Shown in pieces: positions 1 through 64,000 of a stretch of DNA of 64,000 nt (position 1 is the stretch's first letter; each line of letters opens with the position of its first letter). Origin of the DNA: Chiloscyllium plagiosum (taxonomy: Eukaryota). A model generated the notes under the pieces. It had not been told where the DNA came from and ran no database searches. It worked only from the letters and a program-made list of their open reading frames with translations. The position numbers and the translations under genes were made by a program. Location of the stretch: positions 463,598 through 527,597 of the forward strand of contig NC_057758.1 of NCBI RefSeq assembly GCF_004010195.1. The letters run 5' to 3'.

Positions 1-877
1 ATTATTCCTTTTAGCGACAATATACAACCAAAAAAAAATCGCCATTGCCCCGATTTAATAAACCAGAGTTTATCCATTGTGTAACTTCAATTTCCTGAAC
101 TTTGGAACCGCAAGTACCTTTTGGGTAATTGGCGATGTGTGATAAATGCTGGCCCAGACAGTGACAACCTCAACCCATGAATGAAGAACAATACATTTTA
201 TATTCTCCTACAACTAACTCCAGGTAGATGAAGATGACTTGAACTCTATCTTCAACATATCAATTATGCCTTTAGACAATCGCATTCTCGCAACACATTC
301 TACCTATCCACATGCGGTTTTCTGGTTTACTGGTCATCGTTCATACAATTCTGATTTGTTTCATTTATATCTCTGTCCACCAGGCATGTTCTCAACATCC
401 AAGCCACAAAGACTACTGATCTCCTAAACATGTGTGACAAACACACTGCTCATTTCCCTTTGTTAGGAAGAAAATTCATAACAACCATGACGTTAAAGTC
501 GTGCCGTGCTGATCCTTGACGTAACTGGACTTGGGTCAACAATTCACGCTTCCAGCATTCCCTGCTTCCTGTTAAAACTTCATTTTGCATGTGCTTTCAT
601 TATTGTAAGCGCTTCACGGCAACTGAATGACGTTTATCACATGCACTGATGTTTTTTTTATTTGGACAGAAAACATAATCTAATAGTCTCACAGATGTTT
701 TCACATTTCTTTTCACAGAAAAACATCATTCGTACATCTAATTCAAACTGTAGTTCTAGAGTTGTCATTAATTGGCACAGTCTCTGGTCAGTGCCTTATT
801 TCAATATTTTGAAGCAATATGGTAACTCATACAGTAATGTAGGGGCGCTGTTGTTGGACTTGTGTGAACAAATGTAA

Positions 878-1290
878 AAATCACACAACACCAGTTTATA
901 GTCCAAGTGGTTTACTTCGAAGTGGCACCTTTCTGAGCGCTGCTCCTCCATCAGACAATTGTAGATCAGGATCATAAGGCAAAGAATCGATAGCAAAAGA
1001 TCACTGTGTTATGCCTGCAACTGCTACGATCTATTGAACTAACCTCAGTTGCTATTAAGTCTGTCATCTTTTAGAATGGTTTGCAAGTTTCGGTTCATTA
1101 ATATGGAAATCCTAGAACTTCTTTCATCTCACTTTCTCGAGGTAACTTACGCTTTTACAAAAGAACAGTTGACAAGTGTGAGGTCTGACTCTGCATTCCA
1201 ATATTGAGTCAGACTGGTCCTATTCAAAAGTAGAAATTTATAAAAAGTTACATGGATTGATTGCTTGCATTGACTGCCAGCACATTGTAT
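878..1290 (-). mobile_element. PLE 3' end/pLTR fragment with decayed hammerhead motif
   Basis: AAAATCACACAACACCAG...CTTTCTGAGCGCTGCTCCTCCATCAG at about 878-954 is the same pLTR family as 24596-24782. Confidence 0.6.
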
Positions 1291-1304
1291 GCACTAGCGA
1301 ATTT

Positions 1305-1855
1305 TTGGAAGATTTGTAGCTCAGTTTGAAGTTTTGGATGCTGAGCTTGCTGAGCTGAAAGGTTCATTTCCACATGTTTCATTACCTTCCTCGGTAACAT
1401 CTTCAGTGTACTTTATGCAAAGTATTGCTGAAACTTCCTGTTTTATATTGATATGTTTGGGTTTCTTTGGGTTGGTGGTGTCATTTCCTTTGGTGATGTT
1501 ATTTCCTTTGGTGATGTCACTGCCTGTGCCTTTTCTCGGGGTGGTAGATGGGGTCTAACTCGATGTGTTTGTTGAGAGAGTTCTGGTTGGAATGCCATTC
1601 TTCTAGGAATTCTCGTGCATGTCTTTGTTTGGCTTGTCCTAGGATGGATGTATTGTCCCAGTCGAAGTGGTGTCCCTCCTCATCCATATGTGAGGATACT
1701 AGTGAGAGAGGGTCACGTATTTTTGTGGCTAGTTGGTGTTCATGTATCCTGGTGGCCGGTGTTCTGCGTGTTTGTCCAATGTATTGTTTGTTACAGTCCT
1801 TGCACGGTATTTTGTTACTGACGTTAGTTTTGCTCAGTGTCTGTATAGGGTATTT
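1305..1855 (-). mobile_element. PLE (Poseidon/Penelope-type) 3' fragment: GIY-YIG endonuclease plus pLTR
   Basis: Minus strand reads IPCKDCNKQYIGQT..RIHEHQLA..HHFDWDNTSILGQAKQRHAREFLEEWHS; homologous to 59250-59760; decayed hammerhead at 1370-1409. Confidence 0.85.
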
Positions 1856-1889
1856 TTACTTCATTAGCTGCTGTTACTGCCAACAATAT

Positions 1890-2225
1890 CTAAAACCGGA
1901 TCCTTGTTATTTTGCGGAACGGTCACAGAGCATCCTTGCACTGTCTACCAGTTCCCTTTCCATCTGCTGACTGGACTCCATCTATGTTATACTTGTACCT
2001 AAGGTGGGACTACCTCCCTGTGTCTCCTCTCAATCACACCCTCAGCCTCCCAAATGATCCGATGTTCATTGAACTCCAACTCCAGTGCCCTAATGCTGTT
2101 TTCAAGGAGCTGGAGTTGGGTGCGCTTACCGCAGGTCAAGCCAGCAAGGACACTCGTTGTGTTCCTCACGTCACACATTCTGCAGCCAGAACATTCAACT
2201 GCCCGAACCTCCATTCCCACGATTG
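1890..2225 (-). mobile_element. CR1 LINE ORF1 N-terminal fragment (Cys-rich/coiled coil)
   Basis: ORF 1999..2391 contains AVECSGCRM..LTCGKRTQLQLLENSIRALELEFNEHRIIWEAEGVI, typical of the CR1 ORF1 start. Confidence 0.7.
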
Positions 2226-2242
2226 CAAATTCCTCCAGAAGC

Positions 2243-2360
2243 CGAAACTGAGGACTGCAGATACTGGAGATTAGAGTTGGGCGTGTGGTGTTCGAATCGC
2301 ATAGCAGTTCGGGCAGCGTCGGAGAAGCAGGAGAATTGATACTCCCGGCACTAAATTCCC
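2243..2360 (-). mobile_element. Decayed PLE pLTR fragment
   Basis: GACTGCAGATACTGGAGATTAGAG...GGCAGCGTCGGAGAAGCAGGAGAATTGAT resembles 35090-35211 and 42505-42659. Confidence 0.55.
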
Positions 2361-3027
2361 CAACATTGCTCATGATAACCATCACACACAAACAGTAGGA
2401 ATTCCTCTTCTTGATTTTTGCAATTTCAGTTTAAAGTCATTTTGAATGATAACCTCTTCCAGTTTTTTTTTTTTTTGCTTACTCTGATAAACACATACTA
2501 TTTTCGAATCTTTGGATCGCTGAGCTTTAACGAAACAGATTCAATGCGATCAGAATCAAAATTCGTCATTTTTATAACATTAATGCCTTTATTAATTAAA
2601 AATGCGACGAATCTGGCATGTAAAATCAAACCGCAGAGGCTTTTTAAATCTTTTCATAGCAGATTAACCCGTGCCAACTTTTCATCCTGTGAACAGGTCT
2701 GAACATGTAACTCTTCATTATGTCATTAAGCTTTCTTACCCTTGCCCTCATCCTCGATTTCCCGTCCTCTGATTTCTTGCAGAGGTTTCCATCGCTCTAC
2801 TAGTTTTAGTTCAAGCTTCTATGAGCGCTCTTTCTAATGACCCCTTTGGGTCATCAGGTCAAAATCTGCCCGGCCCTGTGAAGGGAAAGAAACATTGCAT
2901 TGCGTCCACTTGATCCTTGTTGTAAAAAGCCTACATTGACATGACTCACTAACCATACTGACAAACTCATGTCCTTTCTGGAAATTCATTTGAAGTGAAT
3001 ACATCTTTGACTGATAGTTCAGTTTAT

Positions 3028-6000
3028 TTATTTGATCGATTTATTAGTAAATGGATAAATGAGAGTCGTCTTCAACTGCTTTCTGAACGTAGTCTGCGCA
3101 ATTAATGTTTGTGCAGTAACTTAGAAGCTTTCGCATGAAGCCCAGTTCCAACATGTCAACAAAAAAACCAAAATCCAAAAGTATATATACCTCTCCAAAT
3201 ACACAAAAACCGATGATCATTGACCATAAGAGAATGAAATTGGTTGAGGTAACAAATAATAAACTAATGTATTTCCTTCAAATCGGCATCTCTTGATCTA
3301 TTCAATTTTCTCCATTTCTGGGAGTTCAATGCCTCCTGCAGGCTCTACTGCTGATCAACGGAAGGTGAAAACAATTGGCATCAAACTGCTTGAAGGCGAA
3401 GGTGACAGTAAACCAGACAGGGCAGTCAGTGGTTGCGTAAAACATTTCAGCGTGGATATTGCACACAGCAATGGAGAACAGGAAGTAAACCTGTTTCTGA
3501 TAAACAATCGGAATGTACCTCAATATCACATCGAGAATAATGAACAATAGATCAGCCACTACCATATCCAACAGGTAAAAACTGACATGTGGAGACAACC
3601 TACAATACTTAAATATTAGGCCGAAGATCCTTACTACATTAACTGCGACAAATGCAAAAAAAATGCATCAACTAGAAGCAAATTTCCAGTGGATTGAGGA
3701 TCTAGTAAGATTTTAAAAAGTCTCACTGTTTGCAGTGCGTTCGTCAGAGTTTTGAACTTCACAGAACAATTGAGAATATCTGAGTTATTAGAAATGTTGT
3801 GAAACAAAATAAAAAAAGGCTCAGTTTTCTACCCAACGGACAGATGCCCATTAATGAGAAGATAAGTTTTAGAACATTCACACCTACCTGATCACCCAAG
3901 AACAAGCACAAGTCAATTTATTACGATTAATAACGCAGAGTGTGAAAGTGTTGCTTTCTTGAAGTATTCTTTACCAGTTTCTTGAAGATAAATGGAGGTT
4001 GGAATTTTCTGCCTATTACTTTGCCATTGATGTACATAACGAATAATAGTTTCCAATTATCTCCAGTCTTTTAAAAACTCCAGTACTTCTCATTCCCATG
4101 CAGTTTTGGATCCATTTCCGTTTTTTTAAGCACACGTTTGTTTCTTTCAAAACGAACTTCGAAGCAGTGTTTTCTTCTGATTGGAACGGGGTTTCATCTC
4201 TCCGGCACTTTATTTTTTGTTTAATTTAATCAGTGCAGCCAATCAAACAAAATATTGGAAATGCAATGTTCCAGATAATCTTCCAAGCAACATCCCGAAT
4301 CAGGAAATGACCAGTCCATAATTATGAAATTTGTGAACAGAAGCAATGTCGCTTTCAATAAAATTAAAACTCTGAAAGGTATCTATCAGAGGTGGATTAG
4401 ACAAAAAATCAACACTGCAAACGTGCTGCATCAAAGAATGAAATCAATGCCTGATCTGATTGTCTCCCGATCTTCATATTTTCACTCACTCCTCGATGTC
4501 ATAAATCCTTTTGTGACTGTCTCAAAACATATCGAATGACTCTGCCCTCGTGGCTTTTGGGAAGATGTTTAACACATTGACAGTTCTCAAACCAAAGAAG
4601 GAAAAATCTCGATATCAATTTTGAGATGCTGCATACAGCCTAAAGGAAAGTGGGCTCTCTTTCTGACTGTGTAAATATTGAGCAAAACAACATAAATAAT
4701 AGAAGCGTTGTGTCGAGATAGGAGTGGAAATAATCGTGGCCTGGTCACAAGCGACTAGAATATACATTATTCACAAATCAAAGCCTTTTTTTCTGTTTCC
4801 AGTTATCCCGGGTCTTATAAAATTTTCAGAACTTATAAAACTTCTAAAATATTCCTAGCAAAATACATAAAACGATAGTTATTTTATTTTCCCTATTCCC
4901 AATATTCAAGTCCGGGGATTCAGTCCAGACAGACATCACCCCTGCTTGAGCACCACAATGAAATGTCTTTGAGTTTAATGTGAGGGCATTCTCCGTGCGT
5001 GTTACATCTTCATTAAATTTACACAGTCACATCTGCTTTATTCTACATTACTGTAAATTGATGTCTGTGTGAGAGAAAGAGACAGAACAACTGAGTCAGA
5101 TCGAGAAGCAACTCGCCTCTGAAAGTCGATGCGGGTTATTCCAGTGTTCTTGGATAAACTGCAGTGCACTTGGCAAAGACGATCATCTTACTTCTTTTCA
5201 GAGCTTGCCTTTTTGAACATCTCAGATCTCTGTGTTGGTCATTTAGCAATTACAATTACAATGTGCCTAAACTCTCCATTACTAGCCCAAAGTTGTATCA
5301 TTTAACCCCCTTCCTCACAGGATGTGTCCATTTTCTCGCAAAGCAACCTCAAGGCAATCGCCCAAACGTGTTCACTAACTTTTGAATATGAGAGTTGACT
5401 AATTTCCCCACCCCAGTTAAATGTTGGTCAACAGAGCCTACGCTTCTTAACTCCAACATTTCATTTATTTTCCTGAATTCACCAGTATTACCTCTGAAGC
5501 ATGTGCACCTCACAATTGCTTTCTCCATAGAATTAAAAAAAAGTCCTTCAGCGTAGAAAACTGCTATTCTTACCTGGTCTGGCCGACATGTGACTCCAGA
5601 CCGCAGCAATGTGTTTGACTCTTAAGTGCTCTCTGTGCAATTAGGAATGGGCAATAGGTGCTGCCTTGCCAGCGACGCCTCACGCCGTGAATGAATTATA
5701 AAAGATGTCCAACAATACAATTCATACCTGTTTTCTGCGTCTTAGCATTCAAAAAGGCAATATCCACATTTATGAGAATTAAAACGAGGTGTACTTTCAG
5801 TATGGAAATTAATGCATAACTGGATTGAAATAATGAGAAGGAATGTTTGAAATGAAAAGAGAAATGGGCATCATTTATAGTCTCACTATTGCACAAGTAA
5901 ATGTAAATGTAAAGATAAAGGCCAGCAGAGTTCCAACGTGTCTAAGTATCTTGAAATAGTTGGCATTTGAGAACGCTGTTAAGAGACAATCAAGCCATGA

Positions 6001-6617
6001 TGTTGCGTGCATGGTATCACATTCAGGCCATTCCTATTAATCAAGCCAGATTTACTACCCGTACATTTACTAGTGAAGCAGATATGCTTTAACAACTGCT
6101 GAAATTTTCTCCACGTTTTTCAGTAAAAGTGGAGTCTGGTTAATAAAGACATATCAGGTGGTTTATTCAGCAGCTGGACTAAGGTGGATGCCTGTTGGTG
6201 ATGTTCTGGAGTTACTAATTGGTAAGATTTGTCCTGGCCACTACACAACAACAAGCATCAACCCAGCTATATAGAGAGTCTTGAAGAATATATAACAGTC
6301 AGGCTGCTTGTTAGGCGTCATTGAGTGATGAGGCTGGATTTGATGAACAAAGAGCGGATTTGGTCATTGAAAGTGAAGGTAATTGTGTCTATCTGCCCGA
6401 AATTAACAAAAAAATTGCAGTTCAATGCTGTTTCGAAATTGAATAACAATAAAAATAACTTACTAGGAAAACCAATAATTGCAATGATGGGATAGTAATC
6501 CGCTTGAATAAAAATCAATACAGCTTTGACCCACATCAGCAATGATGTCAAATCTAGAGGAAGAAAGTAAATGCACAAGTGTAAACTCCTTTCCATTCTT
6601 ATAATATTCAACTTCAT
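3028..6617 (-). pseudogene. GPR139/GPR142-like class A GPCR pseudogene, copy A (exon 1 6464-6617, exon 2 3028-3642)
   Basis: Exon 1 ends ..IQADYYPIIAIIGFP with GTAAGT donor (6458-6463); AG acceptor at 3643-3644; phase-1 join gives P-I-N-V; then YLLDMVVADLL, CNIH..YATTDCPVWFTVTFAF, TM6 LLFVTSTNFILLW, TM7 ELGFMRKLLSYCTN; several stops; TM4-TM5 absent. Confidence 0.85.
5540..5703 (+). mobile_element. Old SINE 3' half with LINE-like tail
   Basis: CTTACCTGGTCTGGCCGACATGTGACTCCAGACC..GGGCAATAGGTGCTG..CCAGCGACGCC..GTGAATGAAT; decayed relative at about 44985-45125; similar tail at about 120-187. Confidence 0.6.
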
Positions 6618-6762
6618 TGCTGTTAGATACTCATCATTTGTTGGAACATTTCAATTGATTGGTCACAGTAGCTGATCTCTTCTCTCTCTGTGGCTTGCAC
6701 TCTTTCTAATGTTGGACGTGATGCTCCGCTGTTACTTTGGGATTAAACATTGAAATGAGCTC

Positions 6763-6800
6763 CTTTTAAAGAGAATAGTGAAACCTGCCCGTGAGACAAT
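6763..6800 (-). promoter_or_regulatory. Putative core promoter of GPCR copy A: ATTGTCTCAC-20 bp-TTTAAAAG
   Basis: About 150 bp upstream of the exon 1 ATG; the same motif pair occurs upstream of copy C. Confidence 0.45.
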
Positions 6801-6989
6801 TATGATCTATGTAGACTGACAATATACACAATCACTGAACACATTATGTTCAGTTAACTCCAACTGATACTGTACTTTTAGATCACAATAATGTAGAACA
6901 TTTTCCTTGCCTGCGTGCGATGTATGAGCATAGACAAGGAAAGGCAGTATGGCAGGGCAGAATGATTAATGATAACCACAAAATATTAA

Positions 6990-8365
6990 AAAAAAAGGCA
7001 AGGGTGACACGAAAGAAAATAAACAAAAATCTGAGAAGTTTGGATTTGGCATACACTGCTTGGAATGCTTGGAGCAATGTCCACTTGAAGTATTTAAGAG
7101 GGCTTTGTTCATGATGTTGATACAAACAGTTGTCAAGGATATGGGGACAACAAAGTGAATATTGGGAAAGGTAATGATATGCATTGCAGAGTTGGTGCAT
7201 GCACAATGGGCCAAAATACCTGTCTGCGTGACAAACAGTTTCACGGTCCTATGAACATTCAAGACACTGCAATATGGATGTAATGGCGGATTATAGGACA
7301 GTTGCAAAATTTTCTTCTTGATTAATCTTGGATATATGTGCCAGCCGATTTAATACCAATGGTACACCGAGGATAGTATCCGAAATCATAAATGAAGAGA
7401 ATAATTTGTAACTTTAAAATCATTTATGGGGAACAAGCAGTGCAGATATTATATCGTAAATTCGTTCCTGGGCAAATTATTTCAGCTCTTTAATTCAACA
7501 TTATGTATGTGTTGTTGCCGAATTAATCTCCACAAACAAAATACTTGTTTGGAAAACGGCAGCCCATTCATTGAAGAATAAGTAAAAGTATGGATATGAC
7601 ATTAAAACTGAATGCAATGACGACTGAAGTGAGACCGCTGTTCTGCAATATTCCCCAAACATTGGTATTTGAACAGTATTCGATTTGATCAAATCAAATA
7701 AACTAATGGACATTGGAGTGAAGTGTCGGTTTGGAGATAGAATCATAGAACATAGAACATAGAAAAATACGGCGCAGTACAGGCCCTTTGGCCCTCGATG
7801 TTGCGCCAATCCAAGCCCACCTAACCTACACTAGCCCACTATCCTCCATATGCCTATCCAATGCCCGTTTAAATGCCCATAAAGAGGGAGAGGCCACCAC
7901 AGCGACTGGCAGGGCATTCCATGAACTCACGACTCGATTGGAGATGACATGAAACAAAGGAAAAGAGAACTAAGAAGGGAATAAAACAAGACTGACTTTA
8001 TTCACATACTTCTTACTGGATTTAAGAGCTGATAGATTTGCAAAAATGAATGTAAGACATTTACTTCGGAAAATACAGAATCGGATGCAAATGTTATAAA
8101 TGTATGTATCTTCCTCGACAGACACATTGTGTTCCTGACTCTGAATTATTCCTGTTATTTGGATTCTGTCAGTCTCTATTCAGATCAAACAAACCCTGCT
8201 TCTGTTTCCAAGTCCTTGAGTGAATCAACTTCAGAATTAAATATAAATTCAATAAGACGTTTGATTTCTCTTCAGCTGTCAACAGTTCATCGCTGTGATA
8301 TTATTGCAAGTAGAGGTTCGGGGATCCCAAATATTATTATCAAGTGTATCCAAAATATTTTGATC
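6990..8365 (-). pseudogene. Possible heavily decayed GPCR remnant (copy B), interrupted by a CR1 tail
   Basis: Ordered weak motifs across frames: HLIIIFGIPEPLLAIISQR (TM1-like), RHFTPMSISLFDL (TM2-like), SVVIAFSFNVISI (TM3-like), ISDTILGVPLVLN (TM5-like), TGILAHCACTNSAMHIIT (TM7-like). Confidence 0.35.
7739..7937 (-). mobile_element. 5'-truncated CR1 3' end
   Basis: (TTCTATG)n tail read on the minus strand, GGGCCAAAGGGCCTGT stem-loop; flanking TTGGAGAT repeat at 7731-7738 and 7938-7945 (TSD). Confidence 0.85.
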
Positions 8366-10694
8366 TACAAATCTGCTCATAATCCACAGACTTCCAAAGA
8401 ATGAACCACATCACCTAGTGTCTAGAATCTATGTCCCCACCGCGATTATCTCTTCCTGTTTCTTATCCGCACTCTCTGTCGATATTCTGCCTTCATTATT
8501 GCTTCCAGTTCAAAAACTCTCATAACTTTCCCTCTGTCCAATATCGCGTTCTTGAATTTAAATGAAAAGGCATTGAACATAAATGCAAAGAATTTATGTG
8601 AAACTTAATACGTAAAACAATTCGAACTCTCGTGATTTCTTTCCCATTTTTGGTCACCTGACATTAGAGGAAAATGTGAAAGCAGTAAGAGAGGTGGCAG
8701 AAACTCTTCACAAGAATGGTCTCATGGATGAGGGACGTTACTCGCATCGAAATGGATGGGAGAACTTGAGAACTGCTGAAAAACATATTGATATAACAAG
8801 TGATAGGGAATTTCAAAGTGATGATGATTCTGAATAGCGCAGGAGTGAAAAATCTTCATGTCACGTGCAAATATCTCGCATGCACAGCGGGTGAGTGTGT
8901 TGATTTATCTACCTCCTGCATCACGGTTGAGAACCCTTCTGTTAATTACAAAAAAGACCCAGAAAAGCTTGCCAGGCCTAGCAATGACTTAAAGTATGAG
9001 TGACAAAGTACTCCCAAGTTCAACTTACTTAAGAAAAATGTCATTTTATCTTTACGTCTAAAAATGAACATTAACCTGCATTCTTTACAAATCTAAGACT
9101 CCTTTCTCTTAAATATTTGTTATCTGCGTCCAACTGCATGACAATATGATGCTCCATTAAAAACCCATCTTAGAATTGCATCAAAATAATTTCAAAAACA
9201 CGCACAGCTGTCGTCTCGGGTGTTCTTCTTCCTTCGGCTATGGATCTCCCTGGTCAACTTCTGTCCTTGTTTTTAGATGTTTCATGTAATACAGGTACCT
9301 TTGACAGATGGTGTTTTGAATGACAGGCTGTCCAGATGGCAGTTTACTCCCTGTCGAGCTTTCGAAACGCCTGCTTTTTTATTGCCCTAACATCAGATCA
9401 TGTCATTGCTTCGAAGTTGGCAAAAACAGCAAATTCAATATCGATTGTGTTTTAGTATCTCTAGGCATAATTTGAACTGATGTGTTAAATGCGAGTTATG
9501 TTCAAAATAGCAAGCAAATCTCAAGGCATCTGTTTTACACTAATGCGTTAAATATTTTCAGAATTCCAGTACACCCTGCGACTACCTGCTAGTTGTGTCA
9601 CTGTTGTTTTTCAGCTCTCAGTGCAAAGCAACATTCACACTCTCTTTAAGGTTCAGTACACGCCTTCAACTTCAAAACAATCAAGAAACCCTCTGATGTA
9701 CCAATCAAATTCGGCCCGTCAATGTTTGTGGCACGAAGGGAGTTCCAGTCAATATTGTGAAAGCTAAAATCACCCAGGACAGCACTCTGTTCTTTTCACA
9801 TCTCTCAATGATCCAATGTACATCTGTTCCTCTACCACCTGCTGGCAATTCAGAAGGCAGGAGTCCATCCCCATCCTAGAAATTGTACACTCCATGTCTC
9901 TTTTCTCTACTCATGTGATCTTACTGAAGGAGACCTGTTAGAGATCCTCTCTTACTTACCACAGTCTATGTCTCCTTTATCGATTATGCCATACATTCAC
10001 CACTTTTACTTCGCTCTCTGTCATGTCTGAACCAAAATTGAAATGTTCAGCTGCCGGTATTGCCCTTCTGTCAACTATGTTTCAGTAATGGCTATCACAT
10101 CATCGTCCAATATATTAAGCCATGGTCTCAGCACATCTGTCTTAACTGTTACATTCGTTAGTTTGAAATTATTAAGCTCCAGATCGCCAGTAGAGCCTTG
10201 TGCAACAAACTATTCTGACCGTGTTTCCAATAGGATGCAGTTTACTCAGAACACCTTCTCTTCAATGAAGAATGGGTCAATAAAGCTTGCTTTATCCCCA
10301 TCTCAGAAATGAATTAAAATAAGAGATGCGTTCTTACAATAGGCCAGAGGGCTGCATCACTCACACTGCTCGCATTTTAATGCAAGCTTACGAACATTGG
10401 GAAGAGTACCTGAATGGGATTTCTTTGAAGAAATATGGACCAAACTTAGTCAAGTTGGAATAGTTTAGTTTTGCTACATATTTGGTGTGAATTGGTGGAA
10501 CAAATGAGTCAACACCCATGCAGGAAGAATTCTAGAATCGAAACCTCGATGAAAGATATGTTGGCATTTGAGGGAATCCAGATGAAGTTTCTTATTAGGC
10601 TGATATCTGGTATGGAGGGACCATCTCAATGAGGAGAGCTTGAGTAGCTTATGCTGGTATTCTTTGGAGTTCAGAAGAATGAGAAATGGCCTTA

Positions 10695-11825
10695 GTACAC
10701 AGAAAATAGAACATAGAACATTAAGCACAAACGATTACAACGCAGTACAAGCCTTTCGCCGGCGATGTTGCACCGCCATGTCGCGCTCATCTGAAGCCAT
10801 TCTTCTTGCAAAATTCCATTTTCATCAATATTTTAATCCAGTGACATTGATATGCCCTTTAAGTTGACGAATCTACTATGGTTCTGCCAGGGCGTTCCAC
10901 GCCATGACTACTCTCTGAAGAAACCACCTCAGATATCTTTCCTATATCTATTACCTATCAACTTAAAGCTACATCGCCTCAGGCTAACCATCACCATCCG
11001 AGGAAAAATGTTCTCACTGTCCACCCGATCTGAACCTCTTATTGTCTTAATTGTCTTACTTAAGTCACCTCTCAACCTTCTCTCCAACAAAACCGCCTCA
11101 AGTACCTCAGCGTTTCCTCAAAAAAACTCCCCTCCAAACCATGTAACATCCAAGTAAATCTCCTCCAATATCTCAACCTTTCCAAAGCGTCTGCATCTTT
11201 CCTATAATGAGGTGACCAGATCATTATGCACTACCCCAAGTGCGACCAGACCAGACCCCAAGTGCGACCAGTACAGCCACAAAACTCAATCCCTCTCCCA
11301 ATAAATGTTAACACACCATCTGCCTTCTTGACAATCCTATCAATTTAAGTGGCAACTTTCAAGGACTGATGCACATGAATACCGAGATCTCTTTGTGCAT
11401 CTGCATTACGCAGAATCTTACCATTCGTCCAGTAATCTTTATTTCTGTTGCTCCTTCCAAAATTAGTCACCTCACACTTTTGCACATTTAACTCCTTTTA
11501 CCAATTCTCAGCCAGCTCTGCGGCTTATCTATGTCACTTTGTAACGTGCAATATCCTTTAGCACACACCGTAAATTCACTGACCCATTCTTCTACGCTCT
11601 CTTCCAGGTAATTTATAAAAATGACAAATAGCAGTGGCCCCAAAACAGATCCGTGCGGTACATGAACAATAGCTGAACTCCAGTTGAATATTTCCCATCA
11701 GCCACCAGTTAGCCAATTTCTGATCCAACAGCTAAACAACCCTCAAACCCATCCTTCCATATTTTGTGCAATAACCTATCTTATCAAACTCCTTACTTAA
11801 GTAAATATACACCACATCAAACTCT
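10695..11825 (-). mobile_element. CR1 ORF2 3' fragment (RT) with tail
   Basis: Reverse-complement homology to 22600-23730; ATAGAAC tail repeats at about 10705-10720. Confidence 0.8.
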
Positions 11826-12099
11826 TTGGTCAACTTATTATTGGAACATTAACGGTTCTTAGGCGATGAAATTGGGTAGATTTGAAGAGATAGCTTTCCC
11901 TGTAGAGAATGACTCTTGGGCGATGTGGAAAACATGTGAGAATATAAACATAATAGGTCGAAGGACGTCCTCTGTTGCTATGTGCCACGACAATACACTC
12001 TTTAAGAAATGACTACAGAATAGTCATTTCTCTCAACAATACAGTGAGTTATATTCACATCAACGCAGGAAAATTGGAGCAGCTGCAGAACGTTCTCCA

Positions 12100-14660
12100 G
12101 GGGGAAAGCGAGTAACCAGAAGCAATTGTGCAGTTTGACTGGTAGACACAGATAGACAGTAGACACAGATAGACAAAAGACACAGGCAGAAATAATGATG
12201 AGGTTCCCACGGTGTGATAATGGATTACGAGGAAACATTTTAAAAGCCAGAATCTCGACAATGGTAATCTTCTAATTGCTTCCAGTACCACTTGCTCGTG
12301 AGGGTACGAACAACAGTTTATGGCCGATGAATATTTGTCTAAAAAATGGTGCAGCTGACAGGAGTACTGGTTGGATTAAATTGCATCTATTTCAGCGGAA
12401 CAGAGCTGACAGATAAGGCCAATGAAAGAGAAAGATGCGTTGAATATTTGATTAAAGTGAGTATCGCATCAGTAATCAGAGATGAAGTGGTTGAAAAGAC
12501 CATCTACTGAGGCTTTGTGCGTGGAGCTGCTAAATACGAGAGGGATTGCGACATTTTTGGAGTTGCACAATGAGTCTGCAATAGTTAACGGGGATTAGAG
12601 GAGCAAGTATTCAGGGAGATTGGAGAGACGTCCAGGAGCAATAAATTTGTCTTGAGGAGAATTTTACTTTTTAATCTCGACTCAGAATGCCAGAGCGTTC
12701 GAGGCTTAAATAGGGTGGAATTTCTTAAGTGCATTCAGGAAAGTCTCATCAAGCAGTATATAGAGGGCCCTACTTGGAAAAGGCTAAAACTGCTTTGATC
12801 ATAAAAAAGAAGGTGGCTTGGCTTACCTAGCGGCAGCTGGCAGAAAGGGAATCCCCAGTGGTATACAAGGAATACAGACGTTCATTGAAGAAGGACACCA
12901 GGAGGGCGAATAACGGTCACGAGGTAACTTTCGCTGTGAAGATTATGGTGAATCTGAAGAGCTACTTTAAGTATATTAAGGGGAAAGGGATAACTAGTGA
13001 GAGAATAGTACACTCTAGGAGCAAAGTGGATGGTCACACGTGGAATCTAAGGATTGGCGAAGTCCTTAATGAATATTTATCCTTTATGGTTACTGTTCAG
13101 AAAGGCCTGACGACTTGGGAACTTGGAGAAATTAATGCTGATATCTTGCACACATCCATATTCCCAGTAGAGGAGGTGCTGAACGTATTAGAATGTATGA
13201 AGTTGTGTAAATTTCCTACTCCTAATCAGATAAATGCGAAAACACTGCAAGAGGATGGAGATGATAAGGTGGTGAAACGTGATGATATTTTTGCTTCGTT
13301 AGTGACTGATGAGGTCCATAAAAACTGTATGATCGTGAATGTCGTGAATGTTATGCCCTCATTCAAAAAACGTTGGGGAAACAACCCTGGGAACACTTGA
13401 CCAATATGCCAGACATTTGTGATAGGCAAGATACTTGAGATGATTCTGAGGGGAAATTCTACATGCATTTGGAACGACACTGTTTGATGACAAGTAGTCA
13501 GTATGACTTTATGCGTCGAGATCATGCCTCACAAATTATGTAGATTTCGTTGAGAAAGTAACCAGAAAGGTTGAAGAGGGCAGGGCAGTAGTCATATTCT
13601 ATATGGATTTCTATATGGTAATGCTCGGTATGATAGGCTGCACTGGACACATGGATGGTATGGAATCCAGGGGTAGCTGTCCAGGGGTAGCTGTCAAATT
13701 GGATACACATTTGGTTTGATAGCAGGAAATTGAGGGTAATACTGGCTCCTCAGGGGTCGGTGCTGTGCCTATTGCCGTTTGTAATCTGTATCAGTGATTT
13801 GGATGAGAATGTACAAGGCATGGCTAGTAAACTAGCCGATGACAAGAAAAGTGGAGGTAAATTGGACAGTGAGGAAGATTATGAGAAGTTGCAGCAGGAC
13901 GTTGATCATCTGGGAAAATTGGACGATAGATAGCAAATGATATTTAATGTAGTTAAGTGTGATGTTATTCATTTTGCAAAGTCAATTCAAGATAGGAGCT
14001 AATGGTAAATGGCAGGGCCATAACGAGTGACACGGAGCAGAGGGAACTTGGAATACAGCTGCACGGTTTTCGAAAAGTTGAGTCACAAGTAGACAGGGAC
14101 GTTATGCAGGCTTTTAGCACACTGGCCTTCATCAGTCAGATCATTGAACATCGACATTGGGAAGACGTATTGGAGTTGCACCGGACTTGGTGACGCTACA
14201 CTTGGATGATTGTGTTCAGTTTTGGTCAACTTGCTACACGAAGCATGTTAGTAAACTGGAAAGATTGCAGAAGAAATTGACAAGAAAGTTGCCAGAATCT
14301 GATTTCAAAGGGCGAGGTGAGAGAAGCTAAGACATTTATCTTTCGAGCGTGGGAGACTTATAGAAGTGTATACGATCATGAGAGGCATTGTCAGGGTAAA
14401 GAAAATCATTATTTTTTCCCCAAAGTTGGAGAATCGAGGACTAGAAAGCATCAGTTTATATTAAGAACGGAATGAATATAAGGGAACATGATAGACATTT
14501 TTTTTTACACAGAGCATGATACGCATATGGAATTAGTTGCCAATGGAATTGGTCGAGGCAGGTGCAATAACAACATTTAAAAGGTATTTCGACAAATGCA
14601 TGGATAGGAAAACTTTACAAGGATATATCCAAGTGGAGGAAAATTAGGCTACCATAGATG
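12100..14660 (+). mobile_element. Decayed CR1 LINE (ORF1 esterase remnants, EN, RT)
   Basis: ORFs 12858..13400 and 13730..13933 (APQGSVL..SKLADD) and 14002..14193. Confidence 0.85.
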
Positions 14661-14689
14661 AATGGGAAAGATTCGGAATGGATTTCACT

Positions 14690-15256
14690 GCTGAAGCTGT
14701 ATTAATCTCTGGTGCAGCCGCACTTGCAGTACTGTGTACAGTTTTGGTCATCACGTTGTTGGAACGATGTGTAAACTTTGGAAAGGGGTTAAAGGAGATT
14801 TACTAGAATGTTGTCTGGTATGGAGGGAAGTTCTTAAGAGGAAAGACTGAAGGGCTTGAAAATATTTCATCAGAGCGAAGATGGCTGACCGGTGACTTAA
14901 TTGAGACATACAAGATTATCAGAGGGTTAGTTCTTTTGGCTAGTAACAGCCTTTTTCCTCGGATACTGATGGCTACTATGAATGGACAAAGCTTTAACTT
15001 GATGGGTGCTAGATAGAGGACAGATATCAGAGGTAGTTTCTTTACTCCAAGTGTCGTATGGGTTTGGGCCCACAGTGTCCGCAACAGTGGTGGTCTCGCT
15101 ACATTTAAGGGTATTTAAATGGTCTTTGGATAAGCATATGGACGAGAATGGAATATGGCCGGACAGATGGGCTTCACATTTGTTTCATAGGGTGATGCAA
15201 AGTCGAGGGCCGAAAGGCCTGTATAGCGCTGCAATATTCTATATTCTGTGTTCTAT
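14690..15256 (+). mobile_element. CR1 3' fragment with tail
   Basis: PHLQYCVQFWS motif; GGGCCGAAAGGCCTGT..TTCTATATTCTGTGTTCTATG tail. Confidence 0.85.
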
Positions 15257-17030
15257 GAAGGCATGGTCAAGAGGAGGTTTCCAGATCCGATAGAGTAGGG
15301 ATACCCAGAAGTGCCTTGCAGACAGCAAGGGATTGCACAGAGGGACGAGTAAACAGCAGGGATATCCGACAGGAGAAATAATGAAGATTACATCTTGCAG
15401 GCATACTTTTGTGGAAAGCATTACGAGTTGAGAAGGCTGAATTGACTTATCCTTTCGGCATTCCAACCATCTGCACTTCAGCCCATCCCTTGTGTTCCTC
15501 GACAAACTGAATACTATTTTGGCACATGAAATCTGAAGCAGGTGCTGATATAGAGGATCCACAGAATTGGCAGCATCTGCAGATAGAGACGGAGAGAGGG
15601 AAGCAGATTTCATGTTTCCAGTCTGTACTGGTCCATGTTCAAGATTTCTTAGAAAGGGAACTCGAAATGTGAACATTGTTTCTCTCGCACCTCGCAAGTT
15701 GCCACAGTGGTTTAGTTTCACCGCCTTTCTCCGTGCTCGACTTTCCAATTGGAAGATATCCTTGTCTCCCACCGTCACCCAGATGCCCTTATCTTCAGCA
15801 GCATTGATTTAGCCTGTTATCACGAGCGACACGGCCAGCTAAATCAATGCTTTTGGAACTTCTGCTGATCCCCGTCCATTCACTCCTTGAGCAGGAGCAC
15901 CGGAGCATTTTATGTAAATGAACAGATGACTCCGTAGTTAATCATCACACAGCTACGGCAAGTATAGTCTCCACCAATAACGTGCGAGAGGATCAGATCA
16001 GTGATCGTACCCATCATGAATAGGATTGTGCAAAACTTCCATCAAGCTGTTTATACATGTCGTGGCACATGTCAGTGATGATCTTTGGCTGAGTTGGGAA
16101 TCAAACATCTGAATTCTGGACTTGAATTTCAGTCCCACGTCTCATCAGGAGTCTATGCAACCGAAGAGACTCCTTGAGCATGCAGCCAGCAACCTTATCT
16201 TTATGAGCACCATCTCAGACCTCCTTAATGTACTGGCTGCCATTGTCTTTCTCGTTCGTCAGCAGAGGTACTAGTAGAAATCAGGGTAAGTTGTTCGTCG
16301 TGTGTGTTTAGAGACAAATTAATATTTTCCAAACAGCAAGGGTACAGAATGCACTAATCATTAAAAGGTCATAACAACTATTTTCGTGCACCCGGCCACA
16401 GTCAAAGAAAACTATTTGTGAAACCTGACGTCCCCCTGGTCCTGCATCACATTCAAAATTTATATCATTGCGACTGTATTGTCTCTTTAACGTTTCCGTC
16501 AAATGCATTGCCCCACATTTCCCTGCATTTATTTTTATCTGACAGATGTCTGATCATTTGTTTAAGTTGCCAATGTGTGTCAGTGTCATTCTCACAAATG
16601 ACTTCTCCCCTCATTTAGTGTGGTTTGCAAACTTCGACGTTTGCCTTCAACACCCGTCTGCAAATCATTTGTTTAAATTGTAGGAAGCAAGGGTCACAGC
16701 ACCAATCTCTGTGGAGTACCACAATTAAATTTTCTCCAATTTGAGGAATATCATCTATACCTACCCCTTTTTTCACTATCTGTCAGTCAACATCGACTCT
16801 GTGTGGCCAATAATCCATCGTTTCTAATCATTTCTAATTTGCTAACCAACCTCATCTGGCAACGCACCAAATACTTCAGGAAAGTCTAAATATGCAAAAT
16901 CCATAACACTACGCTCATTCAATGCCTATGTCACCTCATAAAAGACCTCAATCAAATATGTCAGACCTGACATGCCCTTGACAAAACCATGTTGACTATC
17001 TGTGGTGTAAACTGACTTTTTTTTTAAACT

Positions 17031-17318
17031 TAGATTAGATTAGATTACTTACAGTGTGGAAACAGGCCCTTTGGCCCAACAAGATGTCGATTCACAAGGT
17101 GTGCACCCACCCACCCAGGCCTATTCCCCTGTATTTACCCCTGCACCTAACACTATGGGCAATTTAGCATGGTCAATTCACCTAACCTGCACATTTTTGG
17201 ACTGGGGGAGGAAACCCACTCAGACACGGGGAGAATGTGCACACTCAACACAGTCAGTCGCCTGAGGCAGGAATTGAACCCGGGTCTCTGGCGCTGTGAG
17301 GCAGCAGTGCCAACCACT
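17031..17318 (-). mobile_element. HE1-like tRNA-derived V-SINE
   Basis: B box GGTTCAATTCC, V-domain TTCTCCCCGTGTCTG..GGGTTTCCTCC, (TCTAA)n tail. Confidence 0.92.
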
Positions 17319-17954
17319 TTTTTCTCTCCGTTTATTTTTAACTTAACCTGCACTATCGCCTCCATTATTTTTTCAACCATTGACATAAAGCTGACGGGCC
17401 TGTAATTTATTGGGTTACCTCTTATTTCTTTCTGAAACAACGGTGCCACACTGGCGATCCTCCAACCCCATAGAGGCATTTCTGTGCTCCGAAAGATCTT
17501 TAAACTTTCTGGCAGTAGTTAAACATTTTTTTCCCTTTCTTCTCTCAACAATACAGGATGCATCCCACCTGTATCTGTAGGCTCCTGTCCCTGGCATCCT
17601 GTCAACCTTTACAGCACCTCTTCTTTATCAATAACTTTTATGTTCAGTTATTAAACGCATGTATTTTCAAATAGACCGTTGTTGCCATCTTCTTACTTGT
17701 TCAATGTATTCATTTCTGAACTCTGCCATACTCTTTGCTTCAGTGAGCAGTTTACCCTGCCTGTTCCTCATAGCTATCACGCAATCCTTCACAAATGTAT
17801 TCTTATTAATATGTTTGATGAATACTTCATTGTTTATTTTAGCACAGACGTGCCATTATTTAACCATGCTTCGTCGGAGCCATCCTTATTCAACCCTCAG
17901 TCTCTCTCTTGCATTTGAGATACTCTTTGAGATTTCTGCTGATCCTACTATTTT

Positions 17955-18233
17955 TTAGATTAGATTACTTACAGTGTGGAAACAGGCCCTTCGGCCCAAC
18001 AAGTCCACACCGCCCCGCCAAAGCGCAACCCACCCATACCCCTACATTTACCCCTTACCTAACACTACGGGCAATTTAGCATGGCCAATTCACCTGACCT
18101 GCACATCTTTGGACTGTGGGAGGAAACCGGAGCAACCGGAGGAAACCCACGCAGACACGGGGAGAACGTGCAAACTCCACACAGTCAGTCGCCTGAGTCG
18201 GGAATTGAACCGGAGTCTCTGGCGCTGTGAGGC
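17955..18233 (-). mobile_element. HE1-like V-SINE, 5'-truncated
   Basis: Near-identical to the other six copies. Confidence 0.92.
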
Positions 18234-19119
18234 CCAATCTGCTTTGAATCAATTACTTCATTTGTTCCCGTTATTTTAACATAGAAATCTTTAGTCATCC
18301 AGGACGCTCTAGCTGTGGATAAGCTGAATATATTTCTCATCAGTCGGTACACACTTTGCACCTTGTGAATCTACCTTTTGAAGTTTGTCTATTTTCAGTC
18401 GCTGTTTTATACATCAAAATGCATGTCCAATTAATGTCCTCCAGTTCAACTGCATAACCTCAAAATACCAAGACCTTTCCAATTTGGGAGATTAGTCATT
18501 GACAGCTTTGTTTTTTCCTTTTCCAAAGTGAGATCTCACTGCATTATATTACGATCGCTATTTTTCCAAATATTCTCCTTTTGAAGTGAAGTAGATCAAC
18601 TGTCTCCAGTTGATCTACTTCACTTTCTCGGACTAGAACCAGTACCTCACCCTCCTTGATCGGACGAAACATGTACTGCTCCAAACGCTTCACCAACACA
18701 CATTTCAGGAATGCCTCTCCTTTCTGGCATCATACTGTGTCTTTCTCCCAGCCTTCAATCAACAAATAATAATCCTTCTTGTCTCACAGATTTCCTTATT
18801 ATTTCTACAACAATATCTTCTACTTCCTCCGTATTGTTAGAACATATGTAATAAACATTTAAAAAGCTCACAACTGCCTTCCTGTTTTTCACGTCATACC
18901 CTGTTAAAAGTTTATCTGCTTTTCTGAGACCCACCCTCAGTCTTCTAAACTGGAGTGAATGTAGTCCTAATTGATGTAATCTCTATTCATGTGTCAATTC
19001 TGCCACCTTGCAAGCAAAACGTTATTACATATTCTCCGACGCTGGAAAATCTTATCTCTGATAAATAATTTGCAAGTACACAAAAGAGTTCAGCCGTGGC
19101 ATAACATAGGCCAGAATGA

Positions 19120-19940
19120 AGGGAGCACTGCATATGTCAGTGCTGAGGGAGCGTCTCCATGTCGGCTGGTCTGTGCAGAAGGAGTCATTTGGTCACCAAT
19201 ATGGTCACTAATGAGTGCACTTCGTCATTCAATATGCCAGCACAGAGCAATGGTGAACTTCACCAGAATTGGGGCTGACAATCTGAAAGTTAGTTCGAAG
19301 GAAGCACCACACTGTCAGATAGTCTGTTCACAAGGAGGCACTCCTTGTCACCATTGCTTTCACGATTGGGGGAACATGGCAGTTGAATGTGTCACTGTAG
19401 AAAGTGAGTGAACTGTTCGACGCTGAGATTTGAACGTTCGTCACATTATCGGATGGTCAAGCCAAGGTGAACGCCACACAGTCGGAGGATCAGAGTCCAT
19501 GGAGAACCACACTTATGGAAAATCAGTGTTGAGGGAGCCCTGCACTGTCAGAGGGTTAGTCCAGAGGGATCAGTCGGAGGATCAGAGTCCATGGAGCACC
19601 ACACTTATGGAAAATCAGTGTTGAGGGAGCCCTGCACTGTCAGAGGGTTAGTCCAGAGGGATCCCCACACAGTTGGATGGTCATTGCTGTGGGCAAGCTT
19701 CACTACTAGAGAGTAGGTACAGGAGGTTTCTGTACTGCCTGAATCACAGTGTTGAGGGATTCGTGCACTACTGGACTGTCAGTAATGATGAGGTGTTGTG
19801 CTACAGCAGGTTCAGTCCTGATGGAGCGGGAGCCATATCAGGTCAGTGCTGAGGCATTGCCACACTGTCAGAGTTCATGCTGTGATAGCACCGCTGTGTC
19901 TGAGTTTCAACAAAGAGGTAACGCCACATTGACTCCACAG
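19120..19940 (+). repeat. Decayed ~33-bp minisatellite (CAGTGCTGAGGGAG..CACTGTCAGAGG) containing a 92-bp tandem duplication
   Basis: Recurrent GAGGGAG..CACTGTC motif; 19479-19570 and 19571-19662 differ by one base. Confidence 0.7.
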
Positions 19941-20119
19941 TGACACATCCCGTTATGCATAGTTGGAATGCAAGAATTTGTGAGATTTCCGTGGCAAAAC
20001 CACATGAGGCAGACCTTTATATCGTGAACACACTACCCAGGAAACTTTTAGGACATTCTGATTCCGATGGACAGAGAGAGACAAAGAGATCCCAAAAAAT
20101 GTTCACAGTATTATGTAGA

Positions 20120-23100
20120 TAATTGGGATGCGTTCTGGGGAAGGTGGGACCTGTACAAGAAGGACGGGTTGCTTCTGAACTGGAAGGGGACAAATGTCCT
20201 GGATGGAAGGTTTGCTCGAGTAGTTCAAGAAGTAGTAAACTAGTATGGCAGGGTGGGTGGGAACCTGAGCTGTATACTGGAGGTGAGAGTTGATGCAAAT
20301 GAGGCAATAGCAAGAGGTAGACCAGCTAGTGGGAAGGATTTTCCTGGGAAGGAACCAAGGAATCCGTTACAGTGTGTTTGTTATAATGCAAGGAGTATCA
20401 GTAATAAAAGTGAGGAATTTAGAGCATGGATCAATACCTGGTGCTATAATGTTGTGGCCATAACAGAGACATGGGTTTCTCAGGGGAAGGAATGGTTGCT
20501 GGATGTTCCAGGGTTTAGAGCATTTAAAAAGAATAGGGAATGGTGAAAAAGAGGAGGGGTGTAGCACCACTAATCAGAGAGGGTATCACAGCTACAGAAG
20601 CTTCCATTGTCGAGGAAGATCTGCCTATCGAGTCAGTATGGGTGGAAATTAGGAACTGCAAGGGAGCAGTTACCTCGTTAGGGGTTTACTACAGGCCCGC
20701 CAATAGCAGCAGGGAGATGGAAGAAAGCATAGGTCGGCAGATTTTGGAAAAGTGTGGACGTAGTAGGGTTGTTATAATAGGTGACTTTAATTTTCCCAAT
20801 ATTGATTGGAACCTCCTTCGAGCAGAAGCTTTGAATGGAGATATTTTGTAAGCTGTGCTCAGGAGGGTTTCCTAACTCAGTACGTTGACAGGCCGACGAG
20901 GGAAGATGCCATTTTAGACTTGGTGCTCGGAAACGAGCCGGGGCAGGCATCAGATATTGTGGTGAGAGCAACTGCCTCACATTCTACATAGCTATGTAGA
21001 AGGAGAGGATTAGGCAAAATGGGAAGATATTTAATTGGGGAAGAGGAAACTGATGCGATTAGACATGAGTTAGGAAGGATGGACTGGGTGCAATTGTTCC
21101 ATGGTAAAGGCACTATAGACATATGGAGACTGGTTAAGGAACAGTTGTTGCAAGTGATGAATAAATATATCCCTCTGAGACAGGCAAGAAGATAAAGGAA
21201 CCTTGGAAGACGAGAGCGGTAGAGCTTCTTGTCAAAAGGAAAAAGGTAACTTACGTAAGGTCAAGCTAGGATCAAGCTCAGCTCTACAGGTTTACAGGCA
21301 GGCAAGGAAGGAGCTTCAAAATGGTCTGAGAAGAGCCAGGAGGGAGGCACAATAAAGGCTTGGCAGCACAGATTAGGGAGAACGCAAAGGCATTTTACAC
21401 TTATGTGAGGAATAAGAGAATGGTCAAAGAAAGAGTAGGGCTGAAAATGTGTTGCTGGAAAAGCGCAGCAGGTCAGGCAGCATCCAAAGAACAGGAGAAT
21501 CGACGTTTCGGGCATAAGCCCTTCTTCGGGAATGAGGAAAGTGTGTCCAGAAGGCTAAGATAAAAGGTAGGGAGGAGGGACTTGGGGGAGGGGCTTTGGA
21601 AATGCGATAGGTGGAGGGAGGTCAAGGTGAGGGAGCATGGATTGGGTAAAATTGTTCCATGGTAAAGGCACTATAGACCTGTGGAGACTGTTTAAGGAAC
21701 AGTTGTTGCGAGTGATGAATAAATATGTCCCTCTGAGACAGGCAATAAGGGTTAAGATAAAGGAACCTTGGATGACGAGAACGGTGGAGCTTCTCGTGAA
21801 AAGGAAGAAGGTAGCTTACAAAAGGTGGAGGAAGCTAGGGTAAAGCTCAGCTCTAGAGGATTGCAGGCAGGCGAGGAAGGAGCTCAAAAATGGTCTGAGG
21901 AGAGCCAGGAGGAGGCACGAGAAAGGCTTGGAAGAACGGATTAGGGAGAACACAAAGACATTTTACACTTATGTGAGGAATAAGAGAATGGTCAAAGAAA
22001 GAGTAGGGCCAATCAGGGATAGCATAGGGATCTTGTGCGTGGAGTCTGAGGAGGTAGGAGAATCCCTAAATGAGTTTTTTGCTTCGGTCTTTACGAATGA
22101 AACGAACTTTGTAGTGAATGAAACATTTGAATAGCAGGTGTGCATGCTGGAATGGATAGAGATAGAGGAAGCTGATGTGCTGAAAATTTTGTCAAACATT
22201 AAGATTGAAAAGTCGCCAGGCCCGGACCAGATTTGTCCTCGGCTGCTTTTGGAAATGAGAAATCCAATTGCTTCGCCACTTGCGAAGATCTTTGCATCCT
22301 CGCTCTCCACTGGAGTCGTACCTGAGGACTGGAGAGAGACAAATGCATCTCTTCAAGTAAGGAAATAGGGAAATCCCCGGCAATTACAAACCAGTAAGTC
22401 TCACGTCTGTCCTTTGCAAAGTGTTCGAAAGGATTCTGAGGGATAGCATTTTTGACCATCTGGAAGAGCATGGCTTGGTTAAATGCAGTCAACACGGCTT
22501 TGTGAGGGGCAGGCATGCCTCACAAACCTTATCGAGTTATTTGATGATGTGACTAGAAACGTTGATGAGGGTCGAGCTGTGGATGTGGTGTATATGGACT
22601 TCAGCAAGGCATTTGATATGTTTCCCTATGGTCGGCTCATTCAGATGGTCAGGAGGAATGGGATACAGGGGAACATAGCTGTCTGGATACAGAATTGGCT
22701 GGCAAACAGAAGACAGCGAGTGATAGTTGAAGGAAAATATTCTGCCTGGAAGGCAGTGGTGAGTGGTGTTCCACAGGGCTCTGTCCTTGGGCCTCTACTG
22801 TTTGTAATTTTTATTAATGACTTGGATGAGGGGATTGAAGGATGGGTCAGCAAGTTTGCAGACGACAAAAAGGTTGAAGGTGTCGTTGACAGTATAGACG
22901 GCTATTGCAGGCTGCAGCAGGACATTGACAGGATGCAGAGATGGGCTGAGAGTTCAACCTGGATAAATGCGAGGTGATGCATTTTGGAAGGTCGAATTTG
23001 AAAGCTGAATACAGAATTAAGGATAGGATTCTTGGCAGTGTGGTGGAACAGAGGGATCTTGGTGTGCAGGCGCATCGATCCCTAAAAATGGCCACCCAAG

Positions 23101-23731
23101 TAGACAGGATTATTAAGAAAGCATATTGTGTTTTGGTTTTCATTAACAGGGGAATTGAGTTTAAGAGTCGTGAGATCGTGTTGCAGCTCTATAAAACTTT
23201 GGTTAGACCGCACTTGGAATACTGTGTCCAGTTCTGGTCGCCCTATTATAGGAAAGATGTGGATACTTTAGAGAAGGTTCAGAGGAAGTTTACCAGGATG
23301 CTGCCTGGACTGGAGGGCTTACCTTATGAAGAGAGGTGGACTGAGCACGGACGTTTTTCACTGGAGAAAAGGTGGAGGAGAGGGGACCTAATTGAGGTGT
23401 ACAAGTTAATGAGTGGCATAGATAGAGTCGATAGCCAGAGACTAATTCCCAGGGCAGAAATGGCTAACGCGAGGGGTCATAGTTTTAAGCTGGTTGGAGG
23501 AAAGTATAGAGAGGATGTCAGAGGCAGGTTCTTTACAAAGAGAGTTGTGAGAGCATGGAATGCGTTGCCAACAGCAGCTGTGGTAGCAAGGTCATTGGGG
23601 ACATTTAAGAGACTGTTGGACATGCATATGGTCACGGAAATTTGAGGGTGGATACATGAGGATCAATGGTCCGCACAACATCGTGGGCTGAAGGGCCTGT
23701 TCTGTGCTGTACGGTTCTATGTTCTATGTTC
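20120..23731 (+). mobile_element. Long CR1 LINE (ORF1 end, APE endonuclease, RT, tail), frameshifted
   Basis: YNARSI, AITETW, IIGDFNFP, VYMDFSKAFD, GVPQGSVLGP, KFADD, RPHLEYCVQFWSP; (GTTCTAT)n tail at about 23715-23731. Confidence 0.95.
21441..21630 (-). mobile_element. PLE pLTR fragment inserted in CR1
   Basis: Minus strand CCGAAGAAGGGCTTATGCCCGAAACGTCGATTCTCC..GGATGCTGCCTGACCTGCTG; hammerhead core with U4->C. Confidence 0.8.
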
Positions 23732-24554
23732 ACTGAATTAGACTGCACAATATTTCGGCCTTGGAGCTGTCCACTCATTGCTGGACCTCTCAGTCATTGA
23801 GGAAGTGGATACGTATGTGACATTAACCTTACTTGAACTGCATCATTGCCCACGTGCAGTCATGACCGGGGTGAATCAGTACGCTTTGTACAGAAACATG
23901 TTTTCCTGATCCAGTCAATGTGCAAGTGCAAAACGATCCGCAAAACATTCACGTTTGCGCTCCATAATGGTAAAGAAGGGATGTCTTCAGAGAAAGTACA
24001 TCACCAAAAAAATCTCAACTTTTCGGCGTTCAATTATGTTTCCATCACTGAATGCCAAATTATCATTATCCACGTTGTGAAAACTCACTGCTAGGTGTCC
24101 AAGAACTACAAAATTAATCCAAGAGTGCCATCAGCCAGTCGGAGGTTGAGAACTCTGTGACATTAATACTGACGGTGCTAAAGTCTGTCGGGGATCAGAT
24201 AGCCCATTTGATTGAAAATCCGTAGACCATATTAAATATTGACTCTCACGAACACCTCCAACAGGCACAGCAAGGTCTATCATCTACAGATGCATTACTG
24301 TCACTCCTGGAGGACTCTTTGGCAGCGTTTTCTCTGGCCATTATATGTGCAAACTAGAATAACAGTCACAGTATATAGAGTGGCACACTGATGGCAAATT
24401 CTAAAGTATAATTCTTCCCAAGTTAGGACTCGTTTATCGCTCTATCACAGTGATGGGTTGAAATGAATTTTCCTCACAGCACTAGTGCATGTATTTTCCT
24501 CGCACAGGTTGCAATGCATCAGGAAGGCAGCTTATCGCCACCATCTCAAAGAAA

Positions 24555-24782
24555 TCATGAATTAGAGATGCTGGTGTTGGAATGTGCTGTACAAAGTTAA
24601 AAATCACACAACAGCAAAGTATATCCAACAGGTTTGTATGGAAGCACTAGCTTTCGGAGAGCTGCTCTTTCATCAGGCTTTATCAGGCTTTACCTGATGA
24701 AGGAGCAACGCTCCGAAAGCTAGTGCATCGAAACAAACCTGTTGGAGCATACCAGGTGTTGTGTGATTCCTTTTTTAAACTT
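24555..24782. mobile_element. Palindromic PLE mini-insertion: two inverted pLTR halves, each with a hammerhead motif
   Basis: 24593-24677 is the approximate reverse complement of 24693-24782; TSD-like TCTCAA(A/G)GAAA at 24544-24554 and 24783-24793. Confidence 0.8.
24691..24725 (+). ncRNA. Minimal type-I hammerhead ribozyme motif
   Basis: UAC CUGAUGA A GGAGC-AAC-GCUCC GAAA GC UA^GUG; perfect stem II; palindromic AGCU stem III. Confidence 0.75.
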
Positions 24783-26667
24783 TCTCAAGGAAAATTAGTG
24801 GTGAACATAAAATATTAAATTGGGTTATGAAGCACGCATCTCATGAATAACTATAAGTAATGAGCTGGAATTCAGAGAGACAAGCGCAGGATGTGAAACA
24901 AGCACTTGTTTCACATTCTGACTCCTCACGAGTTATGACTTAACATGAGAACAAGTGAACACTTGACACAGAGTTAAAAACAGAATGATAGAATCTGCAC
25001 CATTGATGTAGAACGTGAGAGTTCCTTCATTCACTGGTAAAATGAGGCACAACATTAGACAGCACAGATTTCAGGAAGACTAAATACTGTGATTGCTATC
25101 ATTGTCTAATGCATTTAACGATAAGATTAAATGGATAGTTCAGCAGTTCCTTCAACTGCACTCTGAACTTAGTCTGGGTCACGGCATAAAAACAAGTGTT
25201 TGGAAAGCAACTGAGCAGCTGCAGCATGAAGCCCATTTCAAGTACAATTTCAGACATTCATATAGATTTGTAAGCAAAGAAATATATCCGACCCCATAGA
25301 GAATAAAGCATCAACATTGTCCCTAACAATACAAAATTCCCTGAGATAACAAACAATAAAATTATTGATTTCCTTCTGTTCTCCATCTCTGGGTCTTTGG
25401 AACTTTCCCCACTGTTATGGCCCGGGGTCTCTTGCGGGCTCTGCTGGTCAGTAAGATGCATCTGATTGCAAAAGTGTTGAGAAGTAGAATCAAAATAAAA
25501 GGAACACATGGAGATAAAATATGTTGCACGAACTATAATGCTGTCCATGCCACTGATATCCCTAGCCCCTTGTGAACACCCCAAAACCATGGAGAGTTCT
25601 GAAGAGTGTACTGGTCTGTAAACATCAAAACCCAGAAAATGTTCTTTATGAAACTCACCACGATCACTGCAGACAAAACGAAAGCCGCTGATTCCTTCAT
25701 ACAAAATTTCATTTTCAAATTCTGACAAGAAATAAACACAAATTGATCGAAGGTGAAAGTGACAGTGAACCAAACAGACCTGTCTGTGACTGTATAAAGC
25801 AGGGCAGCATGAATATTACACAATGGGAGAGTCTTCAGGAATAAAAGAATGCTCCCAATAAACAATAGGAACGCGCTTAATGTTAAGTCGAGGATAATTA
25901 CCAGTAGATCGAATATTGACATTGTTATCAGGTAGAGAGTGACACATGTCTAAAGTTTGCATTTTCCACGAGAGAGAATCATAATTGTCAAGATGTTAAC
26001 TACAAGAAAGGAAAAGATATTGGAAAGTCAGGCTAAGGATCAATGTGATAATATAGGATGCACAACTGTATTCAAAGTCATTATTTCTACAGGCTTATTC
26101 TGTGTTTTGCAAGTAAGTAAAATGAATCTCACTGGAAACATTGCTTGGATGCCTTCTCGCTTGCAAAGTTTGAGCCGTAGATTGCAGATGAATTAGACAC
26201 AGGAAGTTGTTTACGAAATGAGATTTTACCGGCAACAAATCCCTGAGTTGTCTGTGATCCAGTTATCGATCACAACGAACTTCTGCTGACAACAGTAAAG
26301 TGATTCATTCTTGTTTTATCTGAACAATTTCGGACGCTGCGTCAGGCCCACAGACGCCATCAGTTCTCCAGCAGCGAAGGACCTGAATCCGTTTTCTGCC
26401 GCAAGTGCCATGTTAATCATGAAGAAAATCAATTCATCTCCCCAAGAGCTTCATCTCTGAGTTGCGAGTTTTAATGCCTGAGACGCAGACCTTTTATGAA
26501 TGTACCCAGCACCCTGTGCCTCTGCAAATCGGTAAAAGCATCCCGAAAAGTATAATCAAGAAGTAGTATTATCAGCAGAACAAGAACCATCTCGCCTGAT
26601 GCTGTGCAAAGAGACTCTGGCTTGCTTTTCCATTTTTCTTGCATTGCTTAACACTTTTGTTGGTTTC

Positions 26668-26702
26668 GTGTGTGTGGTGTATGTATAGTGTGCGTGTGTG
26701 TT

Positions 26703-26774
<72 letters not shown>
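26668..26774. repeat. Compound (TG)n(GA)n microsatellite
   Basis: About 29 perfect GA units at 26716-26774, preceded by imperfect TG. Confidence 0.98.
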
Positions 26775-26775
<1 letters not shown>

Positions 26776-26849
26776 CAACGGCTGAGAAGAGGATTTGCCT
26801 TTAAACTTGTATGTTATAGGCCGATGATTCACAATAACTATAGACAATT

Positions 26850-27676
26850 CCCAGTACAGGTCGACAGGAGGCTGGAAGAACGCAGCAAGCCAAGAGGTGG
26901 AGAAGTCGATGTTTCTTGTGTAATCCGTGTTCAGGACTGAGGATCGTCATGGGGAGAGGAAATGCAGATAAAGGGGATGATAGGGTATAGGTGGTGAAGT
27001 AGAGATAGGTGAAGACAAGTAGGGGGTATTTGGTTGGTCAATGGGAGGAATAAACCCGCTTTTTGGCAGGGAGCATTGAAAGGGATGGGGAGAGGATGGG
27101 AAGGTAGTCATAGAATGTGAGGAACGTTATTTGAATTCGGACGACGCAACTTTGAGTCCTCCGGATGAGGCTTTCCGTGCAGATGATGAAGTATCGTTCC
27201 TTCAATTTGTGATGTGGTTTGTTTTGGTGATGGAGGAGGCCGACGATGGTCATGTCACAAAAGAAGCGGTTGGTGGAATTGAAGTGGACCTTGACGGGAG
27301 GGACGGGTTGACTTATATGTATCCAGCTGTGATGCTTAGTGAACTGTTTCCAAATTATACATTAGGTCTCTCTGCAGTAGAGAAGACCACAACGGGAGCA
27401 CCTGAAGCAGTAAACTAGTTTGGAAGAGAGGCAGATAAAGGTCTGTGAAACCTGGAAAGAATGTTTGACCCCCGCACGGACTTGAGGGCGATGGTATACT
27501 GCAGCTTTTCTATCTTTTCTGATTGAAAGTGAATGTGCAGATGGTTCAGGGGTGTCGGTGGAGACAGTAGCACAAACTAAGGACTGTTTGAAGGGAATGT
27601 CCTTACAGGAGGCAGAGAGGGTTGTGGAACGGAAGATGTTGTCGGTGGTGGATAATATTTGGCGCTGGCAGAAATG
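26850..27676 (-). mobile_element. Decayed Neptune-type PLE 3' fragment
   Basis: Reverse-complement similarity to 49400-50280; pLTR-like end at 26860-26940. Confidence 0.65.
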
Positions 27677-28325
27677 TTTAAAGATGAGACAGGATGCAGA
27701 ACTGGGCTGAGAATTGGCAGATAGAGTTCATCCTAGATAAATGCAAAGTGATATATTTTGAAACGTCTAACTTGAATGTTGAATATAGGATTGAAGACAG
27801 GATTCCTGGCGGTGTGGAGGAACAGCGGAATTTTGATTTCAAGTACATAGATCCCTCAAAGTTGCCACGCAAGTGGATACGGTTGTTAAGAAAGCATATG
27901 GTGTTCTGGCTTTCATTAATAGGGAGATCGAATTTAAGAGCCACGAGGTTTTGATCCAGCTCTTCACGTCCCTGGTGAGACCACACTTGGAATATTGTAT
28001 CCAGTTCTGTTCGCACTACTATTGGAAAGATACAAAGAAGGTTTACCAGGATGCTACTGGACTGGAGGGCTTGCCCTGGACAGAAGGAGGAAGCGAGGTG
28101 ACCTGATAGAGGCATGCAAGATAATGAGAGGAATGCATAGAGACAATAGCCAGAGACTTTTCCCCAGGGCAGGATTGACTGGTAAGATGGGTCATCGTTT
28201 TGATATATTAGGAGGCATCAGAGGAATGTTCCTTACACAGACAGTTGTGTTTTCATGGAATGCGTTGGCAGCAGTGTTGGTGGAAGCAGACGCATTACGG
28301 ACTTCTAAGAGAATGCTGGACATGG
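27677..28325 (+). mobile_element. CR1 RT/3' fragment
   Basis: KKAYGVLAFINREIEFKSHEV..RPHLEYCIQF in ORF 27873..28106. Confidence 0.9.
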
Positions 28326-28329
28326 CCAA

Positions 28330-28740
28330 AGGGTAAAGAGAGGAGGTCACGTTCCTGATGTCCATGGTGCAGTGGGAGGGAGAGTTGAAGTGTTCAGCTA
28401 CAGGGCGGTGGAGTTGGCTGATATAAGTGTCCCAGAGATGTTCCCTAACACGATCCGCAATTTGGTGTCTTGCCTATCCAATGTAGAGGGGACCACTTTG
28501 GGTGTAACAGATATGGTAAATGACATTTGTGAGTCTCTCCGTGACTCCCTTGTCAGATCCAAACGCCCTTCACCGCTGTCACCAGCCCTCACCGCAATCC
28601 CTGGAGCTTCCCCGCCACTGCAGGAAATGCTAAACCTGCCCGCATACTTGCCCCTCACCTCCGTCCAAGATCCCAAGGCATCCTTCCATATCTGACAGAA
28701 ATTTGCCTGTATCTTCACAAATGTCATCTATTGTCTCCAT
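28330..28740. mobile_element. Neptune-type PLE GIY-YIG fragment with internal inversion
   Basis: 28330-28532 matches 49660-49870 in reverse; 28533-28740 matches 49490-49690 forward. Confidence 0.65.
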
Positions 28741-30394
28741 TTAGAGGATTTGGTCAGCAGGATTTGAAAAGCGAGCACGTACCTGGGAATTCATAGTGAC
28801 ATGAATGGTTTACTGAGGAAGCAAATAGCCAAAATTGTTAGACAGGGAGAAATATGCAGAAGGACAGTAATGGTGTCTGTTAAAAGTGATTCCGCTTCCA
28901 AAATTAAACTTATGTGCAGCATGTCTGAAAATGAGATGGTGTCAATCAGCCAATAGCTGCAGGCCACGAATTAGCGCATCCACAGCAGAGACAAACTTAG
29001 TTCAAATATATCACCAGTGCATCAATTGTTGAGCAAAGTCATTAGTTTCGATCAGACATTGAACTGCAAATAAGGGCAGCCATAGAAATGAATGTCGATG
29101 TGAAAAACATTTAAGAGAAGCGGACACAACAGCATTCATTAGACCGAGATTGCATGAAATGAGCATTTACAAGGGAATGTGAAATCGATTTGAAATGGAG
29201 AGATTGATGGCATTTCTGTAGACACTGTCTAAATGCGAAAAAGAAGTCATAGAGAATTCCGTGTAACAATGAGAATTCTTATCCAGCTGGGTAACCATGT
29301 TTCAGTGACTACAGGCACGCTGCTATAACAGCATGAAATGTGAGACGAAGGGTGATCTATCAGTTTCAGGTGAATTCTCATTGATAAGATTTGGCGGAGA
29401 GAGCTTCGGAGCAGGTGAATGTAGTATTAGCAGAAACATGGATGACGTTTCATACAGCAGTCAGTTCAGGGAGAGCGGGAGTTGGCATGCCCATGGAGCT
29501 GGTTGGAGGCAGAACTCATTCAGTCATGATCGGAGCTCCGGGCTCAGACGAGCCGCAGTGGGAATGATAAGATTGTGTGCAATCTATGCCAAGTACACGC
29601 ACTGAGTTGGCAGGATGATATTATCAATGGAAACCGAGAAGATTGTGTGCAGGAGACTGCAGACAATGGACCTGGCTTTCAAAAGTCTGAACAAGGGGAA
29701 TGTGAAATCGATTTGAAATGGGGAGATTGACGTCATCTTCCGTAGGCGCTGTCTAAGTGGGAAGATGATGTCATGGAGAATTCTGTGCATAACACCGAAA
29801 AACCTTATTCAGTTGGGAGACCATGTTTCATCAGTTTCAATAAGAATTTCAACAGCACATTGAGGTACAGATTATTGATCTAACATCTGAAGACTTTGAC
29901 TTACCAGTACAGAATGAGCAGATAGGTCATGAAAGAGGACATGACGAGGTCAATTACACAATTATCATTGATCAATACATTTCATAGTTGTACACAGACA
30001 CTCCCAAGAACACGAGGAGACAGGAAATAACAAGATTATCCTTTCAGTAAAGCATGCTTTCCGACATTTATTTCTGACTTGAGGTTCTTACGTGGGACCC
30101 CAATAATAGACAGAATGGGATAGTAAAAATGCTGCATTATCCGAACTGTTCAATTGATCCACGATTGGAAATACATCCATTTATGGTTCTCATAAATGCA
30201 ATTAAGCTCATATGATAAAATCTTCCGTGATGAAGTTAAATTAGAGAGTGTTCTTCCCATATCGTCTTCCATTCTCATAACAATCTCTGCGACTCGGATC
30301 AAGCCTTGCCCTTTGTCATTAGCTGCAGATCAGCATAGGAGTTGACACAGCGCTCTCTCTGATAGAATGAAAGGACAAATTAGGAGTCAGGTCA

Positions 30395-30431
30395 CTTTTA
30401 AATGTCAACGGGAACGCACCAGTGACACAAT
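30395..30431 (-). promoter_or_regulatory. Putative core promoter of GPCR copy C: ATTGTGTCAC-19 bp-TTTAAAAG
   Basis: About 120 bp upstream of the ATG; matches the copy A motif pair. Confidence 0.45.
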
Positions 30432-30433
30432 GA

Positions 30434-30742
30434 TTAGGTTAATTTACTTACAGTGTGGAAACAGGCCCTTTGGACCAACAAGTCCACACCGATCCGCTGA
30501 AGCTCAACCCGCCCAGACCCATTCCCCTACATTTAGCCCTTAACATAACACTACGGGCAACTTAGCGTGGCCAATTCATCTAACCTGCACATTTTTGGAC
30601 ATGAGGGAGGAAACTGGAGCACCCGGAGGAAACCTACGCAGAATGTGCAACCTCCACTCAGACAGTCGCCTGAGGCGGGAATTGAACCCGGTCTCTGTCG
30701 CTGTGAGGCAGCAGTGCTAACCACTGTATCACGGTGCTGCCC
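30434..30742 (-). mobile_element. HE1-like V-SINE, full length
   Basis: GGGCAGCACCGTGATACAGTGG start, B box, V-domain, tail. Confidence 0.92.
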
Positions 30743-31890
30743 ATTTGCCCTTCCTCTCACCCCGGAGACCGTTGTTAATCTGTACCTCAAGTGGAGTATG
30801 TGCACTTTCCACTCGGTGATTATTAAGCAAGAACAAAAAATACCTTCTGCTCCAACGTTTTCAAAAATGCACCAGAGCTTCCTGAACACGTGGAACCAAG
30901 CCTTTGAAACGGCAGTAAAGTAAGATCGGGCAGAGAGGTGAACACACAATCGATGCTTTCCATTAGAGTTTTGCAGCACATTCACATTGAAGAGATTTTT
31001 GCTGCCGACAGACAAACCTCTAACATTTGTAATCTTTGCACACACTTTCCGGTCATTGGCAATGTCGAAAGCAGATGAGGCATTGTGCACAATGGCCATC
31101 TACCCGCGTTCAGAGGATGATCCATCCAGGTCTGCTGAGTTGCCAGGAGAACAGCGATTTTTCCGGTTTCAGCGAATTCACTTCCTATCAGATGGCATCA
31201 ACAAGCTGCTGAAGGCATTGATTACTAGTTTTGCCATCAATTGTCTGGTGCAGCACAGGACATTCAGCCTCTTTTTTCCCTACCCACCAACATCAGCAGA
31301 GACATGACAATGTGATCAACAGAGCAGGAGTGCCCTGCACAGAATAATGCAAAGCAAAACAATAATCCAGCCAGTTTTCATCTCTCCCTCTGACGCCCTC
31401 CCTCGCAACCAGAGATAGGACTGTTATTGAATGCGCCATCATTCCATGCAGACACAACTGATCGCTGTTCAGTGCGATATCCACACAGACGTCTTCGTGC
31501 AGCTCTGTCCCGAAGATGAAAGGAATTGCATTAGAGCTTTGAGGCAAGATGGAGTACTTCTGTTACAAGTCAGTGTTTTCAGAGTCATGGAGTCACACAT
31601 GGCCAACTCATCCATTCCAAGCAGAGAATTCAATCTGACCTCGTCCCATTTGGCTGCAATTGCCTCATATACCACCAAATCTTTCTCATTCAAATAATTA
31701 TTCAGATGCAGTTTAAAACTCGTAGTTTTTCCCGCTGCCACCACTTCCTGTGCCAACTCATTTCATGCATGCACCGTCTGTGTGCAAACTTTCCTCTCCT
31801 GTAACTTACAAATCATTCCCCTCTGGCAATAATACTTGACTCCCAATTTTAAATTCCCCTCCACTACGATATAGAACTTGGCTCGTAGGT

Positions 31891-32202
31891 GATTAGATTA
31901 GATTAGATTACTTACAGTATGGAAACAGGCCCTTCAGCCCAACAAGTCCACACCACCCCGCCGAAGCGCAACCCACCCATACTCCTACATTTACCACTTA
32001 CCTATCACTACGGGCAATTTAGCATGTCCAATTCACCTTACCTGCACATCTTTTGGACTGTGGGAGGAAACCGGAGCACCCGGAGGAAACCCACGCAGAC
32101 ACGGGGAGAACGTGCAAACTCCCCACTGTCAGTTGCCTGAGGCGAGAATTGAACCCGGGTCTCTGGCGCTGTGAGGCAGCAGTGCTAACCACCGTGCTGC
32201 CC
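31891..32202 (-). mobile_element. HE1-like V-SINE
   Basis: Same family; (TCTAA)4 tail. Confidence 0.92.
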
Positions 32203-32989
32203 GTGAATGCGGAATGTTTAGAGAAATTGAAACTCCTTTAAAGAAGGAAGCACATATCGGGTATAGACAAGCAGATTTGTGAATTCCTCGAAGAGTGAGA
32301 AGGAAATCGGAAGGGCAATTAGTGAACATGCGATATCTAAGGCAGGAATAAAGAGAAGCCAAGGAGAAGCTATAAGTACATTAAGGGCAAAAGAGTCACT
32401 AGTGTGACAATAGGGCCCTCCTATGTATGGAAGCAGAGGAGAAGGGTGAGTTAGAAAACGAATATGTCACAGACAGATATGGAAGCTAAAGAAAAAGGGA
32501 AATTACTGCCAGTTTCTTCAAAATGGTTCATATTGCAATAACAGGAGGTTCTGAAGGAGTTGAAACGCATAAATGTCGGTGAATCCACGGAACCAGATCG
32601 GGTGTTTCCCAATTCCACGTTCTGCGCCATGCCTTAGGTTCATCTCCCTTAACTGGGAGGCCTCCTGTATTGAACTATGTGCATTTTAACTTATCATTTT
32701 TATACAGTCTTCTGTATGCCTTGACGACTAGACATACACCCGTTATCTATTGTGAGATTCCAGGCCTTTTCACTTATCTCGCTCGGGCGTTGGTTCCCAG
32801 AATACTGGCCTTACCAGTGCTAAGACTCCCCTTCGCAATGGGAAAATCTTCCCGGAAGAGTATTTAAAAAGGGTGACATCAGGCTTTTTCACACAGTTCA
32901 AAACTGGAGTAGCCTCTTCATTTGGACAAACTGTGGTCGTAGTGAGTGGAGAGCAGTCATCTCGTACCTCTCAATACTTCTCTCCAGAG

Positions 32990-33510
32990 AGTTAGAAGCA
33001 TAAAAGCTAAGAACAAGTGGAGGCTATTCCAACCTGATGGACTGGGGCAAAATTCAATATGACCATAGTTGATACTGCAACTCATTCCTCAGATTCACAA
33101 ATCCTTTGATTCCTTCCTCCCATTATGCAATAACGGATCCCTCACCGTTTTCTCAGACAAAGAATTCCACAGGCTGACCATTCTTTGTGTTAAGATATTT
33201 CGCTTTATCTCGGTGCTTAATAACATAACCCACGTCCTTAGATGTCGATACCATGAATCTGGAGTCACCAGTCAGCAGGAACACAGTTCTTACCATCTGT
33301 TCATGCCTATTAGGATTTGAACTTCCTGTATGTTAACAACACATTTGAATAAACTACAGTGCATCTCGACCTAATCGTTCATACGTCAGTCCTGCCTTCC
33401 CAGACTTCTCTCTGGCAAACGCTGTTGCAATGGCACAATTGCCAGAAGTTCCTTCTTTCGGTGAGGAGGTGAAAACTGCACACAGTGATCCAGATCGGAT
33501 CTGACCAAGA
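32990..33510 (-). mobile_element. Old CR1 3' fragment
   Basis: GAATTCCACAGGCTGACC..AAACTGCACACAGT..CCAGAT is the reverse complement of CR1 3' coding sequence. Confidence 0.6.
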
Positions 33511-35084
33511 GCATTACTGGGGGAGTACTTCACCATTGGAAGGTCACTGCTGAGGGTTCGGTGCACTGCTGAAGGATAAATGCCGCTCCTAATGATATGT
33601 GGTACTTGTAACAGGGAAATTCTTTCTGTACGTTCTGCTCAGTCAATAATTCAATCACCACCTGATGCAAGCCTGCTCAAAATGGCCGTCAGTTTTTGAA
33701 CTGCACACATTACAATTCACTCTTAATGGTCGGCCAACAAGCAGGGTATATTTTACTCCAGCTTAGTGTGGATCTTAATTTTCTTTCCACTCTGAGCACA
33801 GGGTGTGAGGTTCATACTGCCGATGTGCGGAAGAGCACGCTCCCAAATAGAAGGGTCTTGTGTCCCTGGCAGTCTTCTTTGCTCCAAAGAAAAAAAAATG
33901 TCCGAGCATATCCAGTTTCACTCCGTGGCTGAACTGCTCTAAAAATCATAATACAGTGCAGCACAGAAACATACCCTGCTGCCCGTCATGCCTATGTCGA
34001 CCATGCTGCCATGCGAAACTGCTCCCGTCTGCCTGCAAATGTGTACGCCTCCATTTTATGCCGATGTGCGTGTCTGTCTAAACGCCTATTTACAGTTTCT
34101 ATCGTATTCGTTTCCACCACCCATTCCTCAATGTGTTCTAGGCACCCACTATCTTCTGTGTAAAAACGATTCCAAGCCCGTTTCCTTTCCACTTGTGCAC
34201 TCACAAGAGGGAGCACAAATCCAAAAGCTTGTGATTTCAAATAACCACTTTGGACTATAACCTGATGTCATGTGACCTCTGACATCATTATAGAGTTTTC
34301 TTATCAGTGGCTAGAACAACAACTGAATTTACAGTTCAGAGTTCAATCTCTGAAGTTCATATTAACTTTGCCGATGCTAACTGCAGGTTTCAATGACTTT
34401 CTGGTCTCTGCTTTCGAGTTGTAACGACAGGTTGGCAAAAAATTGGAGAAGTGTGTAAACTTCAAGGATATTTAGCTGTTGAGATTGAGTTAACTCCATA
34501 AGTGCTGATTGTTTCTCAGTTGTTGCCAGAATGACATTCAGTGGATTGTGAAAGACTGCAGGTATAACACAATAAAGTCTATATGACACTACGCGTGATT
34601 CTCGCTGTACGTTCTGCAGTCTGCATCTATGTTGATTGTCCTCATCCCCACAAGCCATTCTGCACAGTTTTCGAATCCTCAATACAGCCGTTCACTGCAT
34701 TTGCTCGTGTCCCACGATGTGGGTCTAATTTCAGGTTGTGATCGATAGGCACTGTACTGTTTTCGTCGACAATTTCCAGAAATACCAATGACATGCTCAC
34801 GTCTGTATGCTCCAAATTAACCATCTTCATCGAATCACAGTTTTGTGTTGAAAGTAAATACACCGCTGCCATACTTCGGAAGTATAACAAGAGGGATAAT
34901 AGACAATACTTTCTAAACCGTTAGTGATCTGGAAGGCCAAACGTGGCACATACATGGAAAAGCCACTCCCTTCTAACTGTCGTCCAATACCGTCATCATT
35001 CTGATTTAGAAATATACCAGTCGATCCTTTACTGTAGCCAGGCCAAAAATCCTGGAATTCCCTCCCTGACGGTTTATTAGTGCG

Positions 35085-35211
35085 GCAAAAGTGAAGACTG
35101 CAGAAGCTGGAAATCAGAGTTTAGATTAGAGTGGTGCTGGAAAAACACAGCAGGTCAGGCGGCATCCGATTATCAGGAAAATCGACGTTTTGGTCAAAAG
35201 CCCTTCATCAG
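35085..35211 (-). mobile_element. Solo PLE pLTR fragment with mutated hammerhead, inserted in a LINE tail
   Basis: Minus strand CTGATGAAGGGCTTTTGACCAAAACGTCGATTTTCC. Confidence 0.8.
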
Positions 35212-36379
35212 CTTTATGTGTGTGCCTGCAGTACGTGACTGCAGTGGCTCAGGAAGGAGCACATGAATTCCCATTCCCTTCCTACATCACCTGGGCATGG
35301 GAGATAAATGCTGGACGGGCTCTGCATCAGAAATGAACTCAATACTGCTTAGGCTTCAGATAGGCCTAACACGTGAGATTTCCTTCTCCCCCTCCACGGC
35401 TCTCTGACCCAGTCCTGGTCTTTTTGCTGCGTGGAGAAATGTTTTCCATCCATCTGTTATGTTCCACTCTCGACCACGCACTGTGAAACTGCTCAGCGCT
35501 TCCAAGCGTTCAGACATGACTGCAATAATTTAAGAATCTTAAAATGGTTGTGGTGGTGGTGGTGGCGGGGGGGGGTGGTGGTAGGGCAACTGCTCAAGGT
35601 AATGTTTACTGGACCACGACGTAGGATGTCAGCAACAAGACACATCACACAAAGCCTATCTCTCTCTACATATCTCTCTCCCTTTCTTTGTCCCGCTTTT
35701 CCCCTGGTATTTGAGAAATTTTCTTTCTAACTTTATATCGGTTTCTGCCTCTTTTTACGTGTCTCTCTGCCTCTGTCTCTAATAAATAATGAATATATTA
35801 CTAATGCCCACGTCTCACGAGTAAATCTAAAAAGTCTAGGATTGTCTGCTATATGATAATAAACGGGAAGACGGTAGACGTTGATATAATCCCTCGACAA
35901 TTAAGTATTAGACTTCCATTGTTGATAGTATTATTGTTGATAGCTTCTCATTTATCCAGAACCTGAGAAAAAATATTTTGGAGTGTTTTCGGTCCACACC
36001 AGGCGATGACGGAATTTGCATTGATTAGAAATTTTAGCATTGAGAACCTACTGTTTATGAATTTCTACATCTTCTGTCCCAATTTCTTTGAAATCATCCG
36101 CTTTCTACCGGAAAGTGAAGAAATAAATGCCTGAAGGTTCCGTCAACAGCTCTGCTTTGTCAAATTGTTAGAGAGAAACGTCTTGGCGTCAGTGCCAAAA
36201 TCAGAACATGGCACTATATTGCAGAATCAGAATATGGCACTATATTGCAGAATAAAACTACACAGAGCACCACAGCAACACAGTAGCCCCTCCAAAAAAA
36301 AAAGAAAAAGAAGACCTTCATCGACTTCTCTCAAACCTCATTCCATTCTGGTTAATCCAAGATGGATGACCGAAAAACT

Positions 36380-39300
36380 GGAAGAGCTTCTACTGTAGTA
36401 AGGTATTTTAGGTGCTTGAAGTGATCGCATTCCATTCCAATTAGTGTTTTATATGCTGTTGCATTGTTTTGAAAGTTTGGAGAAAAGAACAACGACACTT
36501 TTAAAAGGGAAATGGACAGAAAAAAGGCAGCACATGGTCAGTGGATGAGAGAGAGAAATACACCTGCACTGCTAACTGGTACAACAGTGACTCCGCAAAG
36601 TTACTTTTGGTTGAATTCATATATCTCTGGACATTGGAGTGCAAAGTTTGCAACTGATTGGAGGAACCTGTATAGGAGACCTCACGGCACAGGAACAGGT
36701 AAGTGCAATGTTTTTCAGTGTAGCATTGTGGTAAATATGCAATAGTGAATAGAATGGGTTCTTGTTGATTTAATGTTTTACTGAGATCTGTATCTTGGTT
36801 AAATTTTAAAAATACCGGCCATAAGTATTCAGTAAGGCTGCAGCAGTGTTTTTTTTATATTGAAAGCAACAAAACGGTGCTATTTTCAAGGTGTGTAGAT
36901 TGTGACGGAGCGAAGATGGTCTTTAGGAGAGTGGTATGCTCTTTTGACGTACGTGGGAGTTTAAGGAGAGTTTACATGTTGCTGAGGATTATGTCTGCAG
37001 GAAATTTTTTGGTTCCGAATCCGGTGAGATCGAATGGATCATTTGGAGCGATAGCTAGAGGCACTGAAGAATTTACAAGAGCTACAAGGTGTGATTAATG
37101 ACAATTATACGAATGGAGAAAAGGCGCAGATGTAGTTAGATAGATTGGTTAACTCCAGGAAAGCAAGGACAGGTAGGCAAATAGTGCAGAGGTCTTCTGT
37201 ACCTATCGCCATTTCAAACATGCATGTTGTTTTGGAAAATAACGGGAATGATAGACTCTCAGGGCAATGTTGCACGAACAACCAAGTTTCTGGTATCACG
37301 ACAGGGGTAATTAGGGGTACGCTGGGTTCCAAGCAATCTATTGTGATAGCGACTGTCTGGTCAGAGGCATTGATAGACGTCTCTAAGGACAGCAGAGAAC
37401 ATTCAGAATGGCGTGTTTCCTTCCGGGTGCCAGGATTAAGCGTGTCTAAGCGAGGGTGCAGAATATTGTCAAATGTGAGTGGGTCCAGGAGAGGGTCTGT
37501 GTACGCATTGAAATCAACGACAAATGAAGGGAAATGGATAAGGTTATGAAGGGACACAACAGAAAGTTCTGCAGAAATTGATAAAGAAGGCCCTCAGGAT
37601 AGTCAAATCTGGATTACACTCGGTGCTACGAAATAGTGAGGTTAGGACTAGGTGGATCGAGTAAACAAACCCGTGGCTGAGGAGGGAGTGCTTGGTAGAA
37701 AGGTTCACATTTTTCGATCATAGGAATTGCTTCAGGGCGAAAAGTGTCCTCTTCCAGAAGGATGGATGGCACCTGAATTGGAAGGAAACTAACATTTCCT
37801 GGTAGGAGATTTAATAGAATTGCTGTGGAGGATTTAAACTAGTAATGCTGAGGAATGGGACAGAGGGAGACAGTGAGAAAAGACATCAATCTGACACTGG
37901 AGCAGTTGGGAAAATGTGCGACTCAGACAGTCACGGCAGGCAGGGATAAAACAGAAAACAATGTAGGACTGAAAAAATATAAGCTGCATTGACTTCAATG
38001 CAAGAGGATTAACAGGGAAGACTAAAGAACTCAGGGAGTAAAAAGGGACATCATAGCAATTATATAAACGTGACTCAGGGAGGGACAGGACAACCAGCAT
38101 GGTGTTCCAGGATAAAAATGTTATAGGATAGATAGAAAGGGGTCAAGAAATGAGGTGCAGCCGAATTTTTAATAAGGGATACCATTATAACTGTACTGAG
38201 GGGGGATATTCCTGTGGATAAATCACAGAAAGGTATTTGGGAGAAATAATAAAGGGATTACCACATTATTAGGATTTTATTATAGATCCCCTAATAGGCA
38301 GCGTGAAAATGAGAAACAAATTTGCAAGGAGATTTCAGTTATCTGTAAGAATAATAGTGTGCATGGTCGAGGATTTTAAATTTCCGAACATAAAGTCGGA
38401 GTGTCGCAGTGTTAAGGGTTTAAATGGAGAGTAATTTGTTAAGCCTGTACAAGAAAATGTTCTGTTCATTGTGTGGATGTACCGAGTAGAGAAGGTGCAA
38501 AACTTGACCTACTGTTGGATATAAGGCAGGGCAGGTGAGTGAGGTGATATTGCTGGGTGGGGCGAACTTTGAGGACAGTAGCCATAACCCTGCTAGTTTT
38601 AGAATAGTGATGGAAAAGTGTAGACCAGAAAAAGTTGAAGTTCTAAATTGCAGTAAGGTAACTTTTTTAGGTATAAGGCAAATACTTTCAAAATCTAATT
38701 GCGGGCAGACATTCGCTGATAAATGCACAGCTGAAAATTGAGAAGCCTTCAGAAATGAGGTAACGAGAGTCCAGAGACATTATATTCCTGGCAGCTTAAA
38801 AGGAAAGGCAGATAAATGTAGGAATTGCTGGATAACGGTAGAAATTGAGGTTTTGATTCAGAAAAAGAGGGAAGCATATGTCAGGTACAGACATAGAGAT
38901 CGAGCGACTCGTTAGAAGAACATAAATGTAGTAACAGTACATTTCAGAGAGAAATTAGGAGGCGAAAAGGGGACATGAGATTGCTTTGGCAAACAGGGTT
39001 AAGGACAATCCAAAAGATTTTTATAAATACATCAGGACAGAAAGGAAACTAAGGACAGAGTAGAGCCCCTTATAGATTAACAATGCAGCCTCCGTGTGGA
39101 GCCGCAGGAGATAGGGGACATACTAAACAAGTATTGCACATCAATGTATACTGTGGAAAAGGACATGGCAGATATACAATGTAGAGAATTAGTTGCAAAT
39201 GTATTGAAAAATGTCGACATTGCTGGATGTATTGAAACGCTCAATCTGTATGTCTGTACCTGACATATGCTTCCCTCTTTTTCTGAATCAAAACCTCAAC

Positions 39301-40945
39301 TTCTCCAGTTATCCAGCAATCCCTACATTTATGTGCCTTTCCTTTTAAGCTGCCAGGAATATAGTGTCTCTGGACTCTCGTTACCTCATTCCTGGGTCAA
39401 TTCCCAGGACTTCATCAGCTGCGCACAAGAACTCAGTGGAAAGCTAGGGAAGTGATTGCTAGGCCGCTTGTTGAGACATTTCCATCATGAATAGTCACAA
39501 AAGAGGTGTCAGAAGAATGGAGATTGGCTAATGAGTTACCACAACTTAAGAAAGGTGGCAAGGCAAAATAAGGGGACTATAGACCGGTGAGACTGAAGTT
39601 AGTGTTGTACAAGTTCTTACAGGGAATCCTGAGGGATAGGATTCAATATGTATTTCGAAAGGCAGAGACTGATCATGGATAGTCGTCATGGCTTTTTGCA
39701 TTGGAAGTGATCTCTCACGATCTTGAATGAATCTTTTGAAGAAGTAACAAAGAGTGTCGACGGGGGCAGAGTGGTGGACAAGATCCATGTGGACTTCAGT
39801 GATGTGCTCAACAAGGATCTCCATGCGAAACTGGTAAGCAAGGCTAGATCTCATGTAATACAGGGAGAACTAACCATTAGGATACAGAACCGGCTCGAAA
39901 CTAGAAGGCAGATAATAGGGGTGGAGGGTTACTTTTCAGACTGGAGGCATGTAGCCAGTGGAGTGCCAAAGTCATTGGCACTGAGTCTACAACTTCTCGT
40001 CATTTACATAAACGATTTGAATGTTAACATCTGAGGTATAGTTAGTCAGTTTGCAGATGACACCAAAATTGGAGGTGTAGTAGACAGAGAAAAAGGTTAC
40101 CTCAGAGGACAACAATGGGGTGAGGAGTGAAACATTGGGTTTAACTTACATATATGCAATGTCCTGCATTTTGGTAAAGCAAATCATAGCGCGACTCAGA
40201 GAAATGATGTTAAGATATTTGGGAGTGTTGTTGATCAATTAATTCTTGGAGAGCAGGTTCATTGCTTCTTGAAAGTAGAGTCACACATAGACAGGATAGT
40301 GAAGAAGGCGCTTGGCATGCTTTCCTTTAAAAGACAGAGTATAGAGTGTCGGATTTGGGAGGTCGTATTGTGTCTGTACAGGCTGTTGGGTAGGCCACTT
40401 TTGGAAAATTGTGTGCAACTCTGGTCTCCTTCAGTCGGAACAACGTTGTGAAACTTGGATGGATTTAAAAAGTATTTACAATGATATTGCCAGCGATGGA
40501 GGATTTGTGGATTAGGGAGTGGCTGAATAGTCTGAAACACTTTTCCCTGGAGCTTTGGAGATTGAAAGATGACCTTCTTAAGGTCCAGAAAATCATGAGT
40601 GGCATGGATAGGATAAATTAACAAGGCATTTTGCTTGGTGTGGGCAAGTACAGAATTAGAGGGCATAGTTTGAGGATGAGAGGGGAAAGACACAAAAGGA
40701 ACCTAAGGTGCAACTTTTTAATGGAGAGGATAGTGCTGAAATGAGTTGCCAGAGAAAGTGGTGGTGGGTGGTACAAATGCAACATTTAAAAGGCACCTGG
40801 ATGGGTACAATGTTAGGAAGCGTTTAGAGGGATATGGGACAGTGCTGGAAATAAGGAATAGATTTGATTGGGATATCTGGTCAACATGGAAGAGTTGGTC
40901 CAAGGGGACTGTTTCAGCGTTGTACATCTCCACAAATCTCTGACT
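36380..40945 (+). mobile_element. Near full-length but heavily decayed CR1 LINE (5'UTR, ORF1, ORF2, tail)
   Basis: ORF1-like MVFRRVVCSF, VPIAISNMHVVLEN; ORF2 remnants VDFSDVLNK, GVPKSL, FADD, RPLLENCVQLWSP; tail at about 40895-40945. Confidence 0.85.
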
Positions 40946-41199
40946 GTGTCTACTTGTCTCGTATTTCCACCTACTGATCGATGTTTTCAGGGAGCGATTC
41001 AATTCCTGAAGACTGGGGAATTGATTTGACTGGGGATTAATCGACCCCAACTGCAGGAACGGGTTGTCTATTAATCCAAACACCGAAGGACTCTTTGAGC
41101 GAAATAACTATCTTGAGAGAATTACAGAAAGTCATCCCTTCTCCAGAAAAGTGTCTAGTCCCCTGAGGAAACTAAAACAAGATGGCAGAAAGTGATTGC

Positions 41200-41640
41200 A
41201 AATCCAAAATGCTGTGAGGAATGTCTCTGTATTGCTGAGGGGCATAGGGAAGGATGGAGTGGGGCAGACAGAGATAGAATTAGGCAAGAGCGGGAAAATA
41301 AGTGCCAGAAGAAGCAGGAGGGGATAAGGTGAAAGAAGACAAAAGTAGCAAAGAGGGTTTTGTGGGAGGTAGAGAGCAACAGAGCGGTGGCATGAGCGAA
41401 AATGACAGAAAAGCAAGAGATTTTGAAGAAGAGATTAAATTTGGACAGCAGAACGTGTATATTTATTTGGAAATTGCTGCAGCAGAGACCGTGAAAGTAA
41501 AATGGATGGGGAGAAAGAAAATAAGAGTGAGGAAATGGGAGGAAGGTCGCTGGAAGAAGGGAGAGAGAGCAAGAAAGAGTGAGGGTTCGAGTCTCGGTGA
41601 GAGAGTGAGTGGGAGGGCATAACGAAGGGACAGTGTGTGT
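41200..41640. repeat. Purine-rich (GA) low-complexity tract
   Basis: Strong G/A bias on the plus strand. Confidence 0.6.
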
Positions 41641-42504
41641 CATCACAGGAGAAAGTAAGGACAGGGCAATTTAAAACGACCGTCTGAGCTCTTCGTTGAA
41701 TACTTCCCCTTCCCCGGGGACCAGGACCCATGGCCTAAGAATTTCTCAGCTCAGATTCTTTAACAAAAAGACAAAATGATCGGTTCACTCTGCTGCTGAA
41801 CACTTTTTAATGAACAAATTTATTGTTTAGAAAGTTCAGTAGAAGATTGAGTAAGTGGACTGTCGCATTTTTGCTCTTGCCCTCAAGTCGACAGAAACAT
41901 TGAAATGTAATTAATAATCTATATGAAAAGCTGGATAAGCCAGCACTACAGTCAGTCTTTCAGCGTAAGGGCAGGCTGATTCCTTGCTACAAATTTGAAA
42001 AGAACTGAGATCATACGTGGAGCGATTCATTAATTTCGGAAATATGATTGATTCATTGATTGATTGCTGGGGTAAAGAAATTTTTCAGCGCATTTTTCAG
42101 CTGCTGCCCTAGATTAATTTACGGCACTGCATATCTCACTGTGTTTGGGTGGCAACTGCTTCATAAACCCCAATTCTTGAACAAACTAACGTAGCTACAT
42201 ATATTCCTGTGCCAAACCATACATCTGGTAACCTATACAGTTCATCATTAATGTTGAACAACGCAGGATAAAATTGGTCGAGATCACAAATAGTAAGATG
42301 AAGTTCTCCTGACAGCATTGTATTTCATGAATATTATGCTTTCACCTTTTGAGTGGAGTGGTAGAGACGAACCAAGAAATTGCAGACTGGCATATCATGC
42401 CAGTGGTAATAAAAGATTTTGAGATAATTCTAATGGAGTGCATTGAAATACAGTTTGAAAGGCAGAGCTTCATTCGGGATAATCATCATGACTGTCAGAG
42501 GGAA

Positions 42505-42659
42505 AAAAACGAGGTAAAAACAATGACTCAGATGCTGGAAACCAGATTCTGGATTAGTGGTGCTGGAAGAGCACAGCCGTTCAGGCAGCATCCGAGGACA
42601 GGCAAAATCCGAGGACAGGCAAAATCGACGTTTCGGGCAAAAGCCCTTCATCAGGAATA
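42505..42659 (-). mobile_element. Solo PLE pLTR fragment nested in CR1
   Basis: Matches 48866-48966; internal 17-bp tandem duplication CCGAGGACAGGCAAAAT. Confidence 0.85.
42623..42658 (-). ncRNA. Minimal type-I hammerhead ribozyme motif
   Basis: AUUC CUGAUGA A GGGC-UUUU-GCCC GAAA CG UC^GAUU. Confidence 0.75.
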
Positions 42660-45600
42660 AATTCAGAGGGAAGTCATGTGTAACACATTTGCGAGGATTT
42701 TTTGGAAATGTGATCAATTTTGTGGATGAAGAAAGTTCAATTGACGTAAGTTTATATATATTTTGGCAAAGCGTTTGACAATGTCCGACCAGAAGACTTA
42801 TTAGGGAGGTTAAAGCTCATGAAATTGAGGGAAACCTGGTGAGATGGATGAGAAAATTGCCTAGAGGCTGGAGTCTGTTTTCCAATGTGTATCACAAGTG
42901 TCAGTGCTGGGCCATTATTGGTTGTTTTATCCATAAATGATACAGATGAACATGTGGGAGGTATGCAAAGCAAATTTCCACAGAACGTCAAGATGGTTAG
43001 AGTGGTTAATTGCGAGAAAAGATTGTATAAATCTGTATAAAGAATTGGATGGGTTGGCCAGAGTGGGGAGATGAGTGGCAGGAGGCATTCAATCCCGATA
43101 ATTGCAAGTCCATACACTTTGGAAGAAAAAAAAAGCTGAGTGAGTATGTAACGAACAACCAAACACTGGATAGCTGAGAGGAACAGAGGGGTCTTCGGAC
43201 AATTATTCACAGGTTTCTTAAGTCGGCAAAACACGTGAACAGGATAGTTACCAAGGCATATTGGACACTTCGGTTTTATCAGGCTTGGCACAGAGTGATA
43301 AGAACATCGAGAAAATGTTGTAGTCGCACAGAGAGTTGGTGAAACCACAGGTGGAATAGTTTGTGCAATTATGTTCATCTCACGATCAGATAGATGTCAA
43401 CACTCGAGCGAATACCGAGGAGGTTCATCAGGATGTTCCCTGGTATGGATAATTTGAGCGAAAAGAAAGGATTAGATAGGCTTAGAATGTTTTTTTTGGA
43501 GAAGAGATGGCCGAGTTGGTCTTGATTGAGGTATATAAAATTAGGATGGTTATTAAAAGGTGAATGCAGTAGAGTTGTTTACCTTGTTTGAGGACTTAAT
43601 CATGACAGGACATAGTTATCGGTTAAGGTAAAAGAGATTCAAATGGGATTTGAAAAAATCTAAACTTTCTCTGTCATCGGGTGATGAAAATTTGGAATTC
43701 AAAGCCAGGGAAGATCGTGGTGTGTGGAAAATTAGAACGTTGGAAAAACTGGTTGAGCACTTCATACATCATAACAACTAAAGGTACGGACCGAGTGCAG
43801 GAAATTGTGAAGGATGCACTTTTACTGGTAGTTATGTCGTGCAGACTCGGTGAGCCAAAGGGACATTTCTGCTGTGACTAAATCTATCAATCGATGAAGT
43901 CAGTATCTCTCTGACTGTACCCATTTTTATGTGAGTCTGAAGCCTCTCGTGGGCTCTGCTTGTTACTAAAATGTATCTGAGGGTGAAAACATTGAACAGC
44001 AGAATTAGAGAAAATGGGAGAGATGGGATTAAATGTAGTGCATGAACTCAATTGTGACACAGACCCGACAGTAATTAACACCATTTGTTACATCCCAAAA
44101 CAGAGGAGGTTCACCACTTGTGCTTTCGTGTTTGGGTTATTGTAACTGAATGAACACAGTTCTGAAACCTGAGACTTCTAAATTGTCAGTCTAACACTCT
44201 TCCAGACGTTACTCTCGAAATGATCACTTTACAGAGTCATTTGCATCGTTCACCCATTCACAACGGAAGCACTTTTCGACAAATCCTTTTCACCAGCACA
44301 CGTGTCAATATTTCCCTGGAGGACACTGCATATGTTCCACTTGGTGTCAGCAAATGCAGCGAAATTTTCTTAAAAAACTGAACGTCAAAAGTAGCATCTC
44401 TCCACTAATACATGATCCATGGCACAACTAGCAAGAGAAAATGAAAATTGATATAACAGCATTTGGATAAATGGGAATGATTCCACATATGATGCCTGTT
44501 TGGAATTGTCAGGGCATGCTTGATGTCCATTTTATCGAATCATTTGAATAAATGTTTTCAATGCAGATGATGATAATATAGAAACTAAAGCAATAGAAAA
44601 TAATGCAAAATGTATATGCCGACATTTCTCAGCAAACGAATGCCTGTGGTACGGTACTTGCCTCGGTCTATCCTTACTGAACTCTAAATGGAATTGCTAA
44701 CAGTATACAGTTCTGAACTATGTTTATCAGAACAGTTTTTTATGACCTGAATGATATAAACATGGAATTCGTTTTGCACGAGTGTGAACCCAACACAAAG
44801 ATTAATGATCTCAGTTGGAATTTAGAAACCAGAAATTGCTACACAATAGATACATCAAGGTTTGATGTATAGCTCTTTCAGCCCAATTCTGATTGGGGAA
44901 TTAATACTCAATGAGAAGAAAAGCAAGGGAAATATTGCATTGAGGGTCATTGCTGAAGGAATAAAAGCAAATTTTCACCAAAGTCCTTTCGCAAAGGAAG
45001 TCACAATTCTTACCTGGCCTGGAATCTCGGTGACTCTAGATACAGTCACTTTGTTGAATTTCAATGCGTTTTAGGGCAATTTGAGCAATACATGATGGTC
45101 CAGACAATGACGGTAACATGCTAGGATTTGTTTTTAACGTGTGGATATGCGTTGGTTGAACTGTTGCGCAAAGACAATTTGTGCAATTCAATCGCCTACT
45201 TATGGCATTACATTAATCATTGAATTTACAAGTCTGAAAAATCCTACATTGGCTCATCTATTCTTCAAACCTTAGCCTTTTAGAGATACTTTCTGTGCAG
45301 TATTTTACAGGGAAAAAGCATTTGGATTTCAAAGAAATTGGCTAAGCTGACTGGTTCTCTTCACATGTGCGAAATTTAAATGTTTATTCACTTATTATCT
45401 TTCACTTACTGAATTTATCACTCTTCAATTTTTCGAACGTTTACACTCACTTTTGGAAGTTCGTTAAAATTCCAAGCAGTTTTAACTTGCTCGTTACACA
45501 TGAACCCAACAGTCAATCAAAAAAAAAGTAAATGTAACCAATAAATCTGCACAGCGTATATTGATTTTAATGTGGTTTCCCCAAAAAGCGTTGGCGTTTT

Positions 45601-45959
45601 GATGGTCCGTCCTCAAGCCATCTTACTGATAGGATGAACCCCTTCCAAGAATTCAGTGTTCATACTTGCAGCTCAGATCATTTCCATTGAAAGTCATTCT
45701 CATTCTCTAATTTTCCTAGCAGCAAAAGGCAAGGTGACCGATAAGGACATTGAACGTTTTTCAATGTTGTCTTTCATTTTAAAGTTGTACATCAACAGAA
45801 TTAGGAAACACCTCAGAATCCGAAAACTGCAGATTTATAATTGTGTTTCTGAAATAGTGTAAATGTACAGCTGAAGAAAAATAATTGTTCTCAAATCCCA
45901 ATTGATTGTCTCTCAGCTGATGACCTAAAACTCTTGTGTCCCGCGCAGAATTTTCGTTT

Positions 45960-46730
45960 CTATTGCCAGTTAGACTTTTCAGAACTTCAGTTACTTTCTT
46001 TTGGATTTTCGTTAACTTATACGAAATGAAAGTCTTAATAACGCTGTACAAAGATTTCATTTCTGAAATAATTATGTCATGTATTTCACAATTAGCAAAA
46101 CGATGGACTTCCTGCGGTTCTCCGTTTCTGAATCTCTTTGAATTCTAGTTTTGTACTCAGGAAGCCAGTGCAGGTTTTATTCATCATGACAATACGTTGG
46201 AAAGTTAATGAATTAAACAAGACAATCACAGTAACGGGAGTCCAAATAACCCAAGCACGGTAAAACCAGACCAGACATATATTTGACCTGCAAAAGAGGA
46301 ATAATACGCTGTCCATAACTGGCACCACCTTGCACTTGGTTAATTAGTATCTCACGTTCATAAGCAAACAAAACTGGAATTTCATTCAATCTGATCAAAA
46401 CCGTGATCGATAATATTAGCGGGATTGCTGTTGTTTCGGAATAAACCCTTATTTCAAACTTCAGACAGCAGATCACAATAAATAAGTCAAATGTGAAAGC
46501 GCCAATGTGACAAAGAGATAAATCGGGAGTGACTGCAATCATGCAAATAATGATTCTGCAACACAAATACAGGTCAGGAAAGACAAAGAAAATAGGTAAT
46601 TGAAAATGTGGTCGGGTTTTTGATCAGATCAGTAGACCTGTTTCTGCCATGGCCAACTTGTAACCAGTCAGAAACTTGGAAAGTGGGGCAAAACTTTCTT
46701 GGCTATGGCTTCCCTCCCGGTTAACGAATC
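45960..46730 (-). pseudogene. GPR139/GPR142-like GPCR pseudogene, copy D (divergent subfamily)
   Basis: LSKFLTGYKLAMAETGLL, GAFTFDLFIVICCLKF, IPVLFAYE, VIWTPVTVIVLFNSLT, ENRRKSIVLL, then TFISYKLTKIQKKVTEVLKS (TM7/helix 8-like); frameshifts and stops. Confidence 0.8.
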
Positions 46731-47013
46731 ATTCTAATGAGTTGCCCCTCACTCAGCAGAACAATAGTACTTGACATGTAGAAATGAGATGATGTCTCGC
46801 AGCCTCCCGCATATAGTTTACCTCCTGTATCACTATGATGTAATGCTAAAGTATAGCTTATCTGTTCAAGGCACCACAGTTTGGCTGCTCAATGTTTCCC
46901 CAATGTGAATTATTGCTGGAGCATTAAGCATAGTTTTTCAAGCGTGGTTAGCTCTGTCAATTAGTTTAATATGCCTTGCTAATGTGCGTTGTTCCTCTAA
47001 TGTGCATTGTTCC

Positions 47014-47500
47014 TCCAACGGAGATTCATACGGATGATCCCTGGAATGGTAGGTCTAACATATGAGGAATGGCTGAGGATCCTGGGATTGTACTCATTGG
47101 AGTTTTGAAGGTTAAGGGGAGATCTAATAGAAACTTACAAGATAATACATGGCTTGGAGAGGGTGGACCCTAGGAAATTGTTTACATTAGGCGAGGAGAC
47201 TTGGACCCGTGGACACAGCCTTAGAATTAGAGGGGGTAAATTCAGAACAGCAATGCGGAGACATTTCTTCAGCTAGAGAGTGGTGGGCCTGTGGAATTCA
47301 TTGCCACAGAGTGCAGTGGAGGCCGGGACGCTAAATGTCTTCAAGGCAGATATTGATAAACTCTTGATGTCACAAGGAATTAAGGGCTACGGGGAGAATG
47401 CGGGTAAGTGGAGTTGAAATGTCCATCAGCCATGATTGAATGGCGGAGTGGACTCGATGGGGCGAATGGCCTTACTTCCGCTCCTATGTCTTATGGTCTA
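47014..47500 (+). mobile_element. CR1 3' end, well preserved
   Basis: QRRFIRMIPGMVGLTYEE..GDLIETYKI..RHFFS; tail GAATGGCCTTACTTCCGCTCCTATGTCTTATGGTCT. Confidence 0.9.
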
Positions 47501-47523
47501 ATTAAGGACATCTGTCCTCTATA

Positions 47524-47836
47524 TGTTACGGATCTCAGCAAACAACATGTTAGGTGGTAACTTGCAGTCCTGACCAATTGTGTAATGTGTAGTATAAATT
47601 AGAGCTCACTCTGAGAGTTGCCTCTGACTGGGTACCTCGGCAGATAATCCTGACACTTTGTGATTGACATTCAGCCTATCCCTCAGCCTGTGTTTTGTTC
47701 TCTGTATACGCTTGTAATTTCTTGCATTACTTCGGAGTTTTACCGAGTCACAGTGTGGACTGGTGGTCTCCCCATGATGCATCGTGTAATAAATTGGTTA
47801 ATGTTCAAAGTCCACCTCTCTTGATTTTCTTTAACA
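47524..47836 (+). mobile_element. Possible solo LTR
   Basis: TGTTA..TAACA termini with CCAAT (47574), TATAAA (47593) and AATAAA (47788) in order; no TSD seen. Confidence 0.3.
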
Positions 47837-48844
47837 GCAAAATCACAGTTTCTTCCTGAAAGAAATCAAATTCTGGCAAAGTTCGTTACGAGACATAAAA
47901 CAGCAATGAATTACGTATCAATTGTTGGTTCAAGTGAAACATTGCAATCTGAGTCAGTTTCATGTGTTTAGCAAAACAAAATAAAGTATTTAGTGAACTG
48001 TCGCTGACATCTCCTTGCAAAAGGATAACAAAGCATTCAAAAATCACGCGGGTTCATTTAGGAGCATTATTATCACATCAGTAAGTTGAAGCTAACTCAG
48101 TAGTTATAATGCTAGGTTAATCAAATCGTTCTCAAAATTAATTATTATGAAACGTTGACACGAAGTGTTTTTTACTCTGTACAATTGAACAAGAATAGAA
48201 ATGGCAAGGATCAACACAGACCCTTTCTAATGTCCCCTGAAGCCATCTTGTAGCAATGTCCCTCACGCTGGACTGAGAAAACCTGAATCAACTCTTACCA
48301 ACGCCAGATCTACGTAAGATATCTCTGAACAGGTTGATTAAGAAAAGCAAGTTAAGAAATGAATAAACCAAGAACAAGGACTATTGTAAATATCAGGCGA
48401 AAATATCTGAATATACCTACTGAAATGGCAATGGATTTTTTTCATGTGAAATACGTTGTTACTATCTGTGGCTAGCTTCTTGATTCCCAAATCCGTCTGA
48501 TAGTTTCTTCTATCTCAACAATTTGCTTCAAACCGAAGCCTTCTGAGATATCTACACTTTTCCATTTCTTTGATCTTGAAAATCTCCTCCTTTGGTGACT
48601 GTTCCGTCTCCGACTTCCTGAACTTCTCATATCCTCGCAAAACTGGGGTAAGCTGGTTTCTGTTTCTGAATTGTGAGTTTCAGGCAGCAGGTCTGTGTGT
48701 TAGTGCATGTTGTGCATCAGTATCACCATGTGTGTCTTCACCAGCTAACTCCTTATTCACTCCCAGCACATACTCAGAGCCGCATGTTACCTTCTCCTGC
48801 ATTGGCAGAAGGTGTAACATCAGCCAGTTTACTTTCTTCCTCCT

Positions 48845-50287
48845 TGGTAAAGATAAAGCCTGCTGCTGCTGGAAACGAGATTCTAGATGAGTGGTGCTGG
48901 AAAAGCACAGCGGTTCAGGCAGCATCCGAGGCACAGTAAAATCGACGTTTCGGGCAAAAGCCTTCACCAACACATTCCACCCTGACCTTAAATTTACCTG
49001 GACCATCTCTGACATCTCCCTCACCTTCCTAGGACCTTTCCATCTTCAGTAACGACGACCCACTTGACACCGACATTTTTTACAAACCCACCGACTCCCA
49101 CAGCTACCTCGATTTTACCTCTTCCCACCCTACCTCCTGCAAAAATGCCATCCCCTATTCCCAATTCCTATGCCTCCGCCGTATCTGCTACCAGGAGGAC
49201 GAGTTCCACCACAGAACACACCAGATGGCCTCCATCTTCAGAGACCGAAATTGTGCTCCCTACGTGGTTAAAGATGCCCTCCAACGCATGTCATCCACAT
49301 CCCGCTCCTCCGCCCTCAGACCCCACTCCTCCAACCGTAACAAGAACAGAGTCCCCCTGGTGCTCACCTTCTACCCTACCATCCTTCGCATAAACCAAAT
49401 CATCTGCCGACATTTCCGCCACCTCCAAACGGACTCCACCACCATGGATACATTTCCCTCCTCACCCCTTTCTACCTTCCGCAAAGACTGTTTCCTCCGT
49501 GACTACCTGGTCATATTCACGCCCCCCAAAAACCCACACTCCCATCCTTGCATATTCCCCTGCCACCGCAGGCATTGCAAAACCTGCGCCCTCACCTCCT
49601 TCCTCACCTCCATCCAAGGCCCGAAAGGAGACTTCCAGATCCATCAAGGTTTTGCCTGCACGTTCACCAATATCATTTATTGTATCCGTTGCTCTCGATG
49701 CAGTCTCCTCTACATTGGGGAGACTGGACGCCTCCTAGCAGAGCGCTTTAGGGAACATCTCTGGGAGACCCGCACCAATCAACCACACCGCCCTGTGGCC
49801 CAACACTTCAACACCCCTTCCCACTCTGCCGCGGATATGGATGTCCTGGGCCGCTTTCACCGCCGCTCCCTCACCACCCGACGCCTGGAGGAAGAACGCA
49901 TCAACGTCCGCCTGGAACACTTCAACCCCAGGACATCAATGTGGACTTCAACAGTTTCCTGATTTCCCCTTCGACCACCTCATTCCAGTTCCAAACTTCC
50001 AACTCAGCACTGTCCCCATGACTTGTCATATCTGCTGATCTTCTTTTCCACCTATCCACTCCACCCTCCTCTTTGACCTATCGCCTTCATCCCACCCACA
50101 GCCACCCATTGTACTCTTTGCTACCTTCCCCCAACCTCCTCCCTGACCTATCACCTTCATCCCCACCCCCACTCACCTACTGTACTCTATGATACTTTCT
50201 CCCCACCCCCACTCTTCTCTCATTTATCTCTTCACCATTCAGGCACTCTGCCTGTATTCCTGATGAAGGACTTTTGCCCGTCGCGTC
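48845..50287 (+). mobile_element. Neptune-type PLE: inverted pLTR (48866-48966), RT C-terminus, Cys linker, GIY-YIG endonuclease, 3' end; 15-bp TSD
   Basis: DIFYKPTDSHSYL; ORF 49225..49962 PCHRRHCKTC..IIYCIRCSRCSLLYIGETGRLLAERFREH; TACTTTCTTCCTCCT at 48830-48844 and 50288-50302. Confidence 0.92.
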
Positions 50288-50309
50288 TACTTTCTTCCTC
50301 CTCACAATG

Positions 50310-53300
50310 CATGGCAGGTGACATACGTTCCAGGTGAAGCAGCGTTGTACCCTGTGGTCGTTCCCCTCAACAATAAGTATACCGCTTTGGAAACTGTTGG
50401 GGGGAAGGCCTAGCAGGGGTAAGCTGCAGTGACCGGTTCTCTGGCACGAGGTCCAGTTCTGAGGCTCAGAAGGGAAAGGGGGAGAGGAGGAGAGCGCTAG
50501 TTATAGGAGACTCTATAGTGAGAGGGACGGACAGGCGGTTCTGTGGACATGGGCGAGACTCTTGGATGGTTTGTTGCCTCCCGGGTGCCAGGGTCCGAGA
50601 CATCTCGGACCGTGTCTTTAGAATCCTTAAGGGGCAGGGTGTGCAGCCAGAAGTCGTGGTGCACGTTGGCACCAACGACATAGGTAGGAAAAGGGGTGGG
50701 GAGGTCATTCAGGAGCTCAGGGAGTTAGGCTGGAAGCTAAAAGCTAGGACGGACAGAGTCGTCATATCTGGGTTGTTGACGGTGCCACGTGACCTGTACA
50801 AGCAGGACGGGTTGCACCTGAACCAAAAGGGCACCAATATCCTGGGAGGTAGGTTTGCTAGCACTCTTCGGGGGGATTTAAACTAATTTAGCAGGGGGAT
50901 GGGATCTGGACTTGTAGTCCAGCAAGTAAGTTAGCTGTTTGTCCGGATGTCTAAGAATGTAGGGAGACTGTGGAGGAAGTAGCACTGACAGGGAATACTT
51001 GCGGACACAGAGATGGGTTCAAGTGTGTATACTTTAACGGAAGGAGTATCAGAAATAAGGTGGGTGAACTTAAGGCGTGGATCGGTACCTGGGACAACGA
51101 TGTTGTGGCCATCACGGAAACGTGGATAGAGAAGGGACAGGAATGGTTGTTGGAGGTTCCTGGTTACAGATGTTTCAGTAAGATTAGGGAGGGTGGTAAA
51201 AAAGTAGGAGGTGGTGGCGTTGCTAATTAGAAATTGTATAACGGCTGCAGAAAGGCAGTTCGAGGGGGATCTGCCTTTGGAGGTAGTATGGGCTGAAGTC
51301 AGAAATACGAAAGGAGCAGTCACCTTGTCAGGTGTTTAATATAGACCCCCCAATAGCAGCAGAGATGTGGAGAAACAGATTGGGAAACAGATTTTGGAAA
51401 GGTGCAGAAGCCACAGGGTAGGAGTCATGGGCGATTTCAACTTCCCAAATATTGATTGGAAGCTCTTTAGATCAAGTAGATTGGATGGGACGGTGTTTGT
51501 GCAGTGTGTCCAGGAAGCTTTTCTAACTCAGTATGTAGATTGTCCGACCAGAGGGGAGGCCATATTGGATTTGGTACTTGGTAACGAACCGGGATAAGTG
51601 ATGGGCTTGTTAGTGGGTGGGCATTTTGGTGATGGTGACTACAATTCTGTGACTTTCACCTTGGTTATGGAGAGAGAGAGGTGCATGCAACAGGGCAGGT
51701 GTTACAATTGAGGGAAGGGTAAATAGGATGCCGCAAGACAGGATCTGAGGAGCATAAATTGGGAGCATAGGCTGTCAGGGAAGGATCTCGTGGAAATGTG
51801 GAACTTTTTCAAAGAACAGATACGACGTGTCCTTGATATGTATGCACCTGTCAGGCAGGAAAGAGATGGTCGTGTGTGGGAACCTTGGTTGACGAGGGAG
51901 GTTGAATGTCTTGTAAAGAGGAAGAAGGAGGCTTACATAAGGTTGAGGAAACAAGGTTCAGACAGAACATTGGAGGGATACAGGATAGCCAGGAGGGAGC
52001 TGAAGAAAGGGATTAGGAGAACTAAGAGAGGGCATGAAAAATCTTTGGCGGATAGGATCAAAGATAACCCCAAGGCATTTTATGCGTATGTGAGAAACAT
52101 GAGAATGAGGAGAACGAGGGTAGGTCCGATCAAGAACAGTAGTGGGAGACTGTGTGTTGAGTCGTAAAAGATAGGAGAGGTCTTGAATGAGTACTTTTCT
52201 TCAGTACTTACAAACGAGAGGGACCGTATTGTTGAAGAGAAGAGTGTGAAACGGACTGGTAAGCTAGAAGAGATACTTGTTAGGAAGGAAGATGTGTTGG
52301 ACATTTTGAACAACTTGAGGATAGACAAGTCCCCCGGGCCTGACGGGATATATCCTCGGATTATGTGGAAGCAAGAGAGGAATTTGCAGAACTGTAGGCA
52401 ATGATCTTTTCGTCTTCACTGTCAACGGGGATGGTACCAGAGGACTTGAGAGTGGCGAATGTTGTGCCCCTGTTCAAAAAAGGGAATAGGGATAACCCCG
52501 GGAATTACAGGCCAGTTAGTCTTACTTCGGTGGTAGGCAAAGTAACAGAAAGGGTACTGAGGGATAGGATTTATGAGTATCTGGAAAGACGCTGCTTGAT
52601 TAGAGACAGCCAGCACGGATTTGTGAGGGGTAGGTCTTTCCTTACAAGTCTTATTGAATTCTTTGAGGCGGTGACCAAGCATGTGGATGAGGGTAGAGCA
52701 GTGGATGTAGTGTACATGGATTTTAGTAAGGCATTTGATAAGGTTCCACATGGTATGCTTATGCAGAAAGTCAGGAGGCATGTGACAGAGGGAAATTTGG
52801 CCAGTTGGATAGAAAACTGGCTAACCGGTCGAAGTCAGAGAGTGGTGGTAGAAGGTAAATATTCAGCCTGGAGCCCAGTTACAAGTGGAGTTCCGCAGGG
52901 ATCAGTTCTCTGCTGTTTGTAATTTTTATTAATAACTTGGAAGAGGGAGTCGAAGGGTGTGTCAGTAAATTTGCAGATGATACGAAGATTGGTGGAGTTG
53001 TGGATAGTGAGGAGGGCTGTTGTCGGCTGAAAAGGGACTTAGATATGATGCAGAGCTGGACTGAGGAGTGGCAGGTGGAGTTCAACCCTGCCAAGTGTGA
53101 GGTTGTCCATTTTGGAAGGACAAATAAGAATGTGGAATACAGGGTTAACGGTAGGATTCTTAGTAAGGTGGAGGAGCAGAGGGAGCTTGGGTTCTATGTT
53201 CATAGATCTTTGAAAGTTGCCACTGAGGTGGATAGAGCTTGTAAGAAGGCCTATGGTGTATTAGCATTCATTAGCAGAGGGATTGAATTCAAGAGTCGTG

Positions 53301-54173
53301 AACTAATGTTGCAGCTGTACAGGACCTTGCTTAGGCCACACTTGGAGTACTGTGTGCAGTTCTGGTCGCCTCACTTTAGGAGAGATGTGGAAGCTTTGGA
53401 GAGGGTTCAGAGAAGATTTACCAGGATGTTGCCTGGAATGGAGAATAGGTCGTACGAGGATAGGTTGAGAGTGCTAGGCCTTTTATCATTGGAACGGCGA
53501 AGGATGAGGGGTGACTTGATAGAGGTTTATAAGATGATCAGAGGAATAGATAGAGTAGACAGTCAAAAACTTTTTCCCTGGGTACAACAGAGTGTTACAA
53601 GGGGACATAAATTTAAGGTGAAGGGTGGAAGGTATTTAGATTAGATTAGAATTAGATTACTTAGAGTGTGGAAACAGGCCCTTCGGCCCAACAAGTCCAC
53701 ACTGACCCGCCGAACCGCAACCCACACATACCCCTGCATTTACCCCTTCACCTGACACTACGGGGAATTTAGCATGGCCAATTCACCTGACCTGCACATC
53801 TTTGGACTGTGGGAGGAAACCGGAGCACGCGGAGGAAACCCACGCAGACACGGGGAGAACGTGCCAACTCCATACAGTCAGTCGCCTAAGGCGGGAATTG
53901 AGCCCGGGTCTCTGGCGCTGTGAGGCGGCAGTGCTTACCACTGTGCCACCGTTCCGCCCTAGGGGGGATGTCAGGCGTAGGCTCTTTAACCAGAGAGTGG
54001 TGGGGGCATTGAATGCGGTGCCTGTGGGAGTGGCAGAGTCAGAATCATTGGCGACCTTTAAGCGGCAATTGGATAGGTACATGGATGGATGCTTAAGCTC
54101 GGACAAATGTTCGGCACAACATCGTGGGCCGAAAGGCCTGTTCTGTGCTGTATTGTTCTATGTTCTATGTTCT
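50310..54173 (+). mobile_element. Long CR1 LINE: SGNH esterase ORF1 (~50400-50886), APE-RT ORF2 (~51020-54090), tail; inactivated
   Basis: VIGDSIVRG, VHVGTNDI, DGLHLN; AITETW, MGDFNFP, MDFSKAFDKVPH, GVPQGS, KFADD; (GTTCTAT)n tail; stops and frameshifts. Confidence 0.95.
53636..53959 (-). mobile_element. HE1-like V-SINE, full length, nested in CR1
   Basis: A box TGGCACAGTGG, B box-like GGCTCAATTCC, tail; CR1 frame KGGRY|RGDVR resumes after it. Confidence 0.95.
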
Positions 54174-54189
54174 ACCTATAATTCAGTCA

Positions 54190-54865
54190 AAGGCTGTATT
54201 TGATGCTCGCAATGTCTTCTCCACTACTTTGCAGAGACGAAGTGCAGACAGCTTTGAAAGCTTTGCAGAACACCTATTGTTGTCCGAACAAATGACCCTG
54301 AGCTTTCTATTGCTTGATTCACTTCAACATGCCACCGTGTACTTCGAACAATGTCTGAGTCCCCAGCATTGCTGCAGTGCTCCAGTGATGTTCAATGGAA
54401 ACTGAAAAAAAGGAGCTTCACTTTCCATTTGGGAACTTTGCATTCTTACGAATTTCATACCCTTTGCAACAAATTTAGCACCTGAGCACATTTCCTCCAT
54501 TTCCCACAACCTCACACACATGAGGCTTTGTCATCGCATTTGCTGCTCCCACACCTTGACTGATAGCCAGCCATGAACTTTCCCAATTGGCAGTAATGCA
54601 TTTCCACAGACTGACCATTAACCGTTCGTTCATCTGTACAACGTTTATTTTTTTCTATGTATATAAGTATCAATCTGACGTTAACTAACCCTTCACATAT
54701 CCCGAACCCTGCGCCGATTTTCTGGACTGACAAACATCCTGTTCCGAGCTACCATCTATTCTGAAGAAGGTTCACTGGAATCGAAACATGAACTCCAATT
54801 TTTCTTCAAAGATGCTGCCACAGCTGCGAAGAATATCCAGCAATTTCTGTTTCTGTTTCAGATTT
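54190..54865 (+). mobile_element. Old Neptune-type PLE 3' fragment with decayed hammerhead (54758-54793)
   Basis: GIY-YIG-like remnant (ETKCR..FAEHL); CTGAAGAAGGTTCACTGGAATCGAAAC. Confidence 0.6.
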
Positions 54866-54894
54866 ATGATATGCACCGTTCTTTCGGATATTCT

Positions 54895-55580
54895 TTCAGA
54901 CAAACAACGTTACACGGATATGAATGACTAACTCACTTGTCACGTAATCTTACTTAAAAAAGTCTCGCAACTGAAAACCAGTCTTCTCAAATCATTGAGG
55001 ATTATGACAGCCCATAAACCGACTGCCATGGTCAGGCAAGAATTCACAAGGGCAAAATACCTTTTAAACATCATGTGCCAGGCAAACGTTATTTACAAGA
55101 TTCCATGCAAATCTGACACGCAACACTATACACGACAAACATGGAGACAACGAGTAATCCACATCCTCAAGCACCAACTAACCACAAAACGCCATGACCA
55201 GCTGTCCCTAGTGGCGACACACACACAAATGGCAAGGACCACATATACGATTGGGATAACAGGAAAGAAAAAAAACACAGGGCAGTCAGAGAATTTCTCG
55301 AAGCACAGCAATAATCCACGGATCCCATCAACCATCACATAGACCTAGATACAACATACCATCCACTATAACAGACAATTGTAACCACCAACCGGAAACA
55401 GCAGAAACACAACCAAGTAAATTCCAGAAGTGACAGTGCAGCAGTGCTTCAAACGTAGTCGCGGAAGCACTGAAGATGTCACCAGACAGGGAACGAAACG
55501 TCTGCAAATGACCTTCCTAGCTGCATGAACATGACAGCTGGTGCCATAGCTGCAAATTTCCACGTAAACCGCTAACAAGC
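54895..55580 (+). mobile_element. Poseidon/Penelope-type PLE 3' fragment
   Basis: ORF 54995..55342 AHKPT..NVIYKIPCKS..YTRQTWR..HQLTTKRHDQLSLVATH. Confidence 0.8.
55467..55505 (+). ncRNA. Minimal hammerhead motif (stem II partly mismatched)
   Basis: GCA CUGAAGA U GUCACC-AGACA-GGGAAC GAAA CG UC^UGC. Confidence 0.6.
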
Positions 55581-56409
55581 TATTTCAAAAATAACAAAAA
55601 AACCCGACAGCGTCAATTAAGTGTCGATTTCATAGAATGCTGACCATTAAGTAGGATTGAGACATCAACTGAACAATATGATTCGTTGGCTTCTGCCTAC
55701 GAACACCTCTTTATTTTTTTGAAAGAAAGTACAAATGTCTTAATAAAGTGGCATACATTCTTCTAATTATTTCATCAATGTTGTTAGGGTGACTGCCTCC
55801 ACCATCCCTATCGGCACTGAGTTCCAGATTACCACTTGCCGCTGGTTGAAAGTAAGTTGCGCATTCCATCTGAATGTTCTACCCTTCATCTATGCATCCG
55901 GACATTCATCCCTCCGACAAGGGGAACGGTTTGTTCATGTCCAAATTATCTATTCCTCTCATAATTCCTGCATCTCAATCATGTCCACTCTCAATCTCAT
56001 TTCTTCTGCGGAACGGATCTGTAGTTTGTTCAATATCTTTCATAACTGGATCTCATCATCACAGAAAAAACACTAGCCAATCTCCTTAGCACGACCACCA
56101 ATCCACTGCGTTCAATCCGTCCTGTCATGTGCATTCCAGAAGTGCGCATAATGCTCTCGCTGTGGTCTGAGCAACATTTTATATAGTTCCAGCAAAACCG
56201 TTTTCATGGAGTGCAATAATTGATCCAGAAATTTGGTCAGGCCCTGAAGGATATGCTGAGGCTGGACAGTGCCCTCAGCAGCTCAGCTGGTCAGGAAAAC
56301 GTTGGTCTTTACACTCACAGACCTGAAGCCGGTACAGCCGATCACTTCCACAAGGATGAGCCACAGACATGACTTCAGCTATGAACACCAAGCCCACTTG
56401 CCCATCTTG

Positions 56410-57150
56410 CTGTTGAGAAGGTCTGATCCCCGATGAAGAGGGGTTGTCGTACAAGGACCGGTTGCATAGGTTAGGCCTACAATCATTGAATTTTAGAAGA
56501 ATAAGAGGCGAGCTTATTGTATTAACAAGATTCTAAATGGACCTGACAGGGAAGATGAGGACAGTGTTTTTAATTCCCCTTGTGGGAGTGTCTTAGACCA
56601 GAGGATATCCACTCTGAATAAGGGATCGTCAGGCAGAGATTAGATTACTTACAGTGTGGAAACAGGCCCTTCGGCCCAATAAGTCCACAATGACCCTCCG
56701 AAGAGCAACCCACCTAGACCCATTCCCCTACATTTACCCTTTCACCTAACACTATGGGCAATTTAGCATGGCCAATTCACCTAGCCTGCACATTTTTGGA
56801 CTGTGGGAGGAAACCGGAGCACTCGGAAGAAACCCACGCAGACACGGGGAGAATGTGCAAACTCCACACAGGCAGTTGCCTGAGGCGGGAATTGAACTTA
56901 GTACTCCTGGCATGTGAGGCAGCAGTGCCACCGTGCCACCGAGATGAGGAATACCTTTATTCAGTTGGTACTGAACCACTTGAATTATTTTCCGCAGAGG
57001 GCTGTGCTCTGATTTGGTGCTAAAATTTATTCTAGCCTGTGATACAGAGATCTTTAATCGTGGATTATGGGGAAATTGCGGGATATTGGAGTTGAGGCTG
57101 CTCAGACCAGCGACGATCACTTTGAGTGGCACAGACGTCTCCTTGGGCAC
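56410..57150 (+). mobile_element. CR1 3' fragment interrupted by a SINE
   Basis: GLSYKDRLHRLGLQSLNFRRIRGELI motif. Confidence 0.7.
56637..56940 (-). mobile_element. HE1-like V-SINE
   Basis: Same family; GAGAT on both flanks. Confidence 0.92.
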
Positions 57151-60100
57151 TCCAACTGTGACAAGAATATCACCTTTGAGCAAAGGAGAACAAACTTACA
57201 TGTACTAGTCCAGATGCGAGCGTACGGCGGCGCTGTTTTACTTCACTGAGACATCTCTACGTTTGAACTCCAAACCTCTTGCAATGAATGGCAACATGAC
57301 ATTTCCGTGCCATTTGGCTTGCCGCAAATCAGACAGTTATTAAATTCTTGTTCCACAATGAGGGCACAGTTTGGAAGAAATTTGAGAATGTTGATCAGAT
57401 AGGATCGTGATTGATTCGGCATCAACATCGAAGAAAACATCAGCAGCTCATATGAGATGTTAACAATTGGGAAACAACTATTGGTGGTTTAACCTGGGGG
57501 TCACCAAAACTATGGTGAGGATACAACATGAGAAAATGGGAGCTGCATGATACTAATGAGTTGTGTCATGAAATTTAAGACATCCATTGTACGTTTAAGA
57601 AAGAATGAATGTCATTTTGCTCTGAGACCTCATAAGCACCTGCCATATGACTAGCTTGCAGTCTCAAAGTGCAGTGCGACTTGAAAATTTGTAACATTTG
57701 ACTGGGAAATAGAAATCTGATATGTTGCTGTTTTGACAACAATTCGAATTTAACCACTCAGTTTGAAGTATGCCTCGGGATACTAAAACCCAATCAACTT
57801 TGAATTTATTGATTTTGACAAACTCGAAGAAATGAGGCGATTCGACGTTTGGTATATGAACAAGTCTCTTGAACGCCTGATAGAGTAAGACTGCCATTCT
57901 AAAACACATTATGCCAGAGGTACGTTTTTTTATATGAAACATCTTTGCAGTAAAAGACAGAAGTCGACCGAGAGAGATATCCAATCGAAATAAGAAGGAC
58001 ACCAGAGACGACAGCCGCTATGTGGTTTTGAAATTAAGTTGATGTAATTTGAGCAAGGATGGTTATTGGAACACTATATTGTTATTGAATTGGAGGCAGA
58101 TAACAAACAGTGAAGAAAAAGGGGGACTTAGAGTTGTGAATAGTTGTTGTACAATTTTCACTTTTAGACTTAAGGAACAAATTAATATTATCTTCTTTAA
58201 ATAATGGAATTTCGGAATTCTCTGTAACTCATTTTAAAAGACTATGAAGCGAGTTGAGCTTTTCTGGGTTTAATTAGCAGAAGGGTTCGCCATCATGTGG
58301 TAACAATGTGTGAGCTCATCCAGGATATGTACAGGTTTAGACAAATGAAGTCTATGATCTGGTCAGTTTTGAATAGATACAGGGTATGAAAGATCCCAGC
58401 AGATTTCAGAACATGCTGATTAATGTCGTTTATCTTTAAAACAAATGAAGGTGAGAAATTTTGTTTAATTTCGGTTACTTTTCGTTGGTTAAATTTAAAG
58501 TGAGAGAAAAGGCACTTAAAATTGCTAAAGAGGTTCTGGGGTTTGAAGATGACTCCCAAATTTTCGAAGTAAGTATAGAAAGATAGAAGAAGGCCACACT
58601 TTTAGAATTAGCAAATATGTTAGACTTGGGCCTAACCAGGGACCAATGTAAAACTGAAGTTGTAAGAGACTTAGTCGAGCACTTAGCTTTATCAGTGACA
58701 CAAGCAAGTGCACTAGAGTTGAAAAACCTAAATTACAATTGAGGAAAATGGAGTTTGAAGATAATGAAAGGAAAAGAACGTTCTTAGTTGAACAAAGAGA
58801 AAGACAAGACAGAGAAAAAGAGAGATAAGAAAGAGAAAGGCAGAGAGAATTTCAACTTCAGAATTTGCTCATTAGTCTGGAGAGTCAAGTCAACCGCATG
58901 GAGATGACGAGAGAAACTACTGATTAATGCAAATACGCTAAAACATTGCAACATTATGAAGAGAAATATGTTGAAGCATTCTTCATTTCATTTGAAAAAA
59001 TGCAGCGGCAGACGGAGTGGCCAGACAAATTGTGGGTATTGCGAATTCAGGCTTACCCAGTATGCAAAGATAGTTAGGTATTTGCAGCGCAGTTAGTTGA
59101 TGGGTCAATAGAATGTGCATCTACCAAACAGGCTATTTTGAGTGATTATTAATTTGTACCAAAAGCGTATAGACAGCGGTTCAGAAATATACAGAAGGAA
59201 ACAAGTCAGATTTATGTCGAGATCAAAGAATTTAACAGAGCAATTTGCAAGATTTGTGAAGGTTTGTCGCTCAGGTTGAGGTTTAGGGTGTAGGTTTGCT
59301 CGTGAGCTGTAGGTTTGATATCCAGACATTTCATTAACCAGCTAGGTAACATCATCAATAGCGACCTCCAAGTGAAGTGAAGCTGTTGTCTCCTGCTTTC
59401 TATTTATATGTTTGTTCTGGATGGGGTTCCTGGGGTTTGTGGTGATGTCATTTCCTGTTCGTTTTCTGAGGGGTTGATAGATGGTATCTAGATCTATGTG
59501 TTTGTTTATGGCATTGTGGTTGGAGCGCCAGGTCTCTAGAAATTCTCTGGCATGTCTTTGCTTAGCCTTTTCCAGGCTAGATGTGTTGTCCCAGTCGAAA
59601 TGGTGTTTTTTTTTTTTGCTCCGCGTGTAACGCTATGAGGGAATGTCTTTTTGTGGCGAGCTGGTGTTCGTTTATCTTGTTGGCTAACGTGCTTCCTGTT
59701 TGTCCCTACGTATTGTTTGTGGCAGTCCTTGCATGGAATTTGAAGACGACATTGGTTTTGTCCATGGGTTGTACTGGGTCTTTTATGTTTGTTTGTTTTT
59801 TGTTTGAGAGTGTTGGTAGGTTTGTGTGTTATTAGGATTCCGAGTGGTCTTAGTAGTCTGGCTGTCATTTCTGAAACTTCTTTGATGTATGATAAGGTGG
59901 TTAGGGTTTCTAGCTATATTTGGTCTGCTTGTCGTGGTTTGATCTTGAGAAATCTGTGGACTGTATGTTTTGAGTATCCATTCTTCTTGAATATATTGTA
60001 TAGGTGGTTCTCCTCTGTTTTCCGAAGTTCGTCTGTGCTGCTGTGTGATGTGGCTCGTTGGAATAGTGTTCTGATACAGCTTCGTTTGTGTGGGTGTTGG

Positions 60101-60650
60101 GATGGTTGCTGGTGTAGTTATGTATTTGGTCAGTGTTTGTCGGTTTTCTGTAAACGCAGATTTGTAGTTCTCCGTTGTCTGTTCTTGCCACTGTGACGTC
60201 CAGGAATGCGAGTTTGTTGTCGGTTTCTTCCTCCTTGGTGAACTTTATGCCTGTGATGATGTTAAATGTCTCTTCTATCTTGTTTCATTTTGTGATGCCA
60301 AAGGTGTCATCTACATAGCGGACCCAGATTTTGGTTTGATGGTTGGTAGGGCTGTTTGTTCTAGTCTTTGCATTACCGCTTCTGCTATGAATGCTGATAG
60401 AGGAGATCCCATGGGTGTGCCGTTGGGTTTGTTTGTAGATTATGCTGTTGAAGGTGAAGTGGGTGGTGAGGCACAGGTCCACCAGCTTCCTGATGTATTC
60501 GTTGGTAATGTGATTGATGGTGGTTGGGGTGTAATTGAGGGTCTCTTCTAAATGTGTGGTAAGTATTTCCTTTGGAAGGTCGAGGTTGATGGAGGTGAAC
60601 AATGCTGTTACGTCAAATGAGATCATTGCTTCGTCTTCCTTTATTTTTTT

Positions 60651-60969
60651 TTAGATTAGATTACTTTACAGTGTGGAAACAGGCCCTTCGGGCCAACAAG
60701 TCCACACCGACCCGCGGAAGCACACCCACCCAGACCCATTCCCCTACATTTACCCCTGCACCTAACAATACAGGCAATTTAGCGTGGCCAATTCACCTAA
60801 TCTGCACATTTTTGGAGTGTGGGAGGAAACCGGAGCACCCGGAGGAAACCCACGCAGACACGGGGAAAATGTGCAAACTCCACACAGTCAGTCGCCTGAG
60901 GCGGGAATTGAACCCGGGTCTCTGGCACTGTGAGGCAGCAGTGCTCACCACTGTGGCACCGGGCCGCCC
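60651..60969 (-). mobile_element. HE1-like V-SINE nested in the PLE RT
   Basis: Full-length copy with tail. Confidence 0.95.
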
Positions 60970-62002
60970 ACCGGTTTTTGATGATTTTTTAAGGAATTCC
61001 TGGGTGGAGTGAATGGAGTGCTGTGACTCTTCTACTCGGTATTTCAGTCTTGCGTGTAGTTCTTTGGCGAGTCCGTAAGTTGGTGTTCCGGGTACTGAGA
61101 CTATGGGTCTGAGGAGGGCTCCTGGTTTATGGATTTTTGGTAGTCCATAGATTCGTGAGGTGTTGGCCCCATCTGGTTTCATTTTTATGGAAAACGGTCT
61201 CGTTTAATTGTCCTGTATTGTGTAATTTTCTTAGGAGATATGAAATTTTGTTTCCTAGTTGTGGGGTCGGGTCTAGCGCCACCTATTGGTAGGGTTTAGT
61301 GTCTGCGTGTAGTGCATCGGCTTCCTTTGTGTAGTCCCTTCTGTTCAGAATGACTGTGAGCCGACCTTTGTCTGCAGGTAACATAACGATGTTTTTGTCT
61401 TTTTTGAGGTTTTCTAGGGCTTTCTTTTCTTGTGTGTTCAGTTTGTTTCCTTTCCTCTTTCGGTTCAGAGTAGGTGCAACTGTCTGTCTGATCGTTTGTT
61501 GTGTTTCTTCCGTGAGTTTGTTATCCTTCAATGTGGTTTCTAATGCCGATAGGAAATCCTTCTTGACAGCGTCTCGGTAATTGAAATTTAGTCCTTTTAC
61601 TAGTACCACTTTTTCTGTGTCTGATAGTGTTCGGTCTGATAAGTTCTTTATCCATGCCCCTGTGTTATCGGTTTTGTCTTTGTTTGTGAGTTTGTCAAGT
61701 TTTTTCTTCAGGTCCCGATTTTTCTTTTTCTGTGTTTGTCGTTGTTTGGTGTTTATGGCTCATTCTACCGCGTCAGTCCATTCTTGATTTGTCGTTTGTT
61801 TGAATAACGGTTTTTGGCGCGCAATTTCCCGTTTGCATTTTCGGAGTCTGTGGTGGGCATCATTGATTAGTTCTCGGAGCATTCTGCGGCCGCTTCGTTC
61901 TGTTAAACTTCTGGCTTGAGGTGTTTTTATCGGCGGTTTGTATTGAAGACATTTTGGCAAATAGACAGCAGGAGACAACAGCTTTGCTTCACTTGGATGT
62001 CA

Positions 62003-62042
62003 CCACTGATGATGTTACCCAGCCAGGTAATGAAACGTCTGG
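62003..62042 (+). ncRNA. Minimal type-I hammerhead ribozyme motif, intact
   Basis: CCA CUGAUGA U GUUACC-CAGCCA-GGUAAU GAAA CG UC^UGG; stems I and II pair. Confidence 0.8.
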
Positions 62043-62329
62043 ATATCAAACCTACAGCTCAGCGAGCAAACCTGAACAGAGCAACTTTGATAAATGGGTG
62101 TAGCCTTTAAAATTAGATAAGACGAATGATGCTTTAAATTAGATTATTCTGCTGTAGGTGTTTAAAATCTCACTTCCAGAGATAATTAGAATTCATATGG
62201 ATGATCAGAAAGTCCATGGAGAGTGGCAGAAATGGCAGAAGGATATGCATTGTTGCATAAGTTAAAAATTAGCTTTCAATCAGAATTTCATCCTGTGATA
62301 GGATAGAAATAACGGTAGCAGAACGAACT

Positions 62330-64000
62330 TTTAACGAGGATTCATCTACTGAGATGGCATGGGCTGAGGTTGTAAACAGCAGAGGAGAGGTCACACTGCT
62401 TGGATTTTCTATAGGCCTCCGCAAAGTTCTAGGGTTGTGAAGATTATTGGCAAAGCATTTCTGGGCAGGAGTGAAAGGAACAGGGTGGTCATTATGGGGA
62501 ACATTAACTCCTCCAGCATTGACTAGAAATGCTATGATTCTCGTACGTCGGATGGATCAGATTTTTTCGAATATGAATAGGAGGATTTTCTGGCACAGTA
62601 TGTCGAAGGGCCGACAAGAGGGGAGGCCACACTGGATCTGGCACTTGGTAACAAACCAGACCAGGTGTTTGTTTTAGTAGTAGGTGAGCACTTTGGAGAG
62701 AGTGTTACTAATTCGGTTGTGATTAGTTTAGCGATGGAAAGGGATAGTTAGAGGCCACAGGATAAGAATTATAGATGGGGGAAGGGCACTTACAGTGCGA
62801 TTAGGCAATGCTTAGGAGGCATAGATTGCGGTAGCAAAATGCGGAGGATGTGGACAATCGAAATGTGGAGCTGGTTTAAGGAGCAGATATTGCGTGTCGT
62901 TGATTGGTATGTGCCTTTCAAGTAGGGAGGAAGTGATAAGAAAAGGGAACCGTGGTATACTAAAGGAATTGCAACTCTTTCTAAGCGGAAGAGGAAGGCT
63001 TATGTGGCATTCAAAGGTGATGGTTCAGGTGAGGCGATGGAGAGTTAAAGATTAGCAAGGAAGGATTTAAGGCGAGAGTTAAGAAGAGCAAGGAAGGGAC
63101 ATGAGCAATCTTTAGCAGGTAGAATGAAGGAGAAGCCTACAACTTTCGATAAGTATGTGAGGAATAAAAGATGTCTCCGGTAGGAATAGAGCCAATCAAA
63201 GGCAGAAGTGGGAAGTTGTGTGTGGATCATGTTGATATCGGCGTGTTGCTGAACGAATATTTCTCATCTGTTTTCACTCAGGAAAAGGAGAATATTATTG
63301 AAGAGAAGACTGAGATGCGGGTTGTTATACTAGAAAGTATTAAGGTTAGTAAGAAGATCATGTTATCATTTCTCGAAGGTTTGAAAGTAGATAAGTCCTC
63401 TTTGCTGGATGAGTTTTATTCGAGGATTCTCTGGGAAGCTAGGAAGGAGATTGCAGAACCATTGTCCTTTACGCTTGAGTCGTCATTGTCTACAGGTTTA
63501 GTACCAGAGGACTAGAGGATTGCAGATGTTGTGGCACTGTTCAGCAAGTGCAGTAGAGATGACCCAGGTAATTACACACGAATGAGCCTTATGTCTATTA
63601 TAGGAAAATATTTGGACATGAACAGTCTTTTGCAGGTAGAAGAAAGGAGAACCCGAAAGCCTTCTCTCGGTATGTGAGGAATAAAAGGATGAGTAGAGTT
63701 GCAATAGTGCCAGTCAAAGGCAGAATGGGAAGTTCCACGTGGACCCTGTGGGGATGGGAGACTTGCTAAACGAATATTTCTCATCTGTTTTCATTCAGCA
63801 AAAGGAGAATATCGTAGAGGGGAAGAGTGAGACACGGGATATTAGAGGATTATCTGTGATGCTAGGGAGGAGATGGTGGAGCGTTTGTCCTTGACCTTTG
63901 AGTCGTCGTTGTCTGCAGGTTTTGGAATCAGAGTATTGTCGGATTGCAAATGTTGTGTCCTTTTTCCAGAAGGGCAGTAGACATGACCTAGGTAATCACA
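62330..64000 (+). mobile_element. Decayed CR1 ORF2 fragment with internal tandem duplication, running off the window
   Basis: LLNEYFSSVFTQEKE..VDKS..RILWEARKEIAEPL; 63112-63575 repeated at 63630-63997. Confidence 0.85.

Follow-up and report, generated by a model that had tools for sequence, protein, structure and literature searches.

GPR139 and GPR142 are class A orphan receptors activated by L-Trp and L-Phe. According to an excerpt of PMC5430874, activation by agonist and amino acids requires F3.33, H5.43, W6.48 and N7.38; in a passage of PMC8807744, arginine at 6.51 is reported among class A receptors in GPR139 and GPR142 only, and positive charge at that position is critical in GPR139. 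The wider group, as outlined in part of PMC8514136, comprises the MIP, FMRFamide, proctolin and myosuppressin receptors together with GPR139/142. Cartilaginous fishes are described in an excerpt of PMC10869828 as having the smallest olfactory receptor (OR) repertoires among vertebrate groups (mean 43.8, range 20-62), and GPCR paucity is reported for them in a passage of PMC8455134.

The window (the whole stretch analysed, 64,000 nucleotides of Chiloscyllium plagiosum) very probably contains four long-decayed members of a two-exon GPCR family that forms its own clade, with its signalling side kept and its ligand pocket diversified. We found no published description of this family in the open-access literature searched. 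A term search of the main texts of PMC11979771, PMC8455134, PMC10115646, PMC10869828 and PMC13320880 returned no mention of GPR139, and the supplements of PMC8455134 (n=24) held a single GPR142 orthogroup label.

Four decayed receptor genes in the window

A family HMM made from 120 listed homologues (see below) identified four 7TM pseudogene remnants of one GPCR family, A, C, E and D, all on the minus strand. Their features are as follows.

3028..3642, minus: copy A exon 2, TM1-TM3 and then a deletion
3643..6463, minus: copy A phase-1 intron, GT...AG, 2821 bases
6464..6617, minus: copy A exon 1, covering the N-terminus and the first part of TM1; its last residues read YYPIIAIIGFP, followed by one further base
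6763..6770, minus: TATA-like octamer, candidate promoter remnant of A (motif chosen post hoc)
25099..25999, minus: copy C exon 2, with all of TM1-TM7 and helix 8 present
26000..30091, minus: copy C phase-1 intron, GT...AG, 4092 bases
about 27688-28324: LINE reverse-transcriptase fragment inside the copy C intron
30092..30278, minus: copy C exon 1
30395..30402, minus: identical octamer, candidate promoter remnant of C (motif chosen post hoc)
42083..42336, minus: copy E second piece, spanning TM6-TM7 and interrupted by stops and one frameshift
42665..43507, plus: LINE reverse-transcriptase fragment, within 1.56 kb that split copy E in ICL3
43899..44115, minus: copy E first piece, ECL2, TM5 and ICL3, with two frameshifts
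46087..46683, minus: copy D, ICL1 to start of TM6, about five frameshifts

Domain scores were 268.6 + 150.6 bits for exon 2 of C, 105.4 + 52.1 for exon 2 of A, 32.3 + 31.1 for E, 30.5 for D, and 14.8 and 10.2 for exon 1 of C and A, respectively, against a plus-strand maximum of -4.5 in the window and a highest score of -0.5 in 20 shuffled windows. The preliminary description had proposed at least four paralogous minus-strand 7TM pseudogenes, and four were recovered. Copies D and E both contain the start of TM6, so that their protein coordinates overlap and they represent two genes rather than one. No fifth copy was found in the window by the family HMM or tblastn; the remaining tblastn matches were rejected, each being a single-query match to mobile-element sequence inside faulty gene models, as read from overlap with repeats in the window. 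The co-orientation described earlier is real, but four copies would share a strand by chance one time in eight, and it is therefore weak evidence. Apart from mobile elements and the exon-1 end, no flanks common to the copies were detected in the window, and no flanking host genes were seen there. A 26-mer repeat at 36196-36258, of only 2.5 copies, lies 5.9 kb from C exon 1.

Stops, frameshifts or deletions in all four copies agree with the earlier statement that every one is dead. The reading of A exon 1 is open from 6617, the first in-frame ATG; exon 2 lacks some 88 codons between the end of TM3 and TM5 (deletion near 3368), has TGA codons at 3328, 3304 and 3280 and a frameshift near 3106, and encodes Q at the R3.50 position. 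Exon 1 of C has an in-frame TGA at 30152, with another in-frame ATG behind it at 30137. Its exon 2, identical to the intact protein P0003 at 170 of 298 residues, carries stops at 25952, 25535 and 25260, a frameshift near 25426, Q at R3.50 and G at W6.48; these exon-2 lesions were seen again in two DNA runs of the source species. No sequence of E was found upstream of ECL2 (exon 1 is absent), and D, identical to P0173 at 99 of 207 residues, is a fragment that has lost both ends, exon 1 included. The phase-1 intron said to be common to A and C after YYPIxxIIGxP does interrupt the same codon, with GT-AG borders, in both. The shared motifs fared less uniformly: exact RGKC, SVWFTV, DPEME, KSIILL and GFML occur only in C, and A, D and E have decayed versions. 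The TATA-like octamer lies 153 and 124 bases upstream of the first in-frame ATG of A and C, respectively, and occurs five times on the minus strand of the window. What the window itself contributes is dead copies only.

An elasmobranch family and its relatives

Intact homologues numbered 420 at E<=1e-5, auto-named 'probable GPR139' in the database, and the 120 of these that were listed all belong to sharks or a skate and are 40-56% identical to C. Among those 120, the 54 Heterodontus entries remained as 47 clusters when the 7TM core was grouped at 95% identity, placing at least 47 distinct proteins of one shark in one subfamily, compared with the 20-62 known OR genes per cartilaginous fish genome given in the PMC10869828 excerpt. 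Clustering at 50% identity left 132 representatives at E<=1e-30, fragments included. The elasmobranch family with birth-and-death turnover and many intact paralogues that had been suggested is borne out by these counts; it is large and clustered and its pseudogenes are frequent, as in a chemosensory-like repertoire. Two DNA runs of the source species gave 355 and 431 contigs on C exon 2, TM7-motif depth peaks of 35,000-67,000 as against about 6-17 for single pieces, and a mean depth per contig at 25216 of about 190-590 times single-piece depth. Depth in a DNA run is not a copy count, and as a rough estimate the genome probably has hundreds of family copies. In one RNA run without a tissue label, 10 of 10 paralogue reads were in the expected sense direction; none of the 8.3 million records of RNA run X6 aligned, which bears on expression in neither direction.

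The family is a two-exon, class A (rhodopsin-like) GPCR family. Pfam 7tm_1 matched 51 of 51 intact homologues (other matches at E<=0.01: Srx 5, DUF7535 4, UL41A 1); the window pieces alone reached E 0.015 and 0.088 at best. A model of P0003 (pLDDT 78) matched class A structures at TM of about 0.6-0.7. The top PDB match of the family profile was GPR139 (E 3.6e-14), followed by the PAF receptor (1.8e-9), upholding GPR139 as the nearest solved relative; a PDB search with the single sequence P0001 found no match at E<=1, so the profile was required. Foldseek ranked GPR139 19th and 28th with E-values like those of others, and did not separate class A families. Membership among the OR, V1R/ORA, T2R and V2R receptors was rejected, as no OR, V1R or T2R model matched the 51 members at E<=0.01. 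The aminergic D3.32 is a hallmark of TAARs; TAAR membership was rejected on L3.32 in 117 of 119 members of the subfamily that includes A, C and E, with amine receptors scoring at most 36.7 bits against the family profile. No TAAR or OR chain occurred among the 57 PDB matches of that profile.

In a careful tree the expanded clade had support of 98/96, with amphioxus and protostome receptors outside it; true GPR139 and GPR142 were not part of this tree, which does not settle the outside sister group. A, C and E fell inside a subfamily supported at 100/100, and D grouped with P0173 (100/99), in another subfamily (AU p=9e-5). This indicates an old mixed cluster and contradicts the single local tandem amplification first proposed for all four. 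A local clade of A, C and E, weakly supported in a first tree (0.76), is not claimed, since the careful tree separates C from A and E. Atlas neighbours of the family were FMRFamide-receptor-like clusters, and the protostome MIP/sex peptide, FMRFamide, proctolin and myosuppressin receptors belong to the same superfamily (PMC8514136, in part). The family is its own clade within the GPR139/142 - MIP/FMRFamide receptor group.

Closer relatives than GPR139 emerged by score: the family profile gave 155.0 bits to a conserved non-mammalian gene, 101.7 to amphioxus P0261, 100.9 to another protein and 55.8 to human GPR139, bit scores that are not a phylogeny. Likenesses to GPR139 and GPR142 include YYxLLxxxGxPxN at the start of TM1 and, using receptor features from excerpts of PMC5430874 and PMC8807744, an aromatic 3.33, H5.43, W6.48, acidic 7.35/36 and no proline at 7.50. 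In the A/C/E subfamily, Y/F3.33 is retained in 113 of 119 members, H5.43 in 114 and W6.48 in all 119. R6.51, N7.38 and E3.29/E3.32, however, are lost there: N7.38 is replaced by F/Y/L in 119/119, and the five commonest residues at 6.51 are F (59), L (45), Y (11), H (2) and S (1), with R in none; A has I at this position and C and E have L. R is likewise outside the five commonest residues at 6.51 in 52 representatives of the whole family. GPR139 further differs in its approximately 23% identity to the family model in a fold alignment and in having no cysteine, in the aligned chain, at the positions of the family's C3.25 and ECL2 cysteine; GPR139 and GPR142 are one copy each as against many. 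Judged on sequence, the family does not appear to be GPR139/142 itself, and the proposal of GPR139/142 paralogues sensing aromatic amino acids is not supported, given the closer relatives by score and the differing key pocket residues.

The conserved gene, also auto-named 'probable GPR139' (P0243 group), scored above every other full-length relative lying outside the expanded clade. It shares C3.25 and the ECL2 cysteine with the family and differs in its conserved pocket and replaced W6.48; R6.51 is present in 119/119 sequences. The 120 of 145 entries listed comprise mostly one per named species (coelacanth, sturgeon, teleosts, amphibians, turtles and squamates), with mammals and birds absent from the rows that carry a name (33 carry none), and the group occurs in sharks too (P0280, P0283, P0287). 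It is apparently a low-copy gene of non-mammalian vertebrates, with a predicted GPR139-like polar pocket; no description of it as a family was found in the literature searched. The P0261 search returned nine proteins, amphioxus where named, with vertebrate GPR139 absent, and unlike the family all seven amphioxus 'GPR139' proteins keep R6.51.

Signalling side and ligand pocket

Across the 52 representatives, which were chosen to be less than 50% alike, mostly lack species names and may include faulty gene models, R3.50 is present in 52, W6.48 in 50 and C3.25 in 48. Column entropy in this set was 2.68 for the pocket and 2.01 for outer non-pocket positions (p=0.0002), with inner TM columns far more conserved (1.20), whereas for the conserved gene (120 sequences) it was 0.72 for the pocket and 1.20 for outer non-pocket positions (p=0.01). 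Where non-pocket identity was 0.45-0.55, pocket identity was 0.23 in the family (1462 pairs) and 0.65 in the conserved gene (1077 pairs), the pairs not being independent; a further matched-identity comparison gave 0.30 and 0.70. This difference at matched divergence points to many different ligands. The A/C/E subfamily is an exception, with pocket entropy of 0.80 against 0.98 for the surroundings (119 sequences chosen for C-likeness) and pocket identity of 0.74 at 0.72, and hence no extra pocket variability. By these alignments, the expanded family has kept its signalling side (R3.50, W6.48, TM3-ECL2 cysteines) and diversified its ligand pocket.

A pocket variable among paralogues and conserved in orthologues, measured here for the family and its control, is also the pattern of vertebrate chemoreceptors. 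Clusters, many pseudogenes and lineage-specific expansion are likewise shared with OR, TAAR, V1R/ORA, V2R/OlfC and T2R families; the differences are the lack of sequence membership and a coding intron after the start of TM1. Immune and peptide receptor families show pocket diversity as well, which speaks for many ligands but not for their source.

Possible roles of the family

We favour, at a probability of roughly 45%, a use in sensing outside chemicals in a sensory epithelium of the nose, mouth or skin. A catshark library of brain and olfactory epithelium, in the part of PMC11979771 that presents it, has no GPCR among its 50 most specific genes; such a list also misses sparse receptors of known families, and lends this reading no support.

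A somewhat unlikely reading is internal surveillance, in which immune, mast-like, gut or skin cells would detect microbial, parasite or damage molecules. FPR and MRGPR families play such a part in mammals, and clusters, pseudogenes and a variable pocket fit families of that type equally; MAS1 and its relatives are, moreover, absent in cartilaginous fishes according to a whale shark passage of PMC8455134, leaving the role open. The family is nevertheless distant from chemokine, FPR and MAS receptors, its PDB matches being led by GPR139 and the PAF receptor. Improbable, in our estimation, is a set of receptors for endogenous, diversified peptide or metabolite signals, whether neural, endocrine or reproductive and with pheromone-like cues included. 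We know of no ligand family matching the expanded receptors, and dozens to hundreds of fast-turnover paralogues are atypical of hormone receptors, despite the retained TM3-ECL2 cysteine pair, the FMRFamide-receptor-like Atlas neighbours and the peptide receptors of the wider group (PMC8514136, in part).

Mostly neutral amplification of a duplication-prone two-exon cassette, in a repeat-rich, slowly changing genome where few copies matter, appears very improbable. It would suit the four dead copies of the window and relatives of C elsewhere in source species DNA that are about 88-90% identical, intron sequence included, one of them with frameshifting indels. However, every entry examined from Heterodontus (54), Heptranchias (37) and Pristiophorus (18) retains 90% or more of the 7TM core, and the gap between inner TM and pocket entropy is unexpected under drift. 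Plain extra copies of GPR139/GPR142 sensing L-Trp and L-Phe are hardly credible, for the database names, GPR139 as best solved match and the retained Y/F3.33, H5.43 and W6.48 are outweighed by the higher scores of the conserved gene and P0261, the absence in 119/119 of an R6.51 whose charge is critical in GPR139 (PMC8807744, excerpt), and F/Y/L in place of N271 in the A/C/E subfamily.

Under external chemosensing, an ancestral metabolite or peptide receptor would have lost its arginine 6.51 anchor, and whole two-exon genes would have multiplied through DNA-level duplication, yielding a repertoire whose subfamilies may bind different ligands; surplus copies would decay through stops, deletions and LINE insertions, as in the window. 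The R6.51-keeping non-mammalian relative serves as the control and likely represents the ancestral state. Still more tentatively, this would be an undescribed vertebrate chemoreceptor family from the GPR139/neuropeptide-receptor lineage that in sharks and rays runs to hundreds of genes and exceeds all their known olfactory receptor families combined. A chemoreceptor family of this kind, if real, would account for large olfactory organs with only 20-62 known receptor genes; and whichever tissue uses it, a hidden family with a diversified pocket challenges the picture of cartilaginous fishes as poor in GPCRs and ORs.

Four receptor remnants on one strand

We scanned the window with an HMM built from 120 intact homologues and located family sequence in four places, on the minus strand only, in pieces scoring 10 to 269 bits. 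The best family score was -4.5 on the plus strand and -0.5 in 20 shuffled windows. The four co-oriented 7TM gene remnants of one family that had been read from the sequence alone are therefore confirmed:

6464-6617, minus strand: copy A, exon 1
3028-3642, minus strand: copy A, exon 2
30092-30278, minus strand: copy C, exon 1
25099-25999, minus strand: copy C, exon 2
43899-44115 and 42083-42336, minus strand: copy E, two pieces
46087-46683, minus strand: copy D

The common phase-1 intron of A and C also held up: it is a GT-AG intron following YYPIxxIIGxP, at the same codon in both. The motifs described as shared among the copies (including RGKC, TDxSVWFTVTFTFD and GFMLQLLS) are exact in C, and in C only. 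The same TATA-like octamer precedes the first in-frame ATG of each of these two copies, by 153 bases in A (6763-6770) and by 124 in C (30395-30402); it has 5 minus-strand sites in the 64 kb. The pieces of E are consecutive in the protein and flank a 1.56-kb gap containing a LINE reverse-transcriptase fragment. D is without its 3' end and E is without its 5' part; just 2 kb (44115-46087) separates the two copies, and a single deletion could account for both losses.

All four copies are dead genes, as first supposed. C exon 2 carries three stops and one frameshift; in A, a deletion of ~88 codons spans the end of TM3 to TM5, alongside three stops and one frameshift; D and E survive as fragments with frameshifts. 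R3.50, present in 52/52 family representatives, reads Q in A, Q in C and L in D. We rejected assembly error as the source of the C lesions, since contigs from two DNA runs of this organism (X1 and X2, two samples of one study, one of which may be the source of the window sequence) together span all three stops and the frameshift, near-identical and gap-free: the X1 contig over 25183-25645 has one different letter (25469), and the X2 contigs have one over 25360-25582 and none over 25835-26012. The observation of decayed receptors is real.

The window (GC 37-50%) is dense in repeats (LINE, GIY-YIG-bearing and SINE-like), and ~25% of it matches other parts of itself. A 309-codon open stretch at 49033-49962, presumably Penelope-like, has a GIY-YIG match (E 0.00014), with similar pieces at ~1300-1860, 27000-27700, 28350-28750 and 59250-61800. 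Two long plus-strand LINE copies with reverse-transcriptase matches, which we take to be CR1-like, lie at 20371-23731 and 50377-53644 (~70% alike). There are short tandem duplications at 36196-36258, where a 26-mer is present in 2.5 copies, and at 19479-19663, where a 92-base unit occurs twice (copies 98% alike). The interspersed SINE-like units are ~300 bases long and 77-90% alike:

17030-17318, 17951-18233, 30432-30743, 31891-32197, 53639-54174, 56637-56941, 60647-60970: SINE-like repeats

A family apart from GPR139

Among solved structures, GPR139 was the best match to the family profile (55.8 bits, E 3.6e-14; next 40.3), which accounts for the database name. The same profile scored 155.0 bits with P0243 (coelacanth), 101.7 with P0261 (amphioxus) and 100.9 with P0262. 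As these outscore GPR139, we rejected the GPR139/142 membership proposed in the preliminary description; the automatic GPR139 name is misleading and wrong. P0243 represents a conserved gene of sharks, ray-finned fishes, amphibians, turtles and squamates; most named species have a single entry, and the named entries include neither mammal nor bird (120 listed of 145, 33 without a name). At only 70.4 bits against GPR139, P0243 was likewise rejected as GPR139, and its gene appears to be a third vertebrate member of the group, without a name of its own. Two entries of this gene bear the name 'TMEM183A isoform', a hint that it adjoins TMEM183A.

In a tree of 45 rows, GPR139 and GPR142 not among them, the expanded family formed one clade (98/96) apart from two others, the conserved gene and amphioxus (100/100 each), with no support for any branching order of the three. 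A, C and E belong to one subfamily (100/100), and D groups with the homologue P0173 (100/99) in another. A single clade of A, C, D and E was rejected (AU p=9.3e-5, for a group chosen after seeing an earlier tree). The cluster is therefore a mix of old lineages, not the product of one local tandem amplification as had been proposed. Contigs ~88-90% identical over 25206-26446, intron included, show that the organism has further copies closely related to C; one of these contigs carries a single-base deletion and a single-base insertion. Given these relatives and the common intron, the two-exon genes were duplicated whole, at the DNA level.

Size, annotation and transcription of the family

A search with C exon 2 (its N-terminal 188 residues) identified 420 proteins at E<=1e-5, of 1390 candidates. 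The best 120 of the 420 were elasmobranch in every case, each annotated as a 'probable' or 'putative G-protein coupled receptor 139'. By manual tally, these 120 comprise 54 from Heterodontus, 38 Heptranchias, 18 Pristiophorus, 4 Stegostoma, 3 Scyliorhinus, and 1 each from Carcharodon, Mustelus and Rhinoraja. The 54 listed Heterodontus proteins, each covering at least 90% of the 7TM core, fell into 47 clusters at 95% identity and 40 at 90% (7TM core; one fused Heptranchias model excluded), so we rejected isoforms as the explanation of the many entries. With a profile made from 51 of these 120, 132 cluster representatives (50% identity) reached E<=1e-30, with fragments counted.

In the window's organism, C exon 2 matched 355 and 431 contigs at a likeness of at least 85% (two DNA runs). 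Summed depth peaked over the TM7 motif at 35,000 and 67,000, versus ~6-17 for single pieces, and mean depth per contig at one TM7-motif place was 190-590x single-piece depth; depth is itself no copy number, and the organism probably has hundreds of copies. From homologue counts and contig depth, the family appears larger than the known olfactory receptor set, reported at 20-62 genes per cartilaginous fish genome (PMC10869828).

These genes are present in RefSeq under their automatic name. Several models contain mobile-element sequence (P0134, P0199, P0254, P0167, others) or fused copies (P0002), so the public annotation is noisy. A search of the openly accessible literature returned no description of the expansion; by term search GPR139 is absent from the main text of PMC11979771, PMC8455134, PMC10115646, PMC10869828 and PMC13320880, and PMC12844162, in its accessible part, mentions only teleost gpr142a/b. 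The family is large and, it appears, undescribed.

Some members are transcribed, which is all that the single-cell poly(A) run X5 shows: 10 of 12.96 million records read match C exon 2, and in 10/10 the first mate has plus-strand orientation, the direction expected of sense transcripts. None of the 10 reached 95% identity to C, so they come from paralogues, not from C. A loose end yields, by our own translation, the ICL3-like peptide AHTNGDAQSD. Run X6, of the same sample, had 0 reads on C exon 2.

A divergent pocket and its possible meaning

We mapped GPR139 residues through the profile-structure alignment (residue = chain number minus 212, our own count). F109, H187, W241 and N271 are required for GPR139 activation, including by Trp and Phe (PMC5430874), and the positive charge of R244 (6.51) is critical (PMC8807744). 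The conserved gene has R6.51 in 119/119, an acid at 3.29 in 120/120 and D7.35/36 in 118/120, and is without W6.48; amphioxus proteins have R6.51 in 7/7. The A/C/E subfamily keeps Y/F3.33, H5.43 and W6.48, but unlike GPR139 has F/L/Y at 6.51 and F/Y/L at 7.38 (N271). With both R6.51 and N7.38 replaced, it is most improbable that these are plain Trp/Phe sensors.

We compared 28 canonical pocket columns, set by class A numbering. Across 52 full-length, unnamed representatives of the expanded clade, picked for divergence and possibly including faulty models, mean column entropy was 2.68 in the pocket versus 2.01 in other outer and 1.20 in inner columns; in 120 conserved-gene sequences the order was reversed (pocket 0.72 versus 1.20). 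Pocket identity was 0.23 in the expanded family versus 0.65 in the conserved gene at 45-55% non-pocket identity, and 0.30 versus 0.70 at 55-65% (pairs non-independent). In the A/C/E subfamily, sampled by 119 sequences that had been chosen because they resemble C, pocket variability does not exceed that of its surroundings (entropy 0.80 versus 0.98; pocket identity 0.74 at 0.72 outside it). The intact member P0003 is predicted to fold as an ordinary class A receptor. The expanded family has split into subfamilies that differ in their pockets, and numerous copies have died.

The ancestor may have been similar to the conserved gene with R6.51. Without that anchor the pocket would have been free to vary, and selection would have preserved the side facing the G protein and promoted the binding of new ligands. 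We give a probability of roughly 45% to the family sensing outside chemicals. An immune or barrier repertoire of the FPR/MRGPR type is a rather unlikely alternative, receptors for the animal's own peptides or metabolites are improbable, and drift is more doubtful still. A sensory role, unproven as it is, is a good hypothesis for this expanded receptor family.
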